Shown: positions 1 through 64,000 of the stretch, piece after piece | Position numbering within the stretch: position 1 is the stretch's first letter | Layout of the letters: each line of letters starts with the position of its first letter | From: a bacterium | Lineage (GTDB): Bacteria; Armatimonadota; Zipacnadia; Zipacnadales; UBA11051 | Assembly: GCA_021372615.1 (NCBI GenBank) | Contig: JAJFUB010000017.1 | Location: 117 to 64,116, forward strand | Length of the DNA stretch: 64,000 bases | Direction of reading: 5' to 3' | Notes under the pieces: generated by a model | What the model was told of the DNA's origin: nothing | Database searches by the model: none | What the model saw: the letters and a program-made list of their open reading frames with translations, nothing else | Program-made: the position numbers and the translations under genes

Positions 1-86
1 CCTTCAGGGAGGGGGCAAGGGTTAGGACGCCGTTCGCTGTCGGAGGGCGTGGCGCACGGCGGCCCACCCCCGGCGCTGCGCGCCGA

Positions 87-106
87 CCCCTCCCCGCGGG
101 GAGGGG
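87..106. terminator. Perfect 20-bp self-complementary palindrome cccctccccgcggggagggg, 50 bp downstream of the stop of the minus-strand gene 155..2086. Likely a terminator hairpin or protein-binding site.
   Basis: Read directly: the 20-mer equals its own reverse complement. It lies downstream of the minus-strand CDS stop. No U-tract, which is common in high-GC genomes. Confidence 0.35.
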
Positions 107-154
107 TTGACGGCAACGGCAGCCGGCTGGACGCCGGCGGTCCTACGGCAACGG

Positions 155-2086
155 CTACGGCTGCGGGAGGAACGCCTCGAGGGTCTTGGCCAGGTCCAGG
201 GCCGGCTCCCACTTGAAGAACTCGCTCTCCCACAGGAACTTCGGGTCGAGCGTTACCCCGTCAATCTGCTGCTCCAGGCCCTCGTTGGCCAGCAGGTCCT
301 CCACCAGCTTCAGGCTCCGGCCCTCCAGCGTGTATTCCACCGTCTGCTCGGCCATCACCCGGAAGGCACGGTTGCCCCGGGCGCGCGGCTCGGGGATGAG
401 CACATTGGGGTCGCGCGGCTTCTCCGGCTCGGTGAGGCGCTCCTTGCCGCTCTTGATGACCTGCTTGAGGCGTCCGGCCCCCAGGTGCTTGGTGAAGTCG
501 GCCAGCGTGGGATAGGCCTGGCGACTGACGACCTCGATCACGACCCCGGCGCGCAGGTTGTGCATCGGCTTGGGTAGCACGTACTGCTGGGGGCGGGCGT
601 AGATGGTCAGCAACAGGCTGGCCGACTCCTCCGGGCCGCTCCACTCCATCACGGCCGGCTTGGCGGCGGCGCCCTGGTTGCTGCCCGACGGGCCCGTGCG
701 GGTCAGCGTCAGGCCCACATAGCACTCGGCGGTCTCCACGGCCACGCTCTCCAACTCACCTACGGCGGTGGGCTGCCCGTTCCACGGCACGCCATAGCAG
801 TAGACGCCCTTCACGCCTTCCCGGGCTCCCAGCACGCCTCGCAGCGAGGCCTGTACGCGCTTGGGGATGGCGATGTCGTCGAAGTTGAAGCTGCACACGG
901 CCAGGTTGTCCGCCTGCACCGACTGGATGGTGCAGGGCGCGGGATCGCAGTAGAAGTACATGGTCGGGCGGCTGGAGCGGGCAAAGGTGCAGAAGATGGG
1001 TATGGTGGCCGGGCCGACCTCGCCCGACATCGTGCCGAGGGAGTAGTGCGGGGCGATGTAGGTATCCGTGCCGCGCACCGCGGCGAGGGGCGAGCGCGTG
1101 CGGCGCAGGCCCGTGGTGGCCGTCAGCCCGACAATGCTCTCCGGCGCCCGCCACTGCGGCAGCACTGCCGCCGCCAGGTACGGCTCGATCTGCGCGGGCA
1201 GCGGCAGGCCGAAGTCCGTCGCCAGCACATATGACGGGAAGCCGGCGGCGTTGACATAGTCCGACGCGAAGCCCTGGGTGAGCGCGCCGCCCACGTAGGC
1301 AGCGGCCGGATGCACCCGGCCCGCCAAGTCCACCGCCGCCAGCGTCAGCGCCTGGTCCATCGCCGCCCGGCGCTCCTCGGGCAGGCTCTCGCGGATCCAC
1401 TTGAGCGACACATAGCGCACCGTATCGAACGTGGCGCTGTGGCCGGCGGGCAGGCCCGTGCGGGTGGTCAGGCGCAGCCAGTCGTTCACCTCACCGACAG
1501 CGCCCCCGGCGTCGGCGCCCAGTGCGGCGGCAATCGTCGCCCGGGCGGCCACGCGCAACAGGAAGCGAGCATCGTCCTGGGGCTTGACCGCGACACGGGC
1601 CAGGGCCTTGTCGGCCAGGAGCAGGCTTTGGCGCAAGCGGGCTGTGAGATCAGCGCCCAGGGTGTCGGCGTGGTGGCGCAGTGCGTAGGCCAGCAGCGGC
1701 GCGGCGTAGAGCGTCGCCTCGGGGGTGGGGACGGCTTCCAGGTGCGGCGTGAGCGGCGTCCCGTCGGCGGCGGCAGTCACCATCTGGGCCTGCCACGGGA
1801 AGTGCCCCAGCTCGGCCCCCGACGCGGCCTGCGTGTCCAGGATCTTCCCGAGGATGAGGCGCGCCTGATCGAGGTTCTGCCCGGTGGCCAGACAGGCCGC
1901 CACGGTACCGGCGCTGGCTTCCGGGATGTCCGGGAGGCCGGTGCCGCCCTTGACGAGGCCGGTGGCAGCGTCGAAATGGGCCTGGCCATAGGCCACGATC
2001 GCCTGCAGGGCCGGGGCGTCGGCCTCGCGGGCGGCGACCGCCGGCAGGCAAAGCAGCAGGGGTACAAGCAGACGGAGAACGCGCAT
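155..2086 (-). CDS. Secreted hypothetical protein (643 aa) with a Sec signal peptide MRVLRLLVPLLLCLPAVAA. The N-terminal half is Ala-rich and helical; no domain recognised by eye.
   Basis: Long ORF 155..2149 on the minus strand. I chose the internal ATG at 2084-2086 because it directly precedes a canonical signal peptide. High GC3 codon usage consistent with neighbours. Confidence 0.6.
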   Translation of the reverse strand: MRVLRLLVPLLLCLPAVAAREADAPALQAIVAYGQAHFDAATGLVKGGTGLPDIPEASAGTVAACLATGQNLDQARLILGKILDTQAASGAELGHFPWQAQMVTAAADGTPLTPHLEAVPTPEATLYAAPLLAYALRHHADTLGADLTARLRQSLLLADKALARVAVKPQDDARFLLRVAARATIAAALGADAGGAVGEVNDWLRLTTRTGLPAGHSATFDTVRYVSLKWIRESLPEERRAAMDQALTLAAVDLAGRVHPAAAYVGGALTQGFASDYVNAAGFPSYVLATDFGLPLPAQIEPYLAAAVLPQWRAPESIVGLTATTGLRRTRSPLAAVRGTDTYIAPHYSLGTMSGEVGPATIPIFCTFARSSRPTMYFYCDPAPCTIQSVQADNLAVCSFNFDDIAIPKRVQASLRGVLGAREGVKGVYCYGVPWNGQPTAVGELESVAVETAECYVGLTLTRTGPSGSNQGAAAKPAVMEWSGPEESASLLLTIYARPQQYVLPKPMHNLRAGVVIEVVSRQAYPTLADFTKHLGAGRLKQVIKSGKERLTEPEKPRDPNVLIPEPRARGNRAFRVMAEQTVEYTLEGRSLKLVEDLLANEGLEQQIDGVTLDPKFLWESEFFKWEPALDLAKTLEAFLPQP

Positions 2087-2197
2087 CAGTTCACCTGTGT
2101 GGTGTGGGTAAGGGGCCGTGGCAATAGCTTCGACAAGTGAGTCCGCCAATGGTTCGCCGCTGGAGCGCTCAACACCTGTGTTGAGCCGCCGTGTTCC

Positions 2198-2226
2198 TTG
2201 AAGTCATGGGGTGAATCTGGTATAAT
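2198..2226 (+). promoter_or_regulatory. Sigma70-type promoter TTGAAG-17 nt-TATAAT (perfect -10), driving the + strand toward the STAND gene. A ~365-nt leader lies before the GTG start at 2597.
   Basis: Read directly: ttgaag at 2198-2203, 17-nt spacer, tataat at 2221-2226. Confidence 0.45.
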
Positions 2227-2596
2227 CATGCCAAGACGAGAGTGGCCCTACGTTGCGCGTGACACCCTAAGGTTTCTGGCCAACACCCGCATTAGGGGAT
2301 CCCGGCTTCACCGGCGGCGTGATGGTCTTCTCAGGCCGGCGGGCAGCGCAAGCTGCTCCGACCTGCAGGACGAACATTAACCCGGTGAGAGGGAACCCAC
2401 CTTGATGATGGGTCCGAAACCGTTAAGGTGCACGGCTCCTGTGGGGCCCTCGTCGCTTCCAGGCCTACTCATCCCCACCGTCGCCATCTCCGCGCAACGC
2501 GGAAGGCCCGGTGGGGGCCGGACCCCATTGGCGTCAAGCCGCTTCCTCCATCGCTGAGCAGCAACCATACCAGTCCCTCGTGACGGGTGTTGCCGC

Positions 2597-5374
2597 GTGC
2601 CTACTGCCTTCATCAGTTCGGCCAGTCGAGACCTGGGCGCCGATCGCCGGGCGGCCGCCGCGGCTGCCCGGGCGGCGGGCCTGGAGCCGTTCCTGTATGA
2701 GGACGAGATGGGTGGCCGCACCGCGAGCCCCGAGGTGGCCTGTCTGGACGAAGTGCGCAAGACCGACCTGGTTATCCTCCTGCTGGGGCAATGGTACGGC
2801 TCACGGACGGCGGACGGCAAGTCACCCACCCACCTGGAGTATGAGACGGCCCTGGATGAGGGCAAGCCGGTGTTGGTCTACATCAGGCGCGTCGAGCGCG
2901 AGGCCGACCAGCAGACCTTCGTGGCTGAGGTGCAGGACTGGGCCGCGGGCGAGTGCTGCCAGGAGTACGACACCCCCGACGACCTCGGGCCGCTGGTGCA
3001 GGCTGACGTCCGCCGCTTCCTTGACGAGGCCGTGGACGACCGCGCCTTCGAACGGGTCTTCCCCCGCTACATCCCCCGCTATCTGGGCAGCACCGTCAAG
3101 CAGCATGAGACCGCCCAGGAGGAGAACATCCCCTATCTGCCGCTGAGCGCCTCGGTGGCGCCGCTAGCGGCCGGGAGGGGTGTCCCCGAGACGGCAGCCT
3201 CAGTGGACGTGCAGGAGTTGATCGGCCAGACCCGTGCCTCCGGCGGGGTACTGCTGTTGCGGGGTGACGCCGGCAGCGGCAAGACCTACTCGCTGCGCAT
3301 GGCTGTCTACGAGGCCGCGCGCGAGGCGCTGGCCCTGCCCCCCGAGCGCCGGCGCAACCCCATGCTCCCGGTGCCGGTGCTGGTGAGCCTGGCCAACTAC
3401 CAGCGGGTGCCGGACGTGCAGCCGCATGAGGAGATCCTGTCGCTGGTGGCGCGAGCCCTGCGCCAGCACGGCTTCCCGCCGGTGCTCACGCTGGACCACG
3501 CCCGGCGCTTCCTGGCCACCCAGCGCTTCTGCTTCTGCTTCGATGGCCTGAACGAGATCGCGGAGGGCGACCTGCGCTCCGCCGTCACTGCCCTGCGGGA
3601 CTTCGTGGCACGTCACCCGAACGAAGGCATGGTGTTCACCGCCCGGTCACACTTCGTGGAGCGGCGCCGCGACCTGTGGGAGCGGACTCTCGGCGCGCAG
3701 TGCGCGACGCTGGACGACCTGGCTCTGCACCAGTTGCGGGACTACCTGGCTTCCGGCTTCCTGGACGAGGAGGCCGTCCAGCAAATCGGTGACAAGCTCA
3801 GCGACCCCGACACCTTCACCCTGGCGCAGAAGCCACTGTTCCTGTTCGTCCTCATCAAGACCATCACGCGCCTGGGCGAGGCCCGCGTCACCAAGGGGAG
3901 CCTGCTCGGGCAGTTCGTGGACATGGCCCTAGCGATGGACCTGCGGGAGAAGGCCTCCTACGTCAACCAGTTGTCCACCGATCTGAAACTGCAGGTGATC
4001 TCAACGCTGGGCTATCAGGCGCACGAGGCCGGCACGCACACTTTCGGCCTGCCGGTGCTGCGGTCCATTCTGCAGGTGGCCGTGCCGACGACCGACCCGG
4101 ACAGCGACGCCCGGGTCATGGCCGAGGAGTTGGTGGAGAACGGTATCCTGGCCCAGGTCGGGGGCTCCCTGCGGTTCTGGCACCCGGCGCTGCAGGAGTA
4201 CTGCGCGGCCCTGGAGATCCGCCGGCTGGCCATCGAGCCCTTGCTGGCGGCCGGGCCCCGGGGCCCCCACGGCCTCCGCCACCGCCTGACCCAGCAGATC
4301 ATGCACTGGTGCCAGGGGCGGGGCTGGGAGGAGCCGATGTCCCTCGCCTTCGGCTTCATCGCGGACGAGGCCCTGGCCAACGACCTGCTGGAGCGCATCC
4401 GGGAGACGAACACGGTGCTGGCAGGCAAGTGCATCGGCAACAGCAGCGTCGTCCGCGAGCAGGTGGTCCAGAACTTCACGGAGGAGTTGCAGCGGGAGTT
4501 CGCCCTGGCGCGGATTGACTGGATCCTGCTGGCGTACTATTGCCTGGCCGTCGGTGGCGGGGTGGTGCTGGCGGTGTTCCCGTCGAAGCAGACAGAGGTG
4601 GTTAGCGCCGTCCTGGGCTGGCTCGTGACGCATGTCGGCTCGCTGGCCTTCATCCCGAGCCGGCTGCAGTTCGTGAGTGTCTTCGTGATGGCGGCCGTCT
4701 GCACCGAGGTGCTGCGCCTGGCGGTCAACCGGCACATGCTCTCGGCGGTGGTCCTGCCGTCCCTGGTGGCGCTGGTCGAGGCTCGGCAGCCTTTGGCCAA
4801 CGGGGCCCTGCGGCGGATGCGGCAGTTGGCCGCCACGAGCCCGTGGCCCGCCAACGAGCGGGCCACCGCCGCGCTGAACCTGTTCTGCTACCGGTCGCAC
4901 CAGGGCGAGGCGGAGACGCTGGCGGCGCTGGACCGCGACGCTGAGCGCATCCTGGTGCTCGCCGCCCTGAAGGACACGCCCTACCTGTCGGTCATCAGCG
5001 CCGTCTGCAGTCGGCTGGCCGACCTGACGGACAGGGAGTGCCGCGTAGCCGTGGGCAGCCTGCTGGGGCTCAAGCCCCTGCCCTCGGCGGAGTTCCTCCG
5101 GGAGTCCCTGCCGTCGGTCATGGAGCAGACGGCCCGGTTCGGCTATGCCACGCGCAAGCGCGCCGCGGCGCTGGCGGCGGCGGTCGGCCTGCCCTACGAG
5201 CCGCCCCGGCGCTCCGTGCATGACCTCGGGATGGCTCTGCACAATACGCCCCCGATCATGACGCTCGCCCTATTCGTCGTGGCGCTGTGGTTGGTCGGGG
5301 CAGGTCTGGCTGCCCTGCGAGAGGCACTTGACGGTGTGCTCGTACCCTTCTTGCACCACGTGCTTCGAGGCTGA
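2597..5374 (+). CDS. STAND NTPase (925 aa). N-terminal DUF4062-type (TIR/flavodoxin-like) module beginning FISSASRDL. NACHT-type P-loop core with Walker A GDAGSGKT, Walker B FCFCFDGLNE, sensor FTARS, and winged-helix FWHPALQEYCAAL. C-terminal HEAT-like region with 3-4 predicted TM helices.
   Basis: Motifs read in the translation. GTG start at 2597. Hydrophobic stretches ILLAYYCLAVGGGVVLAVF, LAFIPSRLQFVSVFVMAAV, IMTLALFVVALWLVGAGLAAL. Confidence 0.75.
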   Translation: MPTAFISSASRDLGADRRAAAAAARAAGLEPFLYEDEMGGRTASPEVACLDEVRKTDLVILLLGQWYGSRTADGKSPTHLEYETALDEGKPVLVYIRRVEREADQQTFVAEVQDWAAGECCQEYDTPDDLGPLVQADVRRFLDEAVDDRAFERVFPRYIPRYLGSTVKQHETAQEENIPYLPLSASVAPLAAGRGVPETAASVDVQELIGQTRASGGVLLLRGDAGSGKTYSLRMAVYEAAREALALPPERRRNPMLPVPVLVSLANYQRVPDVQPHEEILSLVARALRQHGFPPVLTLDHARRFLATQRFCFCFDGLNEIAEGDLRSAVTALRDFVARHPNEGMVFTARSHFVERRRDLWERTLGAQCATLDDLALHQLRDYLASGFLDEEAVQQIGDKLSDPDTFTLAQKPLFLFVLIKTITRLGEARVTKGSLLGQFVDMALAMDLREKASYVNQLSTDLKLQVISTLGYQAHEAGTHTFGLPVLRSILQVAVPTTDPDSDARVMAEELVENGILAQVGGSLRFWHPALQEYCAALEIRRLAIEPLLAAGPRGPHGLRHRLTQQIMHWCQGRGWEEPMSLAFGFIADEALANDLLERIRETNTVLAGKCIGNSSVVREQVVQNFTEELQREFALARIDWILLAYYCLAVGGGVVLAVFPSKQTEVVSAVLGWLVTHVGSLAFIPSRLQFVSVFVMAAVCTEVLRLAVNRHMLSAVVLPSLVALVEARQPLANGALRRMRQLAATSPWPANERATAALNLFCYRSHQGEAETLAALDRDAERILVLAALKDTPYLSVISAVCSRLADLTDRECRVAVGSLLGLKPLPSAEFLRESLPSVMEQTARFGYATRKRAAALAAAVGLPYEPPRRSVHDLGMALHNTPPIMTLALFVVALWLVGAGLAALREALDGVLVPFLHHVLRG

Positions 5375-5412
5375 GCGCGGCGCCGCCGCGCCGGTCGCTG
5401 GAGGTACTGCCC

Positions 5413-6477
5413 ATGCAAGCCAGGAGAGTGTCGGCGCGGGGTTTCATCATCCGGGCCCTGGTTGCCATCGCTGTCGTCGTGCTGGTGGTCAAGTACGTCA
5501 CTTTCTACCAGGCGGAGATGGCGTCGCAGCCCCACATCATCAACTCGCTGATCGCCGATCTGCGGGACCCGGACGTCCACGTGCGCGCCGCCGCCGCCCA
5601 GGCACTGGGCAAGACGGGCAACAAGCAGGTCGCCAACGCACTCCTGGAGGCTCTCCAGAACGACCGGGAGCTGCTGGACGTGGTCATGGAGGCCCTGCAG
5701 AACCTGGAGATCAGCTTCGACTTCCGGACGGCAACGGCGCAGGCCCCGCGTCCGGGGTGGGTCGAGGCCGCGCGGCGCGCCCTGCGGCAGTACGCCGGGA
5801 TGTGGAACCAGCGCCTGACGGCCCTCGCTCGTGCCATATCGTTCGTGATCGTCTACCTGCCTCCGCTGCTGTTGTTCAACTACGTGGACCGGCGGTGGGG
5901 CCTGATGGAGTGGGTATTGCGGTGGTTGAACCAGGAGCGGTACCGGCAGATCATCAGGCATGTTGTCCATGGGGGCCTCTTCGTGGGCTGTTTCCTCGTC
6001 AGCCAGGTCTTCTACGCGCGCTTGATGGTTGAGCCGGTGGAGATGCCGCAACCCACGGACGTGACGATGCAGTTGGTCAAGATCGAGATGGCCGGGCAGA
6101 AGCGGGCTGTGGAAGCGGTGCCGATGCTTGTGGGCGTGCTCGAGAACCTCGACGCCGTGCCCGAGTTGCGCTGGCGGGCGGCCTACTCGCTCGGCCGGAT
6201 CGCCAACCGGCAGGGCCTCCCGGCCCTGCTGCGGGCCTTGCGTGACGGCGACCCCAAGGTGCGGCAGTATGCGGCCTGGGCGGTGGGCAACACCTGCGCC
6301 GTCGAGGCCCTGCGCCAGTCCGAGGCCGAGCCCCTGCTGCTGCGCTTCTGTACCTACTGCGGCGCGAAGGTCAGGCCGGACGACCAGCGCTGCGGCGAGT
6401 GCGGGCAGAAGATCAGACGCACCTTCGGCCTTGAGGAACGCAAAGACGAGAAGGGGCAGAAGGGCGTCGGCCAGTAG
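5413..6477 (+). CDS. HEAT-repeat (PBS-lyase type) membrane protein with a C-terminal Cys4 zinc ribbon (CTYCGAKVRPDDQRCGECGQ), 354 aa. Likely partner of the upstream STAND NTPase.
   Basis: GGAGG RBS at 5398-5402 and ATG at 5413. HEAT signatures DPDVHVRAAAAQALGKTG and DGDPKVRQYAAWAVGNT. Three hydrophobic helices. 38-bp gap from the upstream gene. Confidence 0.7.
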   Translation: MQARRVSARGFIIRALVAIAVVVLVVKYVTFYQAEMASQPHIINSLIADLRDPDVHVRAAAAQALGKTGNKQVANALLEALQNDRELLDVVMEALQNLEISFDFRTATAQAPRPGWVEAARRALRQYAGMWNQRLTALARAISFVIVYLPPLLLFNYVDRRWGLMEWVLRWLNQERYRQIIRHVVHGGLFVGCFLVSQVFYARLMVEPVEMPQPTDVTMQLVKIEMAGQKRAVEAVPMLVGVLENLDAVPELRWRAAYSLGRIANRQGLPALLRALRDGDPKVRQYAAWAVGNTCAVEALRQSEAEPLLLRFCTYCGAKVRPDDQRCGECGQKIRRTFGLEERKDEKGQKGVGQ

Positions 6478-6614
6478 TGTGCTGTCCCGGTGATGGCTAG
6501 AGGCTGTCCAGTAGGGCAGGCGGCTCGCCTGCCCGCGCGGGCGGGCCGCCCGCGCTACTGGGACCACATAGCCAATCGCGGGACACAACACTAGCGCGGC
6601 GCCGCAGTGAGACG

Positions 6615-8057
6615 ATGGACACCCTACCGCCCGACAACCTGTTTGCCGCTGACGACCTGCAGCACATGCCCCTGGCGGCGCGCATGCGCCCCCGCACGCT
6701 CGAGGAGTTTGTGGGCCAGGAGCACCTGGTCGGCCCCCGGGCGCTGCTGCGCCGGGCCCTCGACAGCGATGCCCCGCCCTCGATGATCTTCGTCGGGCCG
6801 GCCGGATCGGGCAAGAGCACCCTGGCCACGATCATCGCCGGCATGACCCGCCACCACTTCGAGCCGCTGTCGGCCGTGACTTCGGGCGTGAGCGACATCC
6901 GCAAGGCAGCCGCGGCCGCCGAGGAGCGTCGCCGCCTGCACAGCCGCCGCACGCTGGTCTTCCTGGACGAGATCCACCGCCTCAACAAGGCTCAGCAGGA
7001 CTCGCTGCTGCCCTTCGTGGAGCGGGGGACTTTCACGCTGATCGGCGCCACCACCGAGAACCCCTTCTTCAGCCTGACAATGCCGCTACGGTCGCGCTGC
7101 CGGCTCTACCAACTCAAGCCGCTGAGTGCCGAGCAGGTGCTGGGGCTGCTGCAGCGGGCCCTGGCCGATGGGGAGCGGGGCCTGGGCACGGTGGCCGTTG
7201 AGGTGGCTCCGGAGGCGCTCGCGCACCTGTCCGAGGGCTGCAACGGCGACGCCCGGACGGCCCTGAGCGCGCTGGAGATGGCCGTGCTCACCGCCCAGCC
7301 CGGTGAGCAGGGCGTACGGCATGTGTCCCTGTCGGCCGCCGAGGAAGCCCTGCAGCAGCCGGTGCTCAAGTACGACCGCGCCGGCGACGAGCACTATGAC
7401 ACCATCTCGGCGGTCATCAAGGCCATGCGCGGCTCCGACCCGGACGCGGCGATCTATTGGCTGGCCAAGATGCTGGAGGCGGGGGAGGACCCGCGGTTCA
7501 TCGCGCGGCGGATCGTGATCCAGGCCGCCGAGGACGTGGGGCTGGCCGACCCGACGGCGCTGCGTGTTGCTATCGCCGCCGCCGATGCTGTAGAATACGT
7601 CGGCCTGCCCGAGGCGCAGATTCCGCTGGCCATGGCGACGATCCACCTGGCCACGGCGCCCAAGAGCAACTCGGCGTACCTGGCGATCGCCCAGGCTCGC
7701 GAGGACGTGGCCAAGGAGGGCGCAGCGCGCGTGCCGGACCATCTGGCGGGCTCCGCGCGTCTGGACAAGAGCAGTCAGCCGTATCTATACCCCCATGACT
7801 ACCCGGGCGGCTGGGTCGCCCAGGATTACCTGCCGCCGGGCCTGTCCGGGCGGCGTTACTACAACCCGAAGGACAACCGCCGCGAGCAGCTCATCGCCGA
7901 GCACCTGGAGGCGCTGCGGGCGCAGCGAGAGGGCCGGTCGGTCGAGGCAAGGCCCCCCGTACAGGCCTCGCCCGCAGCGGCCCCGGAGACGCCGCCAACG
8001 ACCACAGCCGGCACGAGGGATGAACAGGGTGAACATACAGAAGACAGCTCTGAGTGA
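6615..8057 (+). CDS. rarA: Replication-associated recombination protein A (AAA+ ATPase, MgsA/WRNIP family) with a P/A/T-rich C-terminal tail.
   Basis: Walker A GPAGSGKST, Walker B LVFLDEIHRLNK, and the conserved FTLIGATTENPFF and helical lid region. Confidence 0.9.
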   Translation: MDTLPPDNLFAADDLQHMPLAARMRPRTLEEFVGQEHLVGPRALLRRALDSDAPPSMIFVGPAGSGKSTLATIIAGMTRHHFEPLSAVTSGVSDIRKAAAAAEERRRLHSRRTLVFLDEIHRLNKAQQDSLLPFVERGTFTLIGATTENPFFSLTMPLRSRCRLYQLKPLSAEQVLGLLQRALADGERGLGTVAVEVAPEALAHLSEGCNGDARTALSALEMAVLTAQPGEQGVRHVSLSAAEEALQQPVLKYDRAGDEHYDTISAVIKAMRGSDPDAAIYWLAKMLEAGEDPRFIARRIVIQAAEDVGLADPTALRVAIAAADAVEYVGLPEAQIPLAMATIHLATAPKSNSAYLAIAQAREDVAKEGAARVPDHLAGSARLDKSSQPYLYPHDYPGGWVAQDYLPPGLSGRRYYNPKDNRREQLIAEHLEALRAQREGRSVEARPPVQASPAAAPETPPTTTAGTRDEQGEHTEDSSE

Positions 8058-8439
8058 CGAGGCAACGCTGTTTGCGCCCGCGGGCGAGCTGGATGCCTAC
8101 ACCGGGCCGCAACTGCGGGAGGAGCTGGCGGAGGCGGTGGCGGACGGGGCGCGCTGGCTGGTGCTCGACATGAGCCGGGTCGAGTACATTGACAGCGTCG
8201 GACTCGGGATCATCGTGGGCGCCGCCAAGCGGACCGTGGAGCAGGGGGGCAATCTGGCCGTCGTGGCGGCCCGGCCCAATGTACTGCGCGTCTTCGAGAT
8301 CTCCGGCACGCGTGAGTTGCTCAATGTCGTGGAGACGCTCGACGAGGCCCGGGAGCGACTGTCCTGGCCGGTAGGGGGGTGCGGGTGTGACGACGCGCCC
8401 GCCCCGGCCGATCACGGTGTGAAGGGGGGAGAGCAATGA
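8020..8439 (+). CDS. Anti-sigma factor antagonist (STAS domain, RsbV/SpoIIAA-like).
   Basis: ATG at 8020, overlapping the rarA 3' end. Sequence DAYTGPQLREEL...LVLDMSRVEYIDSVGLGIIVGA is typical of STAS. Stop overlaps the next start (ATGA). Confidence 0.8.
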   Translation: MNRVNIQKTALSDEATLFAPAGELDAYTGPQLREELAEAVADGARWLVLDMSRVEYIDSVGLGIIVGAAKRTVEQGGNLAVVAARPNVLRVFEISGTRELLNVVETLDEARERLSWPVGGCGCDDAPAPADHGVKGGEQ

Positions 8440-8876
8440 GCAGTCCCCTGGACCGTGACAGCCTGGAGGTGACGATCCCCTGCGAGCCGCGGTTCCTGTC
8501 AGTGGTGCGGCTGACGGTAGCCGGAGCCGCCGCGCGCGCCGGGCTGGGCGTCGCCGAGATTGATGATGTGAAGGTGGCCGTCTCCGAGGCCTGCACCAAT
8601 GCCATCGAGCATGCCTTCCCCCCGGCCGAGGGCAAGGCGTGCCCCGCCATCCGTATCCGCATGACCGCTCGGGACGGCGAGCTGCGGCTCGAAGTGGAAG
8701 ACGAGGGCAGCGGCTTCGACCCCAAGCATCTGCCGCGGGTGGACCTGGAGCAGCGGGTGTCCGAGGAGGGCGGGCTGGGCGTCTACCTGATGCGGCAGCT
8801 CATGGATGAGGTGAAGATCGAGAGCGCTCCCGGCAGCGGTACGAAGATCACGATGGTCAAGCGCTCGGCGAGGTGA
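8436..8876 (+). CDS. Anti-sigma factor serine kinase (HATPase_c, RsbW/SpoIIAB-like).
   Basis: N-box EACTNAIEHAF and G-boxes DEGSGFD and GGLGVYLMRQLMDEV. Translationally coupled to the STAS gene. Confidence 0.85.
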   Translation: MSSPLDRDSLEVTIPCEPRFLSVVRLTVAGAAARAGLGVAEIDDVKVAVSEACTNAIEHAFPPAEGKACPAIRIRMTARDGELRLEVEDEGSGFDPKHLPRVDLEQRVSEEGGLGVYLMRQLMDEVKIESAPGSGTKITMVKRSAR

Positions 8877-8880
8877 CGGT

Positions 8881-9636
8881 GTGGAGTCTCGCTGGGATGA
8901 GATGACCACGGACGAGATGTTCGCGGAGTTGCGACACACCTCCGACCCCGAGCTGCGTGCCGCCCTCATCGAGCGGCATGAAGGCTTGGTGCGGCATGTT
9001 GCCCGCCGGTACATGAACTCCGGCGAGTCGTACGAGGATATCGTGAGCGTCGGCCACCTGGGCCTGGTCAACGCGGTGGACCGCTTCGACCCGACGCGTG
9101 GCACCAAGTTCGCCACCTTCGCCGTCCCCACCATCAAGGGCGAGATTCGGCGCTACTTCCGCGACCGCACCTGGGGTCTGCGAGTGCCGCGCCGGGTGCA
9201 GGAGCTGTCGCTCAAAGCGCGCCAGGCCCTCGAGGAGATGACGCAGCGGCACGGGCGCTCACCCACGTATGCGGAGCTGGCCGAGCAACTGCACGTGGGG
9301 GAAGAGGATGTCATCGAGGCGATGGAGGTCGGGCGCCAGCACGACCTGCTGAGCATTGACGCTGCTCAGGACGATGAGGACGGCTTCGGACAGAGTGCCG
9401 CCGACCGGGCGGGTGACGTGGATGTGGACCTGGAGAGCCTGGGACAGCGCTCGGAGATCTCCTGGGCGCTGCAACAGCTCCCGGCGCGGCAGCGCCTCAT
9501 CGTCATCATGCGCTTCTACATGGACATGTCCCAGCAGGATGTGGGGGAGAGGCTGGGCATCTCCCAGATGCACGTCTCGCGCCTGCAGCAGAAGGCGCTG
9601 GTGCGCCTGCGGCAAGTGCTGCAGCGACAAGGCTGA
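8881..9636 (+). CDS. Group-3 alternative sigma factor (SigB/SigF family).
   Basis: Region 2 (YEDIVSVGHLGLVNAVDRFDP, FATFAVPTIKGEIRRY) and region 4 HTH (QQDVGERLGISQMHVSRLQ). GTG start 4 bp after the kinase gene. Confidence 0.85.
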   Translation: MESRWDEMTTDEMFAELRHTSDPELRAALIERHEGLVRHVARRYMNSGESYEDIVSVGHLGLVNAVDRFDPTRGTKFATFAVPTIKGEIRRYFRDRTWGLRVPRRVQELSLKARQALEEMTQRHGRSPTYAELAEQLHVGEEDVIEAMEVGRQHDLLSIDAAQDDEDGFGQSAADRAGDVDVDLESLGQRSEISWALQQLPARQRLIVIMRFYMDMSQQDVGERLGISQMHVSRLQQKALVRLRQVLQRQG

Positions 9637-9655
9637 CGGCACAAGGATGAGTGAC

Positions 9656-9707
9656 GAAGGCGGAGAGGTGGCGGTGCGGCGACATGCCGCACCGCCCTGC
9701 CGCCTTC
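9656..9707 (+). terminator. Long GC-rich hairpin after the sigma factor gene (outer stem gaaggcgg/ccgccttc, inner 11-bp stem ggcggtgcggc/gccgcaccgcc).
   Basis: Complementarity read directly; no U-tract. Confidence 0.4.
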
Positions 9708-9723
9708 CGCCTAGCGCCCTGGG

Positions 9724-11001
9724 GTGAGCGCCATGACTGGTCGCGTCTGGTGGCAAGCCGTTTCCGCCGTGCTCGTGGGCGTGCTGCTGGCGTTGGTGGC
9801 GCGCTACGTGTTCGTGCACAGCCTCGCCATCCTGGTGCTCTTCGCCCTGGGATGGCTCGTGGCGTGGGTGATGGACCCGCTGCTGGACGCCATGCAGCGC
9901 CGTGGCATGAAGCGGATGGCGGCCGTGTGGGTGGTCACGGCGGGGTTCGTCGTGGTGCTGGCGGTGGGGGGCGTGCTGATCGTCCCGCGATTGGTCGCGC
10001 AGGTGCAGGACGCTGCCAGCCACTGGCAGGACTACTCGGCCACGGCGCAGACGACCTACGAGTACTGGCACCAGCGCCTGACGGAGTATGTCAACGCCCA
10101 GTATCCGGGCGTGGAGATCATGCCGTTCCTAGATGACAAGGTGGCGGAGGCCAGCGCCTGGCTGGCGCGCAACATCCCCACCTTCTTGCAGTGGCTCAGC
10201 CAGCAACTGATCGCCTCGGTCGGCCTGGTCGGCATGGGCTTCCTGCTGCTGGTCATCAGCTTCCATTTCATGAACCTGATTGACCCGCTCCGCGAGAGCA
10301 TCCGCAAGATGCTGCCGGCGAGCGCGGACGGGGAAGTGGACCGCCTCGGCACGCAGATCAACGCCATGCTGGGGCAGTACCTGCGCGGGATCGTGCTGGT
10401 CAGCATCCTGACGGGCATCACGGTCACGCTGGTCCTGAGCACCGTCAGCATCTTCTTCGGCACCAAGTATGCCCTGATCCTGGGCCTGGTGTCGGGCATC
10501 ACGTACATGATCCCGTACGTGGGGCCGACCGTCAGTTGCGTCAGCGCCGGGTTCTTCGGCTACGTCACCGCCGCCCAGTCGCCCTGGTGGGCCTGCGGCG
10601 TCTCCATCGCGGGGATGCTGGCGATCAACCAGGTCTTCGACACCTTCGTGACGCCGCGCATCGTCGGGCAGCGGGTCGGGTTGCATCCGCTCGTGATGCT
10701 GTTCTCGGTCTTCATCGGGGTCGCGCTGCTGGGGATACCCGGGATGATCATCGCCACGCCGGTGGCGGCCAGCATGAAGATCGTGCTGGCGCGGTGGCTG
10801 CCCATCAAACAGGTGAATTTCACCGCGCCCTGCGGCAAGCGGCGGCTGGACATTGACGTGGCCGCGAGCCTGAACCTGCTGGCGATGAATGTGGCTCGCA
10901 TTCGGCGGGATGTGGAGACGGTGCTGCGGCACGAGGCGCATGAGAGCCCGGGAGGCGCGCACAAGCCGCCTGCCGAGCCGCCCGACGAAGGGGAAGTGTA
11001 G
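9724..11001 (+). CDS. AI-2E family (PerM/UPF0118) transporter.
   Basis: Seven to eight hydrophobic segments and the family core MIPYVGPTVSCVSAGFFGYV...VFDTFVTPRIVGQRVGLHPL. Confidence 0.8.
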   Translation: MSAMTGRVWWQAVSAVLVGVLLALVARYVFVHSLAILVLFALGWLVAWVMDPLLDAMQRRGMKRMAAVWVVTAGFVVVLAVGGVLIVPRLVAQVQDAASHWQDYSATAQTTYEYWHQRLTEYVNAQYPGVEIMPFLDDKVAEASAWLARNIPTFLQWLSQQLIASVGLVGMGFLLLVISFHFMNLIDPLRESIRKMLPASADGEVDRLGTQINAMLGQYLRGIVLVSILTGITVTLVLSTVSIFFGTKYALILGLVSGITYMIPYVGPTVSCVSAGFFGYVTAAQSPWWACGVSIAGMLAINQVFDTFVTPRIVGQRVGLHPLVMLFSVFIGVALLGIPGMIIATPVAASMKIVLARWLPIKQVNFTAPCGKRRLDIDVAASLNLLAMNVARIRRDVETVLRHEAHESPGGAHKPPAEPPDEGEV

Positions 11002-11007
11002 GGGTGC

Positions 11008-11070
11008 CACGGCCAGCCCTGCTGGCCGTGCGGGGGGCACCAACGTCCACGGCCAGCAGGGCTGGCCGTG
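11008..11070. repeat. Two copies of a 23-nt hairpin element in opposite orientation (cacggccagccctgctggccgtg and its exact reverse complement) after the transporter gene. REP-like element or terminator.
   Basis: Copy 2 at 11048-11070 is the exact reverse complement of copy 1 at 11008-11030. Each copy is a 9-bp stem with a 5-nt loop. Confidence 0.5.
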
Positions 11071-11144
11071 CCACCCGTCACTGAACAACACCGGGCGTCG
11101 CCTGGCGCGCCCCTACTGATCCAAGGAGTAGCAGGAACGACACA

Positions 11145-13769
11145 ATGCCTACCGTGCAGGAGATTCGACAGCTTTTCCTGAGCTTCTTTGAGGAGCGTGG
11201 CCATCTCGTCCGCCCCAGCGCGCCGCTGGTGCTGCGCGACGACCCGACGAGCCTGTTCACCAGCGCCGGCATGCAGCCGTACATGGCGGCCTACCGGGGT
11301 GAGGAGGCGCCGCCGGCCCCGCGCGTGGCCAGCATCCAAAAGTGCAACCGCACCGTGGACATCGAGGGTGTCGGCATCCACAACCGCTACTGCACCTTCT
11401 TCGAGATGCTGGGCAACTTCTCGTTCGGCGACTACTTCAAGCAAGAAGCCGTGGACTTCGCCTGGGAGTTCTTCAACGACGTGCTCGAGCTCCCGCGCGA
11501 ACGCCTGTGGTTCACCGTCTACACCGATGACGACGAGACCGAGGAGATCTGGCACAAGCGCATCGGCATCCCCCGCGAGCGCATCCTGCGCTTCGGGCGC
11601 AGCGACAACTTCTGGCCCAAGGCGCGCTGGGAGGGGCCCTGCGGCCCTTGCAGCGAGATCCACATTGACCTGGGCGAGGAGTACTCCTGCGGCAGTCCCA
11701 CGTGCCGGGTGAACTGCGACTGCGACCGCTACCTGGAGCTGTGGAACCTCGTATTCCAGATGTACACCGAGGCTGAGGACGGGACGCTCACGCCGCTGCC
11801 CAAGCCCGGCGTAGACACCGGCATGGGCCTGGAGCGGCTGGCGCTGGTCCTGCAGGACAAGCCATACGTCGCCGAGACCGACGAACTGTGGCAGATCTGC
11901 AGCGCCATCGTCGAGGCCATCAACTCGCAGCGCACCACGCCGCTGGCGTATGGGGACGCCGCCGAGACCGACCTGGCCCTGCGCATCATGACCGACCATC
12001 TCCGCGCCTCGACGTTCATCATGAACGACGGGGTCGTGCCCAGCGCCGACGGGGCGGGCTACGTGTTGCGGCGCTTCATCCGCCGCGCCTACCGCTTCGG
12101 GCGGCAGGCGGGCGCCACCCGGCCCTTCTTGCACGAGGCGCTGCCGGCCGTGGCCGCCGCCATGGGCGAGGCCTACCCCGAGTTGCGGGACAAGGTGGAG
12201 TTCTCCGCCAAGCTCATGCACCGGGAAGAGGAGCGGTTTGCCGGGACGCTCGAGTCGGGCATCAGCCTGCTCGAGGAGATCGTGGACGGACTGCAGGGCA
12301 CGGTCATCGGCGGTCAGGAAGCCTTCCGGCTCTACGACACGTACGGCTTCCCGCTGGAGCTGACCGTCGAGCTGGCCGCCGAGCGCGACCTGACGGTGGA
12401 CGAGGCGGCCTTCGCCGAGGCCATGGAGGCCCAGCGGGTGCGGTCGCGCGGGGAGACCGTGGGGCTGGCCGGATCGCGCGATGTGGAGCTGTCGGCGGGG
12501 CTCCCGGCCACGGAGTTCGTGGGCTACGAGACGACAGCGGCGGAGGCGCAGACGCTGGCCTTTGTCCGCGACGACAAGGTCGTGGACGGCCTCGAGGAGG
12601 GTGACGAGGGCGGGCTGGTGCTCGACCAGACGCCCTTCTACGCCGAGCGAGGCGGCCAGGTCGGCGACCGCGGCCGGATCGTCTTCCCCGACGGCGTCTT
12701 CGAGGTGGCCAACACGCTGCCCCTGGGTGACACCATCCTGCACGTCGGCCGCATGGCCAGCGGCGTGACCGAGCCGGGCCGGGTCCTCGCCGAAGTGGAC
12801 CCGTCGCGGCGGCGGGCCATCTGCGCGGCCCACACCGGCACGCACCTGCTGCACGAGGCCTTGCGCCGGGCGCTGGGGACGCACGTGGACCAGTCCGGCT
12901 CGCTCGTGGCGCCCGACAGGCTGCGCTTCGACTTCACCCATCACGAGAGCGTGGCGCGGGACATCCTGGACCGCGTAGAGGACCAGGTGAACGAGTGGGT
13001 GGTGGGCGATCTGCCGGTGGCGATCGCCACCATCGAGTTCCAGGCTGCCCGCGACGCCGGGGCCCGGGCGCTGTTCACCGAGAAGTACGGCGATGTCGTC
13101 CGCACCGTGAAGGTCGGCGACGTGAGCATGGAGCTATGCGGCGGCACGCACTGCGCCAGCACCGGGCAGGTCGGCTCGCTGCGTATCCTGTCCGAGAGCA
13201 GCATCGCCGCCGGGGTGCGGCGCATTGAGGCCGTGACCGGGCTGGAGGCCGTGCGGCACGGACGGCACGTCGAGGCCGAGCTGGTCAGCATCGCCAAGGC
13301 TCTCGGCTGCACTGTCGAGGAAGCCCCGGGTCGTGTGGCGGGGCTGCAGGCGCGGCTGGCGGAGTTGCAGCATGAGCTGAAGCAGGCCCGACAGGCGCGG
13401 TCGGCCATGAACCTCGACAGCCTGCAGACGGTTGAGATTGGCGGCCTGAAGGTCGTCGCGGCCGAGATCCCCGGCGTGGATGCCGAGATGCTGAGCAGCC
13501 TGGTGGACCAGGTGGCCGACAAGAGCGGCGAGGGGGTGACGATCCTGGCCACGGTTGAGGACGGCAAGGTGCTGTTCATGGCCAAGGCCAGTGACGGCGC
13601 CGTCCGGGCCGGGGTGCATGCCGGGAACCTGGTGAAGGAACTCGCGACGCGGTGTGGTGGTGGCGGGGGCGGGCGGCCGCAGTTCGCCCGAGCCGGCGGC
13701 AAGGACCCCGAGAAGCTCGGCGAGGCGCTGGCGGCGGTGGCGGGGTTGGTGGAGGGGCAGTTGAAGTAA
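11145..13769 (+). CDS. alaS: Alanine--tRNA ligase.
   Basis: 874 aa. Class II aaRS motifs, the HxxxH editing/Zn motif (HTGTHLLHEAL) and the C-terminal C-Ala region. Gene order alaS-ruvX-mltG. Confidence 0.95.
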   Translation: MPTVQEIRQLFLSFFEERGHLVRPSAPLVLRDDPTSLFTSAGMQPYMAAYRGEEAPPAPRVASIQKCNRTVDIEGVGIHNRYCTFFEMLGNFSFGDYFKQEAVDFAWEFFNDVLELPRERLWFTVYTDDDETEEIWHKRIGIPRERILRFGRSDNFWPKARWEGPCGPCSEIHIDLGEEYSCGSPTCRVNCDCDRYLELWNLVFQMYTEAEDGTLTPLPKPGVDTGMGLERLALVLQDKPYVAETDELWQICSAIVEAINSQRTTPLAYGDAAETDLALRIMTDHLRASTFIMNDGVVPSADGAGYVLRRFIRRAYRFGRQAGATRPFLHEALPAVAAAMGEAYPELRDKVEFSAKLMHREEERFAGTLESGISLLEEIVDGLQGTVIGGQEAFRLYDTYGFPLELTVELAAERDLTVDEAAFAEAMEAQRVRSRGETVGLAGSRDVELSAGLPATEFVGYETTAAEAQTLAFVRDDKVVDGLEEGDEGGLVLDQTPFYAERGGQVGDRGRIVFPDGVFEVANTLPLGDTILHVGRMASGVTEPGRVLAEVDPSRRRAICAAHTGTHLLHEALRRALGTHVDQSGSLVAPDRLRFDFTHHESVARDILDRVEDQVNEWVVGDLPVAIATIEFQAARDAGARALFTEKYGDVVRTVKVGDVSMELCGGTHCASTGQVGSLRILSESSIAAGVRRIEAVTGLEAVRHGRHVEAELVSIAKALGCTVEEAPGRVAGLQARLAELQHELKQARQARSAMNLDSLQTVEIGGLKVVAAEIPGVDAEMLSSLVDQVADKSGEGVTILATVEDGKVLFMAKASDGAVRAGVHAGNLVKELATRCGGGGGGRPQFARAGGKDPEKLGEALAAVAGLVEGQLK

Positions 13770-13773
13770 GAAC

Positions 13774-13956
13774 AACGGCGTCCTCACCCCTTCCCCTCTC
13801 CCTCGTCCGCCTTCGCCCTACGGGCTACGGCGGGCTCCGGAGAGGGGATCTGGCAGCCTTCTCTGTGGCTTCGCAGCCACGAGGTGACGGAAGAGCCCCC
13901 TCTCCGGAACGCAGCGCAGCGGAGTGAGGGAGAGGGGTAGGGGTGAGGACGCCGTT
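13774..13956. repeat. Structured intergenic element: a 31-bp inverted repeat (1 mismatch) flanking a 121-bp core that contains a nested 11-bp hairpin. A related partial copy lies at window positions 7-36.
   Basis: Left arm 13774-13804 aacggcgtcctcaccccttcccctctccctc. Right arm 13926-13956 is its reverse complement with one t/a difference. Inner ccggagagggg (13838-13848) pairs with cccctctccgg (13877-13887). Confidence 0.6.
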
Positions 13957-13970
13957 CGGTGTCCACAATC

Positions 13971-14396
13971 ATGCGGTACATGGGTGTTGATCTGGGAACC
14001 AAGCGTATCGGCATCGCCCTGTCGGACCCGATGGGGATGATTGCTTCGCCCTTCGCGGTCATCAGCCGCAAGGGCGGGAAGGCCGACCTGCAGGAAGTCG
14101 TGGCGATCGCGAAGGACTACGACGTCGAGATGATCGTGGTCGGCATGCCGGTGGACCTGAAGGGGCAGCAGGGCGTGGCCGCGCAGCACGTGAGTGGGGA
14201 GATCGAGCAGCTACGGAGCCTGTCCTCCGTGCCCGTGGAGACCTATGACGAACGCCTGACTTCGGCGGCGGCGCAACGGGCGCTGCGGTCGGGCGGGCTG
14301 GACAGCCGCGGTCAGCGGGGCGTCGTGGACAAGGTCGCCGCCGCCATATTACTGCAGTCTTATCTGGAGCAGCACAGACAACACGATGCCTCGTAG
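13971..14396 (+). CDS. ruvX: Holliday junction resolvase-like / pre-16S rRNA nuclease YqgF.
   Basis: MGVDLGTKRIGIALSD ... IVVGMPVDLKG ... SAAAQRAL, canonical YqgF. The ATG at 13971 is preferred over the upstream GTG at 13959. Confidence 0.85.
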   Translation: MRYMGVDLGTKRIGIALSDPMGMIASPFAVISRKGGKADLQEVVAIAKDYDVEMIVVGMPVDLKGQQGVAAQHVSGEIEQLRSLSSVPVETYDERLTSAAAQRALRSGGLDSRGQRGVVDKVAAAILLQSYLEQHRQHDAS

Positions 14397-15417
14397 CAAG
14401 CGCAAGCGTTACATCAACCCGACCAGCATCGCCGTCACGGTGGCCACCGCCGTCGGCCTGCTGCTCCTGCTGGCAGTGGGCCTGTACCGGCTGGCCCTGG
14501 CCCCCGCGAGCCGCGACACACGCACGCAACTGGTGCACATCGAGAGCATGGGCACCAAGCAGCTCGCGCGTACACTGCGGCAGCAGAAGCTCATCCGCAG
14601 CGCGACGGCGTTCCGCCTGCTGGTGCAGGCCAACATGGCCCTGGGCAAGGGCAAGACGCCGAAGGCCGGCTACTACGACCTGAGCCCCAGCATGTCCGCC
14701 GAGGAGATCCTGGCGCGGCTGTCCGAGGGCAGGGTGGCCCGGCGCAAGGTGACCTTCCCCGAGGGCTTCACGCTGGCGCAGATGGCCGAGCGCCTGGAGC
14801 GCGAACTGGATATCCCTCAGCAGGAGTTCCTGGACGCTGCGCGCGGCACAGCGGTGTCACGCGCGGTCGGCTTCCGGCTGCCGCGCGCCTCGCTGGAGGG
14901 CTACCTGTTCCCCAGCACGTACACCTTCAACGTCGGCGAGAAGCCGGACCTGGTGGTCAGCGAGATGGTGGCGGCGCTCAATGAGACCTTCGTCCGGGCA
15001 CACCAGAACGAGATCCGACGACAGAAGCTGTCTGTGCCCCAGTTGGTGACGCTGGCCTCGCTGGTCGAGCGTGAGGCGCGGGCGCCGGAGGAGCGGGCGC
15101 TCATCGCCGGGGTCATCATGAACCGGCTGGCCCGGAACATGCGGCTGCAGATTGACGCCACCGTGCAGTACGCTCTGGGCGAGCACAGGTCACGCCTGCT
15201 CTACAAGGACCTGAAGGTCAACTCACCCTACAACACCTACCTGCACGCCGGGCTGCCGCCGGGCCCGATCTGCAGCCCGGGGCTGGCGTGTCTGCAGGCG
15301 GCGCTGAAGCCGGCGAAGACCGATGCCCTCTTCTACGTCGCCCGGCGGGATGGGACGCACGTGTTCAGCCGGACGTACGAGGAGCATCAGCAGGCGATCA
15401 AGCGCGTGAGGGGCTAG
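14386..15417 (+). CDS. mltG: Endolytic murein transglycosylase MltG (YceG family).
   Basis: N-terminal TM anchor. YceG motifs LVTLASLVEREA, INRLARNMRLQIDATVQYALG and YNTYLHAGLPPGPICSPG. Confidence 0.85.
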   Translation: MPRSKRKRYINPTSIAVTVATAVGLLLLLAVGLYRLALAPASRDTRTQLVHIESMGTKQLARTLRQQKLIRSATAFRLLVQANMALGKGKTPKAGYYDLSPSMSAEEILARLSEGRVARRKVTFPEGFTLAQMAERLERELDIPQQEFLDAARGTAVSRAVGFRLPRASLEGYLFPSTYTFNVGEKPDLVVSEMVAALNETFVRAHQNEIRRQKLSVPQLVTLASLVEREARAPEERALIAGVIMNRLARNMRLQIDATVQYALGEHRSRLLYKDLKVNSPYNTYLHAGLPPGPICSPGLACLQAALKPAKTDALFYVARRDGTHVFSRTYEEHQQAIKRVRG

Positions 15418-15420
15418 GGC

Positions 15421-15556
15421 CGCGTGGGCGCGCGTGTCCTCACGCGCGCAGGCTGGCGGATGCCCTACGGATGCGCGCGTGAGGACACGCGCGCCCACGC
15501 GCCAGGGGCGGCGGTGGGGTTACGGATGCGCGCGTGAGGACACGCGCGCCCACGCG
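15421..15556. repeat. Array of three GC-rich hairpin units (cgcgcgtg-agga-cacgcgcg). Two 37-nt direct repeats at 15465-15501 and 15520-15556, plus an inverted copy at 15421-15449.
   Basis: Read directly. Copies B and C are identical over 36 nt; copy A is the reverse complement of the B core. Confidence 0.55.
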
Positions 15557-15583
15557 ACCTCCGCACCCCCGCGGGAACAGCAT

Positions 15584-16114
15584 ATGTGGGAACACTGCAG
15601 GCCTGACATCATTGTGGATCGGCTCGAGCACCTCGACCAGGATGACCTGTGGGCGCGGGGCGTGCGGGGCCTCATCCTCGACCTGGACAACACCCTGTGC
15701 GCGTGGCATTCCAGCGAGGTGAGCGCCGAGCGGCGGGCCTGGGTCGCACGGGCCAGGGAGCGCTTCAAGCTCTGCATCCTGTCCAACACCATCAAGTTCG
15801 GCCGACTGCGGCGGGTCGGCGACACGCTGGGCATTCCGACCACCGGGCGCTGGGGCCTCGGCCGCAAGCCCATGCCCGGCGGCATCCGCGTCGCCCTGAC
15901 GCTGCTGGGCACGCAGCCGCAGCAAACGGCCATCATCGGCGACCAGCTCTTCGCCGACGTGCTGGGCGCGAACCTGAACGGCCTGCTGTCGGTGTGGGTG
16001 CCGGTCCTGGATCGGCGGGAGTTCTTCAGCACACGGCTGTTCCGCGGCCTGGAGCGGCGCGTGCTGCGGCGGCTGGGCTGTGCCATTCCTGACAGGTCCC
16101 CGGACGAGACATGA
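15584..16114 (+). CDS. HAD-superfamily (subfamily IIIA) YqeG-type phosphatase.
   Basis: HAD motif I LILDLDNTL, motif II LSNT, K...GDQLFADV. Precedes aroE as in the Bacillus yqeG-aroD arrangement. ATG at 15584. Confidence 0.75.
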   Translation: MWEHCRPDIIVDRLEHLDQDDLWARGVRGLILDLDNTLCAWHSSEVSAERRAWVARARERFKLCILSNTIKFGRLRRVGDTLGIPTTGRWGLGRKPMPGGIRVALTLLGTQPQQTAIIGDQLFADVLGANLNGLLSVWVPVLDRREFFSTRLFRGLERRVLRRLGCAIPDRSPDET

Positions 16115-17022
16115 GCAACCTCTCAGACAATCTGCGCGGCATTGACGGCGAGACCCGTGTGGCGGGCGTGATCGGCTGGCCTGTGCGCCACAGCCTGTCG
16201 CCGCCAATGCACAACGCCGCTTTCGCCGCGCTGGGCCTCAACTGGGTCTACGTGCCCTTTGCGGTGCAGCCCGAGCGGGTCGGCGAGGCCATGGCAGCCG
16301 TGCGGGGCCTCGACCTGGCCGGCCTGAATGTCACGATCCCCCACAAGCCCGCGGTGTTGCCGTACCTGGATGAGCTGGGGCCCGAGGCGCAGACGCTGGG
16401 GGTCGCCAACACGATCATCAACCGTGAGGGGCGGCTGACCGGCCGGAACACGGACGGGGAGGGCTTCCTGCGGTCGCTCCGCGAGATCGGGGGCGACGTG
16501 GCCGGGCAGCCGGTGACGCTGATCGGCGCCGGGGGCAGCGCGCGGTCGGTGGCGCTGGCGGTCTGCCAAGCGGGGGCCGCCCGGCTGACGATCGTCAACC
16601 GGACGCTGGAGAGAGCCGAGGCGCTGGCGGAGATGCTGCGGACCATCATTGGCGCGGGCGAGGCCTCCCGCGCTACGGAAGTGTGTGCCGTGGCGCTCGA
16701 GGCTCCCGAGGCCGAGGCGGCGGTGTCCGGCGCCGGGGTCGTCATTGACAGCACGGCCGTGGGCATGTACCCGCACCATGACGTGGCCCCCGTGGTGCCG
16801 GAGGGGTGGCTGCGTCCGGGGATGATCGTGGCGGACCTGACGTACAACCCGCGCCAGACAGTGCTGTTGCGGGCTGCGGCGCGGCAAGGCGCACGGACCC
16901 TTGACGGCACCGGGATGTTAGTACATCAGGGCGCACTATCTTTCGAGTACTGGACCGGCCAACCGGCCCCCGTAGAGGTCATGCGGCAGGCGTTGTTGAA
17001 ACGACTGGGGGAGGGCGGTTAG
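16111..17022 (+). CDS. aroE: Shikimate dehydrogenase.
   Basis: GVIGWPVRHSLSPPMHNAAF, NVTIPHK, NTDGEGF, and the Rossmann-fold LIGAGGSARS. Confidence 0.9.
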   Translation: MSNLSDNLRGIDGETRVAGVIGWPVRHSLSPPMHNAAFAALGLNWVYVPFAVQPERVGEAMAAVRGLDLAGLNVTIPHKPAVLPYLDELGPEAQTLGVANTIINREGRLTGRNTDGEGFLRSLREIGGDVAGQPVTLIGAGGSARSVALAVCQAGAARLTIVNRTLERAEALAEMLRTIIGAGEASRATEVCAVALEAPEAEAAVSGAGVVIDSTAVGMYPHHDVAPVVPEGWLRPGMIVADLTYNPRQTVLLRAAARQGARTLDGTGMLVHQGALSFEYWTGQPAPVEVMRQALLKRLGEGG

Positions 17023-17062
17023 CCAGCCGGGAGGGTCGTGTGCCCGACCGGGCGGCTTTGTG

Positions 17063-17092
17063 TTGACTTGAGATTCCCGCGTAAACTATAAT
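17063..17092 (+). promoter_or_regulatory. Sigma70-type promoter TTGACT-18 nt-TATAAT upstream of pilB.
   Basis: ttgact at 17063-17068, tataat at 17087-17092. GAGGTG RBS 9 nt before the ATG at 17156. Confidence 0.5.
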
Positions 17093-17155
17093 CGGCCTCA
17101 ACTACCGCTGGGTCTCCTTCCCGGTCGTTAGGCTGTTTGCACGAGGTGCTGCCAT

Positions 17156-19012
17156 ATGCGCAGAGGCGGGCGCAAACTCATCGGCCAGATGCTGATCGAG
17201 CGCGGACTGATCACGCAGGACCAGCTCGACCAGGCTCTGGAAGCCCAGAAGCAGAGCACTCAACTCATCGGTGAGATCCTCGTAGACCTTGGCTTCGTGC
17301 AGCGGCAACCGGTATACGAGGCCCTCGCGGAGCAACTGCGAGTCCCGTTCGTCAACCTCGCCACCGATGCCCCCGACCCCAAAGTCGTCGGTCTGCTGGA
17401 CAAGGACACCGCCAAGCGGCTGAAGTCGCTGCCCTTCGCGCGCGGCGACGGCACGATTCGCGTGGCCATGGCCGAGCCGGAGGACGTCATGGCCCATGAC
17501 GACCTCAAGATGCGGCTGCAAGTGAACGTCGAGCCGCTGCTGGCCGACCCGGCCGACCTGGCCAAGGCCATTGACCGCGCCTACAAGGAGGGGGGTGGTG
17601 GTGGCGGAGCGGCGGCGGCAGCCCCCTCAGCCGCCCCGGCGGCCGCCCGGCCGCGCGGCCCGCAGCAGCCCCCCGGCGCCGGCGCGAAGGCCGCAGACCG
17701 CTTCGGCATGGGCGACATGGCGGCCCTGGCCGAGTCCATCAAGGACTCCGGCATTCTCGGCGCCGATACGGCGGACGATGAGGACACCGAGCAGCGGATT
17801 GAGACCGACCGCGTGGCCGACGTTGCCGACGAGGCTCCCATCATTCGTATCGCCAAGGTGGTCATCCAAAAGGCGGTCATGGAGCGCGCCAGCGACATCC
17901 ACATCGAGCCGGCGCGCAACGGGGTCCGCATCCGCTACCGCATTGACGGCGTTCTGCACGAGGTCATGCGGCTCCCCAAGTACGTCCATGCCCCGCTGCT
18001 GTCGCGCTTCAAGATCATGTCGGGGATGAACATCGCTGAGCGCCGCGTGCCCCAGGACGGCCGTATCCACATCCGCCATGCCGGCAAGGACTATGACCTC
18101 CGCAGCTCGGTCATCCCCACGACCAACGGCGAGAAGGCGGTCATGCGCATCCTGGACAAGAGCTCGATCCAGGTGGGTCTGGAGTCCCTGGGCCTCATGC
18201 CCGACATGCAGGCCCGTGTGGAGAAGCTGATCGTGCAGCCCAACGGCATGATCCTGTCCACCGGTCCTACAGGTTCGGGCAAGACGACCACGCAGTACTC
18301 CATCCTCAACCGCATCAACTCCGTCGAGACCAACATCATCACCATCGAGGACCCGGTGGAGTACGAGCTGGAGGGGATCAGCCAGGTTCACGTGAACCGC
18401 AAGGCCGGTCTGACCTTCGCCATTGCGCTGAAGTACTTCCTGCGGCAGGACCCGGACATCATCCTGGTCGGTGAGATCCGCGACCTGGAGACCTCGGAAA
18501 TCGCGGTTCAGGCCGCTCTGACGGGCCACCTTGTGCTCTCGACCCTGCACACCAATGACGCGCCCTCCACGGTTACTCGTATGGTGGACATGGGCGTGGA
18601 ACCCTTCCTGATCGCCTCCTCGATCATCGCCTCGCTGTCGCAGCGTCTGGCGCGCCGCATCTGCCAGGAGTGCAAGGAGGAGTACACGCCGCGGCGCGAC
18701 CTGCTGCTGGGCTTCGGCTACGACCCCGACGCACCCGAGAACCGGGAGCAGAAGTTCTACCGGGGCGTCGGCTGCGAGAACTGCCGCTTCACCGGCTACC
18801 GGGGGCGCGTGGGCATCTACGAGTTGATGGAGATGAACACCGAGATCGCCGAGCTGATCGTCAAGCGCGCTTCGGCCGGTCAGATCAAGGAGGCGGCCCT
18901 GGCCGCCGGGATGGTCACGCTGGCCAAGGACGGCTTTGAGAAGGCGCTGCTGGGCCTGACCAACCCGGACGACCTGGTGCGCGTGGTCTTCACCGCCGGC
19001 GGCATGGGGTAG
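17156..19012 (+). CDS. pilB: Type IV pilus assembly (extension) ATPase PilB, GspE family, with an N-terminal MshEN/GSPII_E_N domain and a Cys4 tetrad.
   Basis: Walker A GPTGSGKTT, Asp box, His box, and CQEC...CENC. Confidence 0.9.
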   Translation: MRRGGRKLIGQMLIERGLITQDQLDQALEAQKQSTQLIGEILVDLGFVQRQPVYEALAEQLRVPFVNLATDAPDPKVVGLLDKDTAKRLKSLPFARGDGTIRVAMAEPEDVMAHDDLKMRLQVNVEPLLADPADLAKAIDRAYKEGGGGGGAAAAAPSAAPAAARPRGPQQPPGAGAKAADRFGMGDMAALAESIKDSGILGADTADDEDTEQRIETDRVADVADEAPIIRIAKVVIQKAVMERASDIHIEPARNGVRIRYRIDGVLHEVMRLPKYVHAPLLSRFKIMSGMNIAERRVPQDGRIHIRHAGKDYDLRSSVIPTTNGEKAVMRILDKSSIQVGLESLGLMPDMQARVEKLIVQPNGMILSTGPTGSGKTTTQYSILNRINSVETNIITIEDPVEYELEGISQVHVNRKAGLTFAIALKYFLRQDPDIILVGEIRDLETSEIAVQAALTGHLVLSTLHTNDAPSTVTRMVDMGVEPFLIASSIIASLSQRLARRICQECKEEYTPRRDLLLGFGYDPDAPENREQKFYRGVGCENCRFTGYRGRVGIYELMEMNTEIAELIVKRASAGQIKEAALAAGMVTLAKDGFEKALLGLTNPDDLVRVVFTAGGMG

Positions 19013-19101
19013 GGCCTACGTAGGAGTGGGGGCGGGAAGGCGCGCTGCATCGCGCCCGGGCGCCCTGGCCGGCGCCCGTACGATACTGAGTGAGGTTACC
19101 G

Positions 19102-20271
19102 ATGGCGCAGACCCCCCAACAACCCGCACCGGCTCCGGCGGCCCCCGCGGCTCCGGGTGCCGTGCCCGCCCGCAAGCCGGCGGCGGTACAGCGCACGCCC
19201 ATTGACGATGTGCACATTGACGAGCTGCTGGAGATCGTGGTCGAGAACAACTCCTCCGACCTCCACATCGCCAGCGGCCTGCCGCCGATCATGCGCGTGG
19301 ACGGCGAACTGAAGGCCATGCGCTACACGCCCATGACGCCGGAAGTGTCGCAGCGCATGATCTACGACGTCCTCACGGATGACCAGATCCAGCGCTTCGA
19401 GACCGACCTGGAGCTGGACTGTTCGTACCAGCTTCGCAAGGTGGCGCGCTTCCGCGTCAACGTGTTCAAGGACCGGGGCACGATCGCCTCGGCCCTGCGG
19501 CTTATCCCCACCAAGATTCCGACGGTGCAGCAGTTGGGGCTGCCGGCGGTGGTCGAGAAGCTGGCGCGGCGGCCGCGCGGCCTGTTGCTGGTCACCGGCC
19601 CGACTGGGAGCGGCAAGTCCACGACCCTGGCCTCGATGATCAACCAGATCAACACCGAGCGCGCCGAGCATATCATCACCATCGAGGACCCCATCGAGTA
19701 CCTGCACACCCACAAGAAGTGCATCATCAACCAGCGCGAGGTGGGGCAGGATACCCACCAGTTCCAGAACGCGCTACGCGCCAGCCTGCGCGAAGACCCC
19801 GATGCGCTGCTGGTCGGTGAGATGCGCGACCTGGAGACGATCAAGCTGGCCATCACCTGCGCCGAGACGGGCCACCTCGTGATGGGGACCCTGCACACCA
19901 ACAGCGCGGCCGAGTCCGTAGACCGCATCATTGACGTGTTCCCCGCTGATGAGCAGGAGCAGATCCGCGTCCAGCTCTCCAACAACCTGATCGCGGTCAT
20001 GTCGCAGCAGCTCCTGCCGCGGGCCGGGCAGCCGGGCCGCGTGGCGGCCATTGAGGTCATGGTGGCCAACTCGGCCATCCGCAACCTGATCCGTGAAAAC
20101 AAGGCGCACCAGATGACCTCCATGATCCAGACGGGCGCCGCCGACGGGATGCAGACAATGGACCAGGCCCTGCGCGACCTCGTGCAGCAGAGCCTCGTGA
20201 CGTATGAGGTCGCGATGCAGCGGGCCCAGAACCCACAGGAGTTGGAGAAGCTCCTGGCGGGAGAAGGCTAG
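19102..20271 (+). CDS. pilT: Twitching-motility retraction ATPase PilT.
   Basis: GPTGSGKSTT, and the AIRNLIRE motif specific to PilT. GAGG RBS before the ATG at 19102; the ORF track starts at the upstream GTG at 19090. Confidence 0.9.
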   Translation: MAQTPQQPAPAPAAPAAPGAVPARKPAAVQRTPIDDVHIDELLEIVVENNSSDLHIASGLPPIMRVDGELKAMRYTPMTPEVSQRMIYDVLTDDQIQRFETDLELDCSYQLRKVARFRVNVFKDRGTIASALRLIPTKIPTVQQLGLPAVVEKLARRPRGLLLVTGPTGSGKSTTLASMINQINTERAEHIITIEDPIEYLHTHKKCIINQREVGQDTHQFQNALRASLREDPDALLVGEMRDLETIKLAITCAETGHLVMGTLHTNSAAESVDRIIDVFPADEQEQIRVQLSNNLIAVMSQQLLPRAGQPGRVAAIEVMVANSAIRNLIRENKAHQMTSMIQTGAADGMQTMDQALRDLVQQSLVTYEVAMQRAQNPQELEKLLAGEG

Positions 20272-20413
20272 CCAGGGGCGGGGTCAGGCCTCAAGAGCAG
20301 GGACCCATCCATGCCGTCCGTGGTTCTGTAAGGATGGCATGGCCTGGGAGCTGGCGGGTGGCTAGCCCGCCGTGGGGGCCGTAGCGGCACCCTCAGTCGT
20401 GAAAGGAGACGGT

Positions 20414-21649
20414 ATGGCAACGTTTGCGTATGTTGCCAAGGACAAGACCGGCAAAGAGGTCAAGGGCCAGCAGGACGCCAGCAACAAGGACGCCCTCATC
20501 AAGAATCTGCGCGCCAAGGGCCTGGTCGTTGGGTCGATCACCGAAGAGAAGGCGGTCGCCAAGGCTAAGCAGAAGTCGGGTGGCTTCAAGCTCTTTGGCG
20601 GCAAGGTCAACCTGAAGGACCTCTCCATCTTCTGCCGGCAGTTCGCCACCATGATCAACGCTGGCGTGTCGCTGGTCCGGTGCCTGGACGTGCTCGAGCA
20701 GCAGACCAACAGCCCGCGCCTCAAGGAGATCATCCGCGACATCGAGGCCGAGGTACAAGGCGGCGCCACACTGTCGCGCTCGATGGCCAAGTTCCCGCGC
20801 GTGTTCTCGAACCTGACGACCGGTCTGGTGCGCGCCGGGGAAGTCGGCGGTGTGCTCGACGAGACCCTTGACCGTCTGGCAGGCTTCCTGGAAAAGGACA
20901 TGGAGCTGCGCCGGAAGGTCAAGTCCTCCATGACCTACCCGGTGCTGGTCATGGTCGTTGCCGTCGGCATCGTGACCTTCCTGGTCACGTTCATCCTCCC
21001 CAAGTTCCTCCAGCTCTTCAAGGAGCTGGGCATGACGGACGACAAGTTCCCCATGCCGACGCTGATCCTCATGAAGGTCAGCAACTTCATGACCAGCAAG
21101 TGGTACATCATGATCGCCCTGATCGTGGCCTCGACGATCGCGCTGAACCGCATCCGGGCCACGAAGACCGGACGGCGGTACTTCGACATAGCCCGGCTCA
21201 AAGCGCCCGTGTTCGGGCCACTCAACCACAAGATCTGCATCGCTCGCTTCGCGCGCACGTTCTCGACCCTGCTGTCCTCGGGCGTACCGATCCTGCAGGC
21301 CATGGAAACCGTGGCCGGCACCGTGGACAACGACATCATCTCCGACGCCATCCTGATGTCCCGCGCGGCCATCCGTGAGGGTGACACCATCGCCGACCCG
21401 CTGGCGGCCAGCAAGATGTTCCCGCCCATGGTCGTACAGATGATCACCATCGGCGAGGAGACCGGGCAGCTCGACTCGATGTTGTCGAAAGTCGCCGACT
21501 TCTACGAGTCCGAGGTGGATGCGGCGCTGGAAAGCCTGACCAGCGCGCTGGAGCCGGTGCTGATCGTGTTCCTGGGTGTCGTGGTCGGCTTCATCGTCGT
21601 GGCGATGTTCCTGCCGCTGGTGGCTATCATCGGCGAGTTGTCGCAGTAG
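20414..21649 (+). CDS. pilC: Type IV pilus inner-membrane platform protein PilC (GspF family).
   Basis: Two GspF repeats and three TM segments. AGGAG RBS at 20404-20408 and ATG at 20414. Confidence 0.9.
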   Translation: MATFAYVAKDKTGKEVKGQQDASNKDALIKNLRAKGLVVGSITEEKAVAKAKQKSGGFKLFGGKVNLKDLSIFCRQFATMINAGVSLVRCLDVLEQQTNSPRLKEIIRDIEAEVQGGATLSRSMAKFPRVFSNLTTGLVRAGEVGGVLDETLDRLAGFLEKDMELRRKVKSSMTYPVLVMVVAVGIVTFLVTFILPKFLQLFKELGMTDDKFPMPTLILMKVSNFMTSKWYIMIALIVASTIALNRIRATKTGRRYFDIARLKAPVFGPLNHKICIARFARTFSTLLSSGVPILQAMETVAGTVDNDIISDAILMSRAAIREGDTIADPLAASKMFPPMVVQMITIGEETGQLDSMLSKVADFYESEVDAALESLTSALEPVLIVFLGVVVGFIVVAMFLPLVAIIGELSQ

Positions 21650-21772
21650 ACTGCCTAGTGGGGGTGCCTGACGCGGCCCGGCCGGCGGATCATGCGCCGA
21701 GCGGGGCTGGGTTTGCGAGAGCTATTAGCGAAGCCGGCTGTCGCAGAGCCGGCTCCTGCACTGGGGCTTTCA

Positions 21773-22632
21773 TGTTTGAGCTGCTGCCGCCCTGGATCCT
21801 GACTGTGTTCCTGTTTGCCTTCGGGGCGGCCCTCGGCAGCTTTCTTAATGTAGTTATATATAGACTTCCCCGCGCCGAGTCCTTCGTACATCCCCCCTCG
21901 CACTGCTTCAGTTGCGGCGCCCGGCTGGGCGTGCTGGACCTCTTCCCGGTGGTCTCCTACGTGCTGCTGCGGGGCCGATGCCGCCACTGCGGGGCGGGGT
22001 TCAGCCCGCGCTACGCCCTCGTCGAGGCGGCCTGCGGCCTGCTGGCGGTGGCCATCGTCAACCTCTGGGGGCTCTCGCTGTTCGCCCTGGCCGTCTTCGT
22101 GGTCTGTCTCTGCCTCATTGCCATCTTCTTCATTGACCTGGACCACATGATCATCCCGGACGAGTTCGTGGCGATCATCGCCGTCCTGGGCTTGGCCGTG
22201 GATGCGTGGCGGCTGGCGACCGGGCGCGGGAACCCGGTGTCCTTTGGCGATCCGCTGACCATCGGGACGCCGGATGTGTTCCGGGCGGTCTACCTGCCGA
22301 GTTCGGTGGTGGGACTGCTCATTGGCGCGGGGCTGCTGCTGTTTGTGGGCTGGGTGTTCGAGAAGCTGATGGGCAAGCCGAGCATGGGCGGCGGGGACAT
22401 TAAGCTGGCGGGGGCGATGGGCACCTGGCTGGGGCCGGGCTACCTGTTCCTGTCGTACTTCCTGCTGGCGGTGGTGGCCGGGGCCGTGGTCGGGGTCATC
22501 GCCATGGCCCTACGGGCGCGCGGCCGTCGCGACTACATCCCCTTCGGGCCCATGCTGGCCGCCTCCGGCATCGCGGTGATGTTGTGGGGCGAGGCCATCG
22601 GCCCGTGGGTCATCGGGCGTTTCTCGGGCTGA
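21773..22632 (+). CDS. pilD: Prepilin peptidase / N-methyltransferase PilD (A24 family).
   Basis: N-terminal CxxC...CxxC zinc motif (CFSCGARL...CRHCGAGF) and catalytic Asp regions (FIDLDHMIIPD, GGGDIKL). Confidence 0.85.
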
Positions 22633-22714
22633 GCACAGCGGAGGCAAACTCTTGCGGGGCTCTTGCCCGAAATGCGGTTAGCAGACCGAGAGAACGGTTA
22701 TACTAACCCAGAAG

Positions 22715-22742
22715 TGACGGCCTAGGAACCGTCACCTTTTTC
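22715..22742 (+). terminator. Intrinsic terminator after pilD: 7-bp stem gtgacgg/ccgtcac, 8-nt loop, then CTTTTT.
   Basis: Read directly. The only clear U-tract terminator in the window. Confidence 0.55.
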
Positions 22743-22948
22743 GGGTTTCTGGGCTGCAATCAGGGCACCAAATGGAGTGGCGAGGCGTGGGCGGCGACAG
22801 GTTTGGGAGGCAGCGGCGACGGGTAAGGTCCTAGTGCCTACCGGAGTGAACTGCTGCAGAAGCTGTCCATCGCGCCAGGACGGTCCAGGGAGAGGTTTCG
22901 CAAGACTGACCGCCGGAGCTGCCTTGGCCGTGCACCGGGAGGAGTAAC

Positions 22949-23740
22949 ATGAAGCAAATTCGCACCGCGCATCCGCGCGCCACACACGGGTTCACACTCG
23001 TCGAGTTGCTGGTTGTCATTGGGATCATCGTGATCCTGGCCGCGATTCTCTACCCCGTGTTCCAGTCGGTCCGCGAGAAGGCTCGTCAGGCTCAGTGCCG
23101 CTCCAACCTCCACCAGATCGCCGTGGCGTTGCGTGAGTACCGCGACAAGTGGGATCGCTATCCCTTCGCGCCGTACTACGACTCCACGGCGGGACGCTGG
23201 CTGGGCGGCATCAGCGCGCTGTACCCGGACTTCGTCAGCGACAAGGGCCTGCTGATCTGCCCGGACGATCACCAGATCAGCACGCGCAAGGGCACCGCCG
23301 CCGATATCTGCTACAGCAGCTACAACGGCATGGTGAGCACCAGCGACTGGACCTTCGAGACCTCGGACCAGACCAACCCCGACGGCCTGGGCGACGTGAC
23401 GGGCGCCGTGGAACGGACGTACAACTACTACGGGTACAGCCAGGAGGGGTACGACTGCTTCGATGACAGCACCCGGCCCTTCAAGAGCACGCTGGCCTCG
23501 TGGCTGCGCAACGACGGTCTGAGCTGGCGGCACTACCCGCGGCTGTACAACCGCAACGCCCCCGACAACACGATCATCACGCACTGCGTGCACCATCGCC
23601 GCTTCTACGGCAAGGAGCTGGCGAAGATGGACGCGGTGGTGACCCTGGGCGGCAAGAGTTCCATGGTGAACGTCAGCCAGATGAGCCGGGCCGGTACGGA
23701 CGCCGCACACCCGTCGAAGTGGGTGTCGCAGAAGAACTAG
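22949..23740 (+). CDS. Prepilin-type N-terminal cleavage/methylation protein (pseudopilin/minor pilin), H-X9-DG/DUF1559-like class, 263 aa.
   Basis: Leader ...THG|FTLVELLVVIGIIVILAAIL (G-1, E+5). GGGAGGAG RBS precedes the ATG. Confidence 0.8.
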   Translation: MKQIRTAHPRATHGFTLVELLVVIGIIVILAAILYPVFQSVREKARQAQCRSNLHQIAVALREYRDKWDRYPFAPYYDSTAGRWLGGISALYPDFVSDKGLLICPDDHQISTRKGTAADICYSSYNGMVSTSDWTFETSDQTNPDGLGDVTGAVERTYNYYGYSQEGYDCFDDSTRPFKSTLASWLRNDGLSWRHYPRLYNRNAPDNTIITHCVHHRRFYGKELAKMDAVVTLGGKSSMVNVSQMSRAGTDAAHPSKWVSQKN

Positions 23741-23791
23741 GAACGGGATTGGGCACTGGGCATTGGGGACGGCTACGGCAGCGGCACGGGA

Positions 23792-25726
23792 ATGCGGGCC
23801 ATGAGGATGCACAAGCGAACGACAATCGGGCTGACACGACGCGGCCTCACGCTCATTGAGCTGCTGGTCGCCATGGTCGTGCTGCTGGTCGGGATCTACA
23901 CGGTGGCCGCCGGCTTCCCGCGGATGCTCTATGCCATCCGCGGCGAGGGCGACCGCACCGCCATGGCGCGGCTGGCCGAGGAAGCCATGGCGCGCATGTC
24001 GGACAACCAGTACGGCTTGCCCGACGCCATCACCGGAGGCGGGAGTGTCGAGCCCCGCAGCTACCCCGAGGACCTGACGGCCCCGCACGAGGCGCGCAAC
24101 GCGCTGGAGGACATGCGCAAGGTACGCGGGGAGACCTTCCGCGTGCCGGCCCCGCCGATGGGTACCAGCGGCGGCTACGGGTACTACGTGCTGCAGCAGG
24201 GGCCGACGGAGTGCGAGGACTTCCGATCCGACGACCCGGATCCGACAGTGGATAGCTCCCCCTATGTCTACATGCTGGTGCCGCTGACCGAGCGCAACGA
24301 CGATCCGCGCGCTACCGGCGCCATCTCGCTGGAGGACAACTGGTTCTACGTGGACCGCGACGACGGGGAGATCGTGGTCCCGACCGTGGTGACGACGACC
24401 GAGGGCAACGAAGCGCGCCGGTGGGGGACAGGCGGCCTGCCGGGGGTCAGCAAGGTCGTGGTGGACTACGCCTGGACGGCGGAGGGCAACGGCGACACGG
24501 AGCCGGTGGTGCACCACGTCCAGAGCGAGGTGCCCAGCGACCGGGACACGACGACCCACGCGGGGCAACTGGTGGCGAAGGTGCACCCGGCGCACCTGGC
24601 GGGCGGGATCAACATCCTCCCTGCTCAGACGCGCGCCTGGGCCTGGGTCAAGTTCCAGCGCGAGGCCTACAACGTCGCTTATCCCAGTGGCCCCGGCCAC
24701 TATGTCCTGAACAATGCTTACGGTCTGACCCTGAGCTTCCATCCAGCCGATGTGGGGCTGACGCTCAAGGTGGACTACGAACTGGCGGCGTACAACACGA
24801 CCGAGGATGTGGACGCCCAGACAAGCGGCTCCACGGTGTACCCGCGACGCTTCCCGCTGATGATCGAGGATCACGTCATCGAGCGGCGCGTGGGTCGGAC
24901 CGACATCAACAGCGTGGACTATGCGGTCATCCGCCTGGCCGTCAAGGGCATCGACAGCGAGCCGCTGTTCGTTGATGACCTCAGCGGCGCGGACATTGAC
25001 GACGTGCACATGGTGGCCGTGGATCTGCAGACGGGCGCGATCCACGACGACAACGCCAGCGCCGACCCCTTCTCACTGGGGGCGCAGGACATCTTCGATC
25101 CGCCCTTCAACGGCTTCACTGACGGTCTGGTGGCCGTGCCGATCTCCGACAGCGGCGGCAGCAAGTCGTATGTCGGTCATACGTGGCGCTTCTTCTACTG
25201 CACGCTGAACCGCAACGCCATCCAGGCGCAGAAGGCGCCGCGGACGTATGTGGACAGCGAGACGGCCCGCACGTACCTGTCGGCCTACCTGCCCTCGGGT
25301 GAGACCGAAGCGACCAGTCTGGCCGAGGTGGACTACCGGACCTATCAGCTCAGCCACGTGGCCGCACCGAACGACAGCAACCGACGCCTGGGTGTGATTG
25401 AGTTCGGCCAGTGGCTGAGCGGCGAGACCTGGTCCACGGCAGAGTCGTCGTCGGGCGAAACCGTGGCGGTCAGCTACGCCTATGTCACCGCACCGCGCAC
25501 GCGGGAGTATGTGTGGGCGGAGCTGCACACGGTGCCGGTAGGCGGACGCAAGGTGACGCTGAACCACGCGACGCTCGCGGGCCATCCGATCGAGATACTG
25601 GCGGTCAACGGTGTGTCGGCCCGGGCCAAGGCCTGGTGGCTGAACCGCACGGGTCGGCAGTTGGAGTTGGATGTGGAGACGGTGTTCCTGGCCAATGCGC
25701 TGGGTTCCGTAGCGCGGGTGCAGTAG
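23792..25726 (+). CDS. Large prepilin-leader protein (644 aa), minor pilin/pseudopilin.
   Basis: Leader RRG|LTLIELLVAMVVLLVGIYTVAAG. Long beta-rich extracellular domain. Confidence 0.7.
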   Translation: MRAMRMHKRTTIGLTRRGLTLIELLVAMVVLLVGIYTVAAGFPRMLYAIRGEGDRTAMARLAEEAMARMSDNQYGLPDAITGGGSVEPRSYPEDLTAPHEARNALEDMRKVRGETFRVPAPPMGTSGGYGYYVLQQGPTECEDFRSDDPDPTVDSSPYVYMLVPLTERNDDPRATGAISLEDNWFYVDRDDGEIVVPTVVTTTEGNEARRWGTGGLPGVSKVVVDYAWTAEGNGDTEPVVHHVQSEVPSDRDTTTHAGQLVAKVHPAHLAGGINILPAQTRAWAWVKFQREAYNVAYPSGPGHYVLNNAYGLTLSFHPADVGLTLKVDYELAAYNTTEDVDAQTSGSTVYPRRFPLMIEDHVIERRVGRTDINSVDYAVIRLAVKGIDSEPLFVDDLSGADIDDVHMVAVDLQTGAIHDDNASADPFSLGAQDIFDPPFNGFTDGLVAVPISDSGGSKSYVGHTWRFFYCTLNRNAIQAQKAPRTYVDSETARTYLSAYLPSGETEATSLAEVDYRTYQLSHVAAPNDSNRRLGVIEFGQWLSGETWSTAESSSGETVAVSYAYVTAPRTREYVWAELHTVPVGGRKVTLNHATLAGHPIEILAVNGVSARAKAWWLNRTGRQLELDVETVFLANALGSVARVQ

Positions 25727-25733
25727 ATGAGTA

Positions 25734-25803
25734 GGGGTCTGTCCCCGTAGGGGGCTGACCCCGGCCCGGAATTCGGGGTCAGCCCCCTACGGGGACAGAC
25801 CCC
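25734..25803 (+). terminator. Perfect 30-bp-stem hairpin with a 10-nt loop, immediately after the 644-aa pilin gene. Very stable RNA stem or REP-like element.
   Basis: Left arm 25734-25763 ggggtctgtccccgtagggggctgaccccg. Right arm 25774-25803 is its exact reverse complement. Confidence 0.55.
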
Positions 25804-25824
25804 TGACACAAGAGGCGGTTCATC

Positions 25825-26631
25825 ATGCCGCGTCGGCATGACACAGGATTTACACTGATCGAGCTGCTCGTGGTCATCGGCATCTTTGTGGTGCTGACGG
25901 CGATCATCGTGCCGATCGGTCAGCGCCTGCGCGAAAGCAACCGCACCAGCACCTGCGAGGCTCACCTGGCGCACATCGGCCAGGCGCTGAAGGTGTACTT
26001 CACGGATGAGGGCGGGGTGCCGCCCGTGGGGGTGGAGGGGACGCTTTCCGGCGGCCCGACGGGCACCAGCGTGGATCTGGTGATGTGGCCGTCGCTGCAG
26101 TCGCTGTTCGTGCTGGGGTACATCAACGACCGGAACACGCTGCACTGCCCGCGGCACACCAAGACGGTCGCGGGGGCCGCGCTGACCGATGAGTCGCCCG
26201 AGTTCTACGCCAGCTACGCCTGCCAGGACCCGCTGGCCAAGCCGACGGGCAGCCCGCTGCGACAGTACAAGTACATGCCGTACCGGTGGGCGCTGCAGGG
26301 CGGTTACCCGGACGATTACCGGCGGCAGTTGGCGCGCGAGGGGTTTGACGACGATGACGGGACGGATGAGCTCGGCGACCACGTGCTGCAGGTGACGATC
26401 GGCTCGGCTAACTACCTGGTGGCCGGCAAGATCGGGTCGCGGCCGCCGGACGACACGATCGTGACGTGGTGCAACTACCACGCCGACACATACAAGCTCA
26501 ACCGCCACGGACAGTACATCGCGCTGTACTGGGATGGTTCAGTCAAGCTGCTAGACCAGGAGTTGTTCCGGGACGACGGGGTTGAGCCGGCCGAAGCCTG
26601 GCAGATCAAGCCTTCGGACATAGCCCACTAA
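25825..26631 (+). CDS. Prepilin-type N-terminal cleavage/methylation protein of the H-X9-DG/DUF1559 class, 268 aa.
   Basis: Leader DTG|FTLIELLVVIGIFVVL. C-terminal NYHADTYKLNRHGQYIALYWDGSVKLL matches the H-X9-DG signature. Confidence 0.8.
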   Translation: MPRRHDTGFTLIELLVVIGIFVVLTAIIVPIGQRLRESNRTSTCEAHLAHIGQALKVYFTDEGGVPPVGVEGTLSGGPTGTSVDLVMWPSLQSLFVLGYINDRNTLHCPRHTKTVAGAALTDESPEFYASYACQDPLAKPTGSPLRQYKYMPYRWALQGGYPDDYRRQLAREGFDDDDGTDELGDHVLQVTIGSANYLVAGKIGSRPPDDTIVTWCNYHADTYKLNRHGQYIALYWDGSVKLLDQELFRDDGVEPAEAWQIKPSDIAH

Positions 26632-26636
26632 GTAGA

Positions 26637-28379
26637 ATGAAGATGAGCAACGCAACTCTCTTCACAACAGTACGTAGAGGCCGGGAACGCCGGGCCGCCG
26701 CCGGAGCGCTGGCGGGGGGGCCGGGCGGCTTCACGCTGGTGGAAGTCCTGGTGGTGCTGGCCATCCTGGTCATCCTGTTCGGGTTGCTGTTCGCGCCCAT
26801 GATGGCCGGCATGGACATGGCACAGCAGGGCAAGGTGCAGTCGCGGCTGCAGGATGTGGCGCGCCAGGCGGCTGAGGAAGTACAGCGCGAGCTGATCAAC
26901 GCCGTCTACGTCTACCCGCCGCCGTCGTACCAGGTCGGCACCACCACCACCGTCACGGACTACTCGGAGGTCGCCTTCGTCCCGGCGGATACCGACTCTA
27001 GCGGCAACGTCACGACGCCGCGCCGCCCGCGCCTGTTCACCTACGGCGGGCAGAGCGAGTACCTGGTGGTGCGGTACTGGGTCAAGCCGCCGGATCTCAC
27101 CGGTGGCAAGGCGTATGACGAGACTAATCCCTTCGTGTTGATGCGCCAGGAGGGCGTCTACCGCTGGGACAGCGCCCTGGGACGCTACGTCTTCGGCAGC
27201 GTGAATACGACCAACGGGGCATTCCAGGCCGGGGTGCCCATCACGGAGAACTCAGTCACGCCCCGCGAGGACTATGACATCCCGGCCACGACCACGGTCT
27301 GCCTGGACGACCATACCATGCACGTGGGCTATGTGGCCGCATGCCCCAGCGACGACAGCACGAACCTGGTCTACCTGCACGATGATGTGAAGTTCCAGCC
27401 CGAGCGGATCATCGGTGAGGCGCTCGCGGCCCAGCAGAACAACACGGTCTTCGAGGCGCGGCACGGCAACTGGATGGGCCAGCCCAACAACGGCGTGGCG
27501 GTGTGGAAGACGACGCTGTCGCAGACGGAGTCGGAACTGCAGCCGCGCATCGTGCAGTACCGGTGGAACGGCAGCGCCTATAGCAACATCGCGCTGGACA
27601 CGTACACCTCGGTGCCGGAGGCTCAGGCGCTGCACTGGAACTCGGCGACAGGCACGGTGCAGCTCGGCGCCTGGCGCACGGTGCGGGTGGAGATACAGAA
27701 CCCGGACGCGACGCCGGCTTCCGGCGAGTACTACGCGCTGAAGATCGAGGGCGACACCTACGACGCGTCGAGCAACGGCACGCAGACTGCCCCCGTGGCG
27801 CCGGTCTACCCCAAGACGCCGACGGAGTGGGGCGAGCCGGCCGTGCCGATCGCGTACCACATCAACCCGGACTACAGCGATAGCACGGGGGCGGCGGCCA
27901 AGGTCGTGCCGCAGAGCGTGCGGGTGGTCTGGGGCTTCACCTTCAAGTCTACCACGACCCGGCAGGTGGCGCAGTTCACGCCGGCGCAGGAGGTCAGCCA
28001 GGCTGACCTGGGGCTCTACGAGTTCAGTGAGTTCATGCCGAGCAACCAGCGGTGGGCGGAGGCGCGCTTCAACCGCTACACCCCGCCCGGCCCGCAGCAG
28101 CTCTCGAATGCAGAGCGGGCTGATCTGGATGCAATGTGGGTGGACATCACGTACTACTACCGGCGCAACTTCGAGAGCTCGACCTCGGACTGCCGCGATG
28201 ACGTCGTCTATGCGGACTACTCGACCGGCGAGGTCGTCAACATCACGCTGATCCCGCAGCGCTTCATCGAGTTGCAGCCGTATCGGGACGGTGCCACGAA
28301 CCTGGTGGTGCCTCCGGACCTGCCGGTGGGTGGCGTGCCGGTGCGCACCCAGGCGATCCTGCTGAACGCGCGCCGCTAA
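26637..28379 (+). CDS. Large prepilin-leader protein (580 aa), minor pilin/pseudopilin.
   Basis: Leader GPGG|FTLVEVLVVLAILVILFGLLFAP. Confidence 0.7.
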   Translation: MKMSNATLFTTVRRGRERRAAAGALAGGPGGFTLVEVLVVLAILVILFGLLFAPMMAGMDMAQQGKVQSRLQDVARQAAEEVQRELINAVYVYPPPSYQVGTTTTVTDYSEVAFVPADTDSSGNVTTPRRPRLFTYGGQSEYLVVRYWVKPPDLTGGKAYDETNPFVLMRQEGVYRWDSALGRYVFGSVNTTNGAFQAGVPITENSVTPREDYDIPATTTVCLDDHTMHVGYVAACPSDDSTNLVYLHDDVKFQPERIIGEALAAQQNNTVFEARHGNWMGQPNNGVAVWKTTLSQTESELQPRIVQYRWNGSAYSNIALDTYTSVPEAQALHWNSATGTVQLGAWRTVRVEIQNPDATPASGEYYALKIEGDTYDASSNGTQTAPVAPVYPKTPTEWGEPAVPIAYHINPDYSDSTGAAAKVVPQSVRVVWGFTFKSTTTRQVAQFTPAQEVSQADLGLYEFSEFMPSNQRWAEARFNRYTPPGPQQLSNAERADLDAMWVDITYYYRRNFESSTSDCRDDVVYADYSTGEVVNITLIPQRFIELQPYRDGATNLVVPPDLPVGGVPVRTQAILLNARR

Positions 28380-28434
28380 GCGACCGGGACACGTCGTAGG
28401 AGCGGCTTGCCGCCGCGACCTGAGATGCAATGCT

Positions 28435-31400
28435 TTGGCACACCAGACGGCCCAGACCATGATGACCAGAATTGCCGGAGATCGAGGATTGCGGAGCCCC
28501 AGCGCCCACCGCCTTGCGGCGGGGAGCCGCTGGCGCGGCATGGGAGGCCGGGGGCGTGACGGCCAGGCGCTGCTGGTCGCCGTACTGCTCATGACCGTCA
28601 TTCTCCTGATCGGCATCCTCTTCGCCGCCCTGGTGTCGTACAACCAGGGGCAGTCGGCGCGCCACGTGGACGTGGTGGGGGCCGACCAGAACGCTGCCGC
28701 GGGCATCAACTACGCCAACGGGATGCTGCAGTACAGCCCGGAGGGGGCGGACTGGCGCCCGCACTTCGTGGCGTATGCCGGCACCGGCACTGAGGACCGC
28801 CAGGACCCGTCCACCTGGCCGCAGGACCCGTCGCTGTGGCCGTCGCCGCCGGCGCAGTACCAGGACGGGACCGTGGACTTCAACTTCTGGGGTCTGGACG
28901 GCACCGAGGGCACCGAGGACGACTACTACAGCGACTTCGACATGGTGCGCGGCTGGTTCCCGCTGCGAGCCGACAGCGTCAACAAGCCGGGCCGGTTCCT
29001 GCGCATGGGCTTCCATCGCTATCCGGACCCGAACCAGCTCGGCACCGACCGCGATAGCGTATTCGTCGGGCGAGGCTACGTCCTGCTGCAAGTCATCTAC
29101 GATCCGGACCCGCCGTACGAGCCGGATGATGCGCCGACGCCGGACAAGATGAGCAACTGCGTCAAGATCGTCAGCATCGGCCGGGCGGTGCAGCAGAGCA
29201 ACGTGTTCCGGCGGCTGGTGGCCTACAAGCCGTTGGGGCTGACGGACCACATGATGTGGGTGACGAACCAGTCGGGCGGGGCGCGACAGGCCACCGTCGC
29301 CGTGCGCCCCAATGTGGACATGAATGCCAGTGGCTCGCATGAGACCGGGGAGACGCTGTTCACGCATAGCTTCGGCCCGGTGCGGTCGGAGGCGCCGCTG
29401 TACTGGCTGGGGCACGAGATCAGCGCCGGCACGCCGTCCACGCTGTTCCGGCTGCAGACGAGCCCCGTTAGCCACGAGGGCTACCTGCGCGATGATACTT
29501 TCATGGTGCCGCGAGGCCTGTACGCTCTGGACAGTGACATCAACGCCGCGACTGGGGCCCCGGTGTCTGCCAACGGGGCCGCGGTGTCGGTAGACGGGGG
29601 CGCGAATACCGTACTGCCCACCGCGCTCGACCCCACCGCGACCAACGCGCCCAGCCGGGTGTATGTCGGCACCCAGAACGTGCCCGAGTTGGCGCCAGTG
29701 GACCTCAACGCCACCGACCCGATCAGCGGCAAGAGCCGCTATGCCGCGCTAACCCGCGATTCGGGGGCGGTGGTGCGGGCCACCTCAGCCGACGCCGACC
29801 ATGATGTGGCGGCGAATGACCCGGTCAACATCGGCCTGTATGGCCATGGCGCCGGGATGTACATAGACAATGTGGATGACATCCAGTACCACGGCGACTT
29901 GACCGACCTGATGAACGACTGGCTGCGCTCGCCCACGGGCCAGGGCTACGCCGGCTCGGACACGGGCTGGAACTCCCTGTTCTCGACCTACACGCCGCCA
30001 GGGGTGGAGGTCGAGTTCTTCCCGAATGAGGCCGCGGTGGAGCGCACGGCCACCGGCGGCATCGGGACGGGCGACGACCCGACGGCGCTGGCGGTCAACC
30101 AGCTCTGGTGGCCGCGCCACCAGGCGGGGGCGCCGGGGATCAAGATCACGCGCCATGACAAGCGCTGGCGGCGGGCCGATTACGACGGCACGTCCTGGCA
30201 TGTCGGCGGCGACTCGGGCCGCAACGTGATGGTCATTGACTACCCCGAGTACACACACCAGGTGATCTTCGCCGAGGGGAACGTACGGGTCAAGGGTGTG
30301 CTGCCGGCGCGCGACCGGACCGACACGACCGGGACTCTGGACCGCAGCTTCGACATGACCGTCGTCTCGAACGGGACGATCTACATTGACGGGCAGCTCA
30401 TGACCTACCAGGACGTCGTCGGGCGGCGCGAGAGCACCAGCGTCGCCAGCGGCGCCGTGCTGGACGAGGATGCCGCCAAGATCGCGCTGCTGGCTCGCGA
30501 CTACGTCTGCCTGAACCCGACGCAGATCGTGCCACAGCTTACCAGCGGGCTGGTGACGGCCGCGGCGGACGACGAGGCCAACCCCACGGTGACCGACCAG
30601 CACTGGGAGCTGTACCCCAATACCGGCGGGGCCGTCTACACGCACTGGCGCTTCGGCTGGCCGGATGTGGACGTCAATCAGGATGGCTACGGTGACGGCA
30701 CGCCGGGCACGGCGGTGGACACGGCGAACGTCGGTGTGAGCTTCGTGCCGATCCAAGCCGGGGCCGATCCGGGGCCGTCGGGCATGGCCATGACGGTCTA
30801 CAACGAGGACACCGCGACCACCGTTCCGTACACGTTCGGCGGGCCGCCGCCGTTCGATCCCTACACCTTCATGTTCGTGCCGCCCGGGGCGATGCTGGGG
30901 AGCGTCTCCTCGCCCGCCGCGTACGCCTCGAATGCGATCCTGCCGAACTGGCAGACACCGGGCTCGACGCCGGCTGAGACCTTCACGAACCCCAACGTGC
31001 CCTTCAACATCACGCCGCAGATCAGCACGAGCATTGGCTATGCGAACACGGTGTCGGTGTACCAGCGCGACCCGCAACTGGGGACGGGCTCGACGGCCTA
31101 TCTCATCAAGAAGTGGAAGGTCGAGGAGTACACCACCGATACGTTCAACCTGACCTCCGGCGGGACGGTCACCTACGCGATCCCGCGACCGTCGGTGCAC
31201 TGCCATGTGAGCGCGCTGATGCTGGCGCAGCGGGGCAGTTGGTTCGTCATTCCCGGCACGTACTTCGATCCGCAGGCGATGGCCGATCCGGCGTTCGACG
31301 CGAATGCCGGGATCAGCGGCGCCGACGCCGCCACGATCAGCGCTCTGGACAGCCTGTATGCGGCGCGGTTCCGGCGCTACAACTATGAGATCGTGGTACG

Positions 31401-31692
31401 GGGGACCATCACCGAGGACCACACCGCGCCGCTGGAGGCGCAGCAGACGTGGATGACGCGCTGGGCCTTCCCAATCTATACCGGCAGCGGTAGCAGCCTG
31501 TCTTTGGCCTGGGGCTCGATCCGCTATGAGTTCGATGAGCGACTGCGGCAGGCCCGCAACCAGAGCCCGGCGGCGCTCACCGGCACAGTGCGGCGTTCGG
31601 CCAGTGATCCGAACGATGTGCAAGGCTTGCTGCCGAAGCTGCCGTGCCTGCCGGCAAGCCCGACGTTGATGTACGCCGGAGGAACGCTGTAG
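28435..31692 (+). CDS. Giant pilus-associated protein (1085 aa from the first ATG) with a PilX-N-like hydrophobic anchor and a large extracellular domain. Candidate PilX/PilY1-like tip adhesin.
   Basis: ...RGRDG|QALLVAVLLMTVILLIGILFAALVSYNQGQS resembles the PilX N-terminal module. Start uncertain (alternative ATG at 28540). Confidence 0.6.
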   Translation: MAHQTAQTMMTRIAGDRGLRSPSAHRLAAGSRWRGMGGRGRDGQALLVAVLLMTVILLIGILFAALVSYNQGQSARHVDVVGADQNAAAGINYANGMLQYSPEGADWRPHFVAYAGTGTEDRQDPSTWPQDPSLWPSPPAQYQDGTVDFNFWGLDGTEGTEDDYYSDFDMVRGWFPLRADSVNKPGRFLRMGFHRYPDPNQLGTDRDSVFVGRGYVLLQVIYDPDPPYEPDDAPTPDKMSNCVKIVSIGRAVQQSNVFRRLVAYKPLGLTDHMMWVTNQSGGARQATVAVRPNVDMNASGSHETGETLFTHSFGPVRSEAPLYWLGHEISAGTPSTLFRLQTSPVSHEGYLRDDTFMVPRGLYALDSDINAATGAPVSANGAAVSVDGGANTVLPTALDPTATNAPSRVYVGTQNVPELAPVDLNATDPISGKSRYAALTRDSGAVVRATSADADHDVAANDPVNIGLYGHGAGMYIDNVDDIQYHGDLTDLMNDWLRSPTGQGYAGSDTGWNSLFSTYTPPGVEVEFFPNEAAVERTATGGIGTGDDPTALAVNQLWWPRHQAGAPGIKITRHDKRWRRADYDGTSWHVGGDSGRNVMVIDYPEYTHQVIFAEGNVRVKGVLPARDRTDTTGTLDRSFDMTVVSNGTIYIDGQLMTYQDVVGRRESTSVASGAVLDEDAAKIALLARDYVCLNPTQIVPQLTSGLVTAAADDEANPTVTDQHWELYPNTGGAVYTHWRFGWPDVDVNQDGYGDGTPGTAVDTANVGVSFVPIQAGADPGPSGMAMTVYNEDTATTVPYTFGGPPPFDPYTFMFVPPGAMLGSVSSPAAYASNAILPNWQTPGSTPAETFTNPNVPFNITPQISTSIGYANTVSVYQRDPQLGTGSTAYLIKKWKVEEYTTDTFNLTSGGTVTYAIPRPSVHCHVSALMLAQRGSWFVIPGTYFDPQAMADPAFDANAGISGADAATISALDSLYAARFRRYNYEIVVRGTITEDHTAPLEAQQTWMTRWAFPIYTGSGSSLSLAWGSIRYEFDERLRQARNQSPAALTGTVRRSASDPNDVQGLLPKLPCLPASPTLMYAGGTL

Positions 31693-31877
31693 CAACGGGG
31701 CGGGGGGTGGCCGGGGAGACGAGGGTCGCGGTCGGTGGCCGCTCCTACACCGGACTCCCTGGGAGAGGCAATCCCGTCGGCGACGGAGGTGTAGGAGCGG
31801 TCACCGTCCACGAGGGAGCAAGCGGCGGGGGAGGGTCGGGCTGTGGTGTGTGCTGTGCTGACCGGAGGTATGTCTTG

Positions 31878-34800
31878 ATGCGGGCCGCAATGAAGATGGC
31901 GACAATCGGGCGCGGAGTGGGGCTGCTGCTCGTGCTCTTGCCGGCGGTGGCCCTCGCGCAGACCACTTTCGAATACAACACCCAACCGCGGACGTTCCAC
32001 GTTTGCCGCCTGCTGATGGGCGCCGGCGGTGACAACTACGCCCACTCGCTGATGTTCGAGGGCATGCGGCGCTTCCCCGACAAGCCGGCGGGGTGGGAGC
32101 TGGACAATCCCCTGGTGCTGCTGGCCAACCAGCCCCCGCTCAAGCACACGGCTGCCTACTGGACCGCCCCGCTGCTGGATGCCAACTACGATGCCACGCA
32201 GGGCTTCCGCGTGCAGTCGCTGCGGGACATGGACCTCATCTACATCAAGAGCCCGACGCTGAACCTGGCCGGGCTGGGCCAGGAGTGGCGCGAGGCGCTG
32301 ATCCAGGCCGTGCACGACGGCGCGGTGCTGTGGATTGACCAGGACCACACGGCCGGCTGCACGGTGACCGACTTCGCGCCACCAGGCTCCATGCTGAACA
32401 CCGCCGTCCCCTTCACCTTCACCAACGCGAGCCAGACCAGCGGGTCCTACCGGCGCGCGTATGCCGGGGCGTATGTGTTCCCGCCCGCCGGGGGGCCGGC
32501 CGGCGACATCACCGGCAACGTGGCCGACCGCCTGCTGCAGTACCCGTTCAAGTTGGCGGAATGGCAGGACATCCAGTACCTGGGGATGTACCCGCAGGGC
32601 CCGAACTACGGCACGTCCACGACCGATCCCAGGCCCCCGAACCAGGCGCAATCGGCCAGCCCGGACGTGGTCAACCTCATCGATTCTTCGCTCCGGCGGG
32701 TCGTGGTCGTGTGGGATGGCAGCGACTTCCGGCCCAACATCGCGGCAGCGCGGTCTGGGGCGGGGGCCATCGTCCTGACGGCCGGCGATGTGGGGTACGA
32801 TGTCGCTAACTGGTGGTCCGGGGCGCACCGGAACCGGCCGCTGCAGCACGAGGCGGCGGACTGCAAGTTCGCCTGGAACGTGCTGGCGCTGGCGCAGAGC
32901 TTCTCCGAGCGTGGGGGCTCGAGCAGCAATGGCTCGAGCAGCCCCATCGCCGCGCCGCCGCCGCTGGACATCCAGTGGCAGTACCCCGACCGCTTCACCG
33001 TCCCGAGTGCCACCACGGCGCCGTTGGGCTCGATTGTCGCGGCGCCGGCCGTGGGTCGGCACATGACCTTCGCCATCTCGCTGGCCTACCCGGGGGGGGG
33101 CGGAATTCCGGCCCGCGAGCCGTGGATCATGGCCTTCGACAATGACCCGGCGCGCGACCTGGACAACGACGGGTACGTCGATGACGGTCCGCGCGACTAC
33201 TGTCTGGGCGCGTCGTACGACATGGTGTGGGACCGCGATCTGTGCCCCAGCGGCTGGACGCCACGGTGGTCGTCGCCGACGGTGGCGACGACACGGTTGG
33301 CCAGCGGCGAGAGCACTGAAGTCGTGCTGGTCAGCCTGGTGCGGGACGGCGCCCCGACCACCGGACTGGTGCGGTGCTTCCGCGCCGACAACGGTACGGT
33401 GCTGTGGGAACGGACCATATCCGCCTACCGCCTCCAGGCTCGCGTCATAGACCTGTCCACGCCGACCGTCTACGGTGACTGGGTCTTCTTGGCGGCCAGC
33501 GAGTACGACACCGGAGCAGACAACGGCTCGGGCGCGGAGGACACGTACGGCCGAGTGCACTGCTTCCAGCTCAGCCAGGGCGGTGTCGCCAACTGCCCCC
33601 AGTGGGTCTTCCCGTCGCCCGACACCAACCCCAACGGCGACGGCGACTCGACTGGTGGCAGCCCCGACAACTCCGTCCCCGAGCAGCAGCGCTACCTGCC
33701 GCCGTTCCAGGACCCGAACTGGGTCGCCGCCGTAGCGCCATACGCCACACGGCCGACGCTGCCGCCCTTCCCGACGGCCAAGCCGACGATCATCGTGCCC
33801 GACCCGCCGGGGGCCAATGCTGGCACGGAGGTGCTGCTGCGCTGCACCAGCCCGATCTCGCTGCGGAAGAGCACGGACACCGCGCACCCCGAGGAAGTGG
33901 ACAACGACACGACGACCGGCGGCAGCGACTGGTTGCTCGTGCCCACGCCGATGGACGTGGCCCAGACCGGGACGGACCTGCTGAACGCGCGCTACTACAG
34001 GGTCTGGCTGCCGGCGGCCACGGCCCTGGGGACCACCAGCCTGGGCGCCACTCTGACCGTGCGCCGGGTGGATGACACCAACGTTACGGCCACGATCAGC
34101 GACCTGTGGCAGGACCCGGTGGACAGGAAGATCTATGCCTACCTGCAGTCCGGCCAAGCACGGGAGTATCTGCTGCGGTCCAACACGCTGAACGTACACT
34201 ACCTGGACCTGACGCAGCAGGGCGCGGCGATCACGATCCCGTACCAGGTGAACGGCACGAATCTGAACGCGGTGGCCACGTTGCCCCCGCCGGTGGCCCA
34301 GGTGGTCAGCAGCGGCGGGGCGAACGAGCGGCGCGTGGCCTCCGCCACCGACCGCAAGGGCCACAGCCTGTACGCCACCGACGCCATCGAGGACAACAGC
34401 GGCACGCTGACGCACAATGACCTGACGACGGCAACCGTGGTCACGCCCGCTGCGGGCCCGTATGACAGCACCGGGCGCCTGTACTCGATCAACAACCAGA
34501 CGGGTGAGACTCGCTGGTCGGTGCAGCCCGAGAGTCTGGCGACCTTCAGCGAGAACAACCAGACAGTGGCGCCAGGGGGCATGGCCATCGAGCCGAGCAC
34601 CGACACGGCGGTGGCGGCCATCACCGCGCGGATCAACCCGACTGCCGGCGACATGCGCGTGGTCAAGCCGATGGCTCTGGCTGTGAACACGCAGCCGCGG
34701 CTGGTCATCCAACTGCGGGATGGGCCGGCAGACTCGCAACTACGCGCGGGTGCGACGCTGCAGATCAGGACGCTGAACGCCGGCAACACCGGGATCACGG

Positions 34801-37328
34801 GCGCCAATGACATACCGAGTAGCGCCTACCGGGTGGATCCGGCGACGCGCACGATCGAGTTTGACACCGGCCAGGCGGGGTGGGTCAACGACGTGGTCGG
34901 GGCCCTGTGGGGCAAGCCGGTGTGGGTGACCTACACCCGGACCGACCCGGCCGACCCCGGCGACCCGGGTAGCGACACCACGGTCACCAATGAAGTGCAC
35001 CTCCTGCCGGACATCGTGCGCTTCCAGTACATGCCGTATGTGATCAGGCTGAACCACCCGATGGTGCGGGCCGACGCCAACCTGACCTTCAACCTGCCCA
35101 ACGGGGTGCCTCTGACCCGTACGGCGAGCGCACTGGTGGGGGACTCCACCAGCCTGGCGGCCGCCGGGCTGCCGAACATGCCCGCCGGCTGGACCTCCGT
35201 GTACCCCAAGGCACTGCTCGACGTGAGCAACCTGGTGATGGCCGGGAGCGAACTGCTCCGGCCAGGTAGTGAGTTCATCGTGAGCTACGAGTACCTGGAT
35301 CCGGTGCTGCTCACGGCCCAGACGGCGCACGAGCGGCACCAGGTGCCGGTCAACTTCGGCTCCTCAGTCTCCTCGCCGGCGATGGCCGGGTACAATATGC
35401 AGGTGGGCACCGAGGGATACCGCCCGGACGGCATGCGCGGGGCCAACTACCTGCTGATGAACCCCGAGCTGTACGACCCGGCGGGCACACCGACGCCGGC
35501 GCAGTACGATGGCACGTATCGGAGCTTCCTGTCGGTGGTGCTGGACCCGATCACCAAGGCGGTGCGCGGCAGCCTGGTCGAGCCGGCCATTCCTGCGCCC
35601 GGCCTGGTGGGGACCCCCGTGGTCTCGGGGCCGCCGGCGCTCGACGGCGACGGCGTGATCGTCGGCTCGCGGCTGATGAGGCGGCTGTCGCAGGTGGCGG
35701 CCAGTCCGGCCGGCTATCAGGGCGAGAACGTGGGCTACATCAGCCGGCTGCGGCCACAGCGCACGCTCGTCTGTGACACCACGCGGCTGGTCGAGGTGCA
35801 GGGGCAGAAGCTGAGCTGGGTCTGCACCGGCACAATGGCGCCGCAGTACCATGAGGCGCTCGACCCGACCAACCTGGGCAACCAGGAGTTGAAGGTGACG
35901 CCCTTCAGCCGCCCGGCCAAGGCGATCTACCTGTCCAACGGCAACATCCTGGTCGCGGACACCGGCAACAACCGGGTGGTGGAGATTGACCGGCGGGGGC
36001 GGCAGGTGTGGCCGCTGGACGAGAACGGCTATGACTACTACACCAGCACCCCGGCGCTGAACCCGAATCTGTCGCTGGATCGGCCGTCCGATTGCTTCCG
36101 GTACTACGTGGAGTGGCGTCTGGGGATGCCCTACGCCTCGGTCAACGGCAGCATGGGGGCACTGGGGATGTACGGGGGCGAGTGGCAGGCCGGGCAGTGG
36201 GAGGGCACGGAGACCCACACGGTCATCGCGGACACCGGCAACTGCCGGGTGATTGATGTCGTGACGACCGTCACCCCCCTGGGCGTGCAAACGCACCGGG
36301 TGGATGTACTGACACCGAGCCGGGTGCGTCTGGCGCAGGGCATGATGAAGCTGGCGTACACGCGGGCGATCCCGGTGATTGCCCCGCTGGCCGGCGACAC
36401 CAGCAGGTTCGTCCTGGGCTACATCTGCGCGGCGTCGAACCTGCACCAGTTGGTGGTCGTGGACGGCTTGACCAAGCAGGTGGACCCGCCGTCGAACACG
36501 CTCTGGGGCATGACGAGCATGGGCATGACCTGGAAGTGGCTGGCGTGGCTGTATGACGCCAACGTGGACGACACCGACTATGCGCCGACGAACCCGCTGA
36601 TCTTCCGCAACATCCGCGACGTGCAGCTCACCTATGAGGGTGGCACGGCCTACCTGACGGTGACCTGCGGTCAGTACGCCGGACGGCTGAACAACATCGG
36701 GACCGGCCTGACGCCACACTGGCTGGGCGGCCAGGGGGCGGGCATCTACGAGTTCGCGATGGACATCAGCGACACGACGGCCCCGTATGACTGGGCGCGC
36801 ATCAGCCCGACCGACGTGGCGGGTGGCGCGACGGTCACCGCGGACGACCCGATCTGGACCTTCAACAACCTTAACTACACGTACGGCAGCTTCACGTACA
36901 ACTATGCGACGCGGCAGTTGACGGCCGGGACGCGACGGAGTCTGACGAACATCGCCTATCGTGACGTAGGCGAGACGGCGAGCGACCCGGTGCGGTGGCT
37001 GGAGTTGCCGTGGTGCCCGGTGTCGTGCCAGCGGCTGCCGGCGGACCAGCGGACGGTGTCGGTGGGGGCGGGCACGGGGCGTGTGGCCCGGCACCTGGTG
37101 ACCAACTACGCCGAACTGATTCAGAATCTCAATCGCGACAACGTCAACGACCTGGGCGCGCCGGCAATGCTGTTCTCCAGCGTGTTCGTGGTGACCACGG
37201 ACGACGTGAACGACAATGCGCCGGAGAACGACGTACACGAGATGGACCGGCGGGAGGTCATCCCCGATCCGCACGAGCCGGACTGGACCGACCCGATCAA
37301 CCAGCCGGCCTATGCCGCGCGCCGCTAG
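31878..37328 (+). CDS. Giant secreted protein (~1816 aa) with a Sec signal peptide and NHL-type beta-propeller repeat motifs. Candidate adhesin.
   Basis: GGAGG RBS at 31866-31870 and ATG at 31878. Signal peptide MKMATIGRGVGLLLVLLPAVALAQ. Propeller motifs ADTGNNRVVEIDRRGRQVW and ADTGNCRVIDVV. Confidence 0.7.
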   Translation: MRAAMKMATIGRGVGLLLVLLPAVALAQTTFEYNTQPRTFHVCRLLMGAGGDNYAHSLMFEGMRRFPDKPAGWELDNPLVLLANQPPLKHTAAYWTAPLLDANYDATQGFRVQSLRDMDLIYIKSPTLNLAGLGQEWREALIQAVHDGAVLWIDQDHTAGCTVTDFAPPGSMLNTAVPFTFTNASQTSGSYRRAYAGAYVFPPAGGPAGDITGNVADRLLQYPFKLAEWQDIQYLGMYPQGPNYGTSTTDPRPPNQAQSASPDVVNLIDSSLRRVVVVWDGSDFRPNIAAARSGAGAIVLTAGDVGYDVANWWSGAHRNRPLQHEAADCKFAWNVLALAQSFSERGGSSSNGSSSPIAAPPPLDIQWQYPDRFTVPSATTAPLGSIVAAPAVGRHMTFAISLAYPGGGGIPAREPWIMAFDNDPARDLDNDGYVDDGPRDYCLGASYDMVWDRDLCPSGWTPRWSSPTVATTRLASGESTEVVLVSLVRDGAPTTGLVRCFRADNGTVLWERTISAYRLQARVIDLSTPTVYGDWVFLAASEYDTGADNGSGAEDTYGRVHCFQLSQGGVANCPQWVFPSPDTNPNGDGDSTGGSPDNSVPEQQRYLPPFQDPNWVAAVAPYATRPTLPPFPTAKPTIIVPDPPGANAGTEVLLRCTSPISLRKSTDTAHPEEVDNDTTTGGSDWLLVPTPMDVAQTGTDLLNARYYRVWLPAATALGTTSLGATLTVRRVDDTNVTATISDLWQDPVDRKIYAYLQSGQAREYLLRSNTLNVHYLDLTQQGAAITIPYQVNGTNLNAVATLPPPVAQVVSSGGANERRVASATDRKGHSLYATDAIEDNSGTLTHNDLTTATVVTPAAGPYDSTGRLYSINNQTGETRWSVQPESLATFSENNQTVAPGGMAIEPSTDTAVAAITARINPTAGDMRVVKPMALAVNTQPRLVIQLRDGPADSQLRAGATLQIRTLNAGNTGITGANDIPSSAYRVDPATRTIEFDTGQAGWVNDVVGALWGKPVWVTYTRTDPADPGDPGSDTTVTNEVHLLPDIVRFQYMPYVIRLNHPMVRADANLTFNLPNGVPLTRTASALVGDSTSLAAAGLPNMPAGWTSVYPKALLDVSNLVMAGSELLRPGSEFIVSYEYLDPVLLTAQTAHERHQVPVNFGSSVSSPAMAGYNMQVGTEGYRPDGMRGANYLLMNPELYDPAGTPTPAQYDGTYRSFLSVVLDPITKAVRGSLVEPAIPAPGLVGTPVVSGPPALDGDGVIVGSRLMRRLSQVAASPAGYQGENVGYISRLRPQRTLVCDTTRLVEVQGQKLSWVCTGTMAPQYHEALDPTNLGNQELKVTPFSRPAKAIYLSNGNILVADTGNNRVVEIDRRGRQVWPLDENGYDYYTSTPALNPNLSLDRPSDCFRYYVEWRLGMPYASVNGSMGALGMYGGEWQAGQWEGTETHTVIADTGNCRVIDVVTTVTPLGVQTHRVDVLTPSRVRLAQGMMKLAYTRAIPVIAPLAGDTSRFVLGYICAASNLHQLVVVDGLTKQVDPPSNTLWGMTSMGMTWKWLAWLYDANVDDTDYAPTNPLIFRNIRDVQLTYEGGTAYLTVTCGQYAGRLNNIGTGLTPHWLGGQGAGIYEFAMDISDTTAPYDWARISPTDVAGGATVTADDPIWTFNNLNYTYGSFTYNYATRQLTAGTRRSLTNIAYRDVGETASDPVRWLELPWCPVSCQRLPADQRTVSVGAGTGRVARHLVTNYAELIQNLNRDNVNDLGAPAMLFSSVFVVTTDDVNDNAPENDVHEMDRREVIPDPHEPDWTDPINQPAYAARR

Positions 37329-37373
37329 AGATGTCTAGGGCCTGGTTCTCGTTCCCGCAGGAGTGACTGTCTT

Positions 37374-40300
37374 ATGCAGCGCTATCAAACCAGAGCGGTG
37401 TTCATCATAGGGGCGGCCCTGCTGGTCGCCACGGCCTTCGCGCAGAACTACGAGGTGCGGACCTTCGTGGCCGACCCGAGTGTGGCGACCACCGATGACG
37501 CCTCGACTTCGACGAAGACCTTCCAGTACCTGTACAACTCCATCCGGCAGCGCTATGTGTGCCCCTACTGCTCGTACTCGCAGGCGACGGCGGGGAACTG
37601 CCCGGACCCGTGGAAGGCGAGTGGGCATCCGAGCAATCTCGCGCTACGTGACCTGTCGGCCCTGCCCAAGAGCCGGTTCCTGTCGCTGGCGGCCCAGGAG
37701 ATGCCGGACCGGACCCACAGCGACCTGACGCTCCCCAACGCGGCCGGCACGCTGCTGTACCGGGCGCTGATCGGGCGGCCGTACAAGCCCAAGGACTCCG
37801 ACGACACGACGACCGGGTCGGTGCTGTACGCCGCGGCGGCTGGGCTCATCAACACCGACGCCGCGGTCGGGCCGGTCATCGCTGAGAACGACCCGGTGCG
37901 CTGGCTGGTCATCCCGCCGACGCCGCTGCGGCGCGATGTGAAGGCAAGCGACTACACACCGGGGGTGGACCCGGACTACGGCCTGCCGCAACGGCGGCCG
38001 GAGGCCCAGGCCGACCCGGGCACGGACAACGGCGGGGATGACGACTGGCGCGCGCAGTTGATCGAGCCCCAGTCGGGCGACCCCGGCTACTTCGACGCCG
38101 CGAGCCTGCTCAACTACCTGGAGATCGGGGTCAATCCCTACCGTGTGGACGAGGGTGACACGTGGTGGGTGCGCTATACCGAGGTATACAAGAAGGATGC
38201 GGCCGATCTAGGCAATGTGGCCAACGGCACGTTTGCACGGGCGCAAGTCTCCATCTACAGCGTGCTGTACGGCTGGCAGAGCGGGGCGGACCCGAGCACG
38301 CCGCTGACCATCGATCCGAACGGCCCCCAGAACAACGAGACAGCGATCGCCACACCCTTCTCCGTCATCGCAGACAGCGGCGCGGTCCAGTTGACCTTCT
38401 CCGAAGGCGGCGATGACGCTGACGGCGATGCCAGGGACGGCTGGGCGGGCGACACGGTATCCGTGCCGGCGGGCCAGCTGGAGTCCTCGCGCACCTGGGT
38501 CGTCCGCTTCATGGTGCGGTCCAACTGCCGGCTGATCCCGGGCTGGCAGGACGTGGACGACGATGCGGTAGACCCGACCTACAAGGACATCAACGGCACG
38601 TGGCACAACAACGCCACCTTCGATGCTGATCCAGTCGCCTATACTTTCGGCGGCCGCAAGGAAGCGTGGATGAAGGCGGCGTCGGCCAGCACCGTGCCGA
38701 CTGTGACAACCGAGACGGACGTCGAGCAGACCAACGATGAGCCGGAGGGCTATACCATCCCGGCAAACTGCACGGGGAACGGCATGGCGGCGGTGCAGTG
38801 GCGCGATCCCGACCCCGCCACCGAGGCGACCTGGACGCCCGACCCGACGGCCGGCGGCACCACGGCCAACGCCGTCTACCGGCGCACCGGCTATGAATGG
38901 CAGTACGACGCCGGGATCAACGGCGGCGCGGTGACGAACATCACCAACGATGAGATCGCCACCGGCGCCCCGGCCAACTACAGCGCGGGATACCCGTATG
39001 TGCACTTCGCCGGCGCGCGGTTCATGTCCACCCGTACCGAGACCCCCCCGACGAACACGCAGTGGGACAAGGACAGCGACGGCGACGGTGACGAGCAGGC
39101 CGAGACACAAGGCCTGGCCCTGGCCTACCCGAAGGTCATCATCGGTCTGTGCAACACCAGCGGGGTGGACCTGGTGTACGGCGCGTACGGCCCCGGGAGC
39201 ATCACCAGCCGCCGGACCTATGACGTGGTGAACCGGTGGAACGGTGCGGCCGCGACCAGCGTGTGCAACATCTGCGGCGCCGTATGGGCTCCCCGATGGA
39301 ACGGGACGGCCTGGGAGAGCACGGCGCCGACCGTATGTCCGTATCACAGTGCCGCGGCGACGGACATCACTGAGCTGACCGGGACCGGCGCGGGCAACAC
39401 GACCTACAACGGAACGTATACCCGGCAGACGGGGATGGTCAACGGCCACGACTACTACCGGAAGGGTGCCACCTCGTACTACATCTACCACGCGCCCGCG
39501 CCCCGGAAGCGCTGGCTGATGGCCACCTCGACGGCCGTCACCTGGAAGAATGCCGCCTACTGGAACAACATGCTGGCCGGCACCTGGAACCCCCAGAAGG
39601 AGCCCGGCAACCCGGTAGTAGCGGCGACGGTTGATACGTCCAGCGGCGTGCTGGAAACGGCGCCACAGGGCGGCGGCGCGTATGACGCTGCTCTCGATGT
39701 CTGGCGCGCGGCGACCGCCATCGGCGATGACGAACGCCGCGAGCCCGCCCAGACGGTCCAGCACGTCTTGCCCGCGAGCGCCCTCAGGAGCGGCGCACGC
39801 AGCGTCGCCTCCTGCCGCAACACCGACTCGTCGGCGGGTTCGGACCCGAACGACACCGACCCGGGCACAAACGAGGTCTGGGCGGAGATACCCCGGTCGC
39901 AGCCGCCGTCGGTCCCCGAGGCGGCGGGCCACACCAACAACTACTCCGCCGACCTGGGCTACCGCGGAGGAATGGTGACCTTCCGCAACGAGACCGCGCC
40001 GACCGCGGACGAGCACGCGTATCCCCCGACGGTCTCGCCGCTGACCAACGGCTGGGACACCTTCTACCGCAACCCGGACCTCGGGTGCTTCCAGCCGGCG
40101 ACGGGGCAGTGGCCGTACCTGTGCGACGCCGGGACCCCGGGGGACATCAGTGACGACCACATTGTGTGGAACACCACCAACTCCTGCTCGCTCCACACCG
40201 GGGCGACGGTGAACGAGGTGGAGGGCAGGCACTACTTCTGCCCGCGCTGCGGTACGGAGCGGCGGGATTCGGGGAGCTGCCCCTTCGATGGCACCCTCCT

Positions 40301-43300
40301 CGTGCAGATTGCCGTTGCCTCGGCCGTGCGCGAGGATCACCTGGTCGCCGAAGAGTTCGACCCCGTCGAGGTACAGGTGTCGGTGACGAGCAACGCGGCC
40401 GGCATCGCCCAGAGCGCCAGCGCCATCGAGATCGGTCGCGTGGCGCCCGGGGTGCGCGCGCAGCAGCCGGACACCACGGCGCGCGGCGTGGCGGCCAACA
40501 ACTACCAGCTCACCGACCATCGGGCCTTTCCCGGTGACGTATCGCCGCTGCCGGCTTTGGGGCACCGCCCCAGCGACGCGAAGGCGACGCTGCGCAACGA
40601 GAGCAATGTGGCGCTGGACATGCGGGTCGGCAGCGTACACGACTGGGTGGCCGGCAACGGCCTAAACAGCCGCGGCGACTACCTGCGCCTGGGGCAGGAC
40701 CCCTGGCTGGTCTCGTGGGGCCGCAAGGCCCAGGTCGGACCGCTCACACTCGACACACTGATGCCGCGCGTGAAGAACCCGGCGGGCAGTGGCCCCTATG
40801 AGGGAGACCTGCTGAACCGGACGTTCTGGAGCATCCTGGCGCCGGGGACCGAGGACCTCGGGGGAGAGGACACGTGGCTGCTGGCGGGCAACGGCACCCG
40901 CACGCCGGCGGCGGGTCTGATCACCGCCGGTGTCGCGGCCAAGCCGGTGCCGTTCGGCCAGCCGATCGGGACCTACACCGGGCAGCACGTGCAGTATCTG
41001 GATGACGGTGACGGCGTGTTCGAGTTCCAGCACTGGACCGGCAGCGGGTGGAGCGCCACCGATACTGCGGCGACGGAGTACAACCCTGCGGTGGACCTGC
41101 CGAGGGAACCGCTGGTGGGGCTGCTCAGTGGGCAGGTACGGGTCGTGGAGACGCGCGTGCCGCAGAGCGACTTCTACTCGGCGGACAACGACCCGGTCGT
41201 GCTGCCGAGCCCTACGCCGGGTGTCATGCAGGTCATCTGGTCGAGCAACCGCCTGTCGGCGGACTCGAGCCAGGCGGGGTATGACGCCGCAGCAGTCGCC
41301 GCCGGGGCAAACCCGACGGCTCTGCCCACCAGCCGGACGCCGCTGAACCTCGTGTATGTGACCACGACCGGCTATACCGATGCCGACGATCCGCTGTATC
41401 GGCGGTACGGGTGGCCTGTCGCGGGGAGCGGGGCCATATCGCCGGCACGGGCGCTGACCAGCGACCCCGACAACGCCGCTGGCAGAATCACCAACAGCTC
41501 GCCCTGGGCGATGTACGACCTGTCGGGCAACAAATGGTCGTTCTGGCACAGGAGCCAGCCCAATGCTGGCGGGGTCGAGTCGACGCTGCGATACCGAGGT
41601 CCTCTGGGCGCCGCGAACTGGACCTGGCCAACCGGCATTCCGCCCTTCATCTACGACACGGGCCTGGCCAAGCAGGGGATGCGGGGCTTCTGGACCAGCA
41701 ACGGGGCCTGGCTGTTCTGGCACGAGGGGACACCGGGGCGCGAACGGCTGATGTTCCGGTGGAACTTCGACGGCTCGACCACGGCGAATGAGAAGCCGGT
41801 GCCGGTCACGAACCAGATGGGAGCGGGCATCACCGACCTGGTCAACGCGCCAACGCTGCCTGACGCGACCACCCCGATGGTGATCCGCAAGACCGGCACG
41901 AGCCCGTTCACCTACACCCGCGATGCCTCGGTGTTCACCAACAGCAACGTGGTGCACCTGTTCTTCTCGGGCTTCGTGACGCACGAGGGGCAGGCGGATG
42001 TCTGCTGGACGAAGTTCAACGCCAACACCATGTCCAACGCGGGCAGCGGGGTGACGTGGGCGAACGACAACTACTCCAAGCTGCCCTTCCCGCGGGTGAC
42101 CGACGAGGAGATGGAGCCGGACGGTCTGCACCAGCTCTATGGCAGCCGGCACCTGGACTGGCTGGTGGGGCGGAACGCGGCCTCCGACATGCCGGTGATC
42201 CAGGCTTTCCTGCGGGGCGACGGCATCAGCCCGGCGTTCCAACTGCAGTTGGGCTACCACGACACGATCGGTGACGACAAGGCACGACCCTCGCAGACGT
42301 TCAACATCGTGTGGGATGACTCGCGCGCCAACTACTATGACCGGGCGCGGGGCATCTACTATGTGACGCCGATCCTGACCTCGGTCAACGGCTCGTCCCT
42401 GCCCGCGCGCTGCGGCTACAACCCGACCACGGGCTCGTACACCAGCGGCTGGTACCTGCGCGACCCGAGTTCGACGGTCACGGCCCCGCGGCCCATCAGC
42501 ATGGCGATCAACCCGGCGGCCGGGACGGTGCAGTTCAGCTCGCCGCTGTTCAATGAGGACGCGCCGACGGATCGGACGGCGGTGTTCTGGTCCAGCGACA
42601 CGTTGGGTGGCGGCGGATCTGATCCCGCGCTGGAGGATGTCGTGCTGCACGTGGCGTACACGCCGTACATCTACCGCGTGACGCGGAGCAGCGCGGCCGA
42701 CGACGAGCCGTCGGCCTTCTATGATCCTGCAACCGCCGGGCGGCTGACCGTGTTCTGGCGGCGGAGCTACCCGGTCAGTGAGGCGCCGCACTTCGGCCGG
42801 CCGTCCTACATGTACAAGTGCTACACGACCTCAGTCCAGGTCGGGCGGCCCCCGGTATCAGGGAACGCCACGATCACGGAGTGGACCACCGGCAATTCCG
42901 TTACGTTGCTGTCGAGCAACCCCAATGCCGGCATCTACACGCTGGACCCGGCGACGGGGCAGGCGTACCTGCGGGTGGCGTACAATGACAGCGGCGGGAC
43001 AGCTCGGGTCGAACGGCACCAAGTTATCGGCTGGAGCCAGGAGATGGTGGTGCCGCTGGACACGGTGATTGGTGACGGCTCGATGGTGGCGGTGCCGGAG
43101 TCGTTCAGCGTGCCGCCCACCGAGGGCGCCGCGGCGAGCGTCCCGGCCGTGCGGTACTGGCTGTTCTGGTCGAGCCCGCGCGGGGTGTATGACCTGCGGC
43201 TGGTGGAGGACAACGGCACACGGGTGGCAGGGGACCTGGCGGTGCACCCGTCTTCGGACATCTACTCGGCGGTCGTGGCGCCCGACTTCGGTGGCCTGGC

Positions 43301-43343
43301 TCCGGAGCGCACGGTGCCGACGATCTCGCCCGACCCGACCTAG
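37374..43343 (+). CDS. Giant secreted protein (1989 aa) with a signal peptide and three CxxC...C knuckle motifs. Candidate adhesin.
   Basis: AGGAG RBS and ATG at 37374. Signal peptide MQRYQTRAVFIIGAALLVATAFAQ. Motifs CPYCSYS...C, CNICGAVW...C, CPRCGTERRDSGSC. Confidence 0.7.
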   Translation: MQRYQTRAVFIIGAALLVATAFAQNYEVRTFVADPSVATTDDASTSTKTFQYLYNSIRQRYVCPYCSYSQATAGNCPDPWKASGHPSNLALRDLSALPKSRFLSLAAQEMPDRTHSDLTLPNAAGTLLYRALIGRPYKPKDSDDTTTGSVLYAAAAGLINTDAAVGPVIAENDPVRWLVIPPTPLRRDVKASDYTPGVDPDYGLPQRRPEAQADPGTDNGGDDDWRAQLIEPQSGDPGYFDAASLLNYLEIGVNPYRVDEGDTWWVRYTEVYKKDAADLGNVANGTFARAQVSIYSVLYGWQSGADPSTPLTIDPNGPQNNETAIATPFSVIADSGAVQLTFSEGGDDADGDARDGWAGDTVSVPAGQLESSRTWVVRFMVRSNCRLIPGWQDVDDDAVDPTYKDINGTWHNNATFDADPVAYTFGGRKEAWMKAASASTVPTVTTETDVEQTNDEPEGYTIPANCTGNGMAAVQWRDPDPATEATWTPDPTAGGTTANAVYRRTGYEWQYDAGINGGAVTNITNDEIATGAPANYSAGYPYVHFAGARFMSTRTETPPTNTQWDKDSDGDGDEQAETQGLALAYPKVIIGLCNTSGVDLVYGAYGPGSITSRRTYDVVNRWNGAAATSVCNICGAVWAPRWNGTAWESTAPTVCPYHSAAATDITELTGTGAGNTTYNGTYTRQTGMVNGHDYYRKGATSYYIYHAPAPRKRWLMATSTAVTWKNAAYWNNMLAGTWNPQKEPGNPVVAATVDTSSGVLETAPQGGGAYDAALDVWRAATAIGDDERREPAQTVQHVLPASALRSGARSVASCRNTDSSAGSDPNDTDPGTNEVWAEIPRSQPPSVPEAAGHTNNYSADLGYRGGMVTFRNETAPTADEHAYPPTVSPLTNGWDTFYRNPDLGCFQPATGQWPYLCDAGTPGDISDDHIVWNTTNSCSLHTGATVNEVEGRHYFCPRCGTERRDSGSCPFDGTLLVQIAVASAVREDHLVAEEFDPVEVQVSVTSNAAGIAQSASAIEIGRVAPGVRAQQPDTTARGVAANNYQLTDHRAFPGDVSPLPALGHRPSDAKATLRNESNVALDMRVGSVHDWVAGNGLNSRGDYLRLGQDPWLVSWGRKAQVGPLTLDTLMPRVKNPAGSGPYEGDLLNRTFWSILAPGTEDLGGEDTWLLAGNGTRTPAAGLITAGVAAKPVPFGQPIGTYTGQHVQYLDDGDGVFEFQHWTGSGWSATDTAATEYNPAVDLPREPLVGLLSGQVRVVETRVPQSDFYSADNDPVVLPSPTPGVMQVIWSSNRLSADSSQAGYDAAAVAAGANPTALPTSRTPLNLVYVTTTGYTDADDPLYRRYGWPVAGSGAISPARALTSDPDNAAGRITNSSPWAMYDLSGNKWSFWHRSQPNAGGVESTLRYRGPLGAANWTWPTGIPPFIYDTGLAKQGMRGFWTSNGAWLFWHEGTPGRERLMFRWNFDGSTTANEKPVPVTNQMGAGITDLVNAPTLPDATTPMVIRKTGTSPFTYTRDASVFTNSNVVHLFFSGFVTHEGQADVCWTKFNANTMSNAGSGVTWANDNYSKLPFPRVTDEEMEPDGLHQLYGSRHLDWLVGRNAASDMPVIQAFLRGDGISPAFQLQLGYHDTIGDDKARPSQTFNIVWDDSRANYYDRARGIYYVTPILTSVNGSSLPARCGYNPTTGSYTSGWYLRDPSSTVTAPRPISMAINPAAGTVQFSSPLFNEDAPTDRTAVFWSSDTLGGGGSDPALEDVVLHVAYTPYIYRVTRSSAADDEPSAFYDPATAGRLTVFWRRSYPVSEAPHFGRPSYMYKCYTTSVQVGRPPVSGNATITEWTTGNSVTLLSSNPNAGIYTLDPATGQAYLRVAYNDSGGTARVERHQVIGWSQEMVVPLDTVIGDGSMVAVPESFSVPPTEGAAASVPAVRYWLFWSSPRGVYDLRLVEDNGTRVAGDLAVHPSSDIYSAVVAPDFGGLAPERTVPTISPDPT

Positions 43344-43586
43344 GCGGCCGCGCCCCGGCACGGCGCCCCTCCCAGCACGCAGCCGGGGGGGCGTTGTGAC
43401 GTGTGGTGGGCGCCACGGAAACTGCACATTCCGAGGGGAACTGTTCCCGCTGAGAGATGTTTGTACCGGATAGCCGTGCCGCGGCCGCGGGGGACGCACG
43501 GCGGTTGTGTAACGACCTCGCTTGCGGCGCCGGCATGGCCATGCCGGAGGGCCATCGGCGAGGGCCTCCGCGCGTGGCATGGTGGG

Positions 43587-43615
43587 TTGACAATAGCTCT
43601 TGCACGGGCTAAACT
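43587..43615 (+). promoter_or_regulatory. Consensus sigma70 promoter TTGACA-17 nt-TAAACT for the pilMNOPQ operon. AGGAGG RBS before pilM.
   Basis: ttgaca at 43587-43592, taaact at 43610-43615. RBS aggagg at 43659-43664. Confidence 0.5.
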
Positions 43616-43675
43616 GCCCATGGCGAGAAAAGCTCGGCAAGGATCGCTGCTTGCACTGTAGGAGGAGCCGACGAT

Positions 43676-45025
43676 ATGGCCAGAGGCGCCACCCACGTAC
43701 TCGGCCTGGACATTGGGACGCAGGCGATCAAGGCCGTTGAGTTGCGGCTGGCAGGCCACGAGGTTCGCATGGTCGGCCGGCCGGTGGTGATCCCGACTCC
43801 CGAGCACAGCGTTTCCGGCGGGCGCGTGGTAGATACCGCGGCCGTCAGCGAGGCGCTGGGCGACCTGCTGAGCCGCAACGGCTTCGGCACCAAGAAGGTC
43901 ATCGCCTCGGTCGGCGGCGACACCGACGTGGTCGTCCGGATCACGCAAGTCCCCAAGATGACCGGCAAAGAGTTGGACGAGGCGATCCAGTGGGAGCTGG
44001 AGCGCCAGGCTCCCTTCCCCGTTGACCAGGCTGTCTACGACTACCAGCCCATTCACCGTCCCGACGCCCCCGCTGACGCCACCGACATGGATGTGCTCCT
44101 GGCTGTGGCCCAGGAGGAGATGGTGGATGCGCACGTCGAGTCGTTGATGGCCGCGAAACTGACGCCCGTCGCCATTGATGTCGAGCCGCTGGCCGTCGCG
44201 CGCGCCATGGTGGATGCCGGCGGCGAGGCCGTCGCCGATCAGACGGTCGTCATTGTGCACATCGGCGCCAGCAACACCGCGATCATCATCGTCCGCAAGG
44301 GGCTGTTGGCGTTCGTGCGCACCATCCCGACCGCCGGGGCGACCCTGACGTCCGCCATCCGCCAGAACATGACTGAAGACGAGGCCTCCGCCGAACGGGT
44401 CAAGCGCCTCTTCGCCGATCTGAGCGGCAGCTATGCCTATGAGGGCGCCGAGGCTCCGGCCGGCGAGGCCACCTCCGCCTTTGACGCCATCGGCGAGGTG
44501 GAGGACACGGACTCCGTCTTCGAGATGTCCGACGCTGACCAGCACATCGGCGGGTACGGCGAGCCGGACCTGGATGAGGCGGCGACGCAGCTCGAGATGG
44601 ACACATCGCAGACCTACGCCGTGCCGCCGAGCACCGTGGCGCCCGTGGCGGGAGCCGAGACGCCCATAGCGACCGCTCCGGCGCCCGCGCCTGTGCCTCC
44701 GGAAATCGAGGCTGTGCGCTCTCAGGTGTACGAGGCCATCGCGCAGCCGCTGCTGGATCTGGCGACTGAGGTCCGCCGCTCGCTCGACTTCTACCGCCGT
44801 GGGCACCGCGACGAGGACATTGACCACCTGTACCTGTCCGGTGGGTCGGCAGTCATCCCGGGGCTCGCGAGCTTCCTGGGCGCCGAAATCGGCATGGGCG
44901 TCGAGGTAGCGAACCCCTTTGAGTACGTGGTGGTGGGGGACGAAGTGACAGACGAGTTTCTCAACGACGTCGGCCCGATGTGCGTGATCGCGGTCGGGCT
45001 GGCGATGCGCGACATGTTCGACTGA
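43676..45025 (+). CDS. pilM: Type IV pilus assembly protein PilM (actin-like ATPase fold) with an acidic low-complexity insert.
   Basis: N-terminal LGLDIGTQAIKAVEL and C-terminal LSGGSAVIPGL...ANPF motifs. Confidence 0.9.
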   Translation: MARGATHVLGLDIGTQAIKAVELRLAGHEVRMVGRPVVIPTPEHSVSGGRVVDTAAVSEALGDLLSRNGFGTKKVIASVGGDTDVVVRITQVPKMTGKELDEAIQWELERQAPFPVDQAVYDYQPIHRPDAPADATDMDVLLAVAQEEMVDAHVESLMAAKLTPVAIDVEPLAVARAMVDAGGEAVADQTVVIVHIGASNTAIIIVRKGLLAFVRTIPTAGATLTSAIRQNMTEDEASAERVKRLFADLSGSYAYEGAEAPAGEATSAFDAIGEVEDTDSVFEMSDADQHIGGYGEPDLDEAATQLEMDTSQTYAVPPSTVAPVAGAETPIATAPAPAPVPPEIEAVRSQVYEAIAQPLLDLATEVRRSLDFYRRGHRDEDIDHLYLSGGSAVIPGLASFLGAEIGMGVEVANPFEYVVVGDEVTDEFLNDVGPMCVIAVGLAMRDMFD

Positions 45026-45073
45026 GGTCGGTCCGCCGACGGACGTCTCTTCCCGATCACGGGAGGCCGGATA

Positions 45074-45985
45074 TTGCTTAAGCTAGACCTGCTACCGGCG
45101 CATTACACGGTTGCGCGCCGCAACCGCAAGGTGATCTTCCTGTCCATCCCGCTCCTGGTGGGAGTGGCCTTGCTGTGGCTGCTGGTGATGGTGCAGATGA
45201 ACAGCACCATCACGAAGACGCAAACCCAGTTGGATGAGACCAAGGCGGCGGCGGACAAGGTGCGTGCCCTGCAGAGCGCGACCGAGAGCCGGAAGGCTGA
45301 GCTGAAGCCGATCCAGGACAAGGTGGACTTTGTGCTGGCGGCCGACAAGTGCGGCCAGCAGTATTGGGACGCCTTCTACGAAGTCAACAAGTACATCTTC
45401 AACCGGGCCCTGGTGACGAGATTCTCATTGACGCCCCCGGATGCGGTCGCCTTTGACGTCGAGGTCGAGAGCACCGAGGACGCCGGACGCTTCATTCTGA
45501 ACCTGATTCGCTGCCCGGCCATCACCGCGATCAGCATCTCCGGTCAGCCGGTCGGTGGCGGGACCATCGCCGGTGTCTCCGGCGCCGCGCCGGCCGCCGC
45601 CGCAGGCGCCGGCGCTCCCGGTGGCGAGATGGGGCCGGGCATGCCTGGTGCTGCACCGGGCGGCGCGCCGGGAGCGGCCCCGGGTGGCGCACCAGCGCCG
45701 GCCGCGGGTGCCGCCGGGCCGATCCGGTTCTCTGTCACAGCCAAGCTGGTCAAGCCGCTCAGTGTGCCGCAACCACCCAGCGGGGCAGCGGCCGCTCCCG
45801 CCGGGGGCGCGGGCGAGCCCGGTGGCCCAGGTGGGCCTCCCGGAGCCGCCGGCGGACCGCCACCAGGTGGCGGAGGAGAGCCGGGCACCGGACCACCCGG
45901 TGGCGGCGACAAGGGCGGCGAAGAGGACAGTGGCGGCGGGGGCAAGGGCGGCGATTCGGGTGGTGGCGGCGGCGGAGACGAGTAG
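45074..45985 (+). CDS. pilN: PilN with a G/P/A-rich C-terminal tail ending GGGGGGDE.
   Basis: TTG start after a GGGAGG RBS. Sequence LKLDLLP, then a single TM helix, then the PilN periplasmic domain. Confidence 0.8.
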   Translation: MLKLDLLPAHYTVARRNRKVIFLSIPLLVGVALLWLLVMVQMNSTITKTQTQLDETKAAADKVRALQSATESRKAELKPIQDKVDFVLAADKCGQQYWDAFYEVNKYIFNRALVTRFSLTPPDAVAFDVEVESTEDAGRFILNLIRCPAITAISISGQPVGGGTIAGVSGAAPAAAAGAGAPGGEMGPGMPGAAPGGAPGAAPGGAPAPAAGAAGPIRFSVTAKLVKPLSVPQPPSGAAAAPAGGAGEPGGPGGPPGAAGGPPPGGGGEPGTGPPGGGDKGGEEDSGGGGKGGDSGGGGGGDE

Positions 45986-46046
45986 CGCTCGGCGACGGTA
46001 GAAGCCTGAGCAGGAAGTCCAGGGGAATCGGCAGGAGTCTGCGACT

Positions 46047-46844
46047 ATGGGCAAGGTCCCAACCATCGCTATCGTGGCAATAGCGGCCGTGCTGGTCATT
46101 GGCATCAGCGTGGCGGCGTTCTACCTGCTGATCAAGCCCAAGAAGGAAGTCCTGACCAAGCTCCGCAGCGACTTGGCGGCGGAGCAGGCTGTGGTAGACC
46201 AGAAGTCGCAAGCCGAGGCGGACAAGGCGGCCGTTGACGCCGCCTGGCTAAAGGCACAGAACGAGTTGGCCGCGCTCCGGGAGCGCAAGAGCATCCATAT
46301 CTCGATGTACATGCCGCTGCTGGCGATGACGGCCATCTGGTACGAGTACCGTGACGAGCTGCCCAGGGCGGTGCAGAAGTACCTGGAGGACCAGGGCGTG
46401 ACAATTGAGCAGGGGGCCGCGATCCCCGCGCCGCCGCTGACGCCTCCCACGGTGCCCAGCAGCGGCTTCATGCAAGTACCGGGTGGCTCGCCCCTGAACC
46501 TGACGGTCAGGGGTACACTGGAGCAGATACAGAAGGTCTATCAGAACCTGTCGCAGTTGCCGCGAGTGGCGACGATCGGGTCGCTGAGCCTGAGCGGCAC
46601 CGGTCGGCAACTGACCGCCACCTTCCCGCTGTCGTTGTACATCCTCGTGGAAGGCGCTGAGGCGGTGGCGCCGCCCGCAGCGGCGGCCCCCGCTGGAGGC
46701 CTGGGCGGAACGCCTCCGGGCGCCGCGGAAGGGCCCCCCGGTGGCGAGGGTCCACCACCCGCCGAAGAAGGCGGGAAGGGCGCCAAGGAAGACGGCGGGG
46801 GCAAGTCGGAGGACGGCGGCGGCGGGGGCGGCGGCGACGAGTAG
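46047..46844 (+). CDS. pilO: PilO-like alignment protein with a C-terminal tail ending GGGGGGGDE.
   Basis: AGGAG RBS. N-terminal TM helix, coiled-coil, then PilO-type periplasmic domain. Confidence 0.75.
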   Translation: MGKVPTIAIVAIAAVLVIGISVAAFYLLIKPKKEVLTKLRSDLAAEQAVVDQKSQAEADKAAVDAAWLKAQNELAALRERKSIHISMYMPLLAMTAIWYEYRDELPRAVQKYLEDQGVTIEQGAAIPAPPLTPPTVPSSGFMQVPGGSPLNLTVRGTLEQIQKVYQNLSQLPRVATIGSLSLSGTGRQLTATFPLSLYILVEGAEAVAPPAAAAPAGGLGGTPPGAAEGPPGGEGPPPAEEGGKGAKEDGGGKSEDGGGGGGGDE

Positions 46845-46929
46845 CGCGAGAGGCATTGCCTGACAGCCGGGCGCAGGAACCACAGAGACGCGGCTTGCTT
46901 CGCAGGAGCCGGGGCAGCGGAGGCTTCAG

Positions 46930-47847
46930 TTGGAAGAGCAGAAGGGGAAGATACTCATCGCCAGTAGCCTGCTGCTCACCGTGGTGGCGGCTACAGTGCT
47001 GCTTCTGTTTGTACTGCCGGCGCTCACGGGTAGTGGGCGCTCGGAGGCGCAGGGCGGCGACGCCGGCGGGCCTCCTCCCGCCCCTGGCGCAGAGGCCGGC
47101 GCCCCGGGTCCCGGCGGTCCTCCAGGCGGACCTGGGAGCCCTCCGGGCGGTCCCGGTAGCCCTCCAGGCGGACCTGGAAGCCCCCCGGCGGCGGGAGGTC
47201 CCCCCGGTGCAGGTGGCGAAGCTGGTGGCGCTCCGGGAGCCGCTGCGCCCGCGGCGGCCCCGGCCGACCAGAGAGCGCTTGAAGGCTACCGACCGAACCC
47301 GTTCATGCCGCGGGGAGCGGAGGCCGGCGCCGAGGAGGAACTCGTTGAGCCGCCGATGGCATACAACTACGGCAGCAACTGGCATCGGCTGCCCATCACG
47401 GCGCGCCTGGGCTTCGTGCGGCCGAACATTCCGGCACGAGCGGCCGTACAGCCGCCGAAGCCGACCGAGGAGCCGTCGTTTGACGTGACCATCACCAGCA
47501 TCCTGTGGACGCAGGAGGGCCAGGCGATGGCGGTGTACGAGAGCGGCGGCAAGAGCGGCGTGATCAAGCCCGGCGACATCGTGGGTGACTGGCAGGTGGC
47601 CGAGATCTGGCGAGACCGCGTCGTGATTGCGGACCGCAAAAACGGGCGCCAGCAGACGATCTACCTGACCGTCAAGCCGCCGGCGCCAACGCGGCCGAGT
47701 GGCCCGCCGAGCGGGACCGGGACTGGCGGGACGCGTGGTACGAGGGGGCGACCGGGCGGACGACCTGCGAACCCACAGGGCGGCGGCGTGGCGCCTCCGG
47801 GTGGTATGCCGGCGCCGGGCGGCATGCCGGCGCCTCCGGTCCGCTGA
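46930..47847 (+). CDS. pilP: PilP-like lipoprotein/alignment protein flanked by P/G-rich repeats.
   Basis: TTG start after a GGAGG RBS. PilP core GDIVGDWQVAEIWRDRVVIADRKNGRQQTIYL. Confidence 0.7.
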   Translation: MEEQKGKILIASSLLLTVVAATVLLLFVLPALTGSGRSEAQGGDAGGPPPAPGAEAGAPGPGGPPGGPGSPPGGPGSPPGGPGSPPAAGGPPGAGGEAGGAPGAAAPAAAPADQRALEGYRPNPFMPRGAEAGAEEELVEPPMAYNYGSNWHRLPITARLGFVRPNIPARAAVQPPKPTEEPSFDVTITSILWTQEGQAMAVYESGGKSGVIKPGDIVGDWQVAEIWRDRVVIADRKNGRQQTIYLTVKPPAPTRPSGPPSGTGTGGTRGTRGRPGGRPANPQGGGVAPPGGMPAPGGMPAPPVR

Positions 47848-47935
47848 ATCGGCGGAACAACCGCCACCGGGGCGGACTCTAACTAGCTAGATGGTTCATC
47901 CCGCGCCTCGCGGGGTGCATTGAAGGAGGCGTACC

Positions 47936-48661
47936 ATGAAGCGAACAGGTTTCATCTGGCTCGTGGGGTGCGTACTGCTGCTATCGGCCGGCACAGTGTG
48001 GGCTCAGGGCAAGTTCTCGGTGCAGTTCGACGAGACGCCACTGAACCGCGTGCTGGATGCGTTCCGACGCTTCGACCCCAACTTGCAGTTCACACTGGCC
48101 CCGAACCTGGGGGACATCAGGATCACCGCGTCCCTGGTGGACGTGACCGTGGACGCGGCCATGGGTATCGTGCTGGACCAGGCGGGGCTGCGGGGCGTCA
48201 AGGACAACGGCGTCTACCAGATCAGCGAGAAGCCTGAGGCGAAGGGCGAGCGCACGGTGCGGCCGGCCCCGCGCTTCACGGCGCCGATATTCAGCCGGGC
48301 GAGCACACCGACCGAGGGCGCTGACGTCACGGCCGGAGCGGCGCCCGGCGCCGCCACAGCGGCGGCCGGGGCCAGCAGCACGAGCGAGGAAGAGGATCTC
48401 CCGCTGAGGCTCATCATCATCAAGTTCGCCGATCCGTGGGACATTGCTGACCTGTTCGGCGGCGACGTGATCGAGGGCGGCGGGATGTCGGGCGGCGGCG
48501 GCAGCGGCAGCAGTGGCGGCTATGGCAGCAGCGGCAGCAGTGGCAGCAGCCGCGGCGGCCGCGGCAGCAGCGGCAGTGACAGCGGCAGCAGCAGTCGCAG
48601 CAGTCGCGGGAGCAGCAGCAGCAGTGGTAGCAGCCGCAGCAGCCGCAGCTCGAGTTACTAG
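47936..48661 (+). CDS. Secretin N0/STN-domain-only protein (241 aa): signal peptide, then S/G/R-rich C-terminus. Paralog of the PilQ N-terminus.
   Basis: N-terminal domain aligns with the PilQ N-terminus (LNRVLDAFRRF... vs VEQVLRMLAKAAD...). Both continue with ...FGG followed by Gly/Ser low complexity. Confidence 0.65.
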   Translation: MKRTGFIWLVGCVLLLSAGTVWAQGKFSVQFDETPLNRVLDAFRRFDPNLQFTLAPNLGDIRITASLVDVTVDAAMGIVLDQAGLRGVKDNGVYQISEKPEAKGERTVRPAPRFTAPIFSRASTPTEGADVTAGAAPGAATAAAGASSTSEEEDLPLRLIIIKFADPWDIADLFGGDVIEGGGMSGGGGSGSSGGYGSSGSSGSSRGGRGSSGSDSGSSSRSSRGSSSSSGSSRSSRSSSY

Positions 48662-48747
48662 AGGACGTTGCGGGGCAACGGCCCCGCCTGACCTGATGCC
48701 GTAACGACTCTGCGACGGGGGCGTTCAGGTACCCCCGGGAGGAGATC

Positions 48748-50472
48748 ATGTTGACGCCACGCAAGCGGTCGGTCATCCCGTCACTTCTCGCCGCGGTTCT
48801 CTTCACAGTCCTGATTGGGGTTGTGGCTTGCGCTGACGCCGGCAAGGGCGGTGAGCAGCAGCTCATCAACATTGATGTGAAGGACGCCCCGGTCGAGCAG
48901 GTTCTGCGCATGCTCGCCAAGGCGGCTGATGTGAACATCATCGTGGGTCAGGACGTCAAGGGCACCGTCGAGGCGGTCACACTGCACGACGTGACTGTAG
49001 ACACGGCCTTGCGTTCGATCGCGAAGTCGTTGGGCTTCTTCTGGTATCGGGAAGACAACGTGTACTTCGTGTCCACACAGCCGACGCTGCCTGAGACGGG
49101 GCCCACCAGCCGGCCCGGCGGAGGACAGGTGGCGACTGCAGAGCCGCAGGCCGGCAGCGCAGCCGCGACCTCCCCTGCAGTGGCCCCCAGCACACGGACC
49201 GCTCCGACAACAGGTGTGATGCCGCCGCCGCTGCCCACGTCGGTGGAGCCGGCCTCGACCCCCGCGACAACTGAGCCCAAGATCGTCCAGACGCTCATCC
49301 CGCTGAAGCATACCGATGCCGGCGAGATGGCGGTGTTGTTCGGGGGCGTGATCTGCGCCGGCACCACCACGACGGATCGGTTCCCCGCTGTGACGCCGTC
49401 TCAGGCGCGCCACAACGCGGCGCGTGGCAAGCGCAACGCCCAGTCCGACGTGTTCGGGCTGAGCTTCGGCATGCCCGGTGGCAGTGGGGCCAGTGGCCTG
49501 GGGCAGGACTTTGGCGACACCGGTGGGGGCGGCCGTGGCAGCCGGGGCAGCCGGGGCTCGAGCAGCAGCAGCGGCCTGGGCGGCAGCAGCCAGAGCGGAC
49601 GGCGGGGCGGCGGCGGGGGTGGCGGCGGAAGCGCCCTGGGCTCGATGCTGCCGGGCGAGATGGAACCGCCCATTGCCTTCTTGCCGCAGAACGCCTTGCT
49701 GGTGCAGGGCAGCCAGGAAGACATAGACCGCTTCAAGGAGATCCTGGACCTGCTCGACAAGCCCTCCAAGCAGGTGGAGATATCCGCCAAGTTCGTGAAC
49801 GTCCAGACCACGAGCCAGAACGCCCTCGGCATTGACTGGAGCATCTCCAACGGGTCGTTGGAGATCTTCAACCAGGGCTTCGCGCCGGCCGAGGCCGTCA
49901 ACAATGTGATCCGCTACACCCACGGCCGATTCACGACGCAGCTCAATGCGCTGATCACCAGCGGGCGCGCCACCGTCATCAATGAGCCGCACATCGTCAC
50001 CCAGAACAACCAGTTCGCGGAGATTGACTTCACCACGACCATTCCGTACTTCTCGGCGACGATCTCATACAACCAGTATGGGACGCGTGAGGTGGACTTC
50101 GAGGAGGACGAGGTGGACGTCACGAACGCGCTGTGGGTCGTGCCGCGGATCAACGCGGATGACAGCGTAACCGTGTATCTGGAGCCGGAGTTGGATGACC
50201 AGATCGGTGAGGTCGAGGGGCCCAACGGTGAAGTGATCCCGATCGTCACCGAGCAGTACCTGTCCACCACGGTGCGGGTGGGCGACGGCGAGACGATCGT
50301 TTTGGGCGGGCTCATCCGCAAGAATGAGAGCAGCACCTCCAAACAGACGCCGCTGCTGAGCCGCATCCCGATCCTGGGCCCGCTGTTCCGGTCCAAGAAC
50401 CAGACCAAGGACAACGAGGAGTTGCTCGTCTTCGTGACTCCCCGGATCATTCGTGACGTACCGAAGCAGTAG
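48748..50472 (+). CDS. pilQ: Type IV pilus secretin PilQ.
   Basis: N0 domain plus C-terminal secretin domain with the signature TPLLSRIPILGPLFRS...EELLVFVTPRII. Confidence 0.9.
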   Translation: MLTPRKRSVIPSLLAAVLFTVLIGVVACADAGKGGEQQLINIDVKDAPVEQVLRMLAKAADVNIIVGQDVKGTVEAVTLHDVTVDTALRSIAKSLGFFWYREDNVYFVSTQPTLPETGPTSRPGGGQVATAEPQAGSAAATSPAVAPSTRTAPTTGVMPPPLPTSVEPASTPATTEPKIVQTLIPLKHTDAGEMAVLFGGVICAGTTTTDRFPAVTPSQARHNAARGKRNAQSDVFGLSFGMPGGSGASGLGQDFGDTGGGGRGSRGSRGSSSSSGLGGSSQSGRRGGGGGGGGSALGSMLPGEMEPPIAFLPQNALLVQGSQEDIDRFKEILDLLDKPSKQVEISAKFVNVQTTSQNALGIDWSISNGSLEIFNQGFAPAEAVNNVIRYTHGRFTTQLNALITSGRATVINEPHIVTQNNQFAEIDFTTTIPYFSATISYNQYGTREVDFEEDEVDVTNALWVVPRINADDSVTVYLEPELDDQIGEVEGPNGEVIPIVTEQYLSTTVRVGDGETIVLGGLIRKNESSTSKQTPLLSRIPILGPLFRSKNQTKDNEELLVFVTPRIIRDVPKQ

Positions 50473-50549
50473 GCGCGCCATGCGCTGAGGTTCTACCCGC
50501 AAACGGCACACGAGTGGTGCCGTTTGTTGGTATCCAGGAACAGGTCTAC

Positions 50550-51698
50550 ATGACAATGGTGTCACCTGCGCGAGTACCACTGGCGACGATGGCCGACGCA
50601 CAGTCGGCCGTCGAGCCACTGGTAGTGCGCGTGGACCTGGCGCGCGGTGGGTATGACATAGTCGTGGGGCCGGGGCTGTTGGCCGGCCTGGGCGAACTGG
50701 CGCGCGTGGTCGGCGCCGGGCAAGGGCTGCTGGTGGCGGATGACACCGTGGCCGGGCTGTACGGGGAGGTCGCCCTGCAGAGCCTGCGTGAGGCGGGGTG
50801 CCAGGTGTGCCTGGCGACGGTCCCCCCCGGCGAGGGCAGCAAGACGCTGGCCCAGGCGGAGCGGCTGTACGAGGCCTGTCTGACCGCCGGGCTGGACCGC
50901 GGGTCGACCATCTTCGCCCTGGGGGGCGGCGTGGTGGGCGACTTGGCGGGCTTCGTCGCGGGCACGTTCATGCGCGGCATCCGGTTCGTCCAGGCGCCGA
51001 CGACACTGCTGGCGCAGGTGGACGCGAGTGTGGGCGGCAAGACTGCGGTGGATCTGCCACAGGCCAAGAACGTTGTGGGGGTCTTCCACCAGCCGGCGCT
51101 AGTGGTGGCCGACACCGAGGCTCTGCAGACGCTGCCGGAGCGCGAGTTCCGCGGTGGGCTGGCCGAGGTCGTCAAGCACGCCGTCATCGCCGATGCGGAG
51201 ATGTTCGCGTACCTGCAGGCGCAGTCGGCGGAGGTGCTGGCCCGCGTGCCGTATGTGCTCCGGGCGCTGGTGGCCCGCAACTGCCAGATCAAGGCGGAGG
51301 TCGTGCAGGCCGACCCACGTGAGAGCGGACTGCGGGCGGTGCTCAACTACGGTCACACCATCGGCCATGCCTTGGAGCGTGCCGCCGGCACATGGGACCT
51401 GCGGCACGGGGAGGCAGTGGCATACGGCATGGTGGCCGAGGCGCGGGTGGCGGAGGAACTGGGGGTGGCCGAACCGGGGTTGGCTAAGCAGTTGGCGACG
51501 TTGCTGGCGGCCCTGGGGCTGGCGACCGACCGGCCGCGCGTGGAGGCCTCACGGGCGCTGACGGCGCTGCGGCATGACAAGAAGCTGGAATCCGGGCGAC
51601 TGCGCCTGCCTCTGGTGCCGCGCCCCGGAGAGGTCGTGCTACGGGACGACGTGGCGCTGGAGGTCCTGGGGACGGCCCTGACGGAGACACTCGGCTGA
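50550..51698 (+). CDS. aroB: 3-dehydroquinate synthase.
   Basis: GGGVVGDLAGFVA, VQAPTTLLAQVDASVGGKTAVD, and H...H metal ligands. Confidence 0.9.
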   Translation: MTMVSPARVPLATMADAQSAVEPLVVRVDLARGGYDIVVGPGLLAGLGELARVVGAGQGLLVADDTVAGLYGEVALQSLREAGCQVCLATVPPGEGSKTLAQAERLYEACLTAGLDRGSTIFALGGGVVGDLAGFVAGTFMRGIRFVQAPTTLLAQVDASVGGKTAVDLPQAKNVVGVFHQPALVVADTEALQTLPEREFRGGLAEVVKHAVIADAEMFAYLQAQSAEVLARVPYVLRALVARNCQIKAEVVQADPRESGLRAVLNYGHTIGHALERAAGTWDLRHGEAVAYGMVAEARVAEELGVAEPGLAKQLATLLAALGLATDRPRVEASRALTALRHDKKLESGRLRLPLVPRPGEVVLRDDVALEVLGTALTETLG

Positions 51699-51713
51699 AA
51701 CGGACTGAGGACG

Positions 51714-52532
51714 ATGGCGGCATCGCGGAGACGGAGTGCCCAGGGAACGGTACCAGAGATGCCTGAGGACCGCCGGCAGGTAGCCAAGTCCGCCCTGATC
51801 GGCGTGGCGTCGGTCGGCCTCACCGTGGCGGTGATCCTGGCCATCGTGGCCGGTGCTGTGCTGGTAGTGTTCGGGCCTTCAGCACCGATCGTGACGGTGC
51901 CGGACGTGAGGGGCATGGCCACCGAAGAGGCGGAGGGCAGGCTGCGCGCCGCCCGTCTGACGATGAAGGTCGTCAACGAGGAGTTCAGCACTGAGGTCAA
52001 GGAGGGCGCCGTCGTCAGCAGCAACCCCTTCGGCGGCAAGACGGTGCGCGCCGGCCGCGAGGTGCGCGTGGTTGTCAGCCGCGGCGGCCGCACAGCCAAA
52101 GTGCCGAAGCTGACCGGACTGACGCTGGCGGAGGCGAAGGACAGGCTGACGGAGGCCGACCTGCAGGCGGGCGAGGAGGAGCGGCGGAACAGCGACGAGC
52201 CGGCCGACATCGTGCTGAAGCAGGAACCCGCACCCGGGAAGGCGCTGCCGCGCAAGTCGAAGGTAGACCTGGTGGTGAGCGGGGGGAAGAAGTTCGACGT
52301 CTACGCCGTCGGAGACCACGAGTTTCTTTTCCGAACCCTCAAAGTCACCGTCCCGCAGGGCAAGGTGATGCAGCTCGTACAGGTGGACGTGAGTGGGGAG
52401 GACATGGACAAGTCGTTCTACGAACGGCTGTGCCGGCCCGGTGAGGTCGTCAAGGTGGATCTGTACGGGCCGCGGGGGGCGCGGGTACGGGTGCGCATCG
52501 AGGACGAGACGGTATACTCGACGCGGCTGTGA
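51714..52532 (+). CDS. Membrane-anchored protein with two PASTA domains and a C-terminal domain of unknown function.
   Basis: TM helix, then VTVPDVRGMATEEAEGRL and KVPKLTGLTLAEAKDRL PASTA repeats. Confidence 0.7.
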   Translation: MAASRRRSAQGTVPEMPEDRRQVAKSALIGVASVGLTVAVILAIVAGAVLVVFGPSAPIVTVPDVRGMATEEAEGRLRAARLTMKVVNEEFSTEVKEGAVVSSNPFGGKTVRAGREVRVVVSRGGRTAKVPKLTGLTLAEAKDRLTEADLQAGEEERRNSDEPADIVLKQEPAPGKALPRKSKVDLVVSGGKKFDVYAVGDHEFLFRTLKVTVPQGKVMQLVQVDVSGEDMDKSFYERLCRPGEVVKVDLYGPRGARVRVRIEDETVYSTRL

Positions 52533-52548
52533 CGGAGGGGCGTGACGT

Positions 52549-53124
52549 TTGGGGCTTACCGAGCATGACCTCATTCTGCGGGCGCAGGCGGGCGACCGGC
52601 GCAGCTTCGACCAACTCGTCGCCCGGGCCTATCCCCTCGTCTTCAACACGGCGTACCGCATCCTGGGCGACCACGACTCCGCCGCCGATGCCACGCAGAC
52701 CTCGTTCGTACGCGCCTACCGCTCCCTAGGCACCTTCCGCCGGACCTCCTCCTTCACCACGTGGCTGTACCGGATCGTCAGCAACGTGTGCCTGGACATG
52801 GTGCGCCGGGGCCGGCGTCAGGCGCAGAGCCTGACCTTCGACTCCGAAGAGGACCCCCAGTCCGAGCGCGAGATCCCCGACGAACGCGAGCATCCTGAGC
52901 GCCTGACCATCGAGAGCGAACTGCAGCGGGCGGTGCACCGGGCCCTGGGGAAGCTGCGGCTCGAGCATCGTGTCGTGCTGACCTTGTATGATCTCGCCGG
53001 GTTCTCCTATGAGGAGATTGCCGAGGCGCTGAAGCTCCCGTTGGGGACCGTGAAGAGCCGTCTGAACCGTGCGCGGTTGGCTCTGCGGGATGAGCTGAGC
53101 AGTCATACGGAACTTATCCGGTGA
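52549..53124 (+). CDS. ECF-type (group 4) sigma-70 factor.
   Basis: Region 2 FVRAYRSLGTF...FTTWLYRIVSNVCLD and region 4 SYEEIAEALKLPLGTVKSRLNRAR. TTG start with a GGAGGGG RBS. Confidence 0.85.
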   Translation: MGLTEHDLILRAQAGDRRSFDQLVARAYPLVFNTAYRILGDHDSAADATQTSFVRAYRSLGTFRRTSSFTTWLYRIVSNVCLDMVRRGRRQAQSLTFDSEEDPQSEREIPDEREHPERLTIESELQRAVHRALGKLRLEHRVVLTLYDLAGFSYEEIAEALKLPLGTVKSRLNRARLALRDELSSHTELIR

Positions 53125-53267
53125 GGAAGAAGTCGTAACGCTACTGGCAGACGGCTTGTTCCCACCGGGGCGCCGGACCCGGTCTCCCGGTGGCCGGTCT
53201 GTCGGAGCCGGCCCCACTTCGTGTCGTCCCACGGGCCCGGCATCTTCGAGTACAGCGGAGTCGTACC

Positions 53268-54515
53268 ATGGACTGCCGAACCTGTCGCGAGCATTTCACC
53301 GAGCTGCTGGAGGGGACCGCTCCGGCAGCGGCCGTTCAGCATGTGGCCGGGTGCGAGGAGTGCGGCCGGGCTCTGGTCGAGGTGCGGGACACGGTGCGGG
53401 AGCTACGGAGCCTGCCCGTTGTGGCGCCACCGGCGGGGCTGCTGCGGGACATCTCGCGGGCGGTGGACGCCGCTGCCCGGCCGGCGCAGACCAAGACATG
53501 GTGGCAACCGCTGGCCGCCGGCCTCTCGATGGCGGCCTGCGTGTGTCTCCTGGTGTGGGCGGTCGTGCTGCATCCCGTCGGTGTGACATCAGACTTGCCC
53601 GGTGTGCAGGTCACGTACCAGGCGCCGACGTCCGCTCCCGCGGCGCTACCGGCTGCAGGCCCCGCGCTGGGCAGCGGCTCCGGCGGGACCGAGGGTCGCT
53701 TCCCGCGTGTCCCGAGGCGTGCCTACGCGGGGCGCGAGCGGGCCCCGTTCGTTCCGTCCGGCGGACGGGGGCAGAGTCTCCCCAAGCTGCCCGCGCTGGG
53801 CTCGTGGGGTGAGCGGCTGGCGCAGTTGCCGCCGACGAGTCGCCCGACGGGCGGAAGCTCCACCGCTACGGACGCGGGCACGGAGAAGCCGGCAGGGACC
53901 TTCGCCGCCGAGCCGGGCGCCGATGGAGCGCTGACGCCGCCGCTGCGCCGGCAGGCCGGCACGGTGCAGTTGACGTTCGTGCCGCCGCCCAGCAAGCCGG
54001 TGGGCGAAGCAGTCGTCGGCGAGCTGACCGTGAGCAGCCAGGCCGAGGCCATGATAACGCTGCGGGTGACGACGGAGCAGGGCCTGCGCGTGACCAATGC
54101 GCGGCGCGGCGTGGTATATGCGGGGCCGATGCGCAGCGGCGCGGCGCTGCATGTGCCGCTGCGGCTGTTGGCCTGGAAGCCGGGAACACACCGGCTGCGG
54201 GTACAGCTGGAGAGCGACGTGGCGGGGGTCGCAGCGGACCTGGAGATCGTGCTTTCAGAATTCGTGGGCGACATGGGGAAGAATGGCGAGGCAGTGGTGT
54301 CTCTAAGACTGTACGAGACACCCTCGCTGCGGGCCATCCGCAAGCTTGCCGCCGCCGCCGGTGAACGTGTGGTCATTCACGAGGGTGTCGAGGCCAAGGT
54401 GGTAACACTCGATTTCAGTGCCGGTGTACCCTTTGCCGCTGCCCTGCGGATTCTGTGCGATGACTGCGGCTACCGCGTCGAGGAGCGCGACGGAGTCTAC
54501 CACATCCTCAGGTGA
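53268..54515 (+). CDS. Transmembrane anti-sigma factor with an N-terminal zf-HC2 zinc finger.
   Basis: MDCRTCREHFTELLEG...HVAGCEECG. One TM helix, then an extracytoplasmic domain. Confidence 0.7.
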   Translation: MDCRTCREHFTELLEGTAPAAAVQHVAGCEECGRALVEVRDTVRELRSLPVVAPPAGLLRDISRAVDAAARPAQTKTWWQPLAAGLSMAACVCLLVWAVVLHPVGVTSDLPGVQVTYQAPTSAPAALPAAGPALGSGSGGTEGRFPRVPRRAYAGRERAPFVPSGGRGQSLPKLPALGSWGERLAQLPPTSRPTGGSSTATDAGTEKPAGTFAAEPGADGALTPPLRRQAGTVQLTFVPPPSKPVGEAVVGELTVSSQAEAMITLRVTTEQGLRVTNARRGVVYAGPMRSGAALHVPLRLLAWKPGTHRLRVQLESDVAGVAADLEIVLSEFVGDMGKNGEAVVSLRLYETPSLRAIRKLAAAAGERVVIHEGVEAKVVTLDFSAGVPFAAALRILCDDCGYRVEERDGVYHILR

Positions 54516-54545
54516 GGCGGACGCCGGCAGAGAAAGGTGAGGATC

Positions 54546-56792
54546 ATGCGCCTGCTTCTGCCACTCGGAGTCGTCCTCAGCCTGCTTGCTGCCTGCTGCG
54601 CGCAGGCCTGCATCGTCATTCCCCACCCGCCGCCGCGCCCCGACATCAAGCCCCTGTACCTGGAGTGTAAGTCGCAGCACGTCGAGACCGTCATCGCCGA
54701 CCAGGTGGCGCGCACGACGGTCACGACGGAGCTGCACAACCCCCACGGCCAGCAAGTAGAGGGCACCTTCCTGTTCCCCGTGCCGGCCGGTGCGAGCGTC
54801 AGTGACTTCTCGTACTGGATCGGCGACAAGGAGATGAAGGGCGAGCTGCTGGACCGCGACAAAGCGCGCGGGATCTACGAGGACATCGTGCGCAAGATGC
54901 GCGACCCCGCGCTGCTGGAGTACGACGGCGCCCAACTCTTCAAGGCGAGCATCTTTCCCATCCCCGCCGGCGGCGACGCCAAGACGAAGCTGCAGTTCAC
55001 CCAGGTGCTCAAGGCCGAGGGCGGCCTGGTACGGTACCTGCACGCCGTCAAGCTGGGACGCACCACGCCCAACCGTGGGCAGCTCATCGTGGACGTGAAG
55101 ATCTCCTCGAAGTCCCCGATCAAGTCCGTCTACTCGCCCACCCACAAGGTGGATGTGACCCGCAAGAGCGACCGCGAGGTGCGGGTCGGGCTGGAGCTGG
55201 ACAGCACGGACTTCAACGCCGACTTCGAGCTGCTGTACGGGCTGGAGGAGAAGGACTTCGGCGTGAATGTCCTGACCTACCGGCCGGAGGGCGAGGCGGG
55301 GTACTTCATGCTGCTGCTGGCGCCCAAGCAGCAGTGGGCGGAGCAGGAGATCGAGGGCAAGGATGTCGTTTTCGCCCTCGACACCTCCGGCAGCATGAGC
55401 GGGGAGAAGATCGCGCAGGCCAAGAAGGCCTTCACGTACTGCCTCAACTCGCTCAAGCCGCGCGACCGCTTCGGTCTGCTGACCTTCGCTACCGAGACGC
55501 GTCTGTTTGAGGACAAGCTGCTGGCGGCGGAGCCGGACACCATCAAGCGCGCGAAGGAGTTCGTGGGCAAGATTGACGCCGCGGGCTCGACAGCGCTCAA
55601 CGACGCACTGCTGCAGTCGGTGGACCTGTTCGGCAAGGGCAGCGACCGCCCGCGCATGATGATCTTCCTGACTGATGGCCTGCCGACGGCCGGGGAACGG
55701 AACGTCGAGCAGATCATCAAGAACGTGGCGAAGGCCAACGGCACGGCCAGCGACGACGATGAGAAGGCACGCGTGTCCCGCCTCTTCGTCTTCGGGGTGG
55801 GCGACGACGTGAACACCCACCTGCTCGACCGCGTGGCCGACGGCAACGGTGGGTCGAGCAACTACGTGCGGCCCGACGAGGACATCGAGGCGGCCGTGTC
55901 GGCCCTCTACGCCAAGCTGAGCCACCCGGTGTTGTCCGACATCACCCTGAAGCTGGACAAGGCGGAGGCGTTCAAGGTGTACCCGCAGAAGCTGCCCGAT
56001 CTGTTCGCCGGGAGCCAACTCGTGGTGACGGGACGATACGAGGGCAGTGGCCGCTCGAACATCGTGCTAAGCGGCACGGCGAGCGGCAAGGAGATGGTGC
56101 ACGAGTACACGGGCGACTTCCCGAAGGAGACCGATGAGAACGTCTTTGTGGCGCGGGTGTGGGCCGGGCGGCGGATCGGCTATCTGCTCGACCAGGTGCG
56201 CCTGAACGGCGAGGACAAGGAACTCAAGGACGAGATCGTCAAGCTGGCGATGAAGTACGGGATTGTCACGCCGTACACGAGCTACCTGGTGCAGGAGGAC
56301 AAGGACCTGTCGCGGGTGGCGGCGGGCCAGCAGCGGGCCTTCGGGGCCGCGGCCAGTGCGCCGGGCCGGGGCGGGGCCATCGGCCCGGCGGGGCCGGCAC
56401 CCACGGCGGCTGCCCCCAGGGAGGCCATGAAGGCCAACGTGGGCGCTGGTGCGGTGCACGTGGCGCAGAGCACCCAGGCGCTGCGCTCTGCGACCCAGCA
56501 GGAGGCCCAGTACCAGGGCTATCAGCAAGTGGCACAGAGGACCTTCTATCAGGATGGCGAAACATGGGTGGACACGTCCTGGCAGCAGGGGGCCCAGCAG
56601 GGGACGAGAATCCTGCAGGTGAAGGCCTTCAGCCAGGCGTACTTCGACGTGCTCAAGGCGCGTCCCGACCTGGCGCCGTATCTGGCGCTGAGTGATCGTG
56701 TCCAGGTGCAGCTCGCGAAGGTGGGCGTGCAGGTGGGGCCCGAGGGGTTGGAGACGCTGACTGCCGAGCAGCTTGAGGAGCTCAAGAAGTGA
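54546..56792 (+). CDS. Secreted VIT domain + von Willebrand factor A domain protein.
   Basis: Signal peptide. vWA MIDAS DTSGSMSG plus additional T and D residues. Confidence 0.8.
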   Translation: MRLLLPLGVVLSLLAACCAQACIVIPHPPPRPDIKPLYLECKSQHVETVIADQVARTTVTTELHNPHGQQVEGTFLFPVPAGASVSDFSYWIGDKEMKGELLDRDKARGIYEDIVRKMRDPALLEYDGAQLFKASIFPIPAGGDAKTKLQFTQVLKAEGGLVRYLHAVKLGRTTPNRGQLIVDVKISSKSPIKSVYSPTHKVDVTRKSDREVRVGLELDSTDFNADFELLYGLEEKDFGVNVLTYRPEGEAGYFMLLLAPKQQWAEQEIEGKDVVFALDTSGSMSGEKIAQAKKAFTYCLNSLKPRDRFGLLTFATETRLFEDKLLAAEPDTIKRAKEFVGKIDAAGSTALNDALLQSVDLFGKGSDRPRMMIFLTDGLPTAGERNVEQIIKNVAKANGTASDDDEKARVSRLFVFGVGDDVNTHLLDRVADGNGGSSNYVRPDEDIEAAVSALYAKLSHPVLSDITLKLDKAEAFKVYPQKLPDLFAGSQLVVTGRYEGSGRSNIVLSGTASGKEMVHEYTGDFPKETDENVFVARVWAGRRIGYLLDQVRLNGEDKELKDEIVKLAMKYGIVTPYTSYLVQEDKDLSRVAAGQQRAFGAAASAPGRGGAIGPAGPAPTAAAPREAMKANVGAGAVHVAQSTQALRSATQQEAQYQGYQQVAQRTFYQDGETWVDTSWQQGAQQGTRILQVKAFSQAYFDVLKARPDLAPYLALSDRVQVQLAKVGVQVGPEGLETLTAEQLEELKK

Positions 56793-57619
56793 TTCCCTCG
56801 CCCACGGTGTCGTGTGTTCGGAGCCGCCAGGTCCTGTCGTGGGGCCTGGCGGCCCTGCTGTTGACGGCCTCCCAGCTCTGGGCGGCTCCCTTCCGCCCCG
56901 GGGCGGCGGTGCTGGACTTCCAGAACGTGGGCGGCTACAGCGGCCACCTGCTGTCCCGCCGGGCCGCCGACCAACTGGCCCTGGACCTGGGGGCCACGGG
57001 GTGCTGGCGGGTCATTGACCGCACCCAGACGCGGCGCGCAGCACAGCAGCGCGGCCTGAAGCCGCCGTATGCCGTCGGCCTGATGCAGGAACTGGCCCAT
57101 GCGGTGGCGGCCGACGTGGTGTTCACCGGGGCCGTCCAGAAGCTGGAAGTCAACGCCCGGGAAGGGACTATCCGGCTGGCACTGCTCGTGGAGTGCGTGG
57201 ACCAGATCTCCGGACAACGGGCCGCCGCCACCGTCCAGGTGGGCGAAGTCACAGCCCGCGAGAAGGCGCCCGCACCCACGGATGTCCTGGTGGGGGACGC
57301 GCTGGCCGCGGCCTCGGCGCAGGCCGCCAAGGCCGTATCGGTCAACACCGGGCTGGTGCTGACCGTGACCGACCCAGGCGAGGGGAAGACGGTGCAACTG
57401 AAGCCGGCGGCGGGAGAGCAGGTCAAGAGCGGCTACCGGCTGCTGCTCTACCGCGCCCTGGTCGAGGGTGAGGAGCGCACGCCGGGCAAGCTGCTGGCAG
57501 CCCTGATGGTCAGCGAGGTCGGGGCAGAGACCTGCAAGGCGCAGGTGCTGGCGCGGGCCGGTGACATCCATACCGACGACATTGCCATCAGCATCTGCGC
57601 CCGGGGCAAGGGCGACTGA
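56789..57619 (+). CDS. Secreted hypothetical protein, possibly LpoB/CsgG-like fold.
   Basis: GTG start overlapping the upstream stop (GTGA). Signal peptide. N-terminal AVLDFQNVGG...L pattern reminiscent of LpoB/CsgG-type lipoproteins. Confidence 0.5.
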   Translation: MIPSPTVSCVRSRQVLSWGLAALLLTASQLWAAPFRPGAAVLDFQNVGGYSGHLLSRRAADQLALDLGATGCWRVIDRTQTRRAAQQRGLKPPYAVGLMQELAHAVAADVVFTGAVQKLEVNAREGTIRLALLVECVDQISGQRAAATVQVGEVTAREKAPAPTDVLVGDALAAASAQAAKAVSVNTGLVLTVTDPGEGKTVQLKPAAGEQVKSGYRLLLYRALVEGEERTPGKLLAALMVSEVGAETCKAQVLARAGDIHTDDIAISICARGKGD

Positions 57620-57627
57620 AGGCAACC

Positions 57628-58659
57628 ATGCGCCAACTGCGTCTCTATGGGCCGCATGACCTGCGGCTGGAGGAAGCGCCCCGGCCGGAGCCCGGACCGG
57701 GTGAGGTGCTGGTGCGCATCGCGGCGGTGGGCCTCTGCCGGACTGACCTGGAGCTGGTCGAGGGCATCCACGGCGGACTGCTGAGCGGCGCGCAGCAGTA
57801 CCCCTTCGTCCCCGGGCATGAGTGGTCGGGGCACGTGGTGGAGGTGGGGGAGGGCGTCGAGGGGCTGGCCGAGGGTGACCTGGTGATCGGCGAGACGGGC
57901 ATCGGCTGCCTGCGCTGCCCGCTGTGCCTGGCGGGACACCACCAGCTCTGCCCCAACGGCACTGAGACCGGGATCATTCGTCGCGACGGGGCTCTGCGGG
58001 AGTTCCACGTTCAGTCCGCAGACTTCGTGCACCGGTTCGAGGGCGAGGCTGCAGTCGGGGCGCTCGTCGAGCCGGCCTCGGTGGGCGTGTACAGTTGCCG
58101 CAAGACGGGGGTGAGCCCCCTCGACCGCGTGATGGTCATCGGCGGGGGCGCCATCGGGCAGTGCTGCCTGCAGGCGGCGCGGGCGTATGGGGCGCAACAG
58201 GTGGTGATGGTGTCACGGAGCGCGCCGAAGCTGGACCTGGCGCGGCGGTGCGGCGCCGACGCTGTGGTCAATTCGGGCGCAGTGGACCTGCTGCAGGCCG
58301 CACTGGACCTCACGGAGGGCCACCTATTTGACGTGGTGATCGAGGCCGCCGGCACGCCAGCCGCGTTCCGGGATGCGCTCGTGGTCGGCGGGTTCGTCAG
58401 CCGGATCGGGCTGGTGGGCTATTCGGCGCGTGACGCCTTCGGCTACGGGTTCGAGACGGTCATTGATCGCGAGCAGACGATCATCGGGGTGCGGGGCAGT
58501 CCGCACGTCTACCCGGCGACCATCGCGATGATCGAGCGCGGGGAGTTGCGGCTGGAGGAGCTGATCAGCCACCGCTACCCGCTGGCGGAGTACCGCGAGG
58601 CCTTCGAGGTCGCCGAGGGCGGCGGGACGTCCGTGATGCGCGTACTGGTAGAAATGTGA
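57628..58659 (+). CDS. Zn-dependent medium-chain alcohol/polyol dehydrogenase.
   Basis: Catalytic and structural zinc motifs GHEWSGHVVEVG and C...CLRCPLCLAGHHQLC. Rossmann fold VIGGGAIG. Confidence 0.85.
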   Translation: MRQLRLYGPHDLRLEEAPRPEPGPGEVLVRIAAVGLCRTDLELVEGIHGGLLSGAQQYPFVPGHEWSGHVVEVGEGVEGLAEGDLVIGETGIGCLRCPLCLAGHHQLCPNGTETGIIRRDGALREFHVQSADFVHRFEGEAAVGALVEPASVGVYSCRKTGVSPLDRVMVIGGGAIGQCCLQAARAYGAQQVVMVSRSAPKLDLARRCGADAVVNSGAVDLLQAALDLTEGHLFDVVIEAAGTPAAFRDALVVGGFVSRIGLVGYSARDAFGYGFETVIDREQTIIGVRGSPHVYPATIAMIERGELRLEELISHRYPLAEYREAFEVAEGGGTSVMRVLVEM

Positions 58660-58783
58660 GTGGGATGGAACTCACGGGTCGGGCGGGTGTCGAATAGTGG
58701 TGTTCGGGCAGGGCGGCGCGTCTGGGACGTCCGCGCCCACGCGGGGAGGCGGCCATGGCCCCGCGAGGGGCGCACGTCGCGGG

Positions 58784-58812
58784 TTGAACTGACCGGGCGG
58801 CTATGTTATACT
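58784..58812 (+). promoter_or_regulatory. Sigma70-type promoter TTGAAC-17 nt-TATACT upstream of the secreted M/G/P-rich protein gene.
   Basis: Read directly. A ~110-nt leader with a ccgga/tccgg hairpin follows. Confidence 0.45.
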
Positions 58813-58928
58813 GCGAGCAGTCTGCGGATGCCGGAGACCGTCCGGCTGTGGATGCGGTAGCACAAATCGAACCACTGGGAGGACCGGCGGAGACGCTGTA
58901 CCGCCGGGCCCGAAAGGGGAGCGTGCCG

Positions 58929-59846
58929 ATGCGTTTCCTGACGAGCCGGCTGGCCATGGGGCTCGCACTGCTGGTGCTTCTGCCGCTGTGTGCGCAGGCC
59001 CGGGAAGTGCAACTGGCCGGCATTCGGCTGGGCGACCACGCCATCAACATCCTGGATGTCTACGGCATGCCTGACGGTATTGCGGTGGGCGAGGGTGCTG
59101 AACTCACTGCGGCCCAGACCGCCGGTGGGGCGGCGGCCGGGGCTCCCGTGATGGGGGCGCCGACGCCCGACCTGATGGGCATGGCCATGAGCACCCTGGG
59201 CATGGGTGGGATGCCGGGCGGCGGCATGCCGGGCATGATGCCCATGGCAGGCGCCGCGCCCGGTGGTCCGGCCATGGGTCCCGGTGGGGCGCCTGGCGGG
59301 ATGCCTGGTCCGGAGGGCGGCCCCGGGGCGTTCCCCGGTGGCGCCGCTCCCGGCGGGCCCGGTGAGGGCGGCGCTCCCGGCGCGGGTGGCGGCGCTGCGG
59401 CCGGTGGCATGGCGGCGGAGCCATTCCCCATCTGGGCACTGGCGGTATGGGTGGATCTGGCGGCCCGCGACGTGGAATGGGTCTACCAGAAGGGCCCGGT
59501 CGTGCTGGGCTTTGTGTTGGATCGTGACGGCTTCTGCAAGGTCATTGCGGTGGCCGCCGAGCAGTGCGGGTTTGCGCGCACCGCGCTGTGGTCGCCCCAC
59601 CGCTATGTCAAGCTGGGCGACAACTTCAAGCGCGTGCTCTATCGCTATGGCTATCCCGACGAGACCGTGACCTTTACCGCCTCGGGGCCGGGGTCGGCCT
59701 CGCCCGGTGGCGGGCAGATCACGGTGAGCTTCAACCAGACCAGCCGCACCTATGCCCGCGACTGTCTGCTGCGGTACACCCAGAACAACAACGTGGAGTT
59801 CACGCTCCACGACATGGTCGTAACCCGGATCCATATCTGGGAATAG
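58929..59846 (+). CDS. Secreted hypothetical protein with a Met/Gly/Pro-rich low-complexity region and a conserved C-terminal domain.
   Basis: Signal peptide MRFLTSRLAMGLALLVLLPLCAQA. In-frame ATG at 58929 inside ORF 58803..59846. Confidence 0.6.
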   Translation: MRFLTSRLAMGLALLVLLPLCAQAREVQLAGIRLGDHAINILDVYGMPDGIAVGEGAELTAAQTAGGAAAGAPVMGAPTPDLMGMAMSTLGMGGMPGGGMPGMMPMAGAAPGGPAMGPGGAPGGMPGPEGGPGAFPGGAAPGGPGEGGAPGAGGGAAAGGMAAEPFPIWALAVWVDLAARDVEWVYQKGPVVLGFVLDRDGFCKVIAVAAEQCGFARTALWSPHRYVKLGDNFKRVLYRYGYPDETVTFTASGPGSASPGGGQITVSFNQTSRTYARDCLLRYTQNNNVEFTLHDMVVTRIHIWE

Positions 59847-59869
59847 CCGCGCCAGGGACGAGTACACGC

Positions 59870-59902
59870 GCGGCCCTGCCTCCGGCAGGGCCGCTTCGCT
59901 TT
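59870..59902 (+). terminator. Terminator hairpin (10-bp stem gcggccctgc/gcagggccgc, 5-nt loop) followed by ttcgcttt.
   Basis: Read directly, 24 bp after the stop at 59846. Confidence 0.5.
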
Positions 59903-60054
59903 GACGGGGGGACGGGCGCGAGGAATCGCGCCGCTTCTGCAGGTGGCGCGGTGGCGGTTGGCGAACTCTTCGACAACAGCGCAGGCCGGGCGGGGGGCCG
60001 GCCCTTCCCTCGCCTGGGTGCGACTTCCCCGCCCCATCCTGAGCATGAGGCTCC

Positions 60055-62073
60055 ATGGCAGACAACGACGTCAAAGAGGAGATCCGGCGGCGCCTCGACG
60101 TGGTGGAGGTGGTGTCGCAGTACGTGCCGCTGCAGCGCGCGGGACGGCGCTTCAGCGCCCGCTGCCCCTTCCACCAGGAGAAGACGCCCTCGTTCTTCGT
60201 GGACCCCGAGCGCGGGTTCTGGAAGTGCTTCGGCTGCGGGGCTTCCGGGGACATCTTCTCCTTCGTGATGCAGATCGAGGGGCTCACGTTCCCTGAGGCA
60301 GCCGAGAAGCTCGCTCAGCGGGCCGGAGTGCAGTGGCGTGTGTCAGCCGGAGCCGAGAAGGCCGGCCAGGAGCGCCAGGCGGTGCTGCAGGCCAATGCCG
60401 CCGCTGCCAGTTGGTTCCGCCACAAGCTGTCCGAGCCTGAAGGGAAGCACGCCCTGGACTACCTGCGGGGGCGCGGGCTGTCCGACCAGATCATCAAGGA
60501 CTTCATGCTCGGCTATGCGCCGGACGGCTGGGACCATCTCGCCACGTACATGACGGGGCGTGGCACCAATGAGCGCCTGTTGACCGCCGCCGGCCTGGTC
60601 AGGCCGCGCAACACTGGCGGGGGCTGCTACGACTTCTTCCGCCACCGGGTCATGTTCCCGGTGATCGAGGTCACCGGCCGGGTCATCGCCTTCGGCGGCC
60701 GGGCACTGGACCCCGAAGAGAAGGCCAAGTACATCAACAGCCCCGACACCCCGGTGTTCCACAAGGGCACGACGGTGTACGGGCTGAACCTGGCCCGCGA
60801 ACACATCGCCCACGCCAAGCAGGTGATTGTGGTCGAGGGGTACATGGATGTGATCGCGCTGGTGCAGGCGGGCATCCGGAATGTCGTCGCCTGCCTGGGG
60901 ACGTCCACGACCGAGGAGCACCTGAAGCTGCTGGGGCGTTACGCCGACAGCATCATCTTCGTCTACGACGCCGACGCCGCGGGGATGAGGGCGGCGCTGC
61001 GGAACATTGCGGTCTTCGAGAGTGCCGGGGCCGCGGCGCGGCTGGCGGTGCTGCCACCGGGGCAGGACCCGGACGAGTGCGTCCGCAGCGGCGGCCCGGA
61101 CGTATTCCGCCAGTGCCTTGCGGAGGCGATGAGCTTCCCCGAGTACGAGATCAAGATGGCCTTCGCGCAGTACGACATGGGGGATGCCGATGGGCGCATG
61201 CGGGCAGCACGGGAGGCCGTCACAAGCCTGCTGAAAGTGCACGACCGGGCGCGGCGGGAGGAGTTGCTGGACCGCGTGGCGGCCCGTTGGGCACAGGGCG
61301 ACCTGAGCCGCTCCGAACAACTGGCACACGTGTTGCGTCTGGAACTGAACCGTCGCTTCACCGATCAGCGGGGACAGCGTCGGGGGCGGGACTCGCGCTA
61401 CGACCGCGGGCACATCATGGAGACACTAGCGCGCAGCGCCGGGGATGTGGAGCCCGGCGTGGTGCGGCTGGAAGAGGGGGTCCTCACGGCGGCGCTGCAC
61501 GAGCCGGCGTGGGCGCGCGAGGTGGCGGAGAAGCTGAGCGAAGAGGACTTCGCCGATCCGCAGCACCGCCGCATCGCGGCCGTGCTAATGACCCGGGCGC
61601 GGCAGGGCGCCTTCATTCCGGCCGAGTTGGTAGAGGCGTTCGAGGAAGGCGATCCAGTTCGGGAACGCGCGATCGAGTTGGTTGTCGGCGATACGGTGTG
61701 GTCAGAGGAGGAATTCGGCGAGGCTATCGCGAAGATGGAGTACGGCAGGTCCACGCACGGCTTGCGCCCGAAGTACGACGTGACGCCGAGCGAGACGGCC
61801 GAGGAACCGGCGATTGAGGCAGGCGGGGAGGACTTTGAGGCGTGGCGGCGAAGAGTCGCCGCGGCCATCGATAGCGGTGAGATCGCGCCGGACGATCCAG
61901 ACTTCATCAGGTTCATGCAACTGGGGAGGAAGTTTCAGGGCACCGGCCAACAGGGCTTTGTGGAGCAGGCCGGCCTGACATCGTTTTCGGCTTCCCGGAA
62001 GCTGGCCGGACAGGCGCCGGACCGAGCAGAGACGACAGACGAACCGTCGGGTGACCCTGACGAGAGGAGTTGA
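60055..62073 (+). CDS. dnaG: DNA primase.
   Basis: CHC2 zinc finger ([11 protein letters not shown]...CFGCG). Toprim motifs EGYMDV and DAD. C-terminal helicase-binding domain. Confidence 0.95.
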
Positions 62074-62078
62074 ACTAC

Positions 62079-64000
62079 TTGCCCGAGGGGAAGGACGCTG
62101 AGATTCACGAACTGGAGGAGGTCCGCGCGCTGATGCGCAAGGGTCAGCGGCAGGGCTTCTTGAGCTATGCCGAGATCCAGGACGGCCTCAGCGAGAACGA
62201 AGACCTGGAGACGGAGGACATAGACGAGGTCTACCGGTTCTTGACCGACGCCGGCATCCGCATCGTGGACGAAGACGAGGCGGAGGAGCAGCAGGAGGAC
62301 GGTCTGGCGGAGGAGGAACTGGAGGAACTCGACGAGGTACCGATTGACGACTCGGTGCGCATGTACCTGCGCGACATCGGGCGCGTGCCGCTGCTCTCGG
62401 CCCAGGAAGAGGTCGAACTGGCGCGACGCATCCAGAAGGGCGAGGGCGCGGTCGAGTTCGACCCCCGGTCCAACACGCTGCACTTCACCCCCATGGAGCG
62501 CCTCGAGCCCCAGACCGTGTACAAGATCGCGGTGCGGGGCGGCGAGGGCGGTCTGCACGACATCGCCGGGCATTACCTCCAGAAGGATGACGTCTGGACC
62601 ATCCGCACCGGCTCGCCCGATGCGCGGCTGCATGTCGTGGAGTGCTTCCCCGCCGGCAAGAGCAAGGGCGTGGGCGTGACGCCCCTGGTCACGATTCACT
62701 TCAACGATGCGATCATGGCCGACAGCGTGTCGGCCGACACGGTCCATCTGACCGACAAGGCCGGGAAGCCCATCCCCGGGAAGCCGGAGATTGCCGACAA
62801 GCCCTTCGTCGTGCACCTCAAGCTGGCGGACAGGCTACGCTACCGCAATGTCTATCACCTCGTGGTCAAGGGTGGCCCGCAGGGCGTCCGCGGGGTGGGC
62901 AACGGCAAGCTGGACCGGGACTTCAAGGCTAACTTCGAGACCGTGGCGCAGAAGTCCGCCCCGCGCGTGGTGAGCACCGATCCCCCGTCGGGCGCGCCGG
63001 CCGCGCCGCGCGCCCGGGCGATCACCATCACCTTCGACCAGCGCCTGGTGCCCGGCAGCGTCACCGAGAGGACGGTCACGTTGCTCGACGTGATGGACAC
63101 CGCCGTGCCGGGCAGCGTCTACTATGACGACGAGCGGCGCGAGGTGCGCTTCGTGCCGGAGCGGGCGCTCATGTCGGACATGGCCTACACGCTGGGCCTG
63201 AAGGCGGGCAAGAACGGGCTGAAGGGTCTCGCGGGCTACAACCTCTCCGAGCCCTACCAGCTCACCTTCACCACCGGCGAGGACCTGGAGCCGCCGCAGA
63301 TCGTGAAGCGGTCGCCGCAGCCGGACAGCAAGGGCTCGCCGCTGCTGGGCGTCATTGGGGTCGGCTTCTCCAACCAGCTCGACCCGGGCACGGTGGACCC
63401 GGGGACGCTGGTGCTCAAGGATGAGGAGGCGGTGCAGGCGCTGGCCGAGGCCAACCTGCGGCTGGTGGTCAGCATCGCCCGCAAGTACACGGGCCGCTCC
63501 TCGATGAGCTTCCTGGACCTGATCCAGGAAGGCAACATGGGGCTGATGCGGGCGGTCGAGAAGTTCGACTACCGCAAGGGATACAAGTTCAGCACCTACG
63601 CCACCTGGTGGATCCGGCAGGCCATCACCCGTGCCATCGCCGACCAGGGCCGGATCATCCGCATCCCGGTACACATGGTCGAGACGATCAACCGCCTCGT
63701 GAAGACCTCACGGCAGCTCCTGCAGCAACTGGGCCGCGAGCCGACGCTGGAGGACGTCGCCGCCGAGATGGACATGCCGCTGGAGCGCGTGAGCGAGATC
63801 AAGCGCATCGCACCCGAGCCGCTGTCGCTCGAGGCCCCGGTGGGCGAGGAGGAGAACAGCCACCTCGGCGACTTCGTGCCGGATGAGGAGATCCACACGC
63901 CGGTGGACGCGGCCTCGAACCTGGTGCTGCGCGAGCAGCTCGAACGGGTGCTGGCGACGCTGAGCGAGCGCGAGCGCGAGGTGCTGAAGCTGCGGTTCGG
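62079..64000 (+). CDS. rpoD: Primary sigma factor RpoD (3' partial; runs off the window) with a ~330-aa beta-repeat insertion in the non-conserved region.
   Basis: Translated by hand from the TTG at 62079 (AGGAG RBS at 62065-62069). Acidic region 1.1, region 1.2 ([32 protein letters not shown]), region 2 ([39 protein letters not shown]...[15 protein letters not shown]), region 3 onward. No stop before 64000. Confidence 0.9.

Follow-up and report, generated by a model that had tools for sequence, protein, structure and literature searches.

The question raised by this locus is whether two adjacent genes of an uncultured bacterium, located in the window, the whole stretch of 64,000 nucleotides that was analysed, form an anti-phage system, and whether the second gene belongs to it. 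Both open reading frames were found on the + strand at the coordinates given by a first-pass annotation made from the DNA letters alone. ORF A (2597-5374, + strand) begins with GTG and encodes 925 amino acids (NCBI MCE5237240.1, 'DUF4062 domain-containing protein [bacterium]'), while ORF B (5413..6477, + strand) begins with ATG and encodes 354 amino acids (NCBI MCE5237241.1). The explanation we favour, with moderate confidence, is a membrane-embedded abortive-infection NLR-like sensor of the bacterial NACHT class, with ORF B as its dedicated membrane partner, acting as co-sensor or regulator.

Predicted effector and switch of ORF A

ORF A is arranged in the order DUF4062/NIR, NACHT, transmembrane (TM) cluster, HEAT-like region and C-terminal TM helix. 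Its GTG start and first 37 codons are kept in the relatives L075 and L001, so gene calls of 888 aa made for relatives are N-terminally truncated. All of the motifs quoted in the first-pass annotation are present: FISSASRDL (residues 5-13), GDAGSGKT (223-230), FCFCFDGLNE (311-320), FTARS (347-351) and FWHPALQEYCAAL (527-539). The codon differences between ORF A and L075 comprise 109 synonymous and 70 non-synonymous changes, and, judged against close relatives, both ORF A and ORF B are under purifying selection.

The N-terminal DUF4062/NIR domain, a TIR-like NADase domain (Pfam PF13271; residues 1-145, positions 2597..3031, + strand), matches Pfam DUF4062 significantly over residues 5-85 (63.8 bits against a cutoff of 24.7, E=1.8e-17) and contains five alternating beta-alpha units in the AlphaFold model. 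The family N-terminal profile matches the DUF4062 structure of KpSwz (PDB 10wc_A, E=1.7e-20) and the structure of TEP1 (PDB 11gz_A, E=3.5e-8). E81 (codon 2837-2839, + strand), the putative catalytic glutamate, aligns with KpSwz E97, which is the alanine of the E97A construct in 10wc_A; it is invariant in 14 sequences and conserved at 95% in 143. With this domain match and the conserved glutamate, the effector is predicted to be intact. The TIR-like nature that had been proposed for DUF4062 is borne out by three 2026 preprints, in which the domain, renamed NIR, is a TIR-like NADase effector of phage defence, Avs and NLR-like proteins included. Such an NADase effector has been shown by experiment in Avs2, Vulcan, Vesta, Swarozyc, and Evangelion, and 'other NLR-like proteins' with NIR have also been reported (Le Mouellic et al., bioRxiv 10.64898/2026.09.04.749371).

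The NACHT module, consisting of the NBD, helical domain and winged helix, spans residues 206-545 (3212..4231, + strand). Walker A (GDAGSGKT, 3263-3286, + strand), Walker B D316 with E320, sensor-1 R350 and the winged-helix motif FWHPALQEY are all there, the NACHT motifs being invariant in the family alignment A1, and the switch is accordingly predicted to be intact. On ORF A alone, Pfam NACHT falls below the curated cutoff (19.7 versus 26.7 bits). The assignment nevertheless holds, because Pfam NACHT matches all nine of nine family members at E<=0.01 (best 1.3e-8) and because, in a Foldseek search with the AlphaFold model of ORF A (pLDDT 77.6), animal NLR NACHT structures account for 23 of the best 25 matches and all of the top 21, among them NLRP9 (7.9e-11), NOD2, NLRP3, NLRC4, and NAIP. 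The NACHT core described at first pass is therefore real. For bacterial NACHT proteins a role in phage defence is proven, and it depends on the lysine of Walker A (Kibby et al., bioRxiv 10.1101/2022.07.19.500537; Cell 2023).

The C-terminal membrane and HEAT module

Behind the winged helix lies a helical region (residues 546-638; 4232..4510, + strand) with conserved W577/E579 and NTVLAGKCIGN in alignment A1, modelled at a pLDDT of 86-95. It is followed by a cluster of 2-3 predicted TM helices (residues 639-712; 4511..4732, + strand; hydropathy peaks 2.28, 1.90, and 2.04), across which AlphaFold confidence is low, a HEAT-like repeat domain identified by family profile match (residues 713-882; 4733..5242, + strand), and a C-terminal stretch comprising a TM helix (about 886-907, hydropathy 2.40), an 18-residue tail and the stop codon (5243..5374, + strand). 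Membrane helices were called from Kyte-Doolittle hydropathy of 19-residue segments together with their position in homologues. Four strongly hydrophobic segments were recognised, at about 640-663, 668-686, 690-711, and 883-911; the cluster sits at the same position in all family members in alignment A1, and the C-terminal helix is found in eight of nine aligned members. These conserved segments agree with the earlier proposal of membrane anchoring, and ORF A is predicted to be anchored through them.

The HEAT-like region, also proposed earlier, is supported by the family profile; Pfam did not detect it in the single ORF A sequence. Profile positions 753-879 match PBS-HEAT-derived alphaRep proteins (E=1.2e-15), and HEAT_2 matches two family members and, weakly, L011 as well. 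Relative to close relatives, non-synonymous change in the HEAT region is about threefold that in the NACHT module, a pattern that a sensor would be expected to show.

ORF B as a probable partner

The two genes are separated by the 38 bp noted at first pass (5375..5412, + strand), a spacer in which a GGAGG Shine-Dalgarno sequence stands 8 nt before the ORF B ATG and no terminator was found. The spacing is the same in L001, L002, and L075. ORF B is, as proposed, a membrane protein with HEAT repeats and a terminal Cys4 ribbon. Its layout runs from TM1 (5-35) through HEAT block 1 (about 41-97), TM2 and TM3 (135-206) and HEAT block 2 (about 240-300) to a Lys/Glu-rich tail, with Kyte-Doolittle hydrophobic segments at about 5-35, 135-156, and 184-206. 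HEAT_2 (72.7 bits) and HEAT_PBS (34.6 bits) both exceed their Pfam cutoffs. The CxxC-x10-CxxC ribbon (residues 312-333; nt 6346-6411, + strand), reading CTYCG-x10-CGECG, is conserved in relatives and scores 24.4 against a Pfam cutoff of 25. The AlphaFold model of ORF B is unusable (pLDDT 49.8).

In the lineage L004, orthologues of ORF A and ORF B that are 33% and 39% identical, respectively, stand side by side with a 34-bp gap. Since ORF B has kept its position beside so distant an orthologue in different flanks, it is probably the true partner of ORF A. The clade of the window is very rare, consisting of this one 33% relative and near-identical copies, so conservation of the specific pair rests on two independent lineages. 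Across the wider family, a membrane-protein gene lies directly downstream in all ten of ten non-redundant lineages, at -10 to +137 bp, sometimes overlapping the stop codon in sister lineages. In the clade of the window this is the HEAT/Zn-ribbon protein, and in sister clades a prepilin-peptidase-like (A24-like) or signal-peptidase-like (S26-like) protein without catalytic residues.

Alternatively, ORF A could work alone as a one-gene defence NLR and sense through its own TM/HEAT region, with ORF B a co-transcribed neighbour of separate or non-essential function. Most characterised Avs and bNACHT systems are indeed one gene, and the strongly linked second gene of Vesta, the phosphatase vstB, is dispensable for defence. 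ORF B itself has only generic HEAT and Zn-ribbon features, with no enzymatic domain found by Pfam, and hhalign found no specific relation between it and the C-terminal module of ORF A. However, three findings make this alternative unlikely: the two genes stay adjacent at such low identity, about 35 bp apart and with flanks that differ; each sister lineage has a tightly linked membrane-protein gene of its own; and ORF B-type proteins were found only next to A-type genes, with nothing but generic soluble HEAT proteins elsewhere.

Effector swapping across the family

A local HMM detected the constant NACHT and C-terminal membrane/HEAT module across the family (E=1e-78 to 1e-143), and this C-terminal module defines a rare family. 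The N-terminal domain joined to it is DUF4062 in the window, P0087, P0094, P0098, and L010, TIR_2 in L011 and L013, SIR2_2 in P0228, and Trypsin_2 in P0089 and P0200. A Trypco1 gene lies just before P0200. The swapped domains match the PADLOC effector profiles ThsA, Dsr1, LmuA, Aga-TIR, and ThsB, and exchange among DUF4062, TIR, SIR2, and trypsin is typical of immune STAND proteins. Intact motifs, effector swapping and a conserved partner leave the candidate defence module of the first-pass annotation as the best-supported reading.

The swapping also bears on the idea that ORF B, or the membrane module of ORF A, acts as the effector proper by damaging the membrane upon activation, with DUF4062 regulatory or nucleotide-sensing rather than an NADase. 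For some Avs/STAND proteins, TM domains appear among the listed effectors, and membrane segments are the constant feature of this family. Yet the catalytic glutamate of DUF4062 and its surrounding motif are intact, the N-terminus is the usual STAND effector site and is here exchanged for other known effectors, and the partner differs wholly between clades (HEAT, A24-like, S26-like), unlike a conserved pore-former; we regard this idea as highly improbable.

Genomic setting

The pair is flanked by a 6S RNA gene on one side and by mgsA/STAS/rsbW/sigma/alaS on the other, both in the window and in its close relatives. Neither defence nor mobile-element genes were found nearby, and base composition at the window locus is unremarkable. 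L011 and L013 are also located beside ribosomal-protein genes. PADLOC (2023), one of the checks suggested at first pass, gave no significant model match for ORF A or ORF B, and the neighbourhood is housekeeping rather than a defence island. This context, the PADLOC result and the sub-cutoff Pfam NACHT score count against a defence role. The conflict-gene surroundings of some relatives count for it: the neighbours in L010 are a TOTE primase-helicase and DUF4231, and in L003 (the P0003 locus) a DUF4062-NACHT-HEAT fusion adjoins SIR2_2 and AbiEii. The latter fusion is 25% identical to ORF A, sharing only DUF4062, NACHT and generic HEAT domains, and is not detected by the HMM of the C-terminal membrane module.

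In another reading, the pair is a chromosomal device for signalling or stress, unrelated to phages. This device would link a cue from the membrane or envelope to the turnover of NAD+, or to controlled dormancy or death of cells within a population, and could be tied to the nearby stationary-phase genes (6S RNA, RsbW/STAS/sigma factor). It would suit the housekeeping context, stable among close relatives and free of defence genes or mobile-element marks; bacterial STAND NTPases serve as regulators too, and the eukaryotic DUF4062-NACHT proteins TEP1 and NWD1 occur in non-immune settings. However, in L004 another gene lies upstream and the 6S RNA is missing, so the gene link is not conserved; exchange of death effectors among NADases and proteases is what conflict systems typically show; and the tested bacterial DUF4062 proteins are all defensive. 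Such a device is thus an improbable explanation.

Relation to known systems

Membrane tethering had been called atypical for bacterial NACHT proteins at first pass, but 'TM regions' is one of five listed C-terminal sensor classes of bNACHT proteins (Kibby et al., bioRxiv 10.1101/2022.07.19.500537; Cell 2023), whose N-terminal effectors include DrHyd, TIR, SIR2, and trypsin (bioRxiv 10.1101/2022.07.19.500537). ORF A shares with that class a central NACHT with an NLR-like fold and several C-terminal TM helices with proposed sensing of intramembrane or periplasmic signals, and its family draws effectors from the same repertoire (DrHyd/NAD-targeting, TIR, SIR2, trypsin). The class has been catalogued with no characterised member, whereas those bNACHT proteins that have been tested are soluble and encoded by one gene.

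In PsAvs2, too, an N-terminal DUF4062/NIR with catalytic glutamate is fused with a STAND NTPase and a sensor made of helical repeats (Le Mouellic et al., 10.64898/2026.09.04.749371), and the expected output of ORF A is that of PsAvs2 and NLR-like NIR proteins, NAD+ depletion and abortive infection. As a member of the Avs clade, Avs2 is a soluble STAND protein whose TPR-like sensor binds phage terminase, whereas ORF A has a NACHT-like NTPase, a membrane-embedded sensor, a linked second gene and no PADLOC Avs match. Vulcan (Le Mouellic et al.) also combines a DUF4062/NIR effector with HEAT repeats as presumed protein-binding sensor, as one soluble protein in which NIR is joined directly to HEAT without an NTPase switch; in ORF A, NACHT and membrane helices intervene, and a second membrane protein carries additional HEAT repeats. 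Swarozyc (KpSwz) and Evangelion possess a homologous DUF4062 with the same catalytic glutamate position, but are single-gene systems whose proteins measure about 330-370 aa, include an AUX domain, lack a STAND NTPase and membrane helices, and are activated by portal or replication proteins. The eukaryotic TEP1, NWD1/2, and NPHP3 show the same N-terminal order of DUF4062 then NACHT, and L010 matches the NPHP3_N profile; these proteins are soluble, with WD40 or TPR sensors and no membrane partner.

The earlier impression of an undescribed two-gene architecture therefore holds in part. DUF4062-Avs/NLR-like STAND fusions were published in 2026, and TM-NACHT proteins are published as well, so the one-protein architecture of ORF A is already a known kind; the conserved TM-HEAT-TM module and its obligatory downstream membrane partner gene were not found described in the literature searched.

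Proposed mechanism

The proposed mechanism builds on the domain identities, intact catalytic and ATPase motifs, membrane segments, conserved gene pair and effector swapping observed here, with NADase chemistry, oligomerisation-driven activation and abortive infection carried over from the literature on homologous domains. At rest, the TM helices and HEAT repeats of ORF A would lie in the cytoplasmic membrane together with ORF B, an assembly that would keep the NACHT module ADP-bound, monomeric, and auto-inhibited. Infection would alter this assembly through an event at or within the membrane, possibly the binding of a phage protein to HEAT surfaces of one or both proteins or a disturbance of ORF B, whereupon the NACHT module would swap nucleotide and oligomerise. 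[quoted passage not shown] What we infer is the interaction of the two proteins, the membrane-located signal and the anti-phage role in the host organism. The most likely role of the pair is that of an anti-phage alarm responding to trouble at the cell membrane; such systems are known, but this one is unusual in being membrane-bound and made of two genes.

Organization of the gene pair

The locus comprises two genes transcribed in the same direction, ORF A (2597-5374, forward strand) and ORF B (5413-6477, forward strand), and on balance we lean towards reading them as an NLR-like immune switch composed of an NADase effector, a NACHT ATPase, and a membrane-built input module with its partner. 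ORF A begins at a GTG codon and encodes 925 amino acids (NCBI MCE5237240.1, "DUF4062 domain-containing protein [bacterium]"), and ORF B begins at an ATG codon and encodes 354 amino acids (NCBI MCE5237241.1, "HEAT repeat domain-containing protein"); both were recovered exactly where the first-pass annotation had placed them. The two NCBI proteins derive from a metagenome-assembled genome, on a contig of 83,987 bp. The genes are separated by a 38-bp spacer, with a GGAGG sequence 8 bases 5' of the ORF B ATG, and no terminator-like site was found in this spacer. The G+C content of the region is 0.67-0.69, equal to that of the remainder of the window.

Comparison of ORF A with its close copy on contig L075 yielded 109 synonymous and 70 non-synonymous codon differences. 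Since this comparison shows the GTG start and the 37 opening codons to be conserved, the 925-amino-acid reading is right. The public gene calls for relatives L001 (524-3190) and L075 (1685-4351) begin at an internal ATG, giving 888 amino acids and dropping the 37 conserved codons, which include the first beta-strand of DUF4062 with its FISS motif.

Predicted effector and NACHT modules of ORF A

The N-terminal domain of ORF A occupies residues 1-145. Residues 5-85 match Pfam DUF4062 (PF13271) with 63.8 bits against a cutoff of 24.7 (E=1.8e-17), spanning profile positions 3-82 of 82. A profile built from 14 N-terminal domains, including that of ORF A, matches the KpSwz DUF4062 structure 10wc_A (E=1.7e-20) and the human TEP1 structure 11gz_A (E=3.5e-8), and profiles were needed for this purpose, as phmmer searches of the PDB with ORF A or its N-terminus as single sequences gave no match. 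The catalytic glutamate of DUF4062/NIR proteins has been assigned to E97 in KpSwz, E108 in PsAvs2, and E98 in Vulcan. In ORF A, the residue found opposite the alanine of KpSwz E97A is E81, which sits in the motif T-H-L-E-Y; E81 is invariant in the 14 N-terminal sequences and 95% conserved among 143 aligned homologues. The structural model places five beta-alpha units in residues 3-144, where local pLDDT is only 45-86. By analogy, the N-terminus is predicted to be an NADase effector with an intact active site, NAD+ hydrolysis being known for homologues only.

The NACHT module follows at residues 206-545. Walker A (GDAGSGKT, 223-230), Walker B (FCFCFDGLNE, with D316 and E320), the sensor-1 TAR (R350), and the winged-helix motif FWHPALQEY are all invariant in the family alignment, the canonical DGxDE appearing in ORF A as DGLNE. 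Pfam NACHT scores 19.7 bits on ORF A alone, below its curated cutoff of 26.7; relatives bearing the same module clear that cutoff (L010, 30.8 bits; L011, 27.0 bits), and the profile matches nine of nine aligned family members at E<=0.01 (best 1.3e-8). The AlphaFold model of ORF A has a pLDDT of 77.6. When this model was compared with the PDB by Foldseek, the NACHT modules of animal NLRs made up 23 of the best 25 matches, including the whole top 21; they comprised NLRP9 in first place, NOD2, NLRP3, NLRC4, NAIP, and NLRP7, with E-values from 7.9e-11 (NLRP9) to 4.4e-6. The plant NLR RPP1 ranked 22nd, and ATPases of the ORC/Cdc6 type ranked lower. As modelled, the fold resembles the NACHT modules of NLRs rather than other AAA+/STAND clades.

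The membrane/HEAT module and ORF B

The C-terminal module of ORF A (residues 546-925) opens with a conserved helical stretch containing W577, E579, and NTVLAGKCIGN. Hydrophobic helices cluster next, at about 640-711; after them come a helical-repeat domain at residues 713-882, whose family profile matches the PBS-HEAT-derived alphaRep proteins (E=1.2e-15), and a last hydrophobic helix at about 886-907.

ORF B contains three hydrophobic segments (approximately 5-35, 135-156, and 184-206), together with HEAT_2 (72.7 bits, cutoff 27.7, in two blocks) and HEAT_PBS (34.6 bits, cutoff 20.9). Its C-terminal CTYC-x10-CGEC ribbon is conserved in P0004, P0005, P0240, and L075, and Zn_Ribbon_1 reaches 24.4 bits, just below the cutoff of 25. 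An AlphaFold prediction of ORF B from four near-identical sequences gave a pLDDT of 49.8, too low to use. Counting charges under the positive-inside rule gave no decisive membrane topology for ORF A or ORF B. An origin of ORF B as a duplicated ORF A C-terminus was rejected, as hhalign returned only a chance HEAT-like stretch with a probability of 0.4%.

Conservation of the pair and effector exchange

Five short metagenomic contigs (L001, L002, L069, L075, and a Logan contig for P0004) carry near-identical copies, with 85-95% protein identity, and gene order and spacer are unchanged in each case where both genes can be seen. When 1.84 billion representatives were searched exhaustively with HMMER, only two proteins were returned at E<=1e-30, namely a 94% copy and P0087, which is 33% identical over its full length. 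A metagenome scan with alignment A3 yielded one close copy (L069, 92%) and generic NACHT matches. In this copy (MTKZ01052493.1, 2535-5063), ORF A is broken into shorter ORFs of 206, 193, and 180 amino acids, among others; the cause is frameshifting errors in the assembly, or else the copy is a pseudogene.

The main evidence for a two-gene unit comes from the P0087 locus, L004. The gene upstream of P0087 differs from that in the window, and 34 bp after P0087 lies a gene whose 172 visible residues are 39% identical to ORF B and show the same TM-HEAT-TM layout. The first-pass annotation had suggested looking for the gene pair in related genomes, and the pair is present in this second lineage. Apart from partners of A-type genes, the database relatives of ORF B are generic soluble HEAT-repeat proteins only. 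ORF B might be dispensable to ORF A; next to its retention beside P0087, we consider this improbable.

More distant full-length relatives, with 20-25% identity, have the NACHT module and the entire C-terminal module in common with ORF A, the local HMM of the C-terminal module matching them at E=1e-78 to 1e-143. A scan of GTDB genomes gave tblastn matches at the NACHT level only, and from those loci L010, L011, and L013 were retrieved by the C-terminal-module HMM. The N-terminal domain of these distant relatives is exchanged: it is DUF4062 in P0094, P0098, and L010, TIR_2 in L011 and L013, SIR2_2 in P0228, and Trypsin_2 in P0089 and P0200, the last of which is preceded by a Trypco1 gene. Among the effector profiles of PADLOC, ThsA, Dsr1, LmuA, Aga-TIR, and ThsB are matched by the exchanged domains. 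ORF A carries its own hydrophobic helices, and the membrane part could itself be the effector in place of DUF4062; beside this exchange of N-terminal effector domains and the conservation of E81, such an assignment is very improbable.

A separate group of DUF4062-STAND proteins of about 800-850 amino acids (P0122, P0150, P0163, and P0224) carries a long inserted block of many glycine-rich transmembrane helices ahead of the winged-helix motif (GGGY.F.H), so that DUF4062-STAND proteins have acquired membrane insertions on more than one occasion.

Membrane partners of varying type

In all ten non-redundant lineages, the gene that follows in the same orientation codes for a membrane protein, at a gap of -10 to +137 bp. 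Three kinds of partner were distinguished. The HEAT/Zn-ribbon type is found in the clade of the window. The second kind consists of polytopic proteins of 271-285 amino acids resembling Peptidase_A24 (prepilin peptidase), located at L005 2959-3546, L007 3031-3888, L008 4749-5576, L009 3607-4464, L010 ~8850-9713, and L011/L013 8375-9190. The third kind resembles Peptidase_S26 (signal peptidase I) and is located at L006 3237-5699 and L076 11273-11893, as well as in L077 and L078.

Five of the A24-like partners (L005, L007, L008, L009, and L011) were aligned with E. coli GspO; the L013 locus is closely related to that of L011. The Asp of the GspO GYGD motif is replaced by C, A, T, or N in five of five, and none of the five has Asp at the aligned first catalytic position; in the L010 protein, read by eye, the GYGD Asp is likewise gone. 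These two Asp residues are the catalytic ones of type IV prepilin peptidases, and from their sequences the A24-like partners look like pseudo-peptidases. Of the S26-like partners, one is fused to a BNR/sortilin beta-propeller and the other is followed by a PDZ protein. Read by eye, the L076 protein is without the SMxPT serine, and both proteins have a residue other than Lys ahead of R in the KR box; they thus appear to be missing the Ser/Lys dyad at least in part. On this basis, the partners look like non-catalytic membrane proteins.

Genomic surroundings

ORF A is immediately preceded by a 6S RNA gene (SsrS, RF00013; 2242-2451, forward strand), matched over the full-length model with an Rfam score of 69.2 bits against a gathering score of 46.4. 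It ends 145 nt before ORF A on the same strand, and the arrangement recurs in L001, L075, and L069 and is absent from L004. A strong sigma-70-like promoter at 2198-2226 (forward strand) has a near-consensus extended -10, TTGAAG-17-TG-TATAAT; it was rejected as ORF A's own promoter and belongs to the 6S RNA gene, and transcription starting there could extend into ORF A-B. Farther upstream, and divergent from the genes for 6S RNA and ORF A, is a 664-amino-acid ORF (155-2149, reverse strand) with no match in Pfam or PADLOC, whose start may be called differently, because its exact sequence is absent from the protein collection. Downstream of the pair are mgsA/rarA, a STAS-RsbW-sigma factor cluster, an AI-2E permease gene, and alaS. 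The genes around A-B are kept in close relatives but not in L004, and neither a tRNA nor an integrase or defence gene was noted beside the pair. A scan of viral contigs found no relatives of ORF A-B, so a phage or prophage origin is unsupported. Housekeeping neighbours of this kind would suit a role of the pair in non-immune stress or dormancy signalling; set beside N-terminal domains that match known defence effectors in the same family, we give that role little credence.

Other settings were observed among relatives. L010, from Burkholderiales, lies in the neighbourhood of conflict-system genes: its flanks, at 522-2672 and 10224-12155, include a TOTE-conflict-system primase and helicase protein (AEP-TOTE, 157.5 bits), and the other flanking protein matches DUF4231 weakly. 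Additionally, L003 (3601-8307) encodes P0003, a soluble fusion of 1568 amino acids comprising DUF4062, NACHT, many HEAT repeats, and TPR, which adjoins SIR2_2, DnaB_C-like, and AbiEii genes in a defence-island-like setting. P0003 does not match the HMM of the C-terminal membrane module and has only DUF4062, NACHT, and generic HEAT domains in common with ORF A; it is a link of the "Rosetta-stone" type between DUF4062-NACHT and HEAT repeats.

Relation to known defence systems

In three preprints from 2026, DUF4062 was established as a TIR-like NADase acting in abortive-infection defence through the depletion of NAD+. Among the families described in 2026 preprints, Swarozyc is activated by the phage portal, and Evangelion is another single-gene DUF4062 defence family. 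The preprint that renames the domain NIR takes in Avs2, Vulcan (NIR + HEAT), and Vesta, and reports NIR genes near known defence genes in about 20% of cases against 3.9% expected (Le Mouellic et al., bioRxiv 10.64898/2026.09.04.749371). Kibby et al. (bioRxiv 10.1101/2022.07.19.500537; Cell 2023) demonstrated phage defence by bacterial NACHT proteins and catalogued their N-terminal effectors, including TIR, SIR2, DrHyd, trypsin, and others, along with five kinds of C-terminal sensor, one of which, "TM regions", probably recognizes intra-membrane or periplasmic signals.

ORF A was assigned to none of these systems. The first-pass annotation had suggested a search against known defence systems, and the sole PADLOC match of ORF A, mad8 at E=0.01, is not significant; identity as an Avs was rejected. 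Vulcan is a single protein in which NIR is joined directly to HEAT without an NTPase, whereas in ORF A a 340-residue NACHT module and transmembrane helices separate NIR from HEAT and further HEAT repeats lie in a second gene; this identity was rejected as well. Swarozyc and Evangelion are single-gene systems of about 330-370 amino acids with DUF4062 and an AUX domain, and ORF A, with 925 amino acids and a NACHT module, was rejected as a member of either; its match to DUF4062 proteins of about 365 amino acids is confined to residues 4-145.

The architecture had been taken at first as wholly undescribed, which overstates the case, since bNACHT proteins with TM-type sensors and NIR-NLR fusions are already known. 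No paper was found on NACHT proteins with prepilin-peptidase-like partners, a result that is provisional, with about 1.4 million PMC manuscripts beyond the search, and such partner genes go unmentioned in the Nature 2026 STAND survey and the Aravind-group papers. The apparent novelty is a conserved and defined membrane/HEAT sensor module that is in every case accompanied by a membrane partner, which is non-catalytic and differs in type.

Proposed mechanism and significance

The favoured reading of the pair as an NLR-like immune switch draws on features observed directly: domain identity, motifs, membrane segments, conservation of the partner, and effector swapping. In such a switch, a membrane signal would be read by the TM/HEAT module of ORF A jointly with ORF B, releasing auto-inhibition and allowing the NACHT module to oligomerize. 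The clustered DUF4062 domains would then hydrolyze NAD+, leading to growth arrest or death of the infected cell. Three parts of this scheme are inferred: that A and B interact, what kind of signal is read, and that the role is anti-phage. Its chief weaknesses are that the neighbouring genes are housekeeping ones, that the clade is rare, with two independent lineages for A-B, and that the topology is ambiguous.

The combination of a constant module with a varying non-catalytic partner suggests membrane sensing that depends on the partner and is perhaps guard/decoy-like. The family might more specifically consist of membrane-resident "guard" NLRs, in which the TM/HEAT module watches the non-catalytic partner as a bait or decoy and tampering with it triggers NACHT oligomerization and NAD+ depletion or proteolysis. 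The guarded partners would be the HEAT/Zn-ribbon protein in the clade of the window and the dead prepilin- or signal-peptidase-like proteins in sister clades, and as decoys they would attract phage proteins that act on the envelope or secretion machinery. This is a possibility, albeit an unlikely one; if true, the family would be a bacterial, intramembrane counterpart of the plant guard/decoy NLR pairs.

The membrane is the site of phage DNA entry, holins, superinfection exclusion, and secretion. To our knowledge, the characterized bacterial NLR-like sensors (Avs and bNACHT) are all soluble and bind phage proteins in the cytoplasm. On the reading as an NLR-like immune switch, the A-B locus offers a compact two-gene example in which the well-understood output of a DUF4062/NIR NADase would be measurable as NAD+ loss, together with an intact switch and an input module that is embedded in the membrane and has a partner of its own, and it carries the recent work on DUF4062/NIR over to membrane-bound NLRs. 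The presence of the same module with apparently inactive membrane peptidases in sister clades suggests that partner-dependent sensing is a general principle.

Follow-up and report, generated by a model that had tools for sequence, protein, structure and literature searches.

The pilus locus and its seven-gene block

The window, by which we mean the whole 64-kb stretch of DNA that was analysed, carries a pilus locus in which a + strand block of seven genes (22949-43343; four prepilins followed by three giant proteins) lies between pilB-pilT-pilC-pilD and the genes pilM to pilQ. The features of the locus are:

17156..19012, +, PilB-type extension ATPase with an N-terminal MshE-type c-di-GMP-binding domain (Pfam T2SSE 1.6e-130, and MshEN)
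19090..20271, +, PilT retraction ATPase (TIGR01420 pilT_fam 513.7 bits, cut-off 319; Pfam T2SSE)
20372..21649, +, PilC platform protein (Pfam T2SSF 2.7e-67)
21658..22632, +, PilD prepilin peptidase (Pfam A24_N_bact and Peptidase_A24)
22714..22735, +, terminator-like hairpin and T-run in the pilD-p263 gap (consensus scan only)
22949..23740, +, p263, prepilin of putative DUF1559/HX9DG type (cleavage G14/F15, E19; N_methyl 31.8 bits)
23792..25726, +, p644, oversized prepilin, modular minor pilin (G18/L19, E23; N_methyl 23.6 bits; TIGR02532)
25825..26631, +, p268, p263 paralogue (G8/F9, E13; N_methyl 29.1 bits)
26637..28379, +, p580, oversized prepilin, modular minor pilin (G31/F32, E36; TIGR02532 22.8, cut-off 16.3)
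28435..31692, +, giant 1, putative GspK/ComZ-type capping pseudopilin-like protein (N-terminal helix without E+5, beta-solenoid, CBM-like beta-sandwich)
31878..37328, +, giant 2, 1816 aa (Sec signal at residues 1-27, AxA/Q; putative DUF4159-like domain; PQQ-like and NHL propellers)
37374..43343, +, giant 3, 1989 aa (Sec signal at residues 1-23, AFA/Q; no recognisable domain)
43587..43615, +, sigma-70-like promoter match before pilM (TTGACA-17-TAAACT, 10/12 consensus positions; consensus match only)
43676..45025, +, PilM (Pfam PilM_2 7e-54; TIGR01175 219 bits, cut-off 133)
45074..45985, +, PilN-position protein (by position; conserved after PilM in loci L002, L005 and L053)
46047..46844, +, PilO-like protein (Pfam PilO E = 0.0034, below cut-off; synteny conserved)
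46930..47847, +, PilP-position protein (by position; 38-63% identity in L002, L003, L005 and L053)
47936..48661, +, small STN-domain protein (weak Pfam STN; conserved in L002 and L053)
48748..50472, +, PilQ secretin (Pfam Secretin 1.1e-41)

An earlier note on this DNA had proposed this gene order, and an open reading frame is present at each place it claimed. It had also described the block as co-directional and closely packed; all genes are on the + strand, and the gaps within the block are 51, 98, 5, 55-160, 185 and 45 bp. The prepilins are 263, 644, 268 and 580 aa in length and the giants about 1050-1085, 1816 and 1989 aa. The two larger giants are of the sizes first given, while the 1085 aa given for giant 1 depends on which start is used: TTG at 28435 yields 1085 aa, ATG at 28459 yields 1077 aa and ATG at 28540 yields 1050 aa. 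An exact lookup of the TTG-start sequence gave no match, and the start codon is therefore uncertain. The DNA is 68% GC, a composition at which long open reading frames are expected by chance, for example one of 1071 aa that runs antisense at 31524-34739.

Along the full length of the + strand ORFs GC3 is 0.88-0.91 and GC2 is near 0.5, and full-length protein homologues (23-92% identity) occur in dozens of independent assemblies. The block ORFs are genuine genes, because GC3 stays near 0.9 throughout and the homologues are full length. High GC does favour spurious frames such as the antisense one, but the reading of the giants as chance open frames, or as smaller ORFs fused by assembly or sequencing error, is refuted by this composition over the entire length, by end-to-end homologues in independent assemblies (41-92% identity), by 482 representative homologues of giant 1 and by gene sizes that recur across 79 genome loci.

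PilB, PilT, PilC, PilD, PilM and a secretin occur together, and their profile matches identify the locus as type IVa pilus machinery. PilT and PilM score above curated cut-offs; type IV models are the best matches of PilB, PilC and PilQ, at scores below the equivalog cut-offs. For PilB the NCBIfam model type_IV_pilB gave 599.9 bits against 569 for GspE, and for PilQ the model IV_pilus_PilQ gave 206 bits against 184 for GspD, all four below cut-offs. The c-di-GMP motif NF053729 of PilB scored 66.4 (cut-off 38), and the best NCBIfam match of PilC was the Thermus-type model NF052607. The PilN and PilP slots were assigned from position and conservation only: the PilN-position protein matched no Pfam or NCBIfam family, and the PilP-position protein gave a weak GspC_delta match (3.8e-5). 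The small STN-domain protein is 24% identical to PilQ residues 19-250, which makes it a weak paralogue of the secretin N-terminus.

The block is bracketed by the terminator-like site after pilD and the promoter-like site before pilM. The consensus scans gave no enrichment over shuffled sequence for either type of site. Of the promoter that had been proposed before pilM, the 10/12 consensus match is present and nothing beyond it.

Four prepilins and three giant proteins

A six-frame scan of the whole 64 kb found exactly four G-1/E+5 prepilin motifs, all within the block. TIGR02532 is above cut-off for 4/4 of these proteins and Pfam N_methyl for 3/4 (p580, at 19.8, falls slightly under), and the G/F/E motif columns are conserved among homologues, in agreement with the leaders read earlier on the proteins of 263, 644, 268 and 580 aa. 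Since the only four motifs are those of the block, the window holds no short canonical pilin, as the earlier note had stated.

The first gene past pilD, p263, is preceded by a strong RBS (GGGAGGAG) and occupies this place in nearly all loci. DUF1559 (PF07596) matched it at 38.5 bits (cut-off 23.3) over profile positions 1-40 of 268 only, and its N-terminus matches the GspG and Myxococcus PilA models near 1e-9. A conserved C-terminal motif in the homologue alignment, P-DNT..T.C..H...G, resembles H-X9-DG; the NCBIfam search did not match TIGR04294. The paralogue p268 is 27% identical to p263 over 247 aa and is missing from distant classes in the locus comparison. In those classes only three prepilins and giant 1 are found, so that p263 could be one of four core minor subunits, and it is a candidate GspG/H-like subunit. 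It may also be the major pilin; equally, the major pilin may be encoded elsewhere.

Both p644 and p580 are conserved in synteny, and p644 gave a weak PilV match in NCBIfam. In PDB profile searches the N-terminal pilin helix of each was matched and nothing else, and their extra modules matched no Pfam family and no solved-structure sequence.

Giant 1 had been credited with a PilX_N-like anchor, a claim that did not hold: the PilX_N HMM reached one of 25 relatives (E = 0.11), and the protein begins instead with a pilin-type helix. The AF2 model (pTM 0.83) has a 59-residue N-terminal helix at residues 8-66, and the conserved N-terminus GQxLxVAV (GQALLVAV in the window) lacks the glutamate at +5. 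The GspK model NF037980 is matched by 4/25 relatives, the best at 2.2e-6. The window protein itself is unmatched by this model and by all others in Pfam and NCBIfam; a Foldseek search of the PDB gave no significant match and did not recover ComZ, and PDB sequence and profile searches found nothing, ComZ included. Giant 1 is pilin-like, probably of GspK/ComZ type, and capping pseudopilin describes it better than PilY1-like protein.

Giant 2 carries an NHL repeat (PF01436) at residues 1343-1368 (window 35904-35981; 23 bits, cut-off 20), which is the single Pfam or NCBIfam match among the window giants. Its homologues show NHL in 11/13 and PQQ_2 in 4/13, and homologues of the N-terminal part show DUF4159 (PF13709) in 8/15 (best 2.1e-7) and PQQ_2 in 2/15; in the window protein DUF4159 was not reached at E <= 1. 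There are 14 full-length homologues, and a profile search with the N-domain returned at least two matches (8,000-candidate prefilter). The PDB, searched by sequence and by profile, held no match to giant 2. The PQQ-like propeller carries a DLDxDGxxDDG loop at residues 427-437 (window 33156-33188), a DxDxDG-type loop which we take to resemble the PilY1 calcium site. The middle region between the PQQ-like and NHL propellers has no assigned fold. Residues 640-1816 were modelled poorly by AF2 (pLDDT 53, pTM 0.38), so the Foldseek result for this C-terminal model, which comprised weak NHL and DDB1-type propeller matches and no PilY1 (best 50), weighs little.

Giant 3 has 14 homologues among 5.8 billion proteins, with no significant Pfam match in 15 members and no PDB match. 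Its invariant alignment columns include three conserved Cys knuckles at C63/C66/C76, C631/C634/C655/H658 and H953/C956/C959/C969. The Sec signals proposed for giants 2 and 3 were read by eye from the sequence, and their AxA/Q motif is conserved in homologues. Sequence comparison rejected giants 2 and 3 as paralogues. We found no internal repeats in the giants, which are therefore not repeat-type adhesins.

Conservation across Armatimonadota

Across 79 genome loci this layout is the standard pilus cluster of several Armatimonadota classes. The comparison that had been suggested as a check on the block found it beside pilBTCD, in conserved synteny, in some 50 genomes of several classes. Giant 1 is present in every locus, and giant 2 and a third giant follow in most. 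Giant 2 lies directly after giant 1 in at least 54 of the 66 informative loci, and a third giant follows giant 2 in the 33 loci scorable by a strict automated test; in six loci missed by this test the third giant is visible in the BLAST map. The gaps between giant 2 and the third giant range from overlaps to about 270 bp, approximately two thirds being below 100 bp. In distant classes a non-homologous giant stands in the place of giant 3: comparison of the giant 3 profile with the third giants from Chthonomonadia, Fimbriimonadia and Armatimonadaceae gave no match (hhalign probability 8%).

Seven loci run from giant 1 directly to pilM with giants 2 and 3 absent, and these two proteins are therefore dispensable for the pilus machine. 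A loop in giant 1 measures 26-35 residues in 5/6 loci without giant 2 and 45-132 residues otherwise. In one locus (L006) the block remains beside the pilins while pilM does not adjoin, and in two others (L041 and L048) the slot after giant 1 is held by other large ORFs. Literature searches returned no description of such a module in Armatimonadota.

A putative tip module and its alternatives

The block order is collinear with both fimU-pilV-pilW-pilX-pilY1, giant 2 taking the place of pilY1, and G-H-I-J-K. As in the FimU-PilV-PilW-PilX-PilY1 complex of Pseudomonas and Myxococcus (PMC7541494), a minor-pilin operon adjoining core pilus genes is followed by a large Sec-exported non-pilin, the last pilin-like gene lacks canonical features and is the expected tip cap, and a propeller-rich protein (here giant 2) fills the slot after the cap. 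Giant 2 has the position expected of PilY1, directly after the gene in the PilX-like slot and with a Sec-type signal by eye. PilY1 proteins are about 1000-1500 aa in length. Here there are two giants (1816 and 1989 aa) rather than one protein, the block's own pilins reach 580-644 aa and the cap about 1050 aa, and the most conserved part of giant 2 is N-terminal (DUF4159-like), as opposed to the C-terminal propeller of PilY1. The PilY1/PilC domain (PF05567/IPR008707) is absent from giants 1-3 at Pfam E <= 0.1 and from 25 giant 1, 13 giant 2 and 15 giant 3 relatives at E <= 1, and no giant or relative matched the PilY1/PilC models of NCBIfam. Of the minor-pilin/PilY1 tip module first proposed, the pilus-linked minor pilins and large accessory proteins stand and the PilY1 family match does not. 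Likewise the large accessory proteins that had been called three large putative adhesins are real; an adhesin role is our inference, and giant 1 is rather a capping pseudopilin.

Giant 1 appears to share with ComZ of the Thermus thermophilus pilA1-pilA2-pilA3-comZ locus (PMC6561018; PDB 6qvi) a hydrophobic N-terminal helix, a probable GspK-like relationship, a predicted large beta-solenoid of ice-binding-protein type and a gene downstream of minor pilins, and both proteins are missed by standard pilin motif searches; the Thermus-type PilC match in the window is a further likeness. Giant 1 has double the size of ComZ, whose crystal chain in 6qvi is 518 aa, and adds a CBM-like beta-sandwich, and it shows neither sequence similarity to ComZ nor a Foldseek match that recovers it. 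We know of no Thermus counterpart of giants 2 and 3.

The prepilins p644 and p580, with a canonical N-terminus and at least 500 extra residues, follow the module-grafted-on-a-pilin design of modular type IV pilins (S. sanguinis PilB and PilC, CofB; PMC8179133), including a predicted tip location. Unlike those, their modules match no Pfam family or solved-structure sequence, and several pilins of this kind share one locus. At 860 aa, a modular pilin in that survey (PMC8179133) is the largest it cites, and the components here do exceed the catalogued modular pilins, as had been claimed for described PilY1 systems. Tapirins of Caldicellulosiruptor (10.1101/359786) belong to a monoderm system, are much smaller and not pilin-like, and showed no sequence relationship. 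The N-termini of p263, p268 and p580 match proteins C and D of the Verru_Chthon cassette (TIGR02596-02600) and cyanobacterial HpsB and HpsC below threshold (13-21 bits, cut-offs 70-256), through the shared N-terminal helix only, and no giant matched cassette protein A or HpsA in NCBIfam. These cassettes combine several prepilin-type proteins with one very large protein that has no assigned function.

We favour, at a probability of roughly 0.55, a reading of the block as the lineage-typical priming and tip module of the Armatimonadota type IVa pilus. It is best read as a module of oversized minor pilins and tip adhesins, PilY1- or ComZ-like in its working but outside the PilY1 family, and probably as a pilus tip or adhesion module of a new kind. 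PilD would process p263, p644, p268 and p580, and p644, p580 and, where present, p268 would assemble in the inner membrane with giant 1 as a GspK/PilX/ComZ-like cap. PilB-driven polymerisation of the major pilin, either p263 or a protein encoded elsewhere, would begin at this complex. Sec would export giants 2 and 3 across the inner membrane into the periplasm, where they would dock on the giant 1/minor-pilin complex, and they would pass PilQ riding on the pilus tip. There giant 1, through its beta-solenoid and CBM-like modules, and giant 2, through its propellers, would bind a substrate, most likely polysaccharide or surface material and possibly DNA by analogy with ComZ, and PilT retraction would then draw in the cell or ligand. 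The role of PilY1 with minor pilins, or of ComZ with PilA2, would thus fall to proteins that are far larger and unrelated.

Four class III signal peptides, the giant 1 helix without E+5, the conserved synteny and the co-variation of the giant 1 loop argue for the tip module; the weak ComZ link, without a Foldseek or PDB profile match, argues against it. A tip with all components would total about 0.7 MDa, and ComZ, at about 60 Å, is already close to secretin dimensions (PMC6561018). To get through the secretin, the components would have to be arranged in elongated form.

In a T2SS-like alternative, which we regard as unlikely, the five pilin-like proteins form a short pseudopilus in which giant 1 takes the GspK role. 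Giants 2 and 3 would then be cargo, pushed from the periplasm via the secretin to the surface or the medium and not borne on a long fibre. The T2SS tip GspH-I-J-K has the same arrangement of a G-like subunit, minor subunits and a large K-like cap without E+5; GspK itself measures about 330 aa and has an alpha-helical insert. The genes are ordered like gspG-H-I-J-K, NF037980 is matched by the 4/25 giant 1 relatives, PilB and PilQ score nearly equally to GspE and GspD, and the PilP-slot protein resembles GspC weakly. The Sec signals of giants 2 and 3 are as on T2SS substrates, and the slot after giant 1 varies as expected of cargo, with third giants non-homologous between classes and other ORFs in L041 and L048. 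Denise et al. moved some generic Armatimonadetes type IV filament systems to T2SS (PMC6668835). Against this, PilT above cut-off and PilM in place of GspL/M are T4aP hallmarks, and the GspK model leaves the window giant 1 unmatched. T2SS cargo genes are usually scattered, not fixed inside a pseudopilin operon phylum-wide, and a giant 1 loop that co-varies with giant 2 fits a stable partner better than transient cargo.

Giants 2 and 3 might instead be periplasmic or outer-envelope proteins, such as propeller scaffolds or enzymes, that merely share the operon. They lack pilin features and a PilY1 domain, their DUF4159, PQQ-like and NHL propeller types are found across many unrelated exported proteins, and they are absent in seven loci. 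This is rather improbable: over 50 genomes of several classes keep them directly after giant 1, the giants stay with the pilins where pilMNOPQ lies elsewhere, their gain and loss is coupled to the giant 1 loop, and the spacing between giant 2 and the third giant is short (about two thirds below 100 bp).

We give still less weight to a competence pilus, in which giant 1 is an enlarged functional ComZ orthologue, DNA uptake is the task of the block and giants 2 and 3 play an accessory part. The best PilC model is of Thermus type, and ComZ, a product of a minor-pilin operon, is a DNA-binding tip protein (PMC6561018), but giant 1 has no sequence similarity to ComZ, comEA, comEC, dprA and other competence genes were not found in the window, and giants 2 and 3 are left unexplained.

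A bolder form of the tip module, which we hold to be doubtful, is that giants 1-3 constitute a PilY1-unrelated pilus-borne machine of about 0.5-0.7 MDa, tip-mounted or pilus-delivered, that Armatimonadota would use to capture or process polysaccharide or other substrates from the environment. Enzymatic activity is conceivable for such a complex, as is, in view of the Cys knuckles, a dependence on metal. If true, type IV pilus tips would extend from simple adhesins to large multi-domain devices.

How type IV pili diversify function at their tips is an open question, and current models (PilY1, ComZ and a few modular pilins) derive from Proteobacteria, Thermus and Firmicutes. On the tip-module reading a whole phylum would have fixed a different solution, with about 6,600 residues of pilin-linked protein unnamed in current databases, and it becomes a physical problem how so large a tip gets through the secretin, if it does at all. 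The conserved gene set is defined well enough for testing, and cultured relatives such as Armatimonas exist. Hundreds of giant proteins annotated as hypothetical in Armatimonadota thereby gain a context-based role.

The pilus cluster and its prepilins

The window has a GC content of ~68%, and almost all genes from position 2558 to its end lie on the + strand. The genes of the pilus cluster are listed here.

Genes of the pilus cluster (window position, strand, product, basis of the call)
17156-19012, +, PilB (T2SSE plus MshEN), Pfam
19090-20271, +, PilT, Pfam
20372-21649, +, PilC, Pfam
21658-22632, +, PilD, Pfam
22949-23740, +, p263 (263 aa), ORF
23792-25726, +, p644 (644 aa), ORF
25825-26631, +, p268 (268 aa), ORF
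26637-28379, +, p580 (580 aa), ORF
28435-31692, +, giant 1 (1085 aa from TTG; 1077 or 1050 aa from the ATGs at 28459 and 28540), ORF
31878-37328, +, giant 2 (1816 aa), ORF
37374-43343, +, giant 3 (1989 aa), ORF
43676-45025, +, PilM, Pfam
46047-46844, +, PilO (weak match), Pfam
48748-50472, +, secretin, Pfam

The seven + strand ORFs that the earlier note had placed between pilBTCD and pilM are borne out by the ORF calls and by Pfam on the flanks. Its four prepilin-leader proteins were also recovered: a six-frame motif scan of the 64 kb picked up four G-1/E+5 prepilin leaders and no more, on the first four ORFs of the block, and these are confirmed as prepilins by the N_methyl and TIGR02532 models. 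The same scan found no short canonical pilin within the 64-kb window, as the note had said; p263, or else a protein encoded elsewhere, may be the major pilin. p268, absent from the distant classes, is 27% identical to p263 and a paralogue of it, and by sequence both appear to belong to a DUF1559/HX9DG-like prepilin group. p644 and p580 have canonical pilin N-termini, and their bodies of more than 500 residues gave no match to any Pfam family or solved-structure sequence.

PilT and PilM exceed the curated NCBIfam cut-offs. For PilB, PilC and PilQ the highest scores are to type IV pilus models, with T2SS models close behind, and on these scores we assign the machine to the T4aP type. Denise et al. 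placed some Armatimonadetes systems in the T2SS (PMC6668835), which calls for caution in this assignment. An MshE-type c-di-GMP-binding motif at the N-terminus of PilB (NF053729, 66 bits against a cut-off of 38) suggests that pilus extension may be under c-di-GMP control. Promoters and terminators were called from consensus matches alone.

The pilus cluster is flanked on its upstream side by aroE and on its downstream side by aroB, after which come genes for a PASTA-domain protein and an ECF sigma factor (16111-17022, 50514-51698, 51714-53124); locus L002 has these downstream genes as well. Just upstream of the secretin lies a small STN-domain protein (47936-48661), kept in L002 and L053, whose 24% identity to the secretin N-terminus marks it as a weak paralogue. 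Farther downstream lies a 758-aa VIT plus vWA domain protein (54516-56792). Near the start of the window, a 938-aa DUF4062 plus NACHT (STAND NTPase) protein (2558-5374) is followed by a HEAT-repeat protein that ends in a zinc ribbon (5332-6477), and the two may form a signalling or defence pair.

Coding evidence and conservation of the block

High GC content yields long spurious ORFs, and several antisense ORFs of 600-1071 aa lie opposite the giants (for example 1071 aa at 31524-34739 on the - strand). The + frames of the block have a GC3 of 0.88-0.91 and a GC2 near 0.5 over their full lengths, and by this test the antisense ORFs are classed as high-GC artefacts. Full-length homologues of the block proteins occur in independent assemblies. 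The searches gave 482 representative homologues of giant 1 at E <= 1e-3, mostly 900-1100 aa long, 14 full-length homologues of giant 2 (41-100% identity), and, among 5.8 billion proteins, 14 relatives of giant 3 (29-92% identity), 12 of which cover at least 93% of its length. Together, the coding GC3/GC2 and these independent homologues exclude an artefact and remove the possibility, raised in the earlier note, that sequencing errors had fused several smaller ORFs. No internal repeats were found in the giants, which are therefore not repeat-type adhesins.

A genome scan with the giant 1 alignment gave 79 loci, nearly all in Armatimonadota (Armatimonadia, Zipacnadia, Chthonomonadia, Fimbriimonadia, Armatimonadaceae and Hebobacterum), and a Logan contig from run SRR15035648 matches the window. 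Among cultured carriers, Armatimonas rosea encodes the giant 1 homologue WP_184191773.1. Homologues of giants 1 and 2 also occur in bins labelled as other phyla, a Sedimentisphaerales MAG (L054) and a Bacillota MAG (L071), probably through mis-binning; lateral transfer is possible.

As mapped by BLAST and HMM with the window proteins, the standard gene order is pilB - pilT - pilC - pilD - p263 - p644 - (p268) - p580 - giant 1 - giant 2 - third giant, the last being a large ORF after giant 2. Giant 1 is full-length in every locus whose contig spans the whole gene, and giant 2 follows it in at least 54 of 66 informative loci. A strict automated test detected, behind giant 2, a third large ORF (700 aa or more) in 33 of 39 loci; in the six loci missed, the BLAST map has giant 3 or a large ORF in this position. 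Giant 1 leads straight to pilM in seven loci (L047, L053, L059, L069, L077, L080, L083), and other large ORFs occupy the slot after it in L041 and L048. In L006 sulfate-assimilation genes, not pilM, come after the block, and thus the giants stay with the pilins and not with pilMNOPQ.

Phylum-wide conservation of giant 2 is limited to the N-terminal ~520 residues and residues ~1300-1470, and giant 3 is restricted to closer clades. The third giants of Chthonomonadia, Fimbriimonadia and Armatimonadaceae (L052-L085) are ~1300-1760 aa long with signal-peptide-like N-termini. Homology between giant 3 and the third giant of these distant classes was not detectable (hhalign probability 8%), and by sequence the latter is a different family: the slot is conserved, its occupant is not.

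Architecture of the giants

The AF2 model of giant 1 is usable (pLDDT 75, pTM 0.83) and opens with a 59-residue helix, as long as a pilin alpha-1, before continuing into beta-rich domains. The conserved N-terminus, GQxLxVAV, lacks the +5 glutamate, and the PilX_N-like anchor proposed earlier found no support. ComZ, a Thermus tip pilin, is described as having a pilin fold like that of GspK, into which a beta-solenoid of the ice-binding type is inserted; it is missed by pilin predictors and was proposed to cap the fibre (PMC6561018). The NCBIfam model for GspK, the T2SS capping pseudopilin, is matched by 4 of 25 giant 1 relatives (best 2.2e-6), consistent with the GspK-like fold of ComZ. Because neither Foldseek nor PDB profile searches recovered ComZ from giant 1, we rate the link between the two as weak to moderate, with an apparent likeness at the level of fold only.

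A loop of giant 1 (HMM positions 70-160) has low pLDDT in the monomer model. It is 45-132 residues long in every locus bearing giant 2, as compared to 26-35 in five of the six without it, a raw comparison that ignores kinship. The loop corresponds to residues ~79-178 (window ~28771-29070; loci named with it are L058, L069, L077, L080 and L083) and is a candidate docking region.

Read by eye, giants 2 and 3 carry signal peptides ending in AxA|Q and AFA|Q, respectively. The N-terminal domain of giant 2 matches DUF4159 in 8 of 15 diverse homologues and is followed by a PQQ-like propeller whose DLDxDGxxDDG loop is conserved; farther along, near residue 1343, there is an NHL propeller. For residues 640-1816 AF2 gave a poor model (pLDDT 53), and Foldseek with this model returned only weak NHL-type matches, PilY1 not among them. 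Giant 3 gave no significant family or structure match. Despite its Sec signal it has three conserved CxxC...C(H) knuckles, at residues 63-76, 631-658 and 953-969 (window 37560-37601, 39264-39347, 40230-40280), for which zinc-ribbon matches are weak only and either metal binding or disulfide formation is possible; one homologue was named 'rubredoxin' by JGI. Giants 2 and 3 are predicted to have similar mature N-termini, QTTFEYNTQPRTF (31959-32000) and QNYEVRTF (37443-37466), respectively, each of which is nearly invariant within its own family. An hhalign comparison of the two giants was not significant; the similar N-termini could be a shared recognition strand.

A proposed tip complex and its alternatives

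We propose that the processed pilins and giant 1 would together form a priming and tip complex, capped by giant 1. Giants 2 and 3, exported by Sec, would dock on this complex and be displayed on the pilus tip, where they would serve to bind ligands, with force supplied by PilT retraction. The conserved adjacency of giants 1 and 2, and a loop length that largely tracks the presence of giant 2, support a physical link between them. The CBM-like and solenoid folds make carbohydrate the likeliest ligand. Size poses the main difficulty, since the full tip would reach ~0.7 MDa and passage through the secretin would need an elongated form.

Alternatively, the machine may be T2SS-like with giants 2 and 3 as its cargo, a reading that agrees with their Sec signals, with the variability of the third slot and with GspE and GspD scores nearly equal to those of the pilus models; the presence of PilT and PilM and the fixed position of the giants within the operon argue against it. 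By analogy, giant 1 could possibly be ComZ-like with a role in DNA uptake. Giants 2 and 3 might instead act in the envelope with no relation to the pilus, but the synteny agrees poorly with this.

The gene order of the block parallels both gspG-H-I-J-K and fimU-pilV-pilW-pilX-pilY1. By sequence the giants do not match PilY1, the tip adhesin. Among the papers searched, none described the Armatimonadota module. Read as a tip complex, the module would by analogy work like the PilY1/minor-pilin and ComZ/PilA2 tip systems and the modular pilins (PMC7541494, PMC6561018, PMC8179133). The largest modular pilin that one survey cites is far smaller, at 860 aa (PMC8179133), and the module should be of interest to pilus biologists.

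Follow-up and report, generated by a model that had tools for sequence, protein, structure and literature searches.

The dnaG-rpoD locus

The window analysed here, a stretch of 64,000 nucleotides from an Armatimonadota bacterium, ends within the gene of the housekeeping sigma factor of this organism, rpoD/sigA. This gene is directly preceded on the forward strand by dnaG (60055-62073, +), which encodes a DNA primase with Pfam matches to Zn_ribbon_DnaG, DNAG_N, Toprim and DnaB_bind. The stop codon of dnaG is a TGA located at 62071-62073 and rpoD begins right after it, the region 62063-62081 (+) comprising a ribosome-binding site, GAGGAG (62063-68, within the end of dnaG), and a likely TTG start codon (62079-81). 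The homologous TTG is the called start in the relatives P0159 (L081/L082), P0160 (L083) and P0162 (L084), and the NCBI entry P0002 has the same start position as this likely TTG; translation could alternatively begin at an in-frame TTG located at 62070. The frame is open on the forward strand from 62061 to the end of the window, which cuts off about 49 C-terminal residues (region 4) of the rpoD ORF (62079-64000, +). The translated part is identical to that of the full-length relative P0159 (689 aa) at 620 of 640 positions (97%).

The canonical sigma regions 1.1, 1.2, 2.1-2.4 and 3, which an earlier note made by reading the sequence had recognised, are all borne out by Pfam. In brief, the ORF encodes (i) region 1.1 and an acidic linker (62115-62333, +; PF03979, Sigma70_r1_1, 56.1 bits for a cut-off of 22.5), (ii) region 1.2 (62349-62444, +; PF00140, Sigma70_r1_2, 64.9 bits for a cut-off of 22), (iii) region 2, including 2.1 to 2.4 (63441-63653, +; Pfam r2, 81.5 bits) and (iv) region 3 (63681-63911, +; PF04539, 89.2 bits). 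Regions 2 and 3 are RpoD-like and share about 70% identity with Firmicutes SigA. Against the model TIGR02393 (RpoD_Cterm, cut-off 354 bits), the window fragment, which lacks most of region 4, scores 293.8 bits, and the full-length P0159, in which region 4 (PF04545) is present, reaches 380 bits. One could suspect a specialised paralogue of the primary sigma factor, rather than the housekeeping one, from the full-length RpoD equivalog models PRK09210 and PRK05658, which stay below their cut-offs for P0159 (517.5 versus 572 bits and 508.2 versus 555 bits, respectively). However, this shortfall arises because the insert described below breaks the match into two stretches; P0159 passes TIGR02393, regions 1.1 and 1.2 are both present, regions 2-3 are SigA-like, and dnaG is found directly 5' of rpoD in the window and in 15/15 relatives with upstream DNA, a conserved order that is the housekeeping arrangement. 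A paralogue is thus very improbable.

An Ig-like insert in half/full/full/half register

Regions 1.2 and 2.1 are separated by an insert of 327 aa (62445-63425, +), exactly at the coordinates, and with close to the length (about 330 aa), that the earlier note had given. Its Ig-like, Big-type nature, also proposed there, is established by a match of the ORF to Pfam Big_5 (PF13205) in four stretches, with 123 bits and E=1e-35 for a gathering threshold of 23.6, and agrees with the all-beta AF2 model presented below. The closest solved homologues of the sigma core are Firmicutes SigA proteins (B. subtilis 7ckq_F and S. aureus 8x6f_E), which are alignable in regions 1.1 and 1.2 as well and are devoid of a non-conserved region (NCR). 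Residues 18-131 and 131-322 of B. subtilis SigA align to query residues 16-122 and 448-640; this is a clean point insertion, in which the 327 aa are located at a single turn (…IEEGD/EES…) of the B. subtilis protein.

The E. coli sigma70 NCR occupies the same site, following region 1.2 and preceding region 2.1: its end, at residue 373 of E. coli RpoD, aligns to query residue 449, and query residues 122 and 448 flank the insert. Both are lineage-specific and variable in sequence, and both are surface-exposed parts of sigma domain 2. However, known NCRs are helical, whereas the Armatimonadota insert is all-beta, belongs to Big_5, forms a repeat module with a split domain and, with 327 aa, is larger than the E. 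coli NCR (247 aa). Homology to helical NCRs, which the earlier note had named as the finding that would tell against it, was not detected, the rpoD ORF giving no Pfam Sigma70_ner match at E<=1. To our knowledge, the sigma NCRs solved so far are either helical or absent.

The insert is composed of four consecutive segments on the forward strand. Segment A (62445-62615, +) consists of the four strands (C', E, F and G; AF2 pLDDT ~90) of a C-terminal Big_5 half domain and alone matches profile positions 60-103 with 20.8 bits; it is followed by two complete Big_5 domains, D2 (62616-62951, +; profile 4-105, 37.3 bits), which is the most variable of the three domains and contains a conserved LR(H/Y)RN motif, R134 being retained in 97% of the family, and D3 (62952-63284, +; profile 3-105, 63.7 bits); segment D (63285-63425, +) comprises strands A, A', B and C, an N-terminal Big_5 half domain, and alone matches profile positions 3-44 with 17.6 bits. 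Taken singly, both half domains are below the Big_5 cut-off of 23.6 bits. Rejoined in silico, halves A and D match the Big_5 profile in one stretch (positions 4-103) with 41.5 bits and E=2.4e-10. Likewise, in hhalign comparisons of family profiles, the rejoined halves score 157.5 against D3 (E=8e-30), D2 scoring 158.5 against D3, and the sole gap is of 6 residues at the junction. The rejoined domain lacks only the 6-residue tip of the C-C' hairpin, which is the attachment site of the sigma helices of regions 1.2 and 2.1. On the Big_5 profile, the insert thus totals three domain equivalents, in the register half, full, full and half. The 'three to four repeats' of the earlier note, whose motif string is essentially the sequence of D3, call for refinement, as the repeats are not in register; this register, and its implication for topology, had been overlooked.

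The same domain family and fold is found in the tandem Big_5 arrays of S-layer proteins, adhesins and L,D-transpeptidases, and giant tandem Big_5 proteins are colinear with insert residues 1-327 in a single stretch. These arrays are extracytoplasmic, in register and usually extended, whereas the insert is cytoplasmic, has exactly three domains, is shifted by about half a domain and is predicted to close on itself. No tandem repeat was found in the insert at the DNA level, and its domains share only 23-28% identity. GC3 is 0.94 in the insert, 0.95 in regions 2-3, and 0.86 in regions 1.1-1.2 and in dnaG; as these values are similar, codon usage is uniform across the insert and the gene, as had been noticed earlier together with the continuously open frame.

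Several other origins of the insert were considered and rejected. An intein or a mobile element was discarded as there are no such Pfam matches, and recent horizontal acquisition because the insert agrees with the remainder of the gene in GC3 and codon preference, and because identity to the best outside Big_5 matches is only 24-34%. Derivation from the giant ORFs of the same window was also set aside, since those ORFs have no Big_5.

Conservation and selection across the family

The family surfaced only with a whole-protein query, word-indexed homologue searches giving 5 matches with the insert alone and 8 with a 12-sequence insert alignment. Big_5 and every sigma region are present in 120/120 of the best relatives (52-97% identical), each encoded by one continuous ORF of 668-729 aa in ENA, JGI, NCBI or Logan assemblies, and the insert is also found in 11 species-representative genomes. 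Among the relatives examined, all named carriers are Armatimonadota, with the exception of one MAG labelled candidate division WS1, in agreement with the lineage-specific insertion postulated in the earlier note. The insert is 327 aa long in 69 of 116 members (range 325-338), and neither its loss nor its shortening was observed among the best 120 relatives.

Databases contain short entries of this family, namely P0002, annotated as 'Ig-like domain-containing protein, partial', and P0004, P0278 and P0292, which are 322-325-aa 'RpoD' entries starting inside D3. Such partial entries could evoke an assembly chimera or a frameshift fusing an Ig-repeat gene into rpoD, or two genes misread as one. 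However, P0004 (325 aa), the one short entry checked, is short only through a contig edge, its frame being open upstream to the contig end. The best 120 sequences, which are independent, and the 11 genomes all share the architecture, the full-length ORFs are intact in 120/120 of the best relatives with none of the frameshifts that would separate two genes, codon usage is uniform and the insert is under purifying selection; the artefact reading is effectively refuted already. For annotation, the consequence is that full-length RpoD models miss their cut-offs in this family and that truncated proteins are deposited under one name or the other.

The insert is conserved in a large Armatimonadota family under purifying selection. 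Compared with the window, dN/dS is 0.12-0.36 in the insert (0.12 in the closest pair) and 0.007-0.015 in the core, and mean identity is 41% and 93%, respectively. Each insert domain is nearer to its orthologue in other species (32-41% identity) than to its paralogues (~25%). Conserved insert positions are mostly structural (G, P, Y, F and D), to which are added near-invariant non-canonical residues, R134 (97%), K170 (99%) and N10 (95%). Across the family, the net charge has a mean of -6.5, with extremes of -24 and +7; a generic basic DNA-binding module was rejected on account of this charge of about -6.5. Rapid evolution, an unconserved charge and conservation that is mainly structural argue against a large conserved surface for binding DNA or a partner, and the pattern would fit a role that is mainly steric, or the absence of any role.

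The absence of a role corresponds to a tolerated passenger, that is, an ancient accidental insertion at a permissive surface hairpin, which would bring no benefit to transcription and would be kept folded since its misfolding or partial deletion would poison an essential protein. The NCR site is indeed permissive, since other phyla have between 0 and 247 aa there; dN/dS is 10-50 times higher in the insert than in the core, conserved positions of the insert are mostly fold-determining and its net charge shows no conservation. On the other hand, the length and the three domains are kept in 120/120 of the best relatives, down to 52% identity, dN/dS is as low as 0.12 in the closest pair, R134, K170 and N10 are near-invariant without being canonical, and, if the insert were useless, a clean deletion to a Bacillus-type turn should be easy. 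On balance, a passenger is unlikely, but it is the most serious of the rival explanations.

Predicted closure and candidate role

The insert and the flanking sigma regions (453 residues) were modelled with AF2, using homologue alignments from database proteins. The deep-MSA model has a mean pLDDT of 84.6 and a pTM of 0.68, with values of 87-93 throughout the insert, which consists of beta strands only, with no helices of >=4 residues, and is predicted to have the Ig-like beta-sandwich fold of Big_5. In this model, the helix of region 1.2 (model residues 19-30) is connected to the first strand of the insert (34-39) by a linker of 3 residues, and the last strand (355-359) passes into the helix of region 2.1 (360-369) with a linker of 0 residues, both with a pLDDT of ~90. 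The split domain has the strand set A, A', B, C plus C', E, F, G, which is the same as in D2 and D3. At the junction, residues G1 and D326 are invariant (100%) in the family. With a shallow MSA, pTM is already 0.64, which suggests a fixed arrangement of the domains in the predicted structure, and pLDDT is <50 in 98/453 residues, nearly all of them in the sigma part.

On the basis of sequence and models, the following architecture is proposed. The insert would be an out-of-register slice of an ordinary tandem Big_5 array, whose two terminal half domains would pair into one complete domain, like the 'Velcro' blade of a beta-propeller, and this pairing would impose on the three domains the shape of a compact, closed triangle. 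Both ends of the insert would then be neighbours, forming the C and C' strands of one beta hairpin, and this hairpin would run straight into the two antiparallel sigma helices (regions 1.2 and 2.1). The closed triangle would be rigid, and its mounting on sigma domain 2 would be rigid as well. As the termini of an Ig domain are at opposite ends, the half/full/full/half register would solve the problem of fitting Ig domains into a tight helical hairpin. We consider this architecture highly probable.

Covariation was also analysed. Mean-field DCA on the 121-sequence family alignment, applied to the contact between segments A and D, was dominated by gap artefacts, and DCA on ~700-1700 Big_5 domains extracted from giant proteins yielded contacts too noisy to be transferred. 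With APC-corrected MI, the segment A x segment D block has the highest share of the top-1% pairs (1.6%), but the D2N x D2C and D3N x D3C blocks, used as positive controls, do not exceed mismatched blocks, and the test is therefore without power.

Complementary terminal halves are in principle capable of three-dimensional domain swapping, in which they would pair with those of a second sigma molecule to give dimers or chains, as a storage or regulatory form. However, the hairpin of the 1.2 and 2.1 helices keeps the halves no more than a few angstroms apart, and such short tethers (3 and 0 residues) strongly favour intramolecular pairing. Moreover, the AF2 monomer model is confident over both halves, and sigma acts as a monomer in the holoenzyme. 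An intermolecular swap can hardly be the arrangement in this family, and pairing of the two halves within one molecule is the reading retained here.

Closure of this kind has parallels. 'Velcro' closure in beta-propellers and circular permutation by duplication are established principles. In propellers likewise, the sequence repeat is offset from the structural unit, the partial repeats at the ends combine and the ring closes; the unit here is a whole Ig domain instead of a four-stranded blade, and closure would also make the module insertable into a helical hairpin. The insertions of the RNA polymerase beta and beta-prime subunits (SBHM, BEAN and HABAS; e.g. cyanobacterial Si3) are also repeated small beta domains in a loop of an essential transcription protein, but they are located in beta or beta-prime, not in sigma, and have non-Ig folds; no match of the insert to SBHM, BEAN or HABAS families was found, either in fold or in sequence. 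In cyanobacterial Si3, the first and last repeats meet so that the chain can return (PMC10895346), and HABAS domains include circular-permutation variants (PMC11515920). The latter survey reports lineage-specific insertions in beta and beta-prime of Armatimonadetes, and the terms 'sigma factor', 'immunoglobulin' and 'Ig-like' are absent from it (PMC11515920). In the literature, searches covering Armatimonadota rpoD as well as sigma factors whose NCR is Ig-like or Big_5 returned nothing relevant, and the self-closing split-Ig design was not found in the papers or solved structures searched.

Transcription initiation is known to be modulated by lineage-specific insertions, among them the NCR of sigma70, Si3 of E. 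coli and of cyanobacteria, and insertions in beta-prime. In E. coli, the NCR touches DNA at -16/-17 via R157 and promotes completion of the open complex, a role that is filled by RbpA in mycobacteria (10.1101/256826). By analogy, the insert, which would leave sigma domain 2 where the E. coli NCR does, could be an NCR-type buttress contacting the clamp, and possibly the clamp's own lineage-specific insertions, while its few conserved basic residues could touch the DNA backbone; these contacts could stabilise the open complex or tune promoter escape. This is the most likely role, although we put it forward tentatively. The insert may, secondarily, serve as a platform on which lineage-specific factors dock; the earlier note had suggested that it might provide a surface for protein-protein interaction. 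As for the combined explanation of the insert presented here, which is the best we can offer, its probability is estimated at about 0.7. It is more doubtful that the self-closing Ig triad is a functional rigid platform on sigma domain 2, in which a different fold would do the job of the E. coli NCR or RbpA, which would be needed for a stable open complex or for recruiting Armatimonadota-specific regulators, and whose out-of-register capture would illustrate a general route to insertability.

In summary, the only group-1 sigma factor seen in this poorly studied phylum carries a conserved all-beta NCR that is larger than that of E. coli. The half/full/full/half register would represent a clean natural case of a tandem-array slice closing on itself and, through this self-closure, becoming insertable into a hairpin of an essential protein, which is relevant to how proteins evolve and to how domain insertions can be engineered. 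For the organisms themselves, the insert may explain how the RNA polymerases of Armatimonadota stabilise the open complex.

The rpoD gene and its surroundings

The forward-strand gene at 62079-64000 is rpoD, encoding the housekeeping sigma factor. Pfam assigns Sigma70 regions 1.1, 1.2, 2 and 3 around a Big_5 match (PF13205; 123 bits, E=1e-35, four stretches), in line with the canonical regions read in the earlier note; region 4 falls beyond the window end, and the window RpoD is a fragment. It is identical at 620 of 640 positions to a full-length 689-aa database relative, P0159, which carries region 4 and passes the NCBIfam model TIGR02393 (RpoD_Cterm; 380 bits vs a 354-bit cut-off). The frame (forward strand, starting at 62052) is open from 62061 through the window end, and in GC3 and codon preference the insert resembles the remainder of the gene, in agreement with the open frame and uniform codon usage noted earlier.

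The gene follows dnaG (60055-62073, forward strand; Pfam Zn-ribbon, DNAG_N, Toprim and DnaB-binding domains), which lies directly upstream of rpoD in every relative with upstream DNA. The likely start is the TTG at 62079 (forward strand), the homologous TTG being used in the gene calls of close relatives; it is 5 nt from the dnaG stop (TGA, 62071-73), and a Shine-Dalgarno sequence, GAGGAG (62063-68, forward strand), lies inside the dnaG end. This spacing and the position of GAGGAG suggest translational coupling with a non-ATG start. A second in-frame TTG, at 62070, overlaps the dnaG stop.

Several other genes were recorded. On the forward strand, these include: (i) three consecutive co-directional giant ORFs (28366-43343; 1108, 1906 and 2004 aa) of coding-type GC3 (0.88-0.90), for which Pfam gave almost nothing, its only match being a weak NHL repeat in ORF two, and no Big_5; (ii) an ECF-type sigma factor (192 aa), then a 458-aa ORF without Pfam match that may encode its anti-sigma factor, then a VIT-VWA protein of 758 aa (52546-56792), preceded by a secretin (48697-50472), a 3-dehydroquinate synthase and a PASTA-domain protein; (iii) a 352-aa ORF (58788-59846) without Pfam match, between an alcohol dehydrogenase gene and dnaG, with a very-high-GC patch (0.78), especially at 59200-59500. 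In the closest relative (contig L081, 156-2148), gene calling splits dnaG into a Zn-ribbon piece of 117 aa and a second piece of 522 aa, despite 96-97% identity to the unbroken dnaG of the window; the split is probably a frameshift or assembly error in that contig. Downstream of rpoD, close relatives encode an nSTAND/AAA_16 NTPase of 1313 aa that is fused to PQQ-type beta-propeller repeats. It is located at L081 4539-8480, where a TPR protein comes next, and, on a second relative's locus, L085, from 1473 past the locus end at 2667; the window stops short of this position.

Site, register and predicted fold of the insert

The insert occupies exactly the limits proposed in the earlier note, 62445-63425, with 327 aa (about 330 had been estimated) between '...ARRIQKGE' and '[18 protein letters not shown]...'. 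Among PDB sequences (phmmer), B. subtilis SigA (7ckq_F) aligns with residues 18-131 to query 16-122 and with 131-322 to query 448-640, and S. aureus SigA aligns in the same way. As these alignments break cleanly at query 122/448, the 327 aa are, relative to Firmicutes SigA, a clean point insertion at the turn between the region 1.2 and region 2.1 helices. The E. coli RpoD alignment begins at residue 373 (query 449), where the sigma70 non-conserved region (NCR) ends on its C-terminal side, and the site is the classical sigma-NCR site. The published E. coli NCR has 247 aa, that of T. aquaticus 72, and the mycobacterial ones 29 and 32 (10.1101/256826).

The Ig-like beta nature suspected from the sequence holds, given the Big_5 match and an AlphaFold2 (AF2) model with only strands in the insert. 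The repeats, three to four in the earlier reading, are indeed Big_5 units, but in another register. Scanned alone, D2 (insert residues 58-169; 37 bits) and D3 (170-280; 64 bits) each match the whole profile, whereas the match is confined to profile positions 60-103 for the first 57 residues and to positions 3-44 for the last 47. Joined in silico, the last 47 and first 57 residues match Big_5 4-103 in a single stretch (41.5 bits, E=2.4e-10), better than D2. With hhalign on the 121-sequence family, the rejoined halves align to D3 end to end (probability 99.8%, E=8e-30, score 157.5), equally as well as D2 does (158.5), with a single gap, of 6 residues, that falls precisely where the halves were joined and corresponds to the C-C' beta hairpin tip. 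The insert thus reads [C-half][full][full][N-half], three domain equivalents in all. No DNA-level tandem repeat was found in the insert. Searching 1.84 billion representatives exhaustively with HMMER returned 5470 insert relatives, the top ones being giant proteins with 5-20 tandem Big_5 domains, to which insert residues 1-327 align colinearly without interruption (24-34% identity). The insert looks like part of an ordinary tandem Big_5 array, sliced out of register.

The AF2 model built on a 124-sequence family alignment reached a mean pLDDT of 84.6 and a pTM of 0.68, with pLDDT 87-93 throughout the insert, both halves and both junctions included. The split domain comprises strands A, A', B and C (C-terminal piece) and C', E, F and G (N-terminal piece), the same set of strands as in D2 and in D3. 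In construct numbering, three residues separate the region 1.2 helix (19-30) from strand C' (34-39), and strand C (355-359) passes straight into the region 2.1 helix (360-369). An earlier, shallow-alignment model already gave a pTM of 0.64, although pLDDT was below 50 in 98 of its 453 residues, almost all of them belonging to the sigma part; such a pTM is difficult to reach with flexibly linked domains. To our knowledge, every sigma structure has the region 1.2 and 2.1 helices side by side. The complementary profiles, the confidence of the model and the short tethers to these helices suggest that the two halves pair into one domain; if so, the head-to-tail chain of three ~40-A domains would close into a compact triangle, probably rigidly mounted on sigma domain 2. 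The termini of an Ig domain lie at opposite ends, so that an in-register slice is not insertable into a tight hairpin; a half-domain offset would bring both module ends into one beta hairpin, much as in the Velcro closure established for beta-propellers and in permutation by duplication. Foldseek supports the assigned fold, pairing the model with tandem bacterial Ig domains, those of LdtMt2 (E=2.6e-11) and of S-layer SbsC; no chain reproduces the three-domain arrangement (best query-normalised TM-score 0.26), and structure and PDB sequence searches found no solved sigma factor covering the insert.

Relatives and integrity of the ORF

A scan of one genome per species gave full-length matches in 11 MAGs, labelled Armatimonadota, Ca. 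Zipacnadia, Armatimonadia, 'candidate division WS1' or plain 'bacterium', in all of which the ORF is intact and the insert 327 aa long (330 in one); the next-best loci are Firmicutes SigA without insert. A whole-protein word-indexed search gave 7992 sigma-family matches, the best 120 of which (97-52% identity, 668-729 aa; from ENA, JGI, NCBI and Logan assemblies) all carry Big_5 and regions 1.1, 1.2, 2, 3 and 4, named entries reading 'RNA polymerase sigma factor RpoD [Armatimonadetes bacterium]'. The insert is 327 aa long in 69 of 116 members (range 325-338). The lineage-specific insertion proposed in the earlier note is thus supported, and the frameshift between two genes that it had envisaged was not seen; these intact ORFs exclude an assembly chimera or frameshift as the source of the insert.

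Database entries of this family, such as P0003, P0004, P0278, P0280 and P0292, are often truncated or mis-started. Entries of 322-325 aa named 'RpoD', and others named 'Ig-like domain-containing protein, partial', begin inside D3, several of the former at a conserved Met; in the one entry checked, P0004 (L085:1-1167), this is contig-edge truncation, the frame being still open upstream to the contig edge. In another entry, P0003, the tail is frameshifted from [10 protein letters not shown] onwards.

The proteins are already in databases with their Pfam architecture and the name 'RpoD', and are therefore not unknown. Their architecture, split-domain topology and distribution appear undescribed so far: literature searches turned up neither a sigma factor whose NCR is Ig-like or Big_5 nor an account of Armatimonadota rpoD, and a 2024 survey of RNA polymerase insertion domains treats beta and beta-prime, with no mention of 'sigma factor' or Ig-like domains (PMC11515920).

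Selection and possible role

Mean identity to the window is 41% in the insert vs 93% in region 2, and 17 of the 20 differences from P0159 fall within the insert. Its dN/dS (Nei-Gojobori) is 0.12 against a 97% relative and 0.26-0.36 against 85% and 80% relatives, vs 0.007-0.015 in regions 2-3; the insert is under purifying selection, far more relaxed than that on the core. Each Ig domain resembles its counterparts in other species (32-41% identity) more than it does its two companions in the insert (~25%), so that the three-domain layout predates the family. The sigma-proximal split domain is the most conserved part, and junction residues G1 and D326 are invariant. The majority of conserved positions are fold-determining, the near-invariant non-canonical residues being N10, R134 (in the LR(H/Y)RN motif of D2) and K170; net charge averages -6.5 (range -24 to +7).

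The insert is conserved family-wide. The main rival to the role favoured below, a tolerated passenger, is considered unlikely. The module and the E. coli NCR share their exit point on sigma domain 2. The E. coli NCR touches DNA at -16/-17 via a single arginine and promotes open-complex completion, and in mycobacteria RbpA substitutes for it (10.1101/256826); in cyanobacteria, Si3 strings together repeated beta modules and builds, with sigma region 2, a stabilising arch (PMC10895346), and Armatimonadetes carry their own beta and beta-prime insertions (PMC11515920). On the basis of this shared exit point and these parallels, an NCR-type buttress is tentatively favoured, with a probability of about 0.35, the remainder going to roles other than buttress or passenger. 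As such a buttress, the module would contact the clamp and/or spacer DNA, and could serve secondarily in partner docking. The insert belongs among lineage-specific sigma NCRs.
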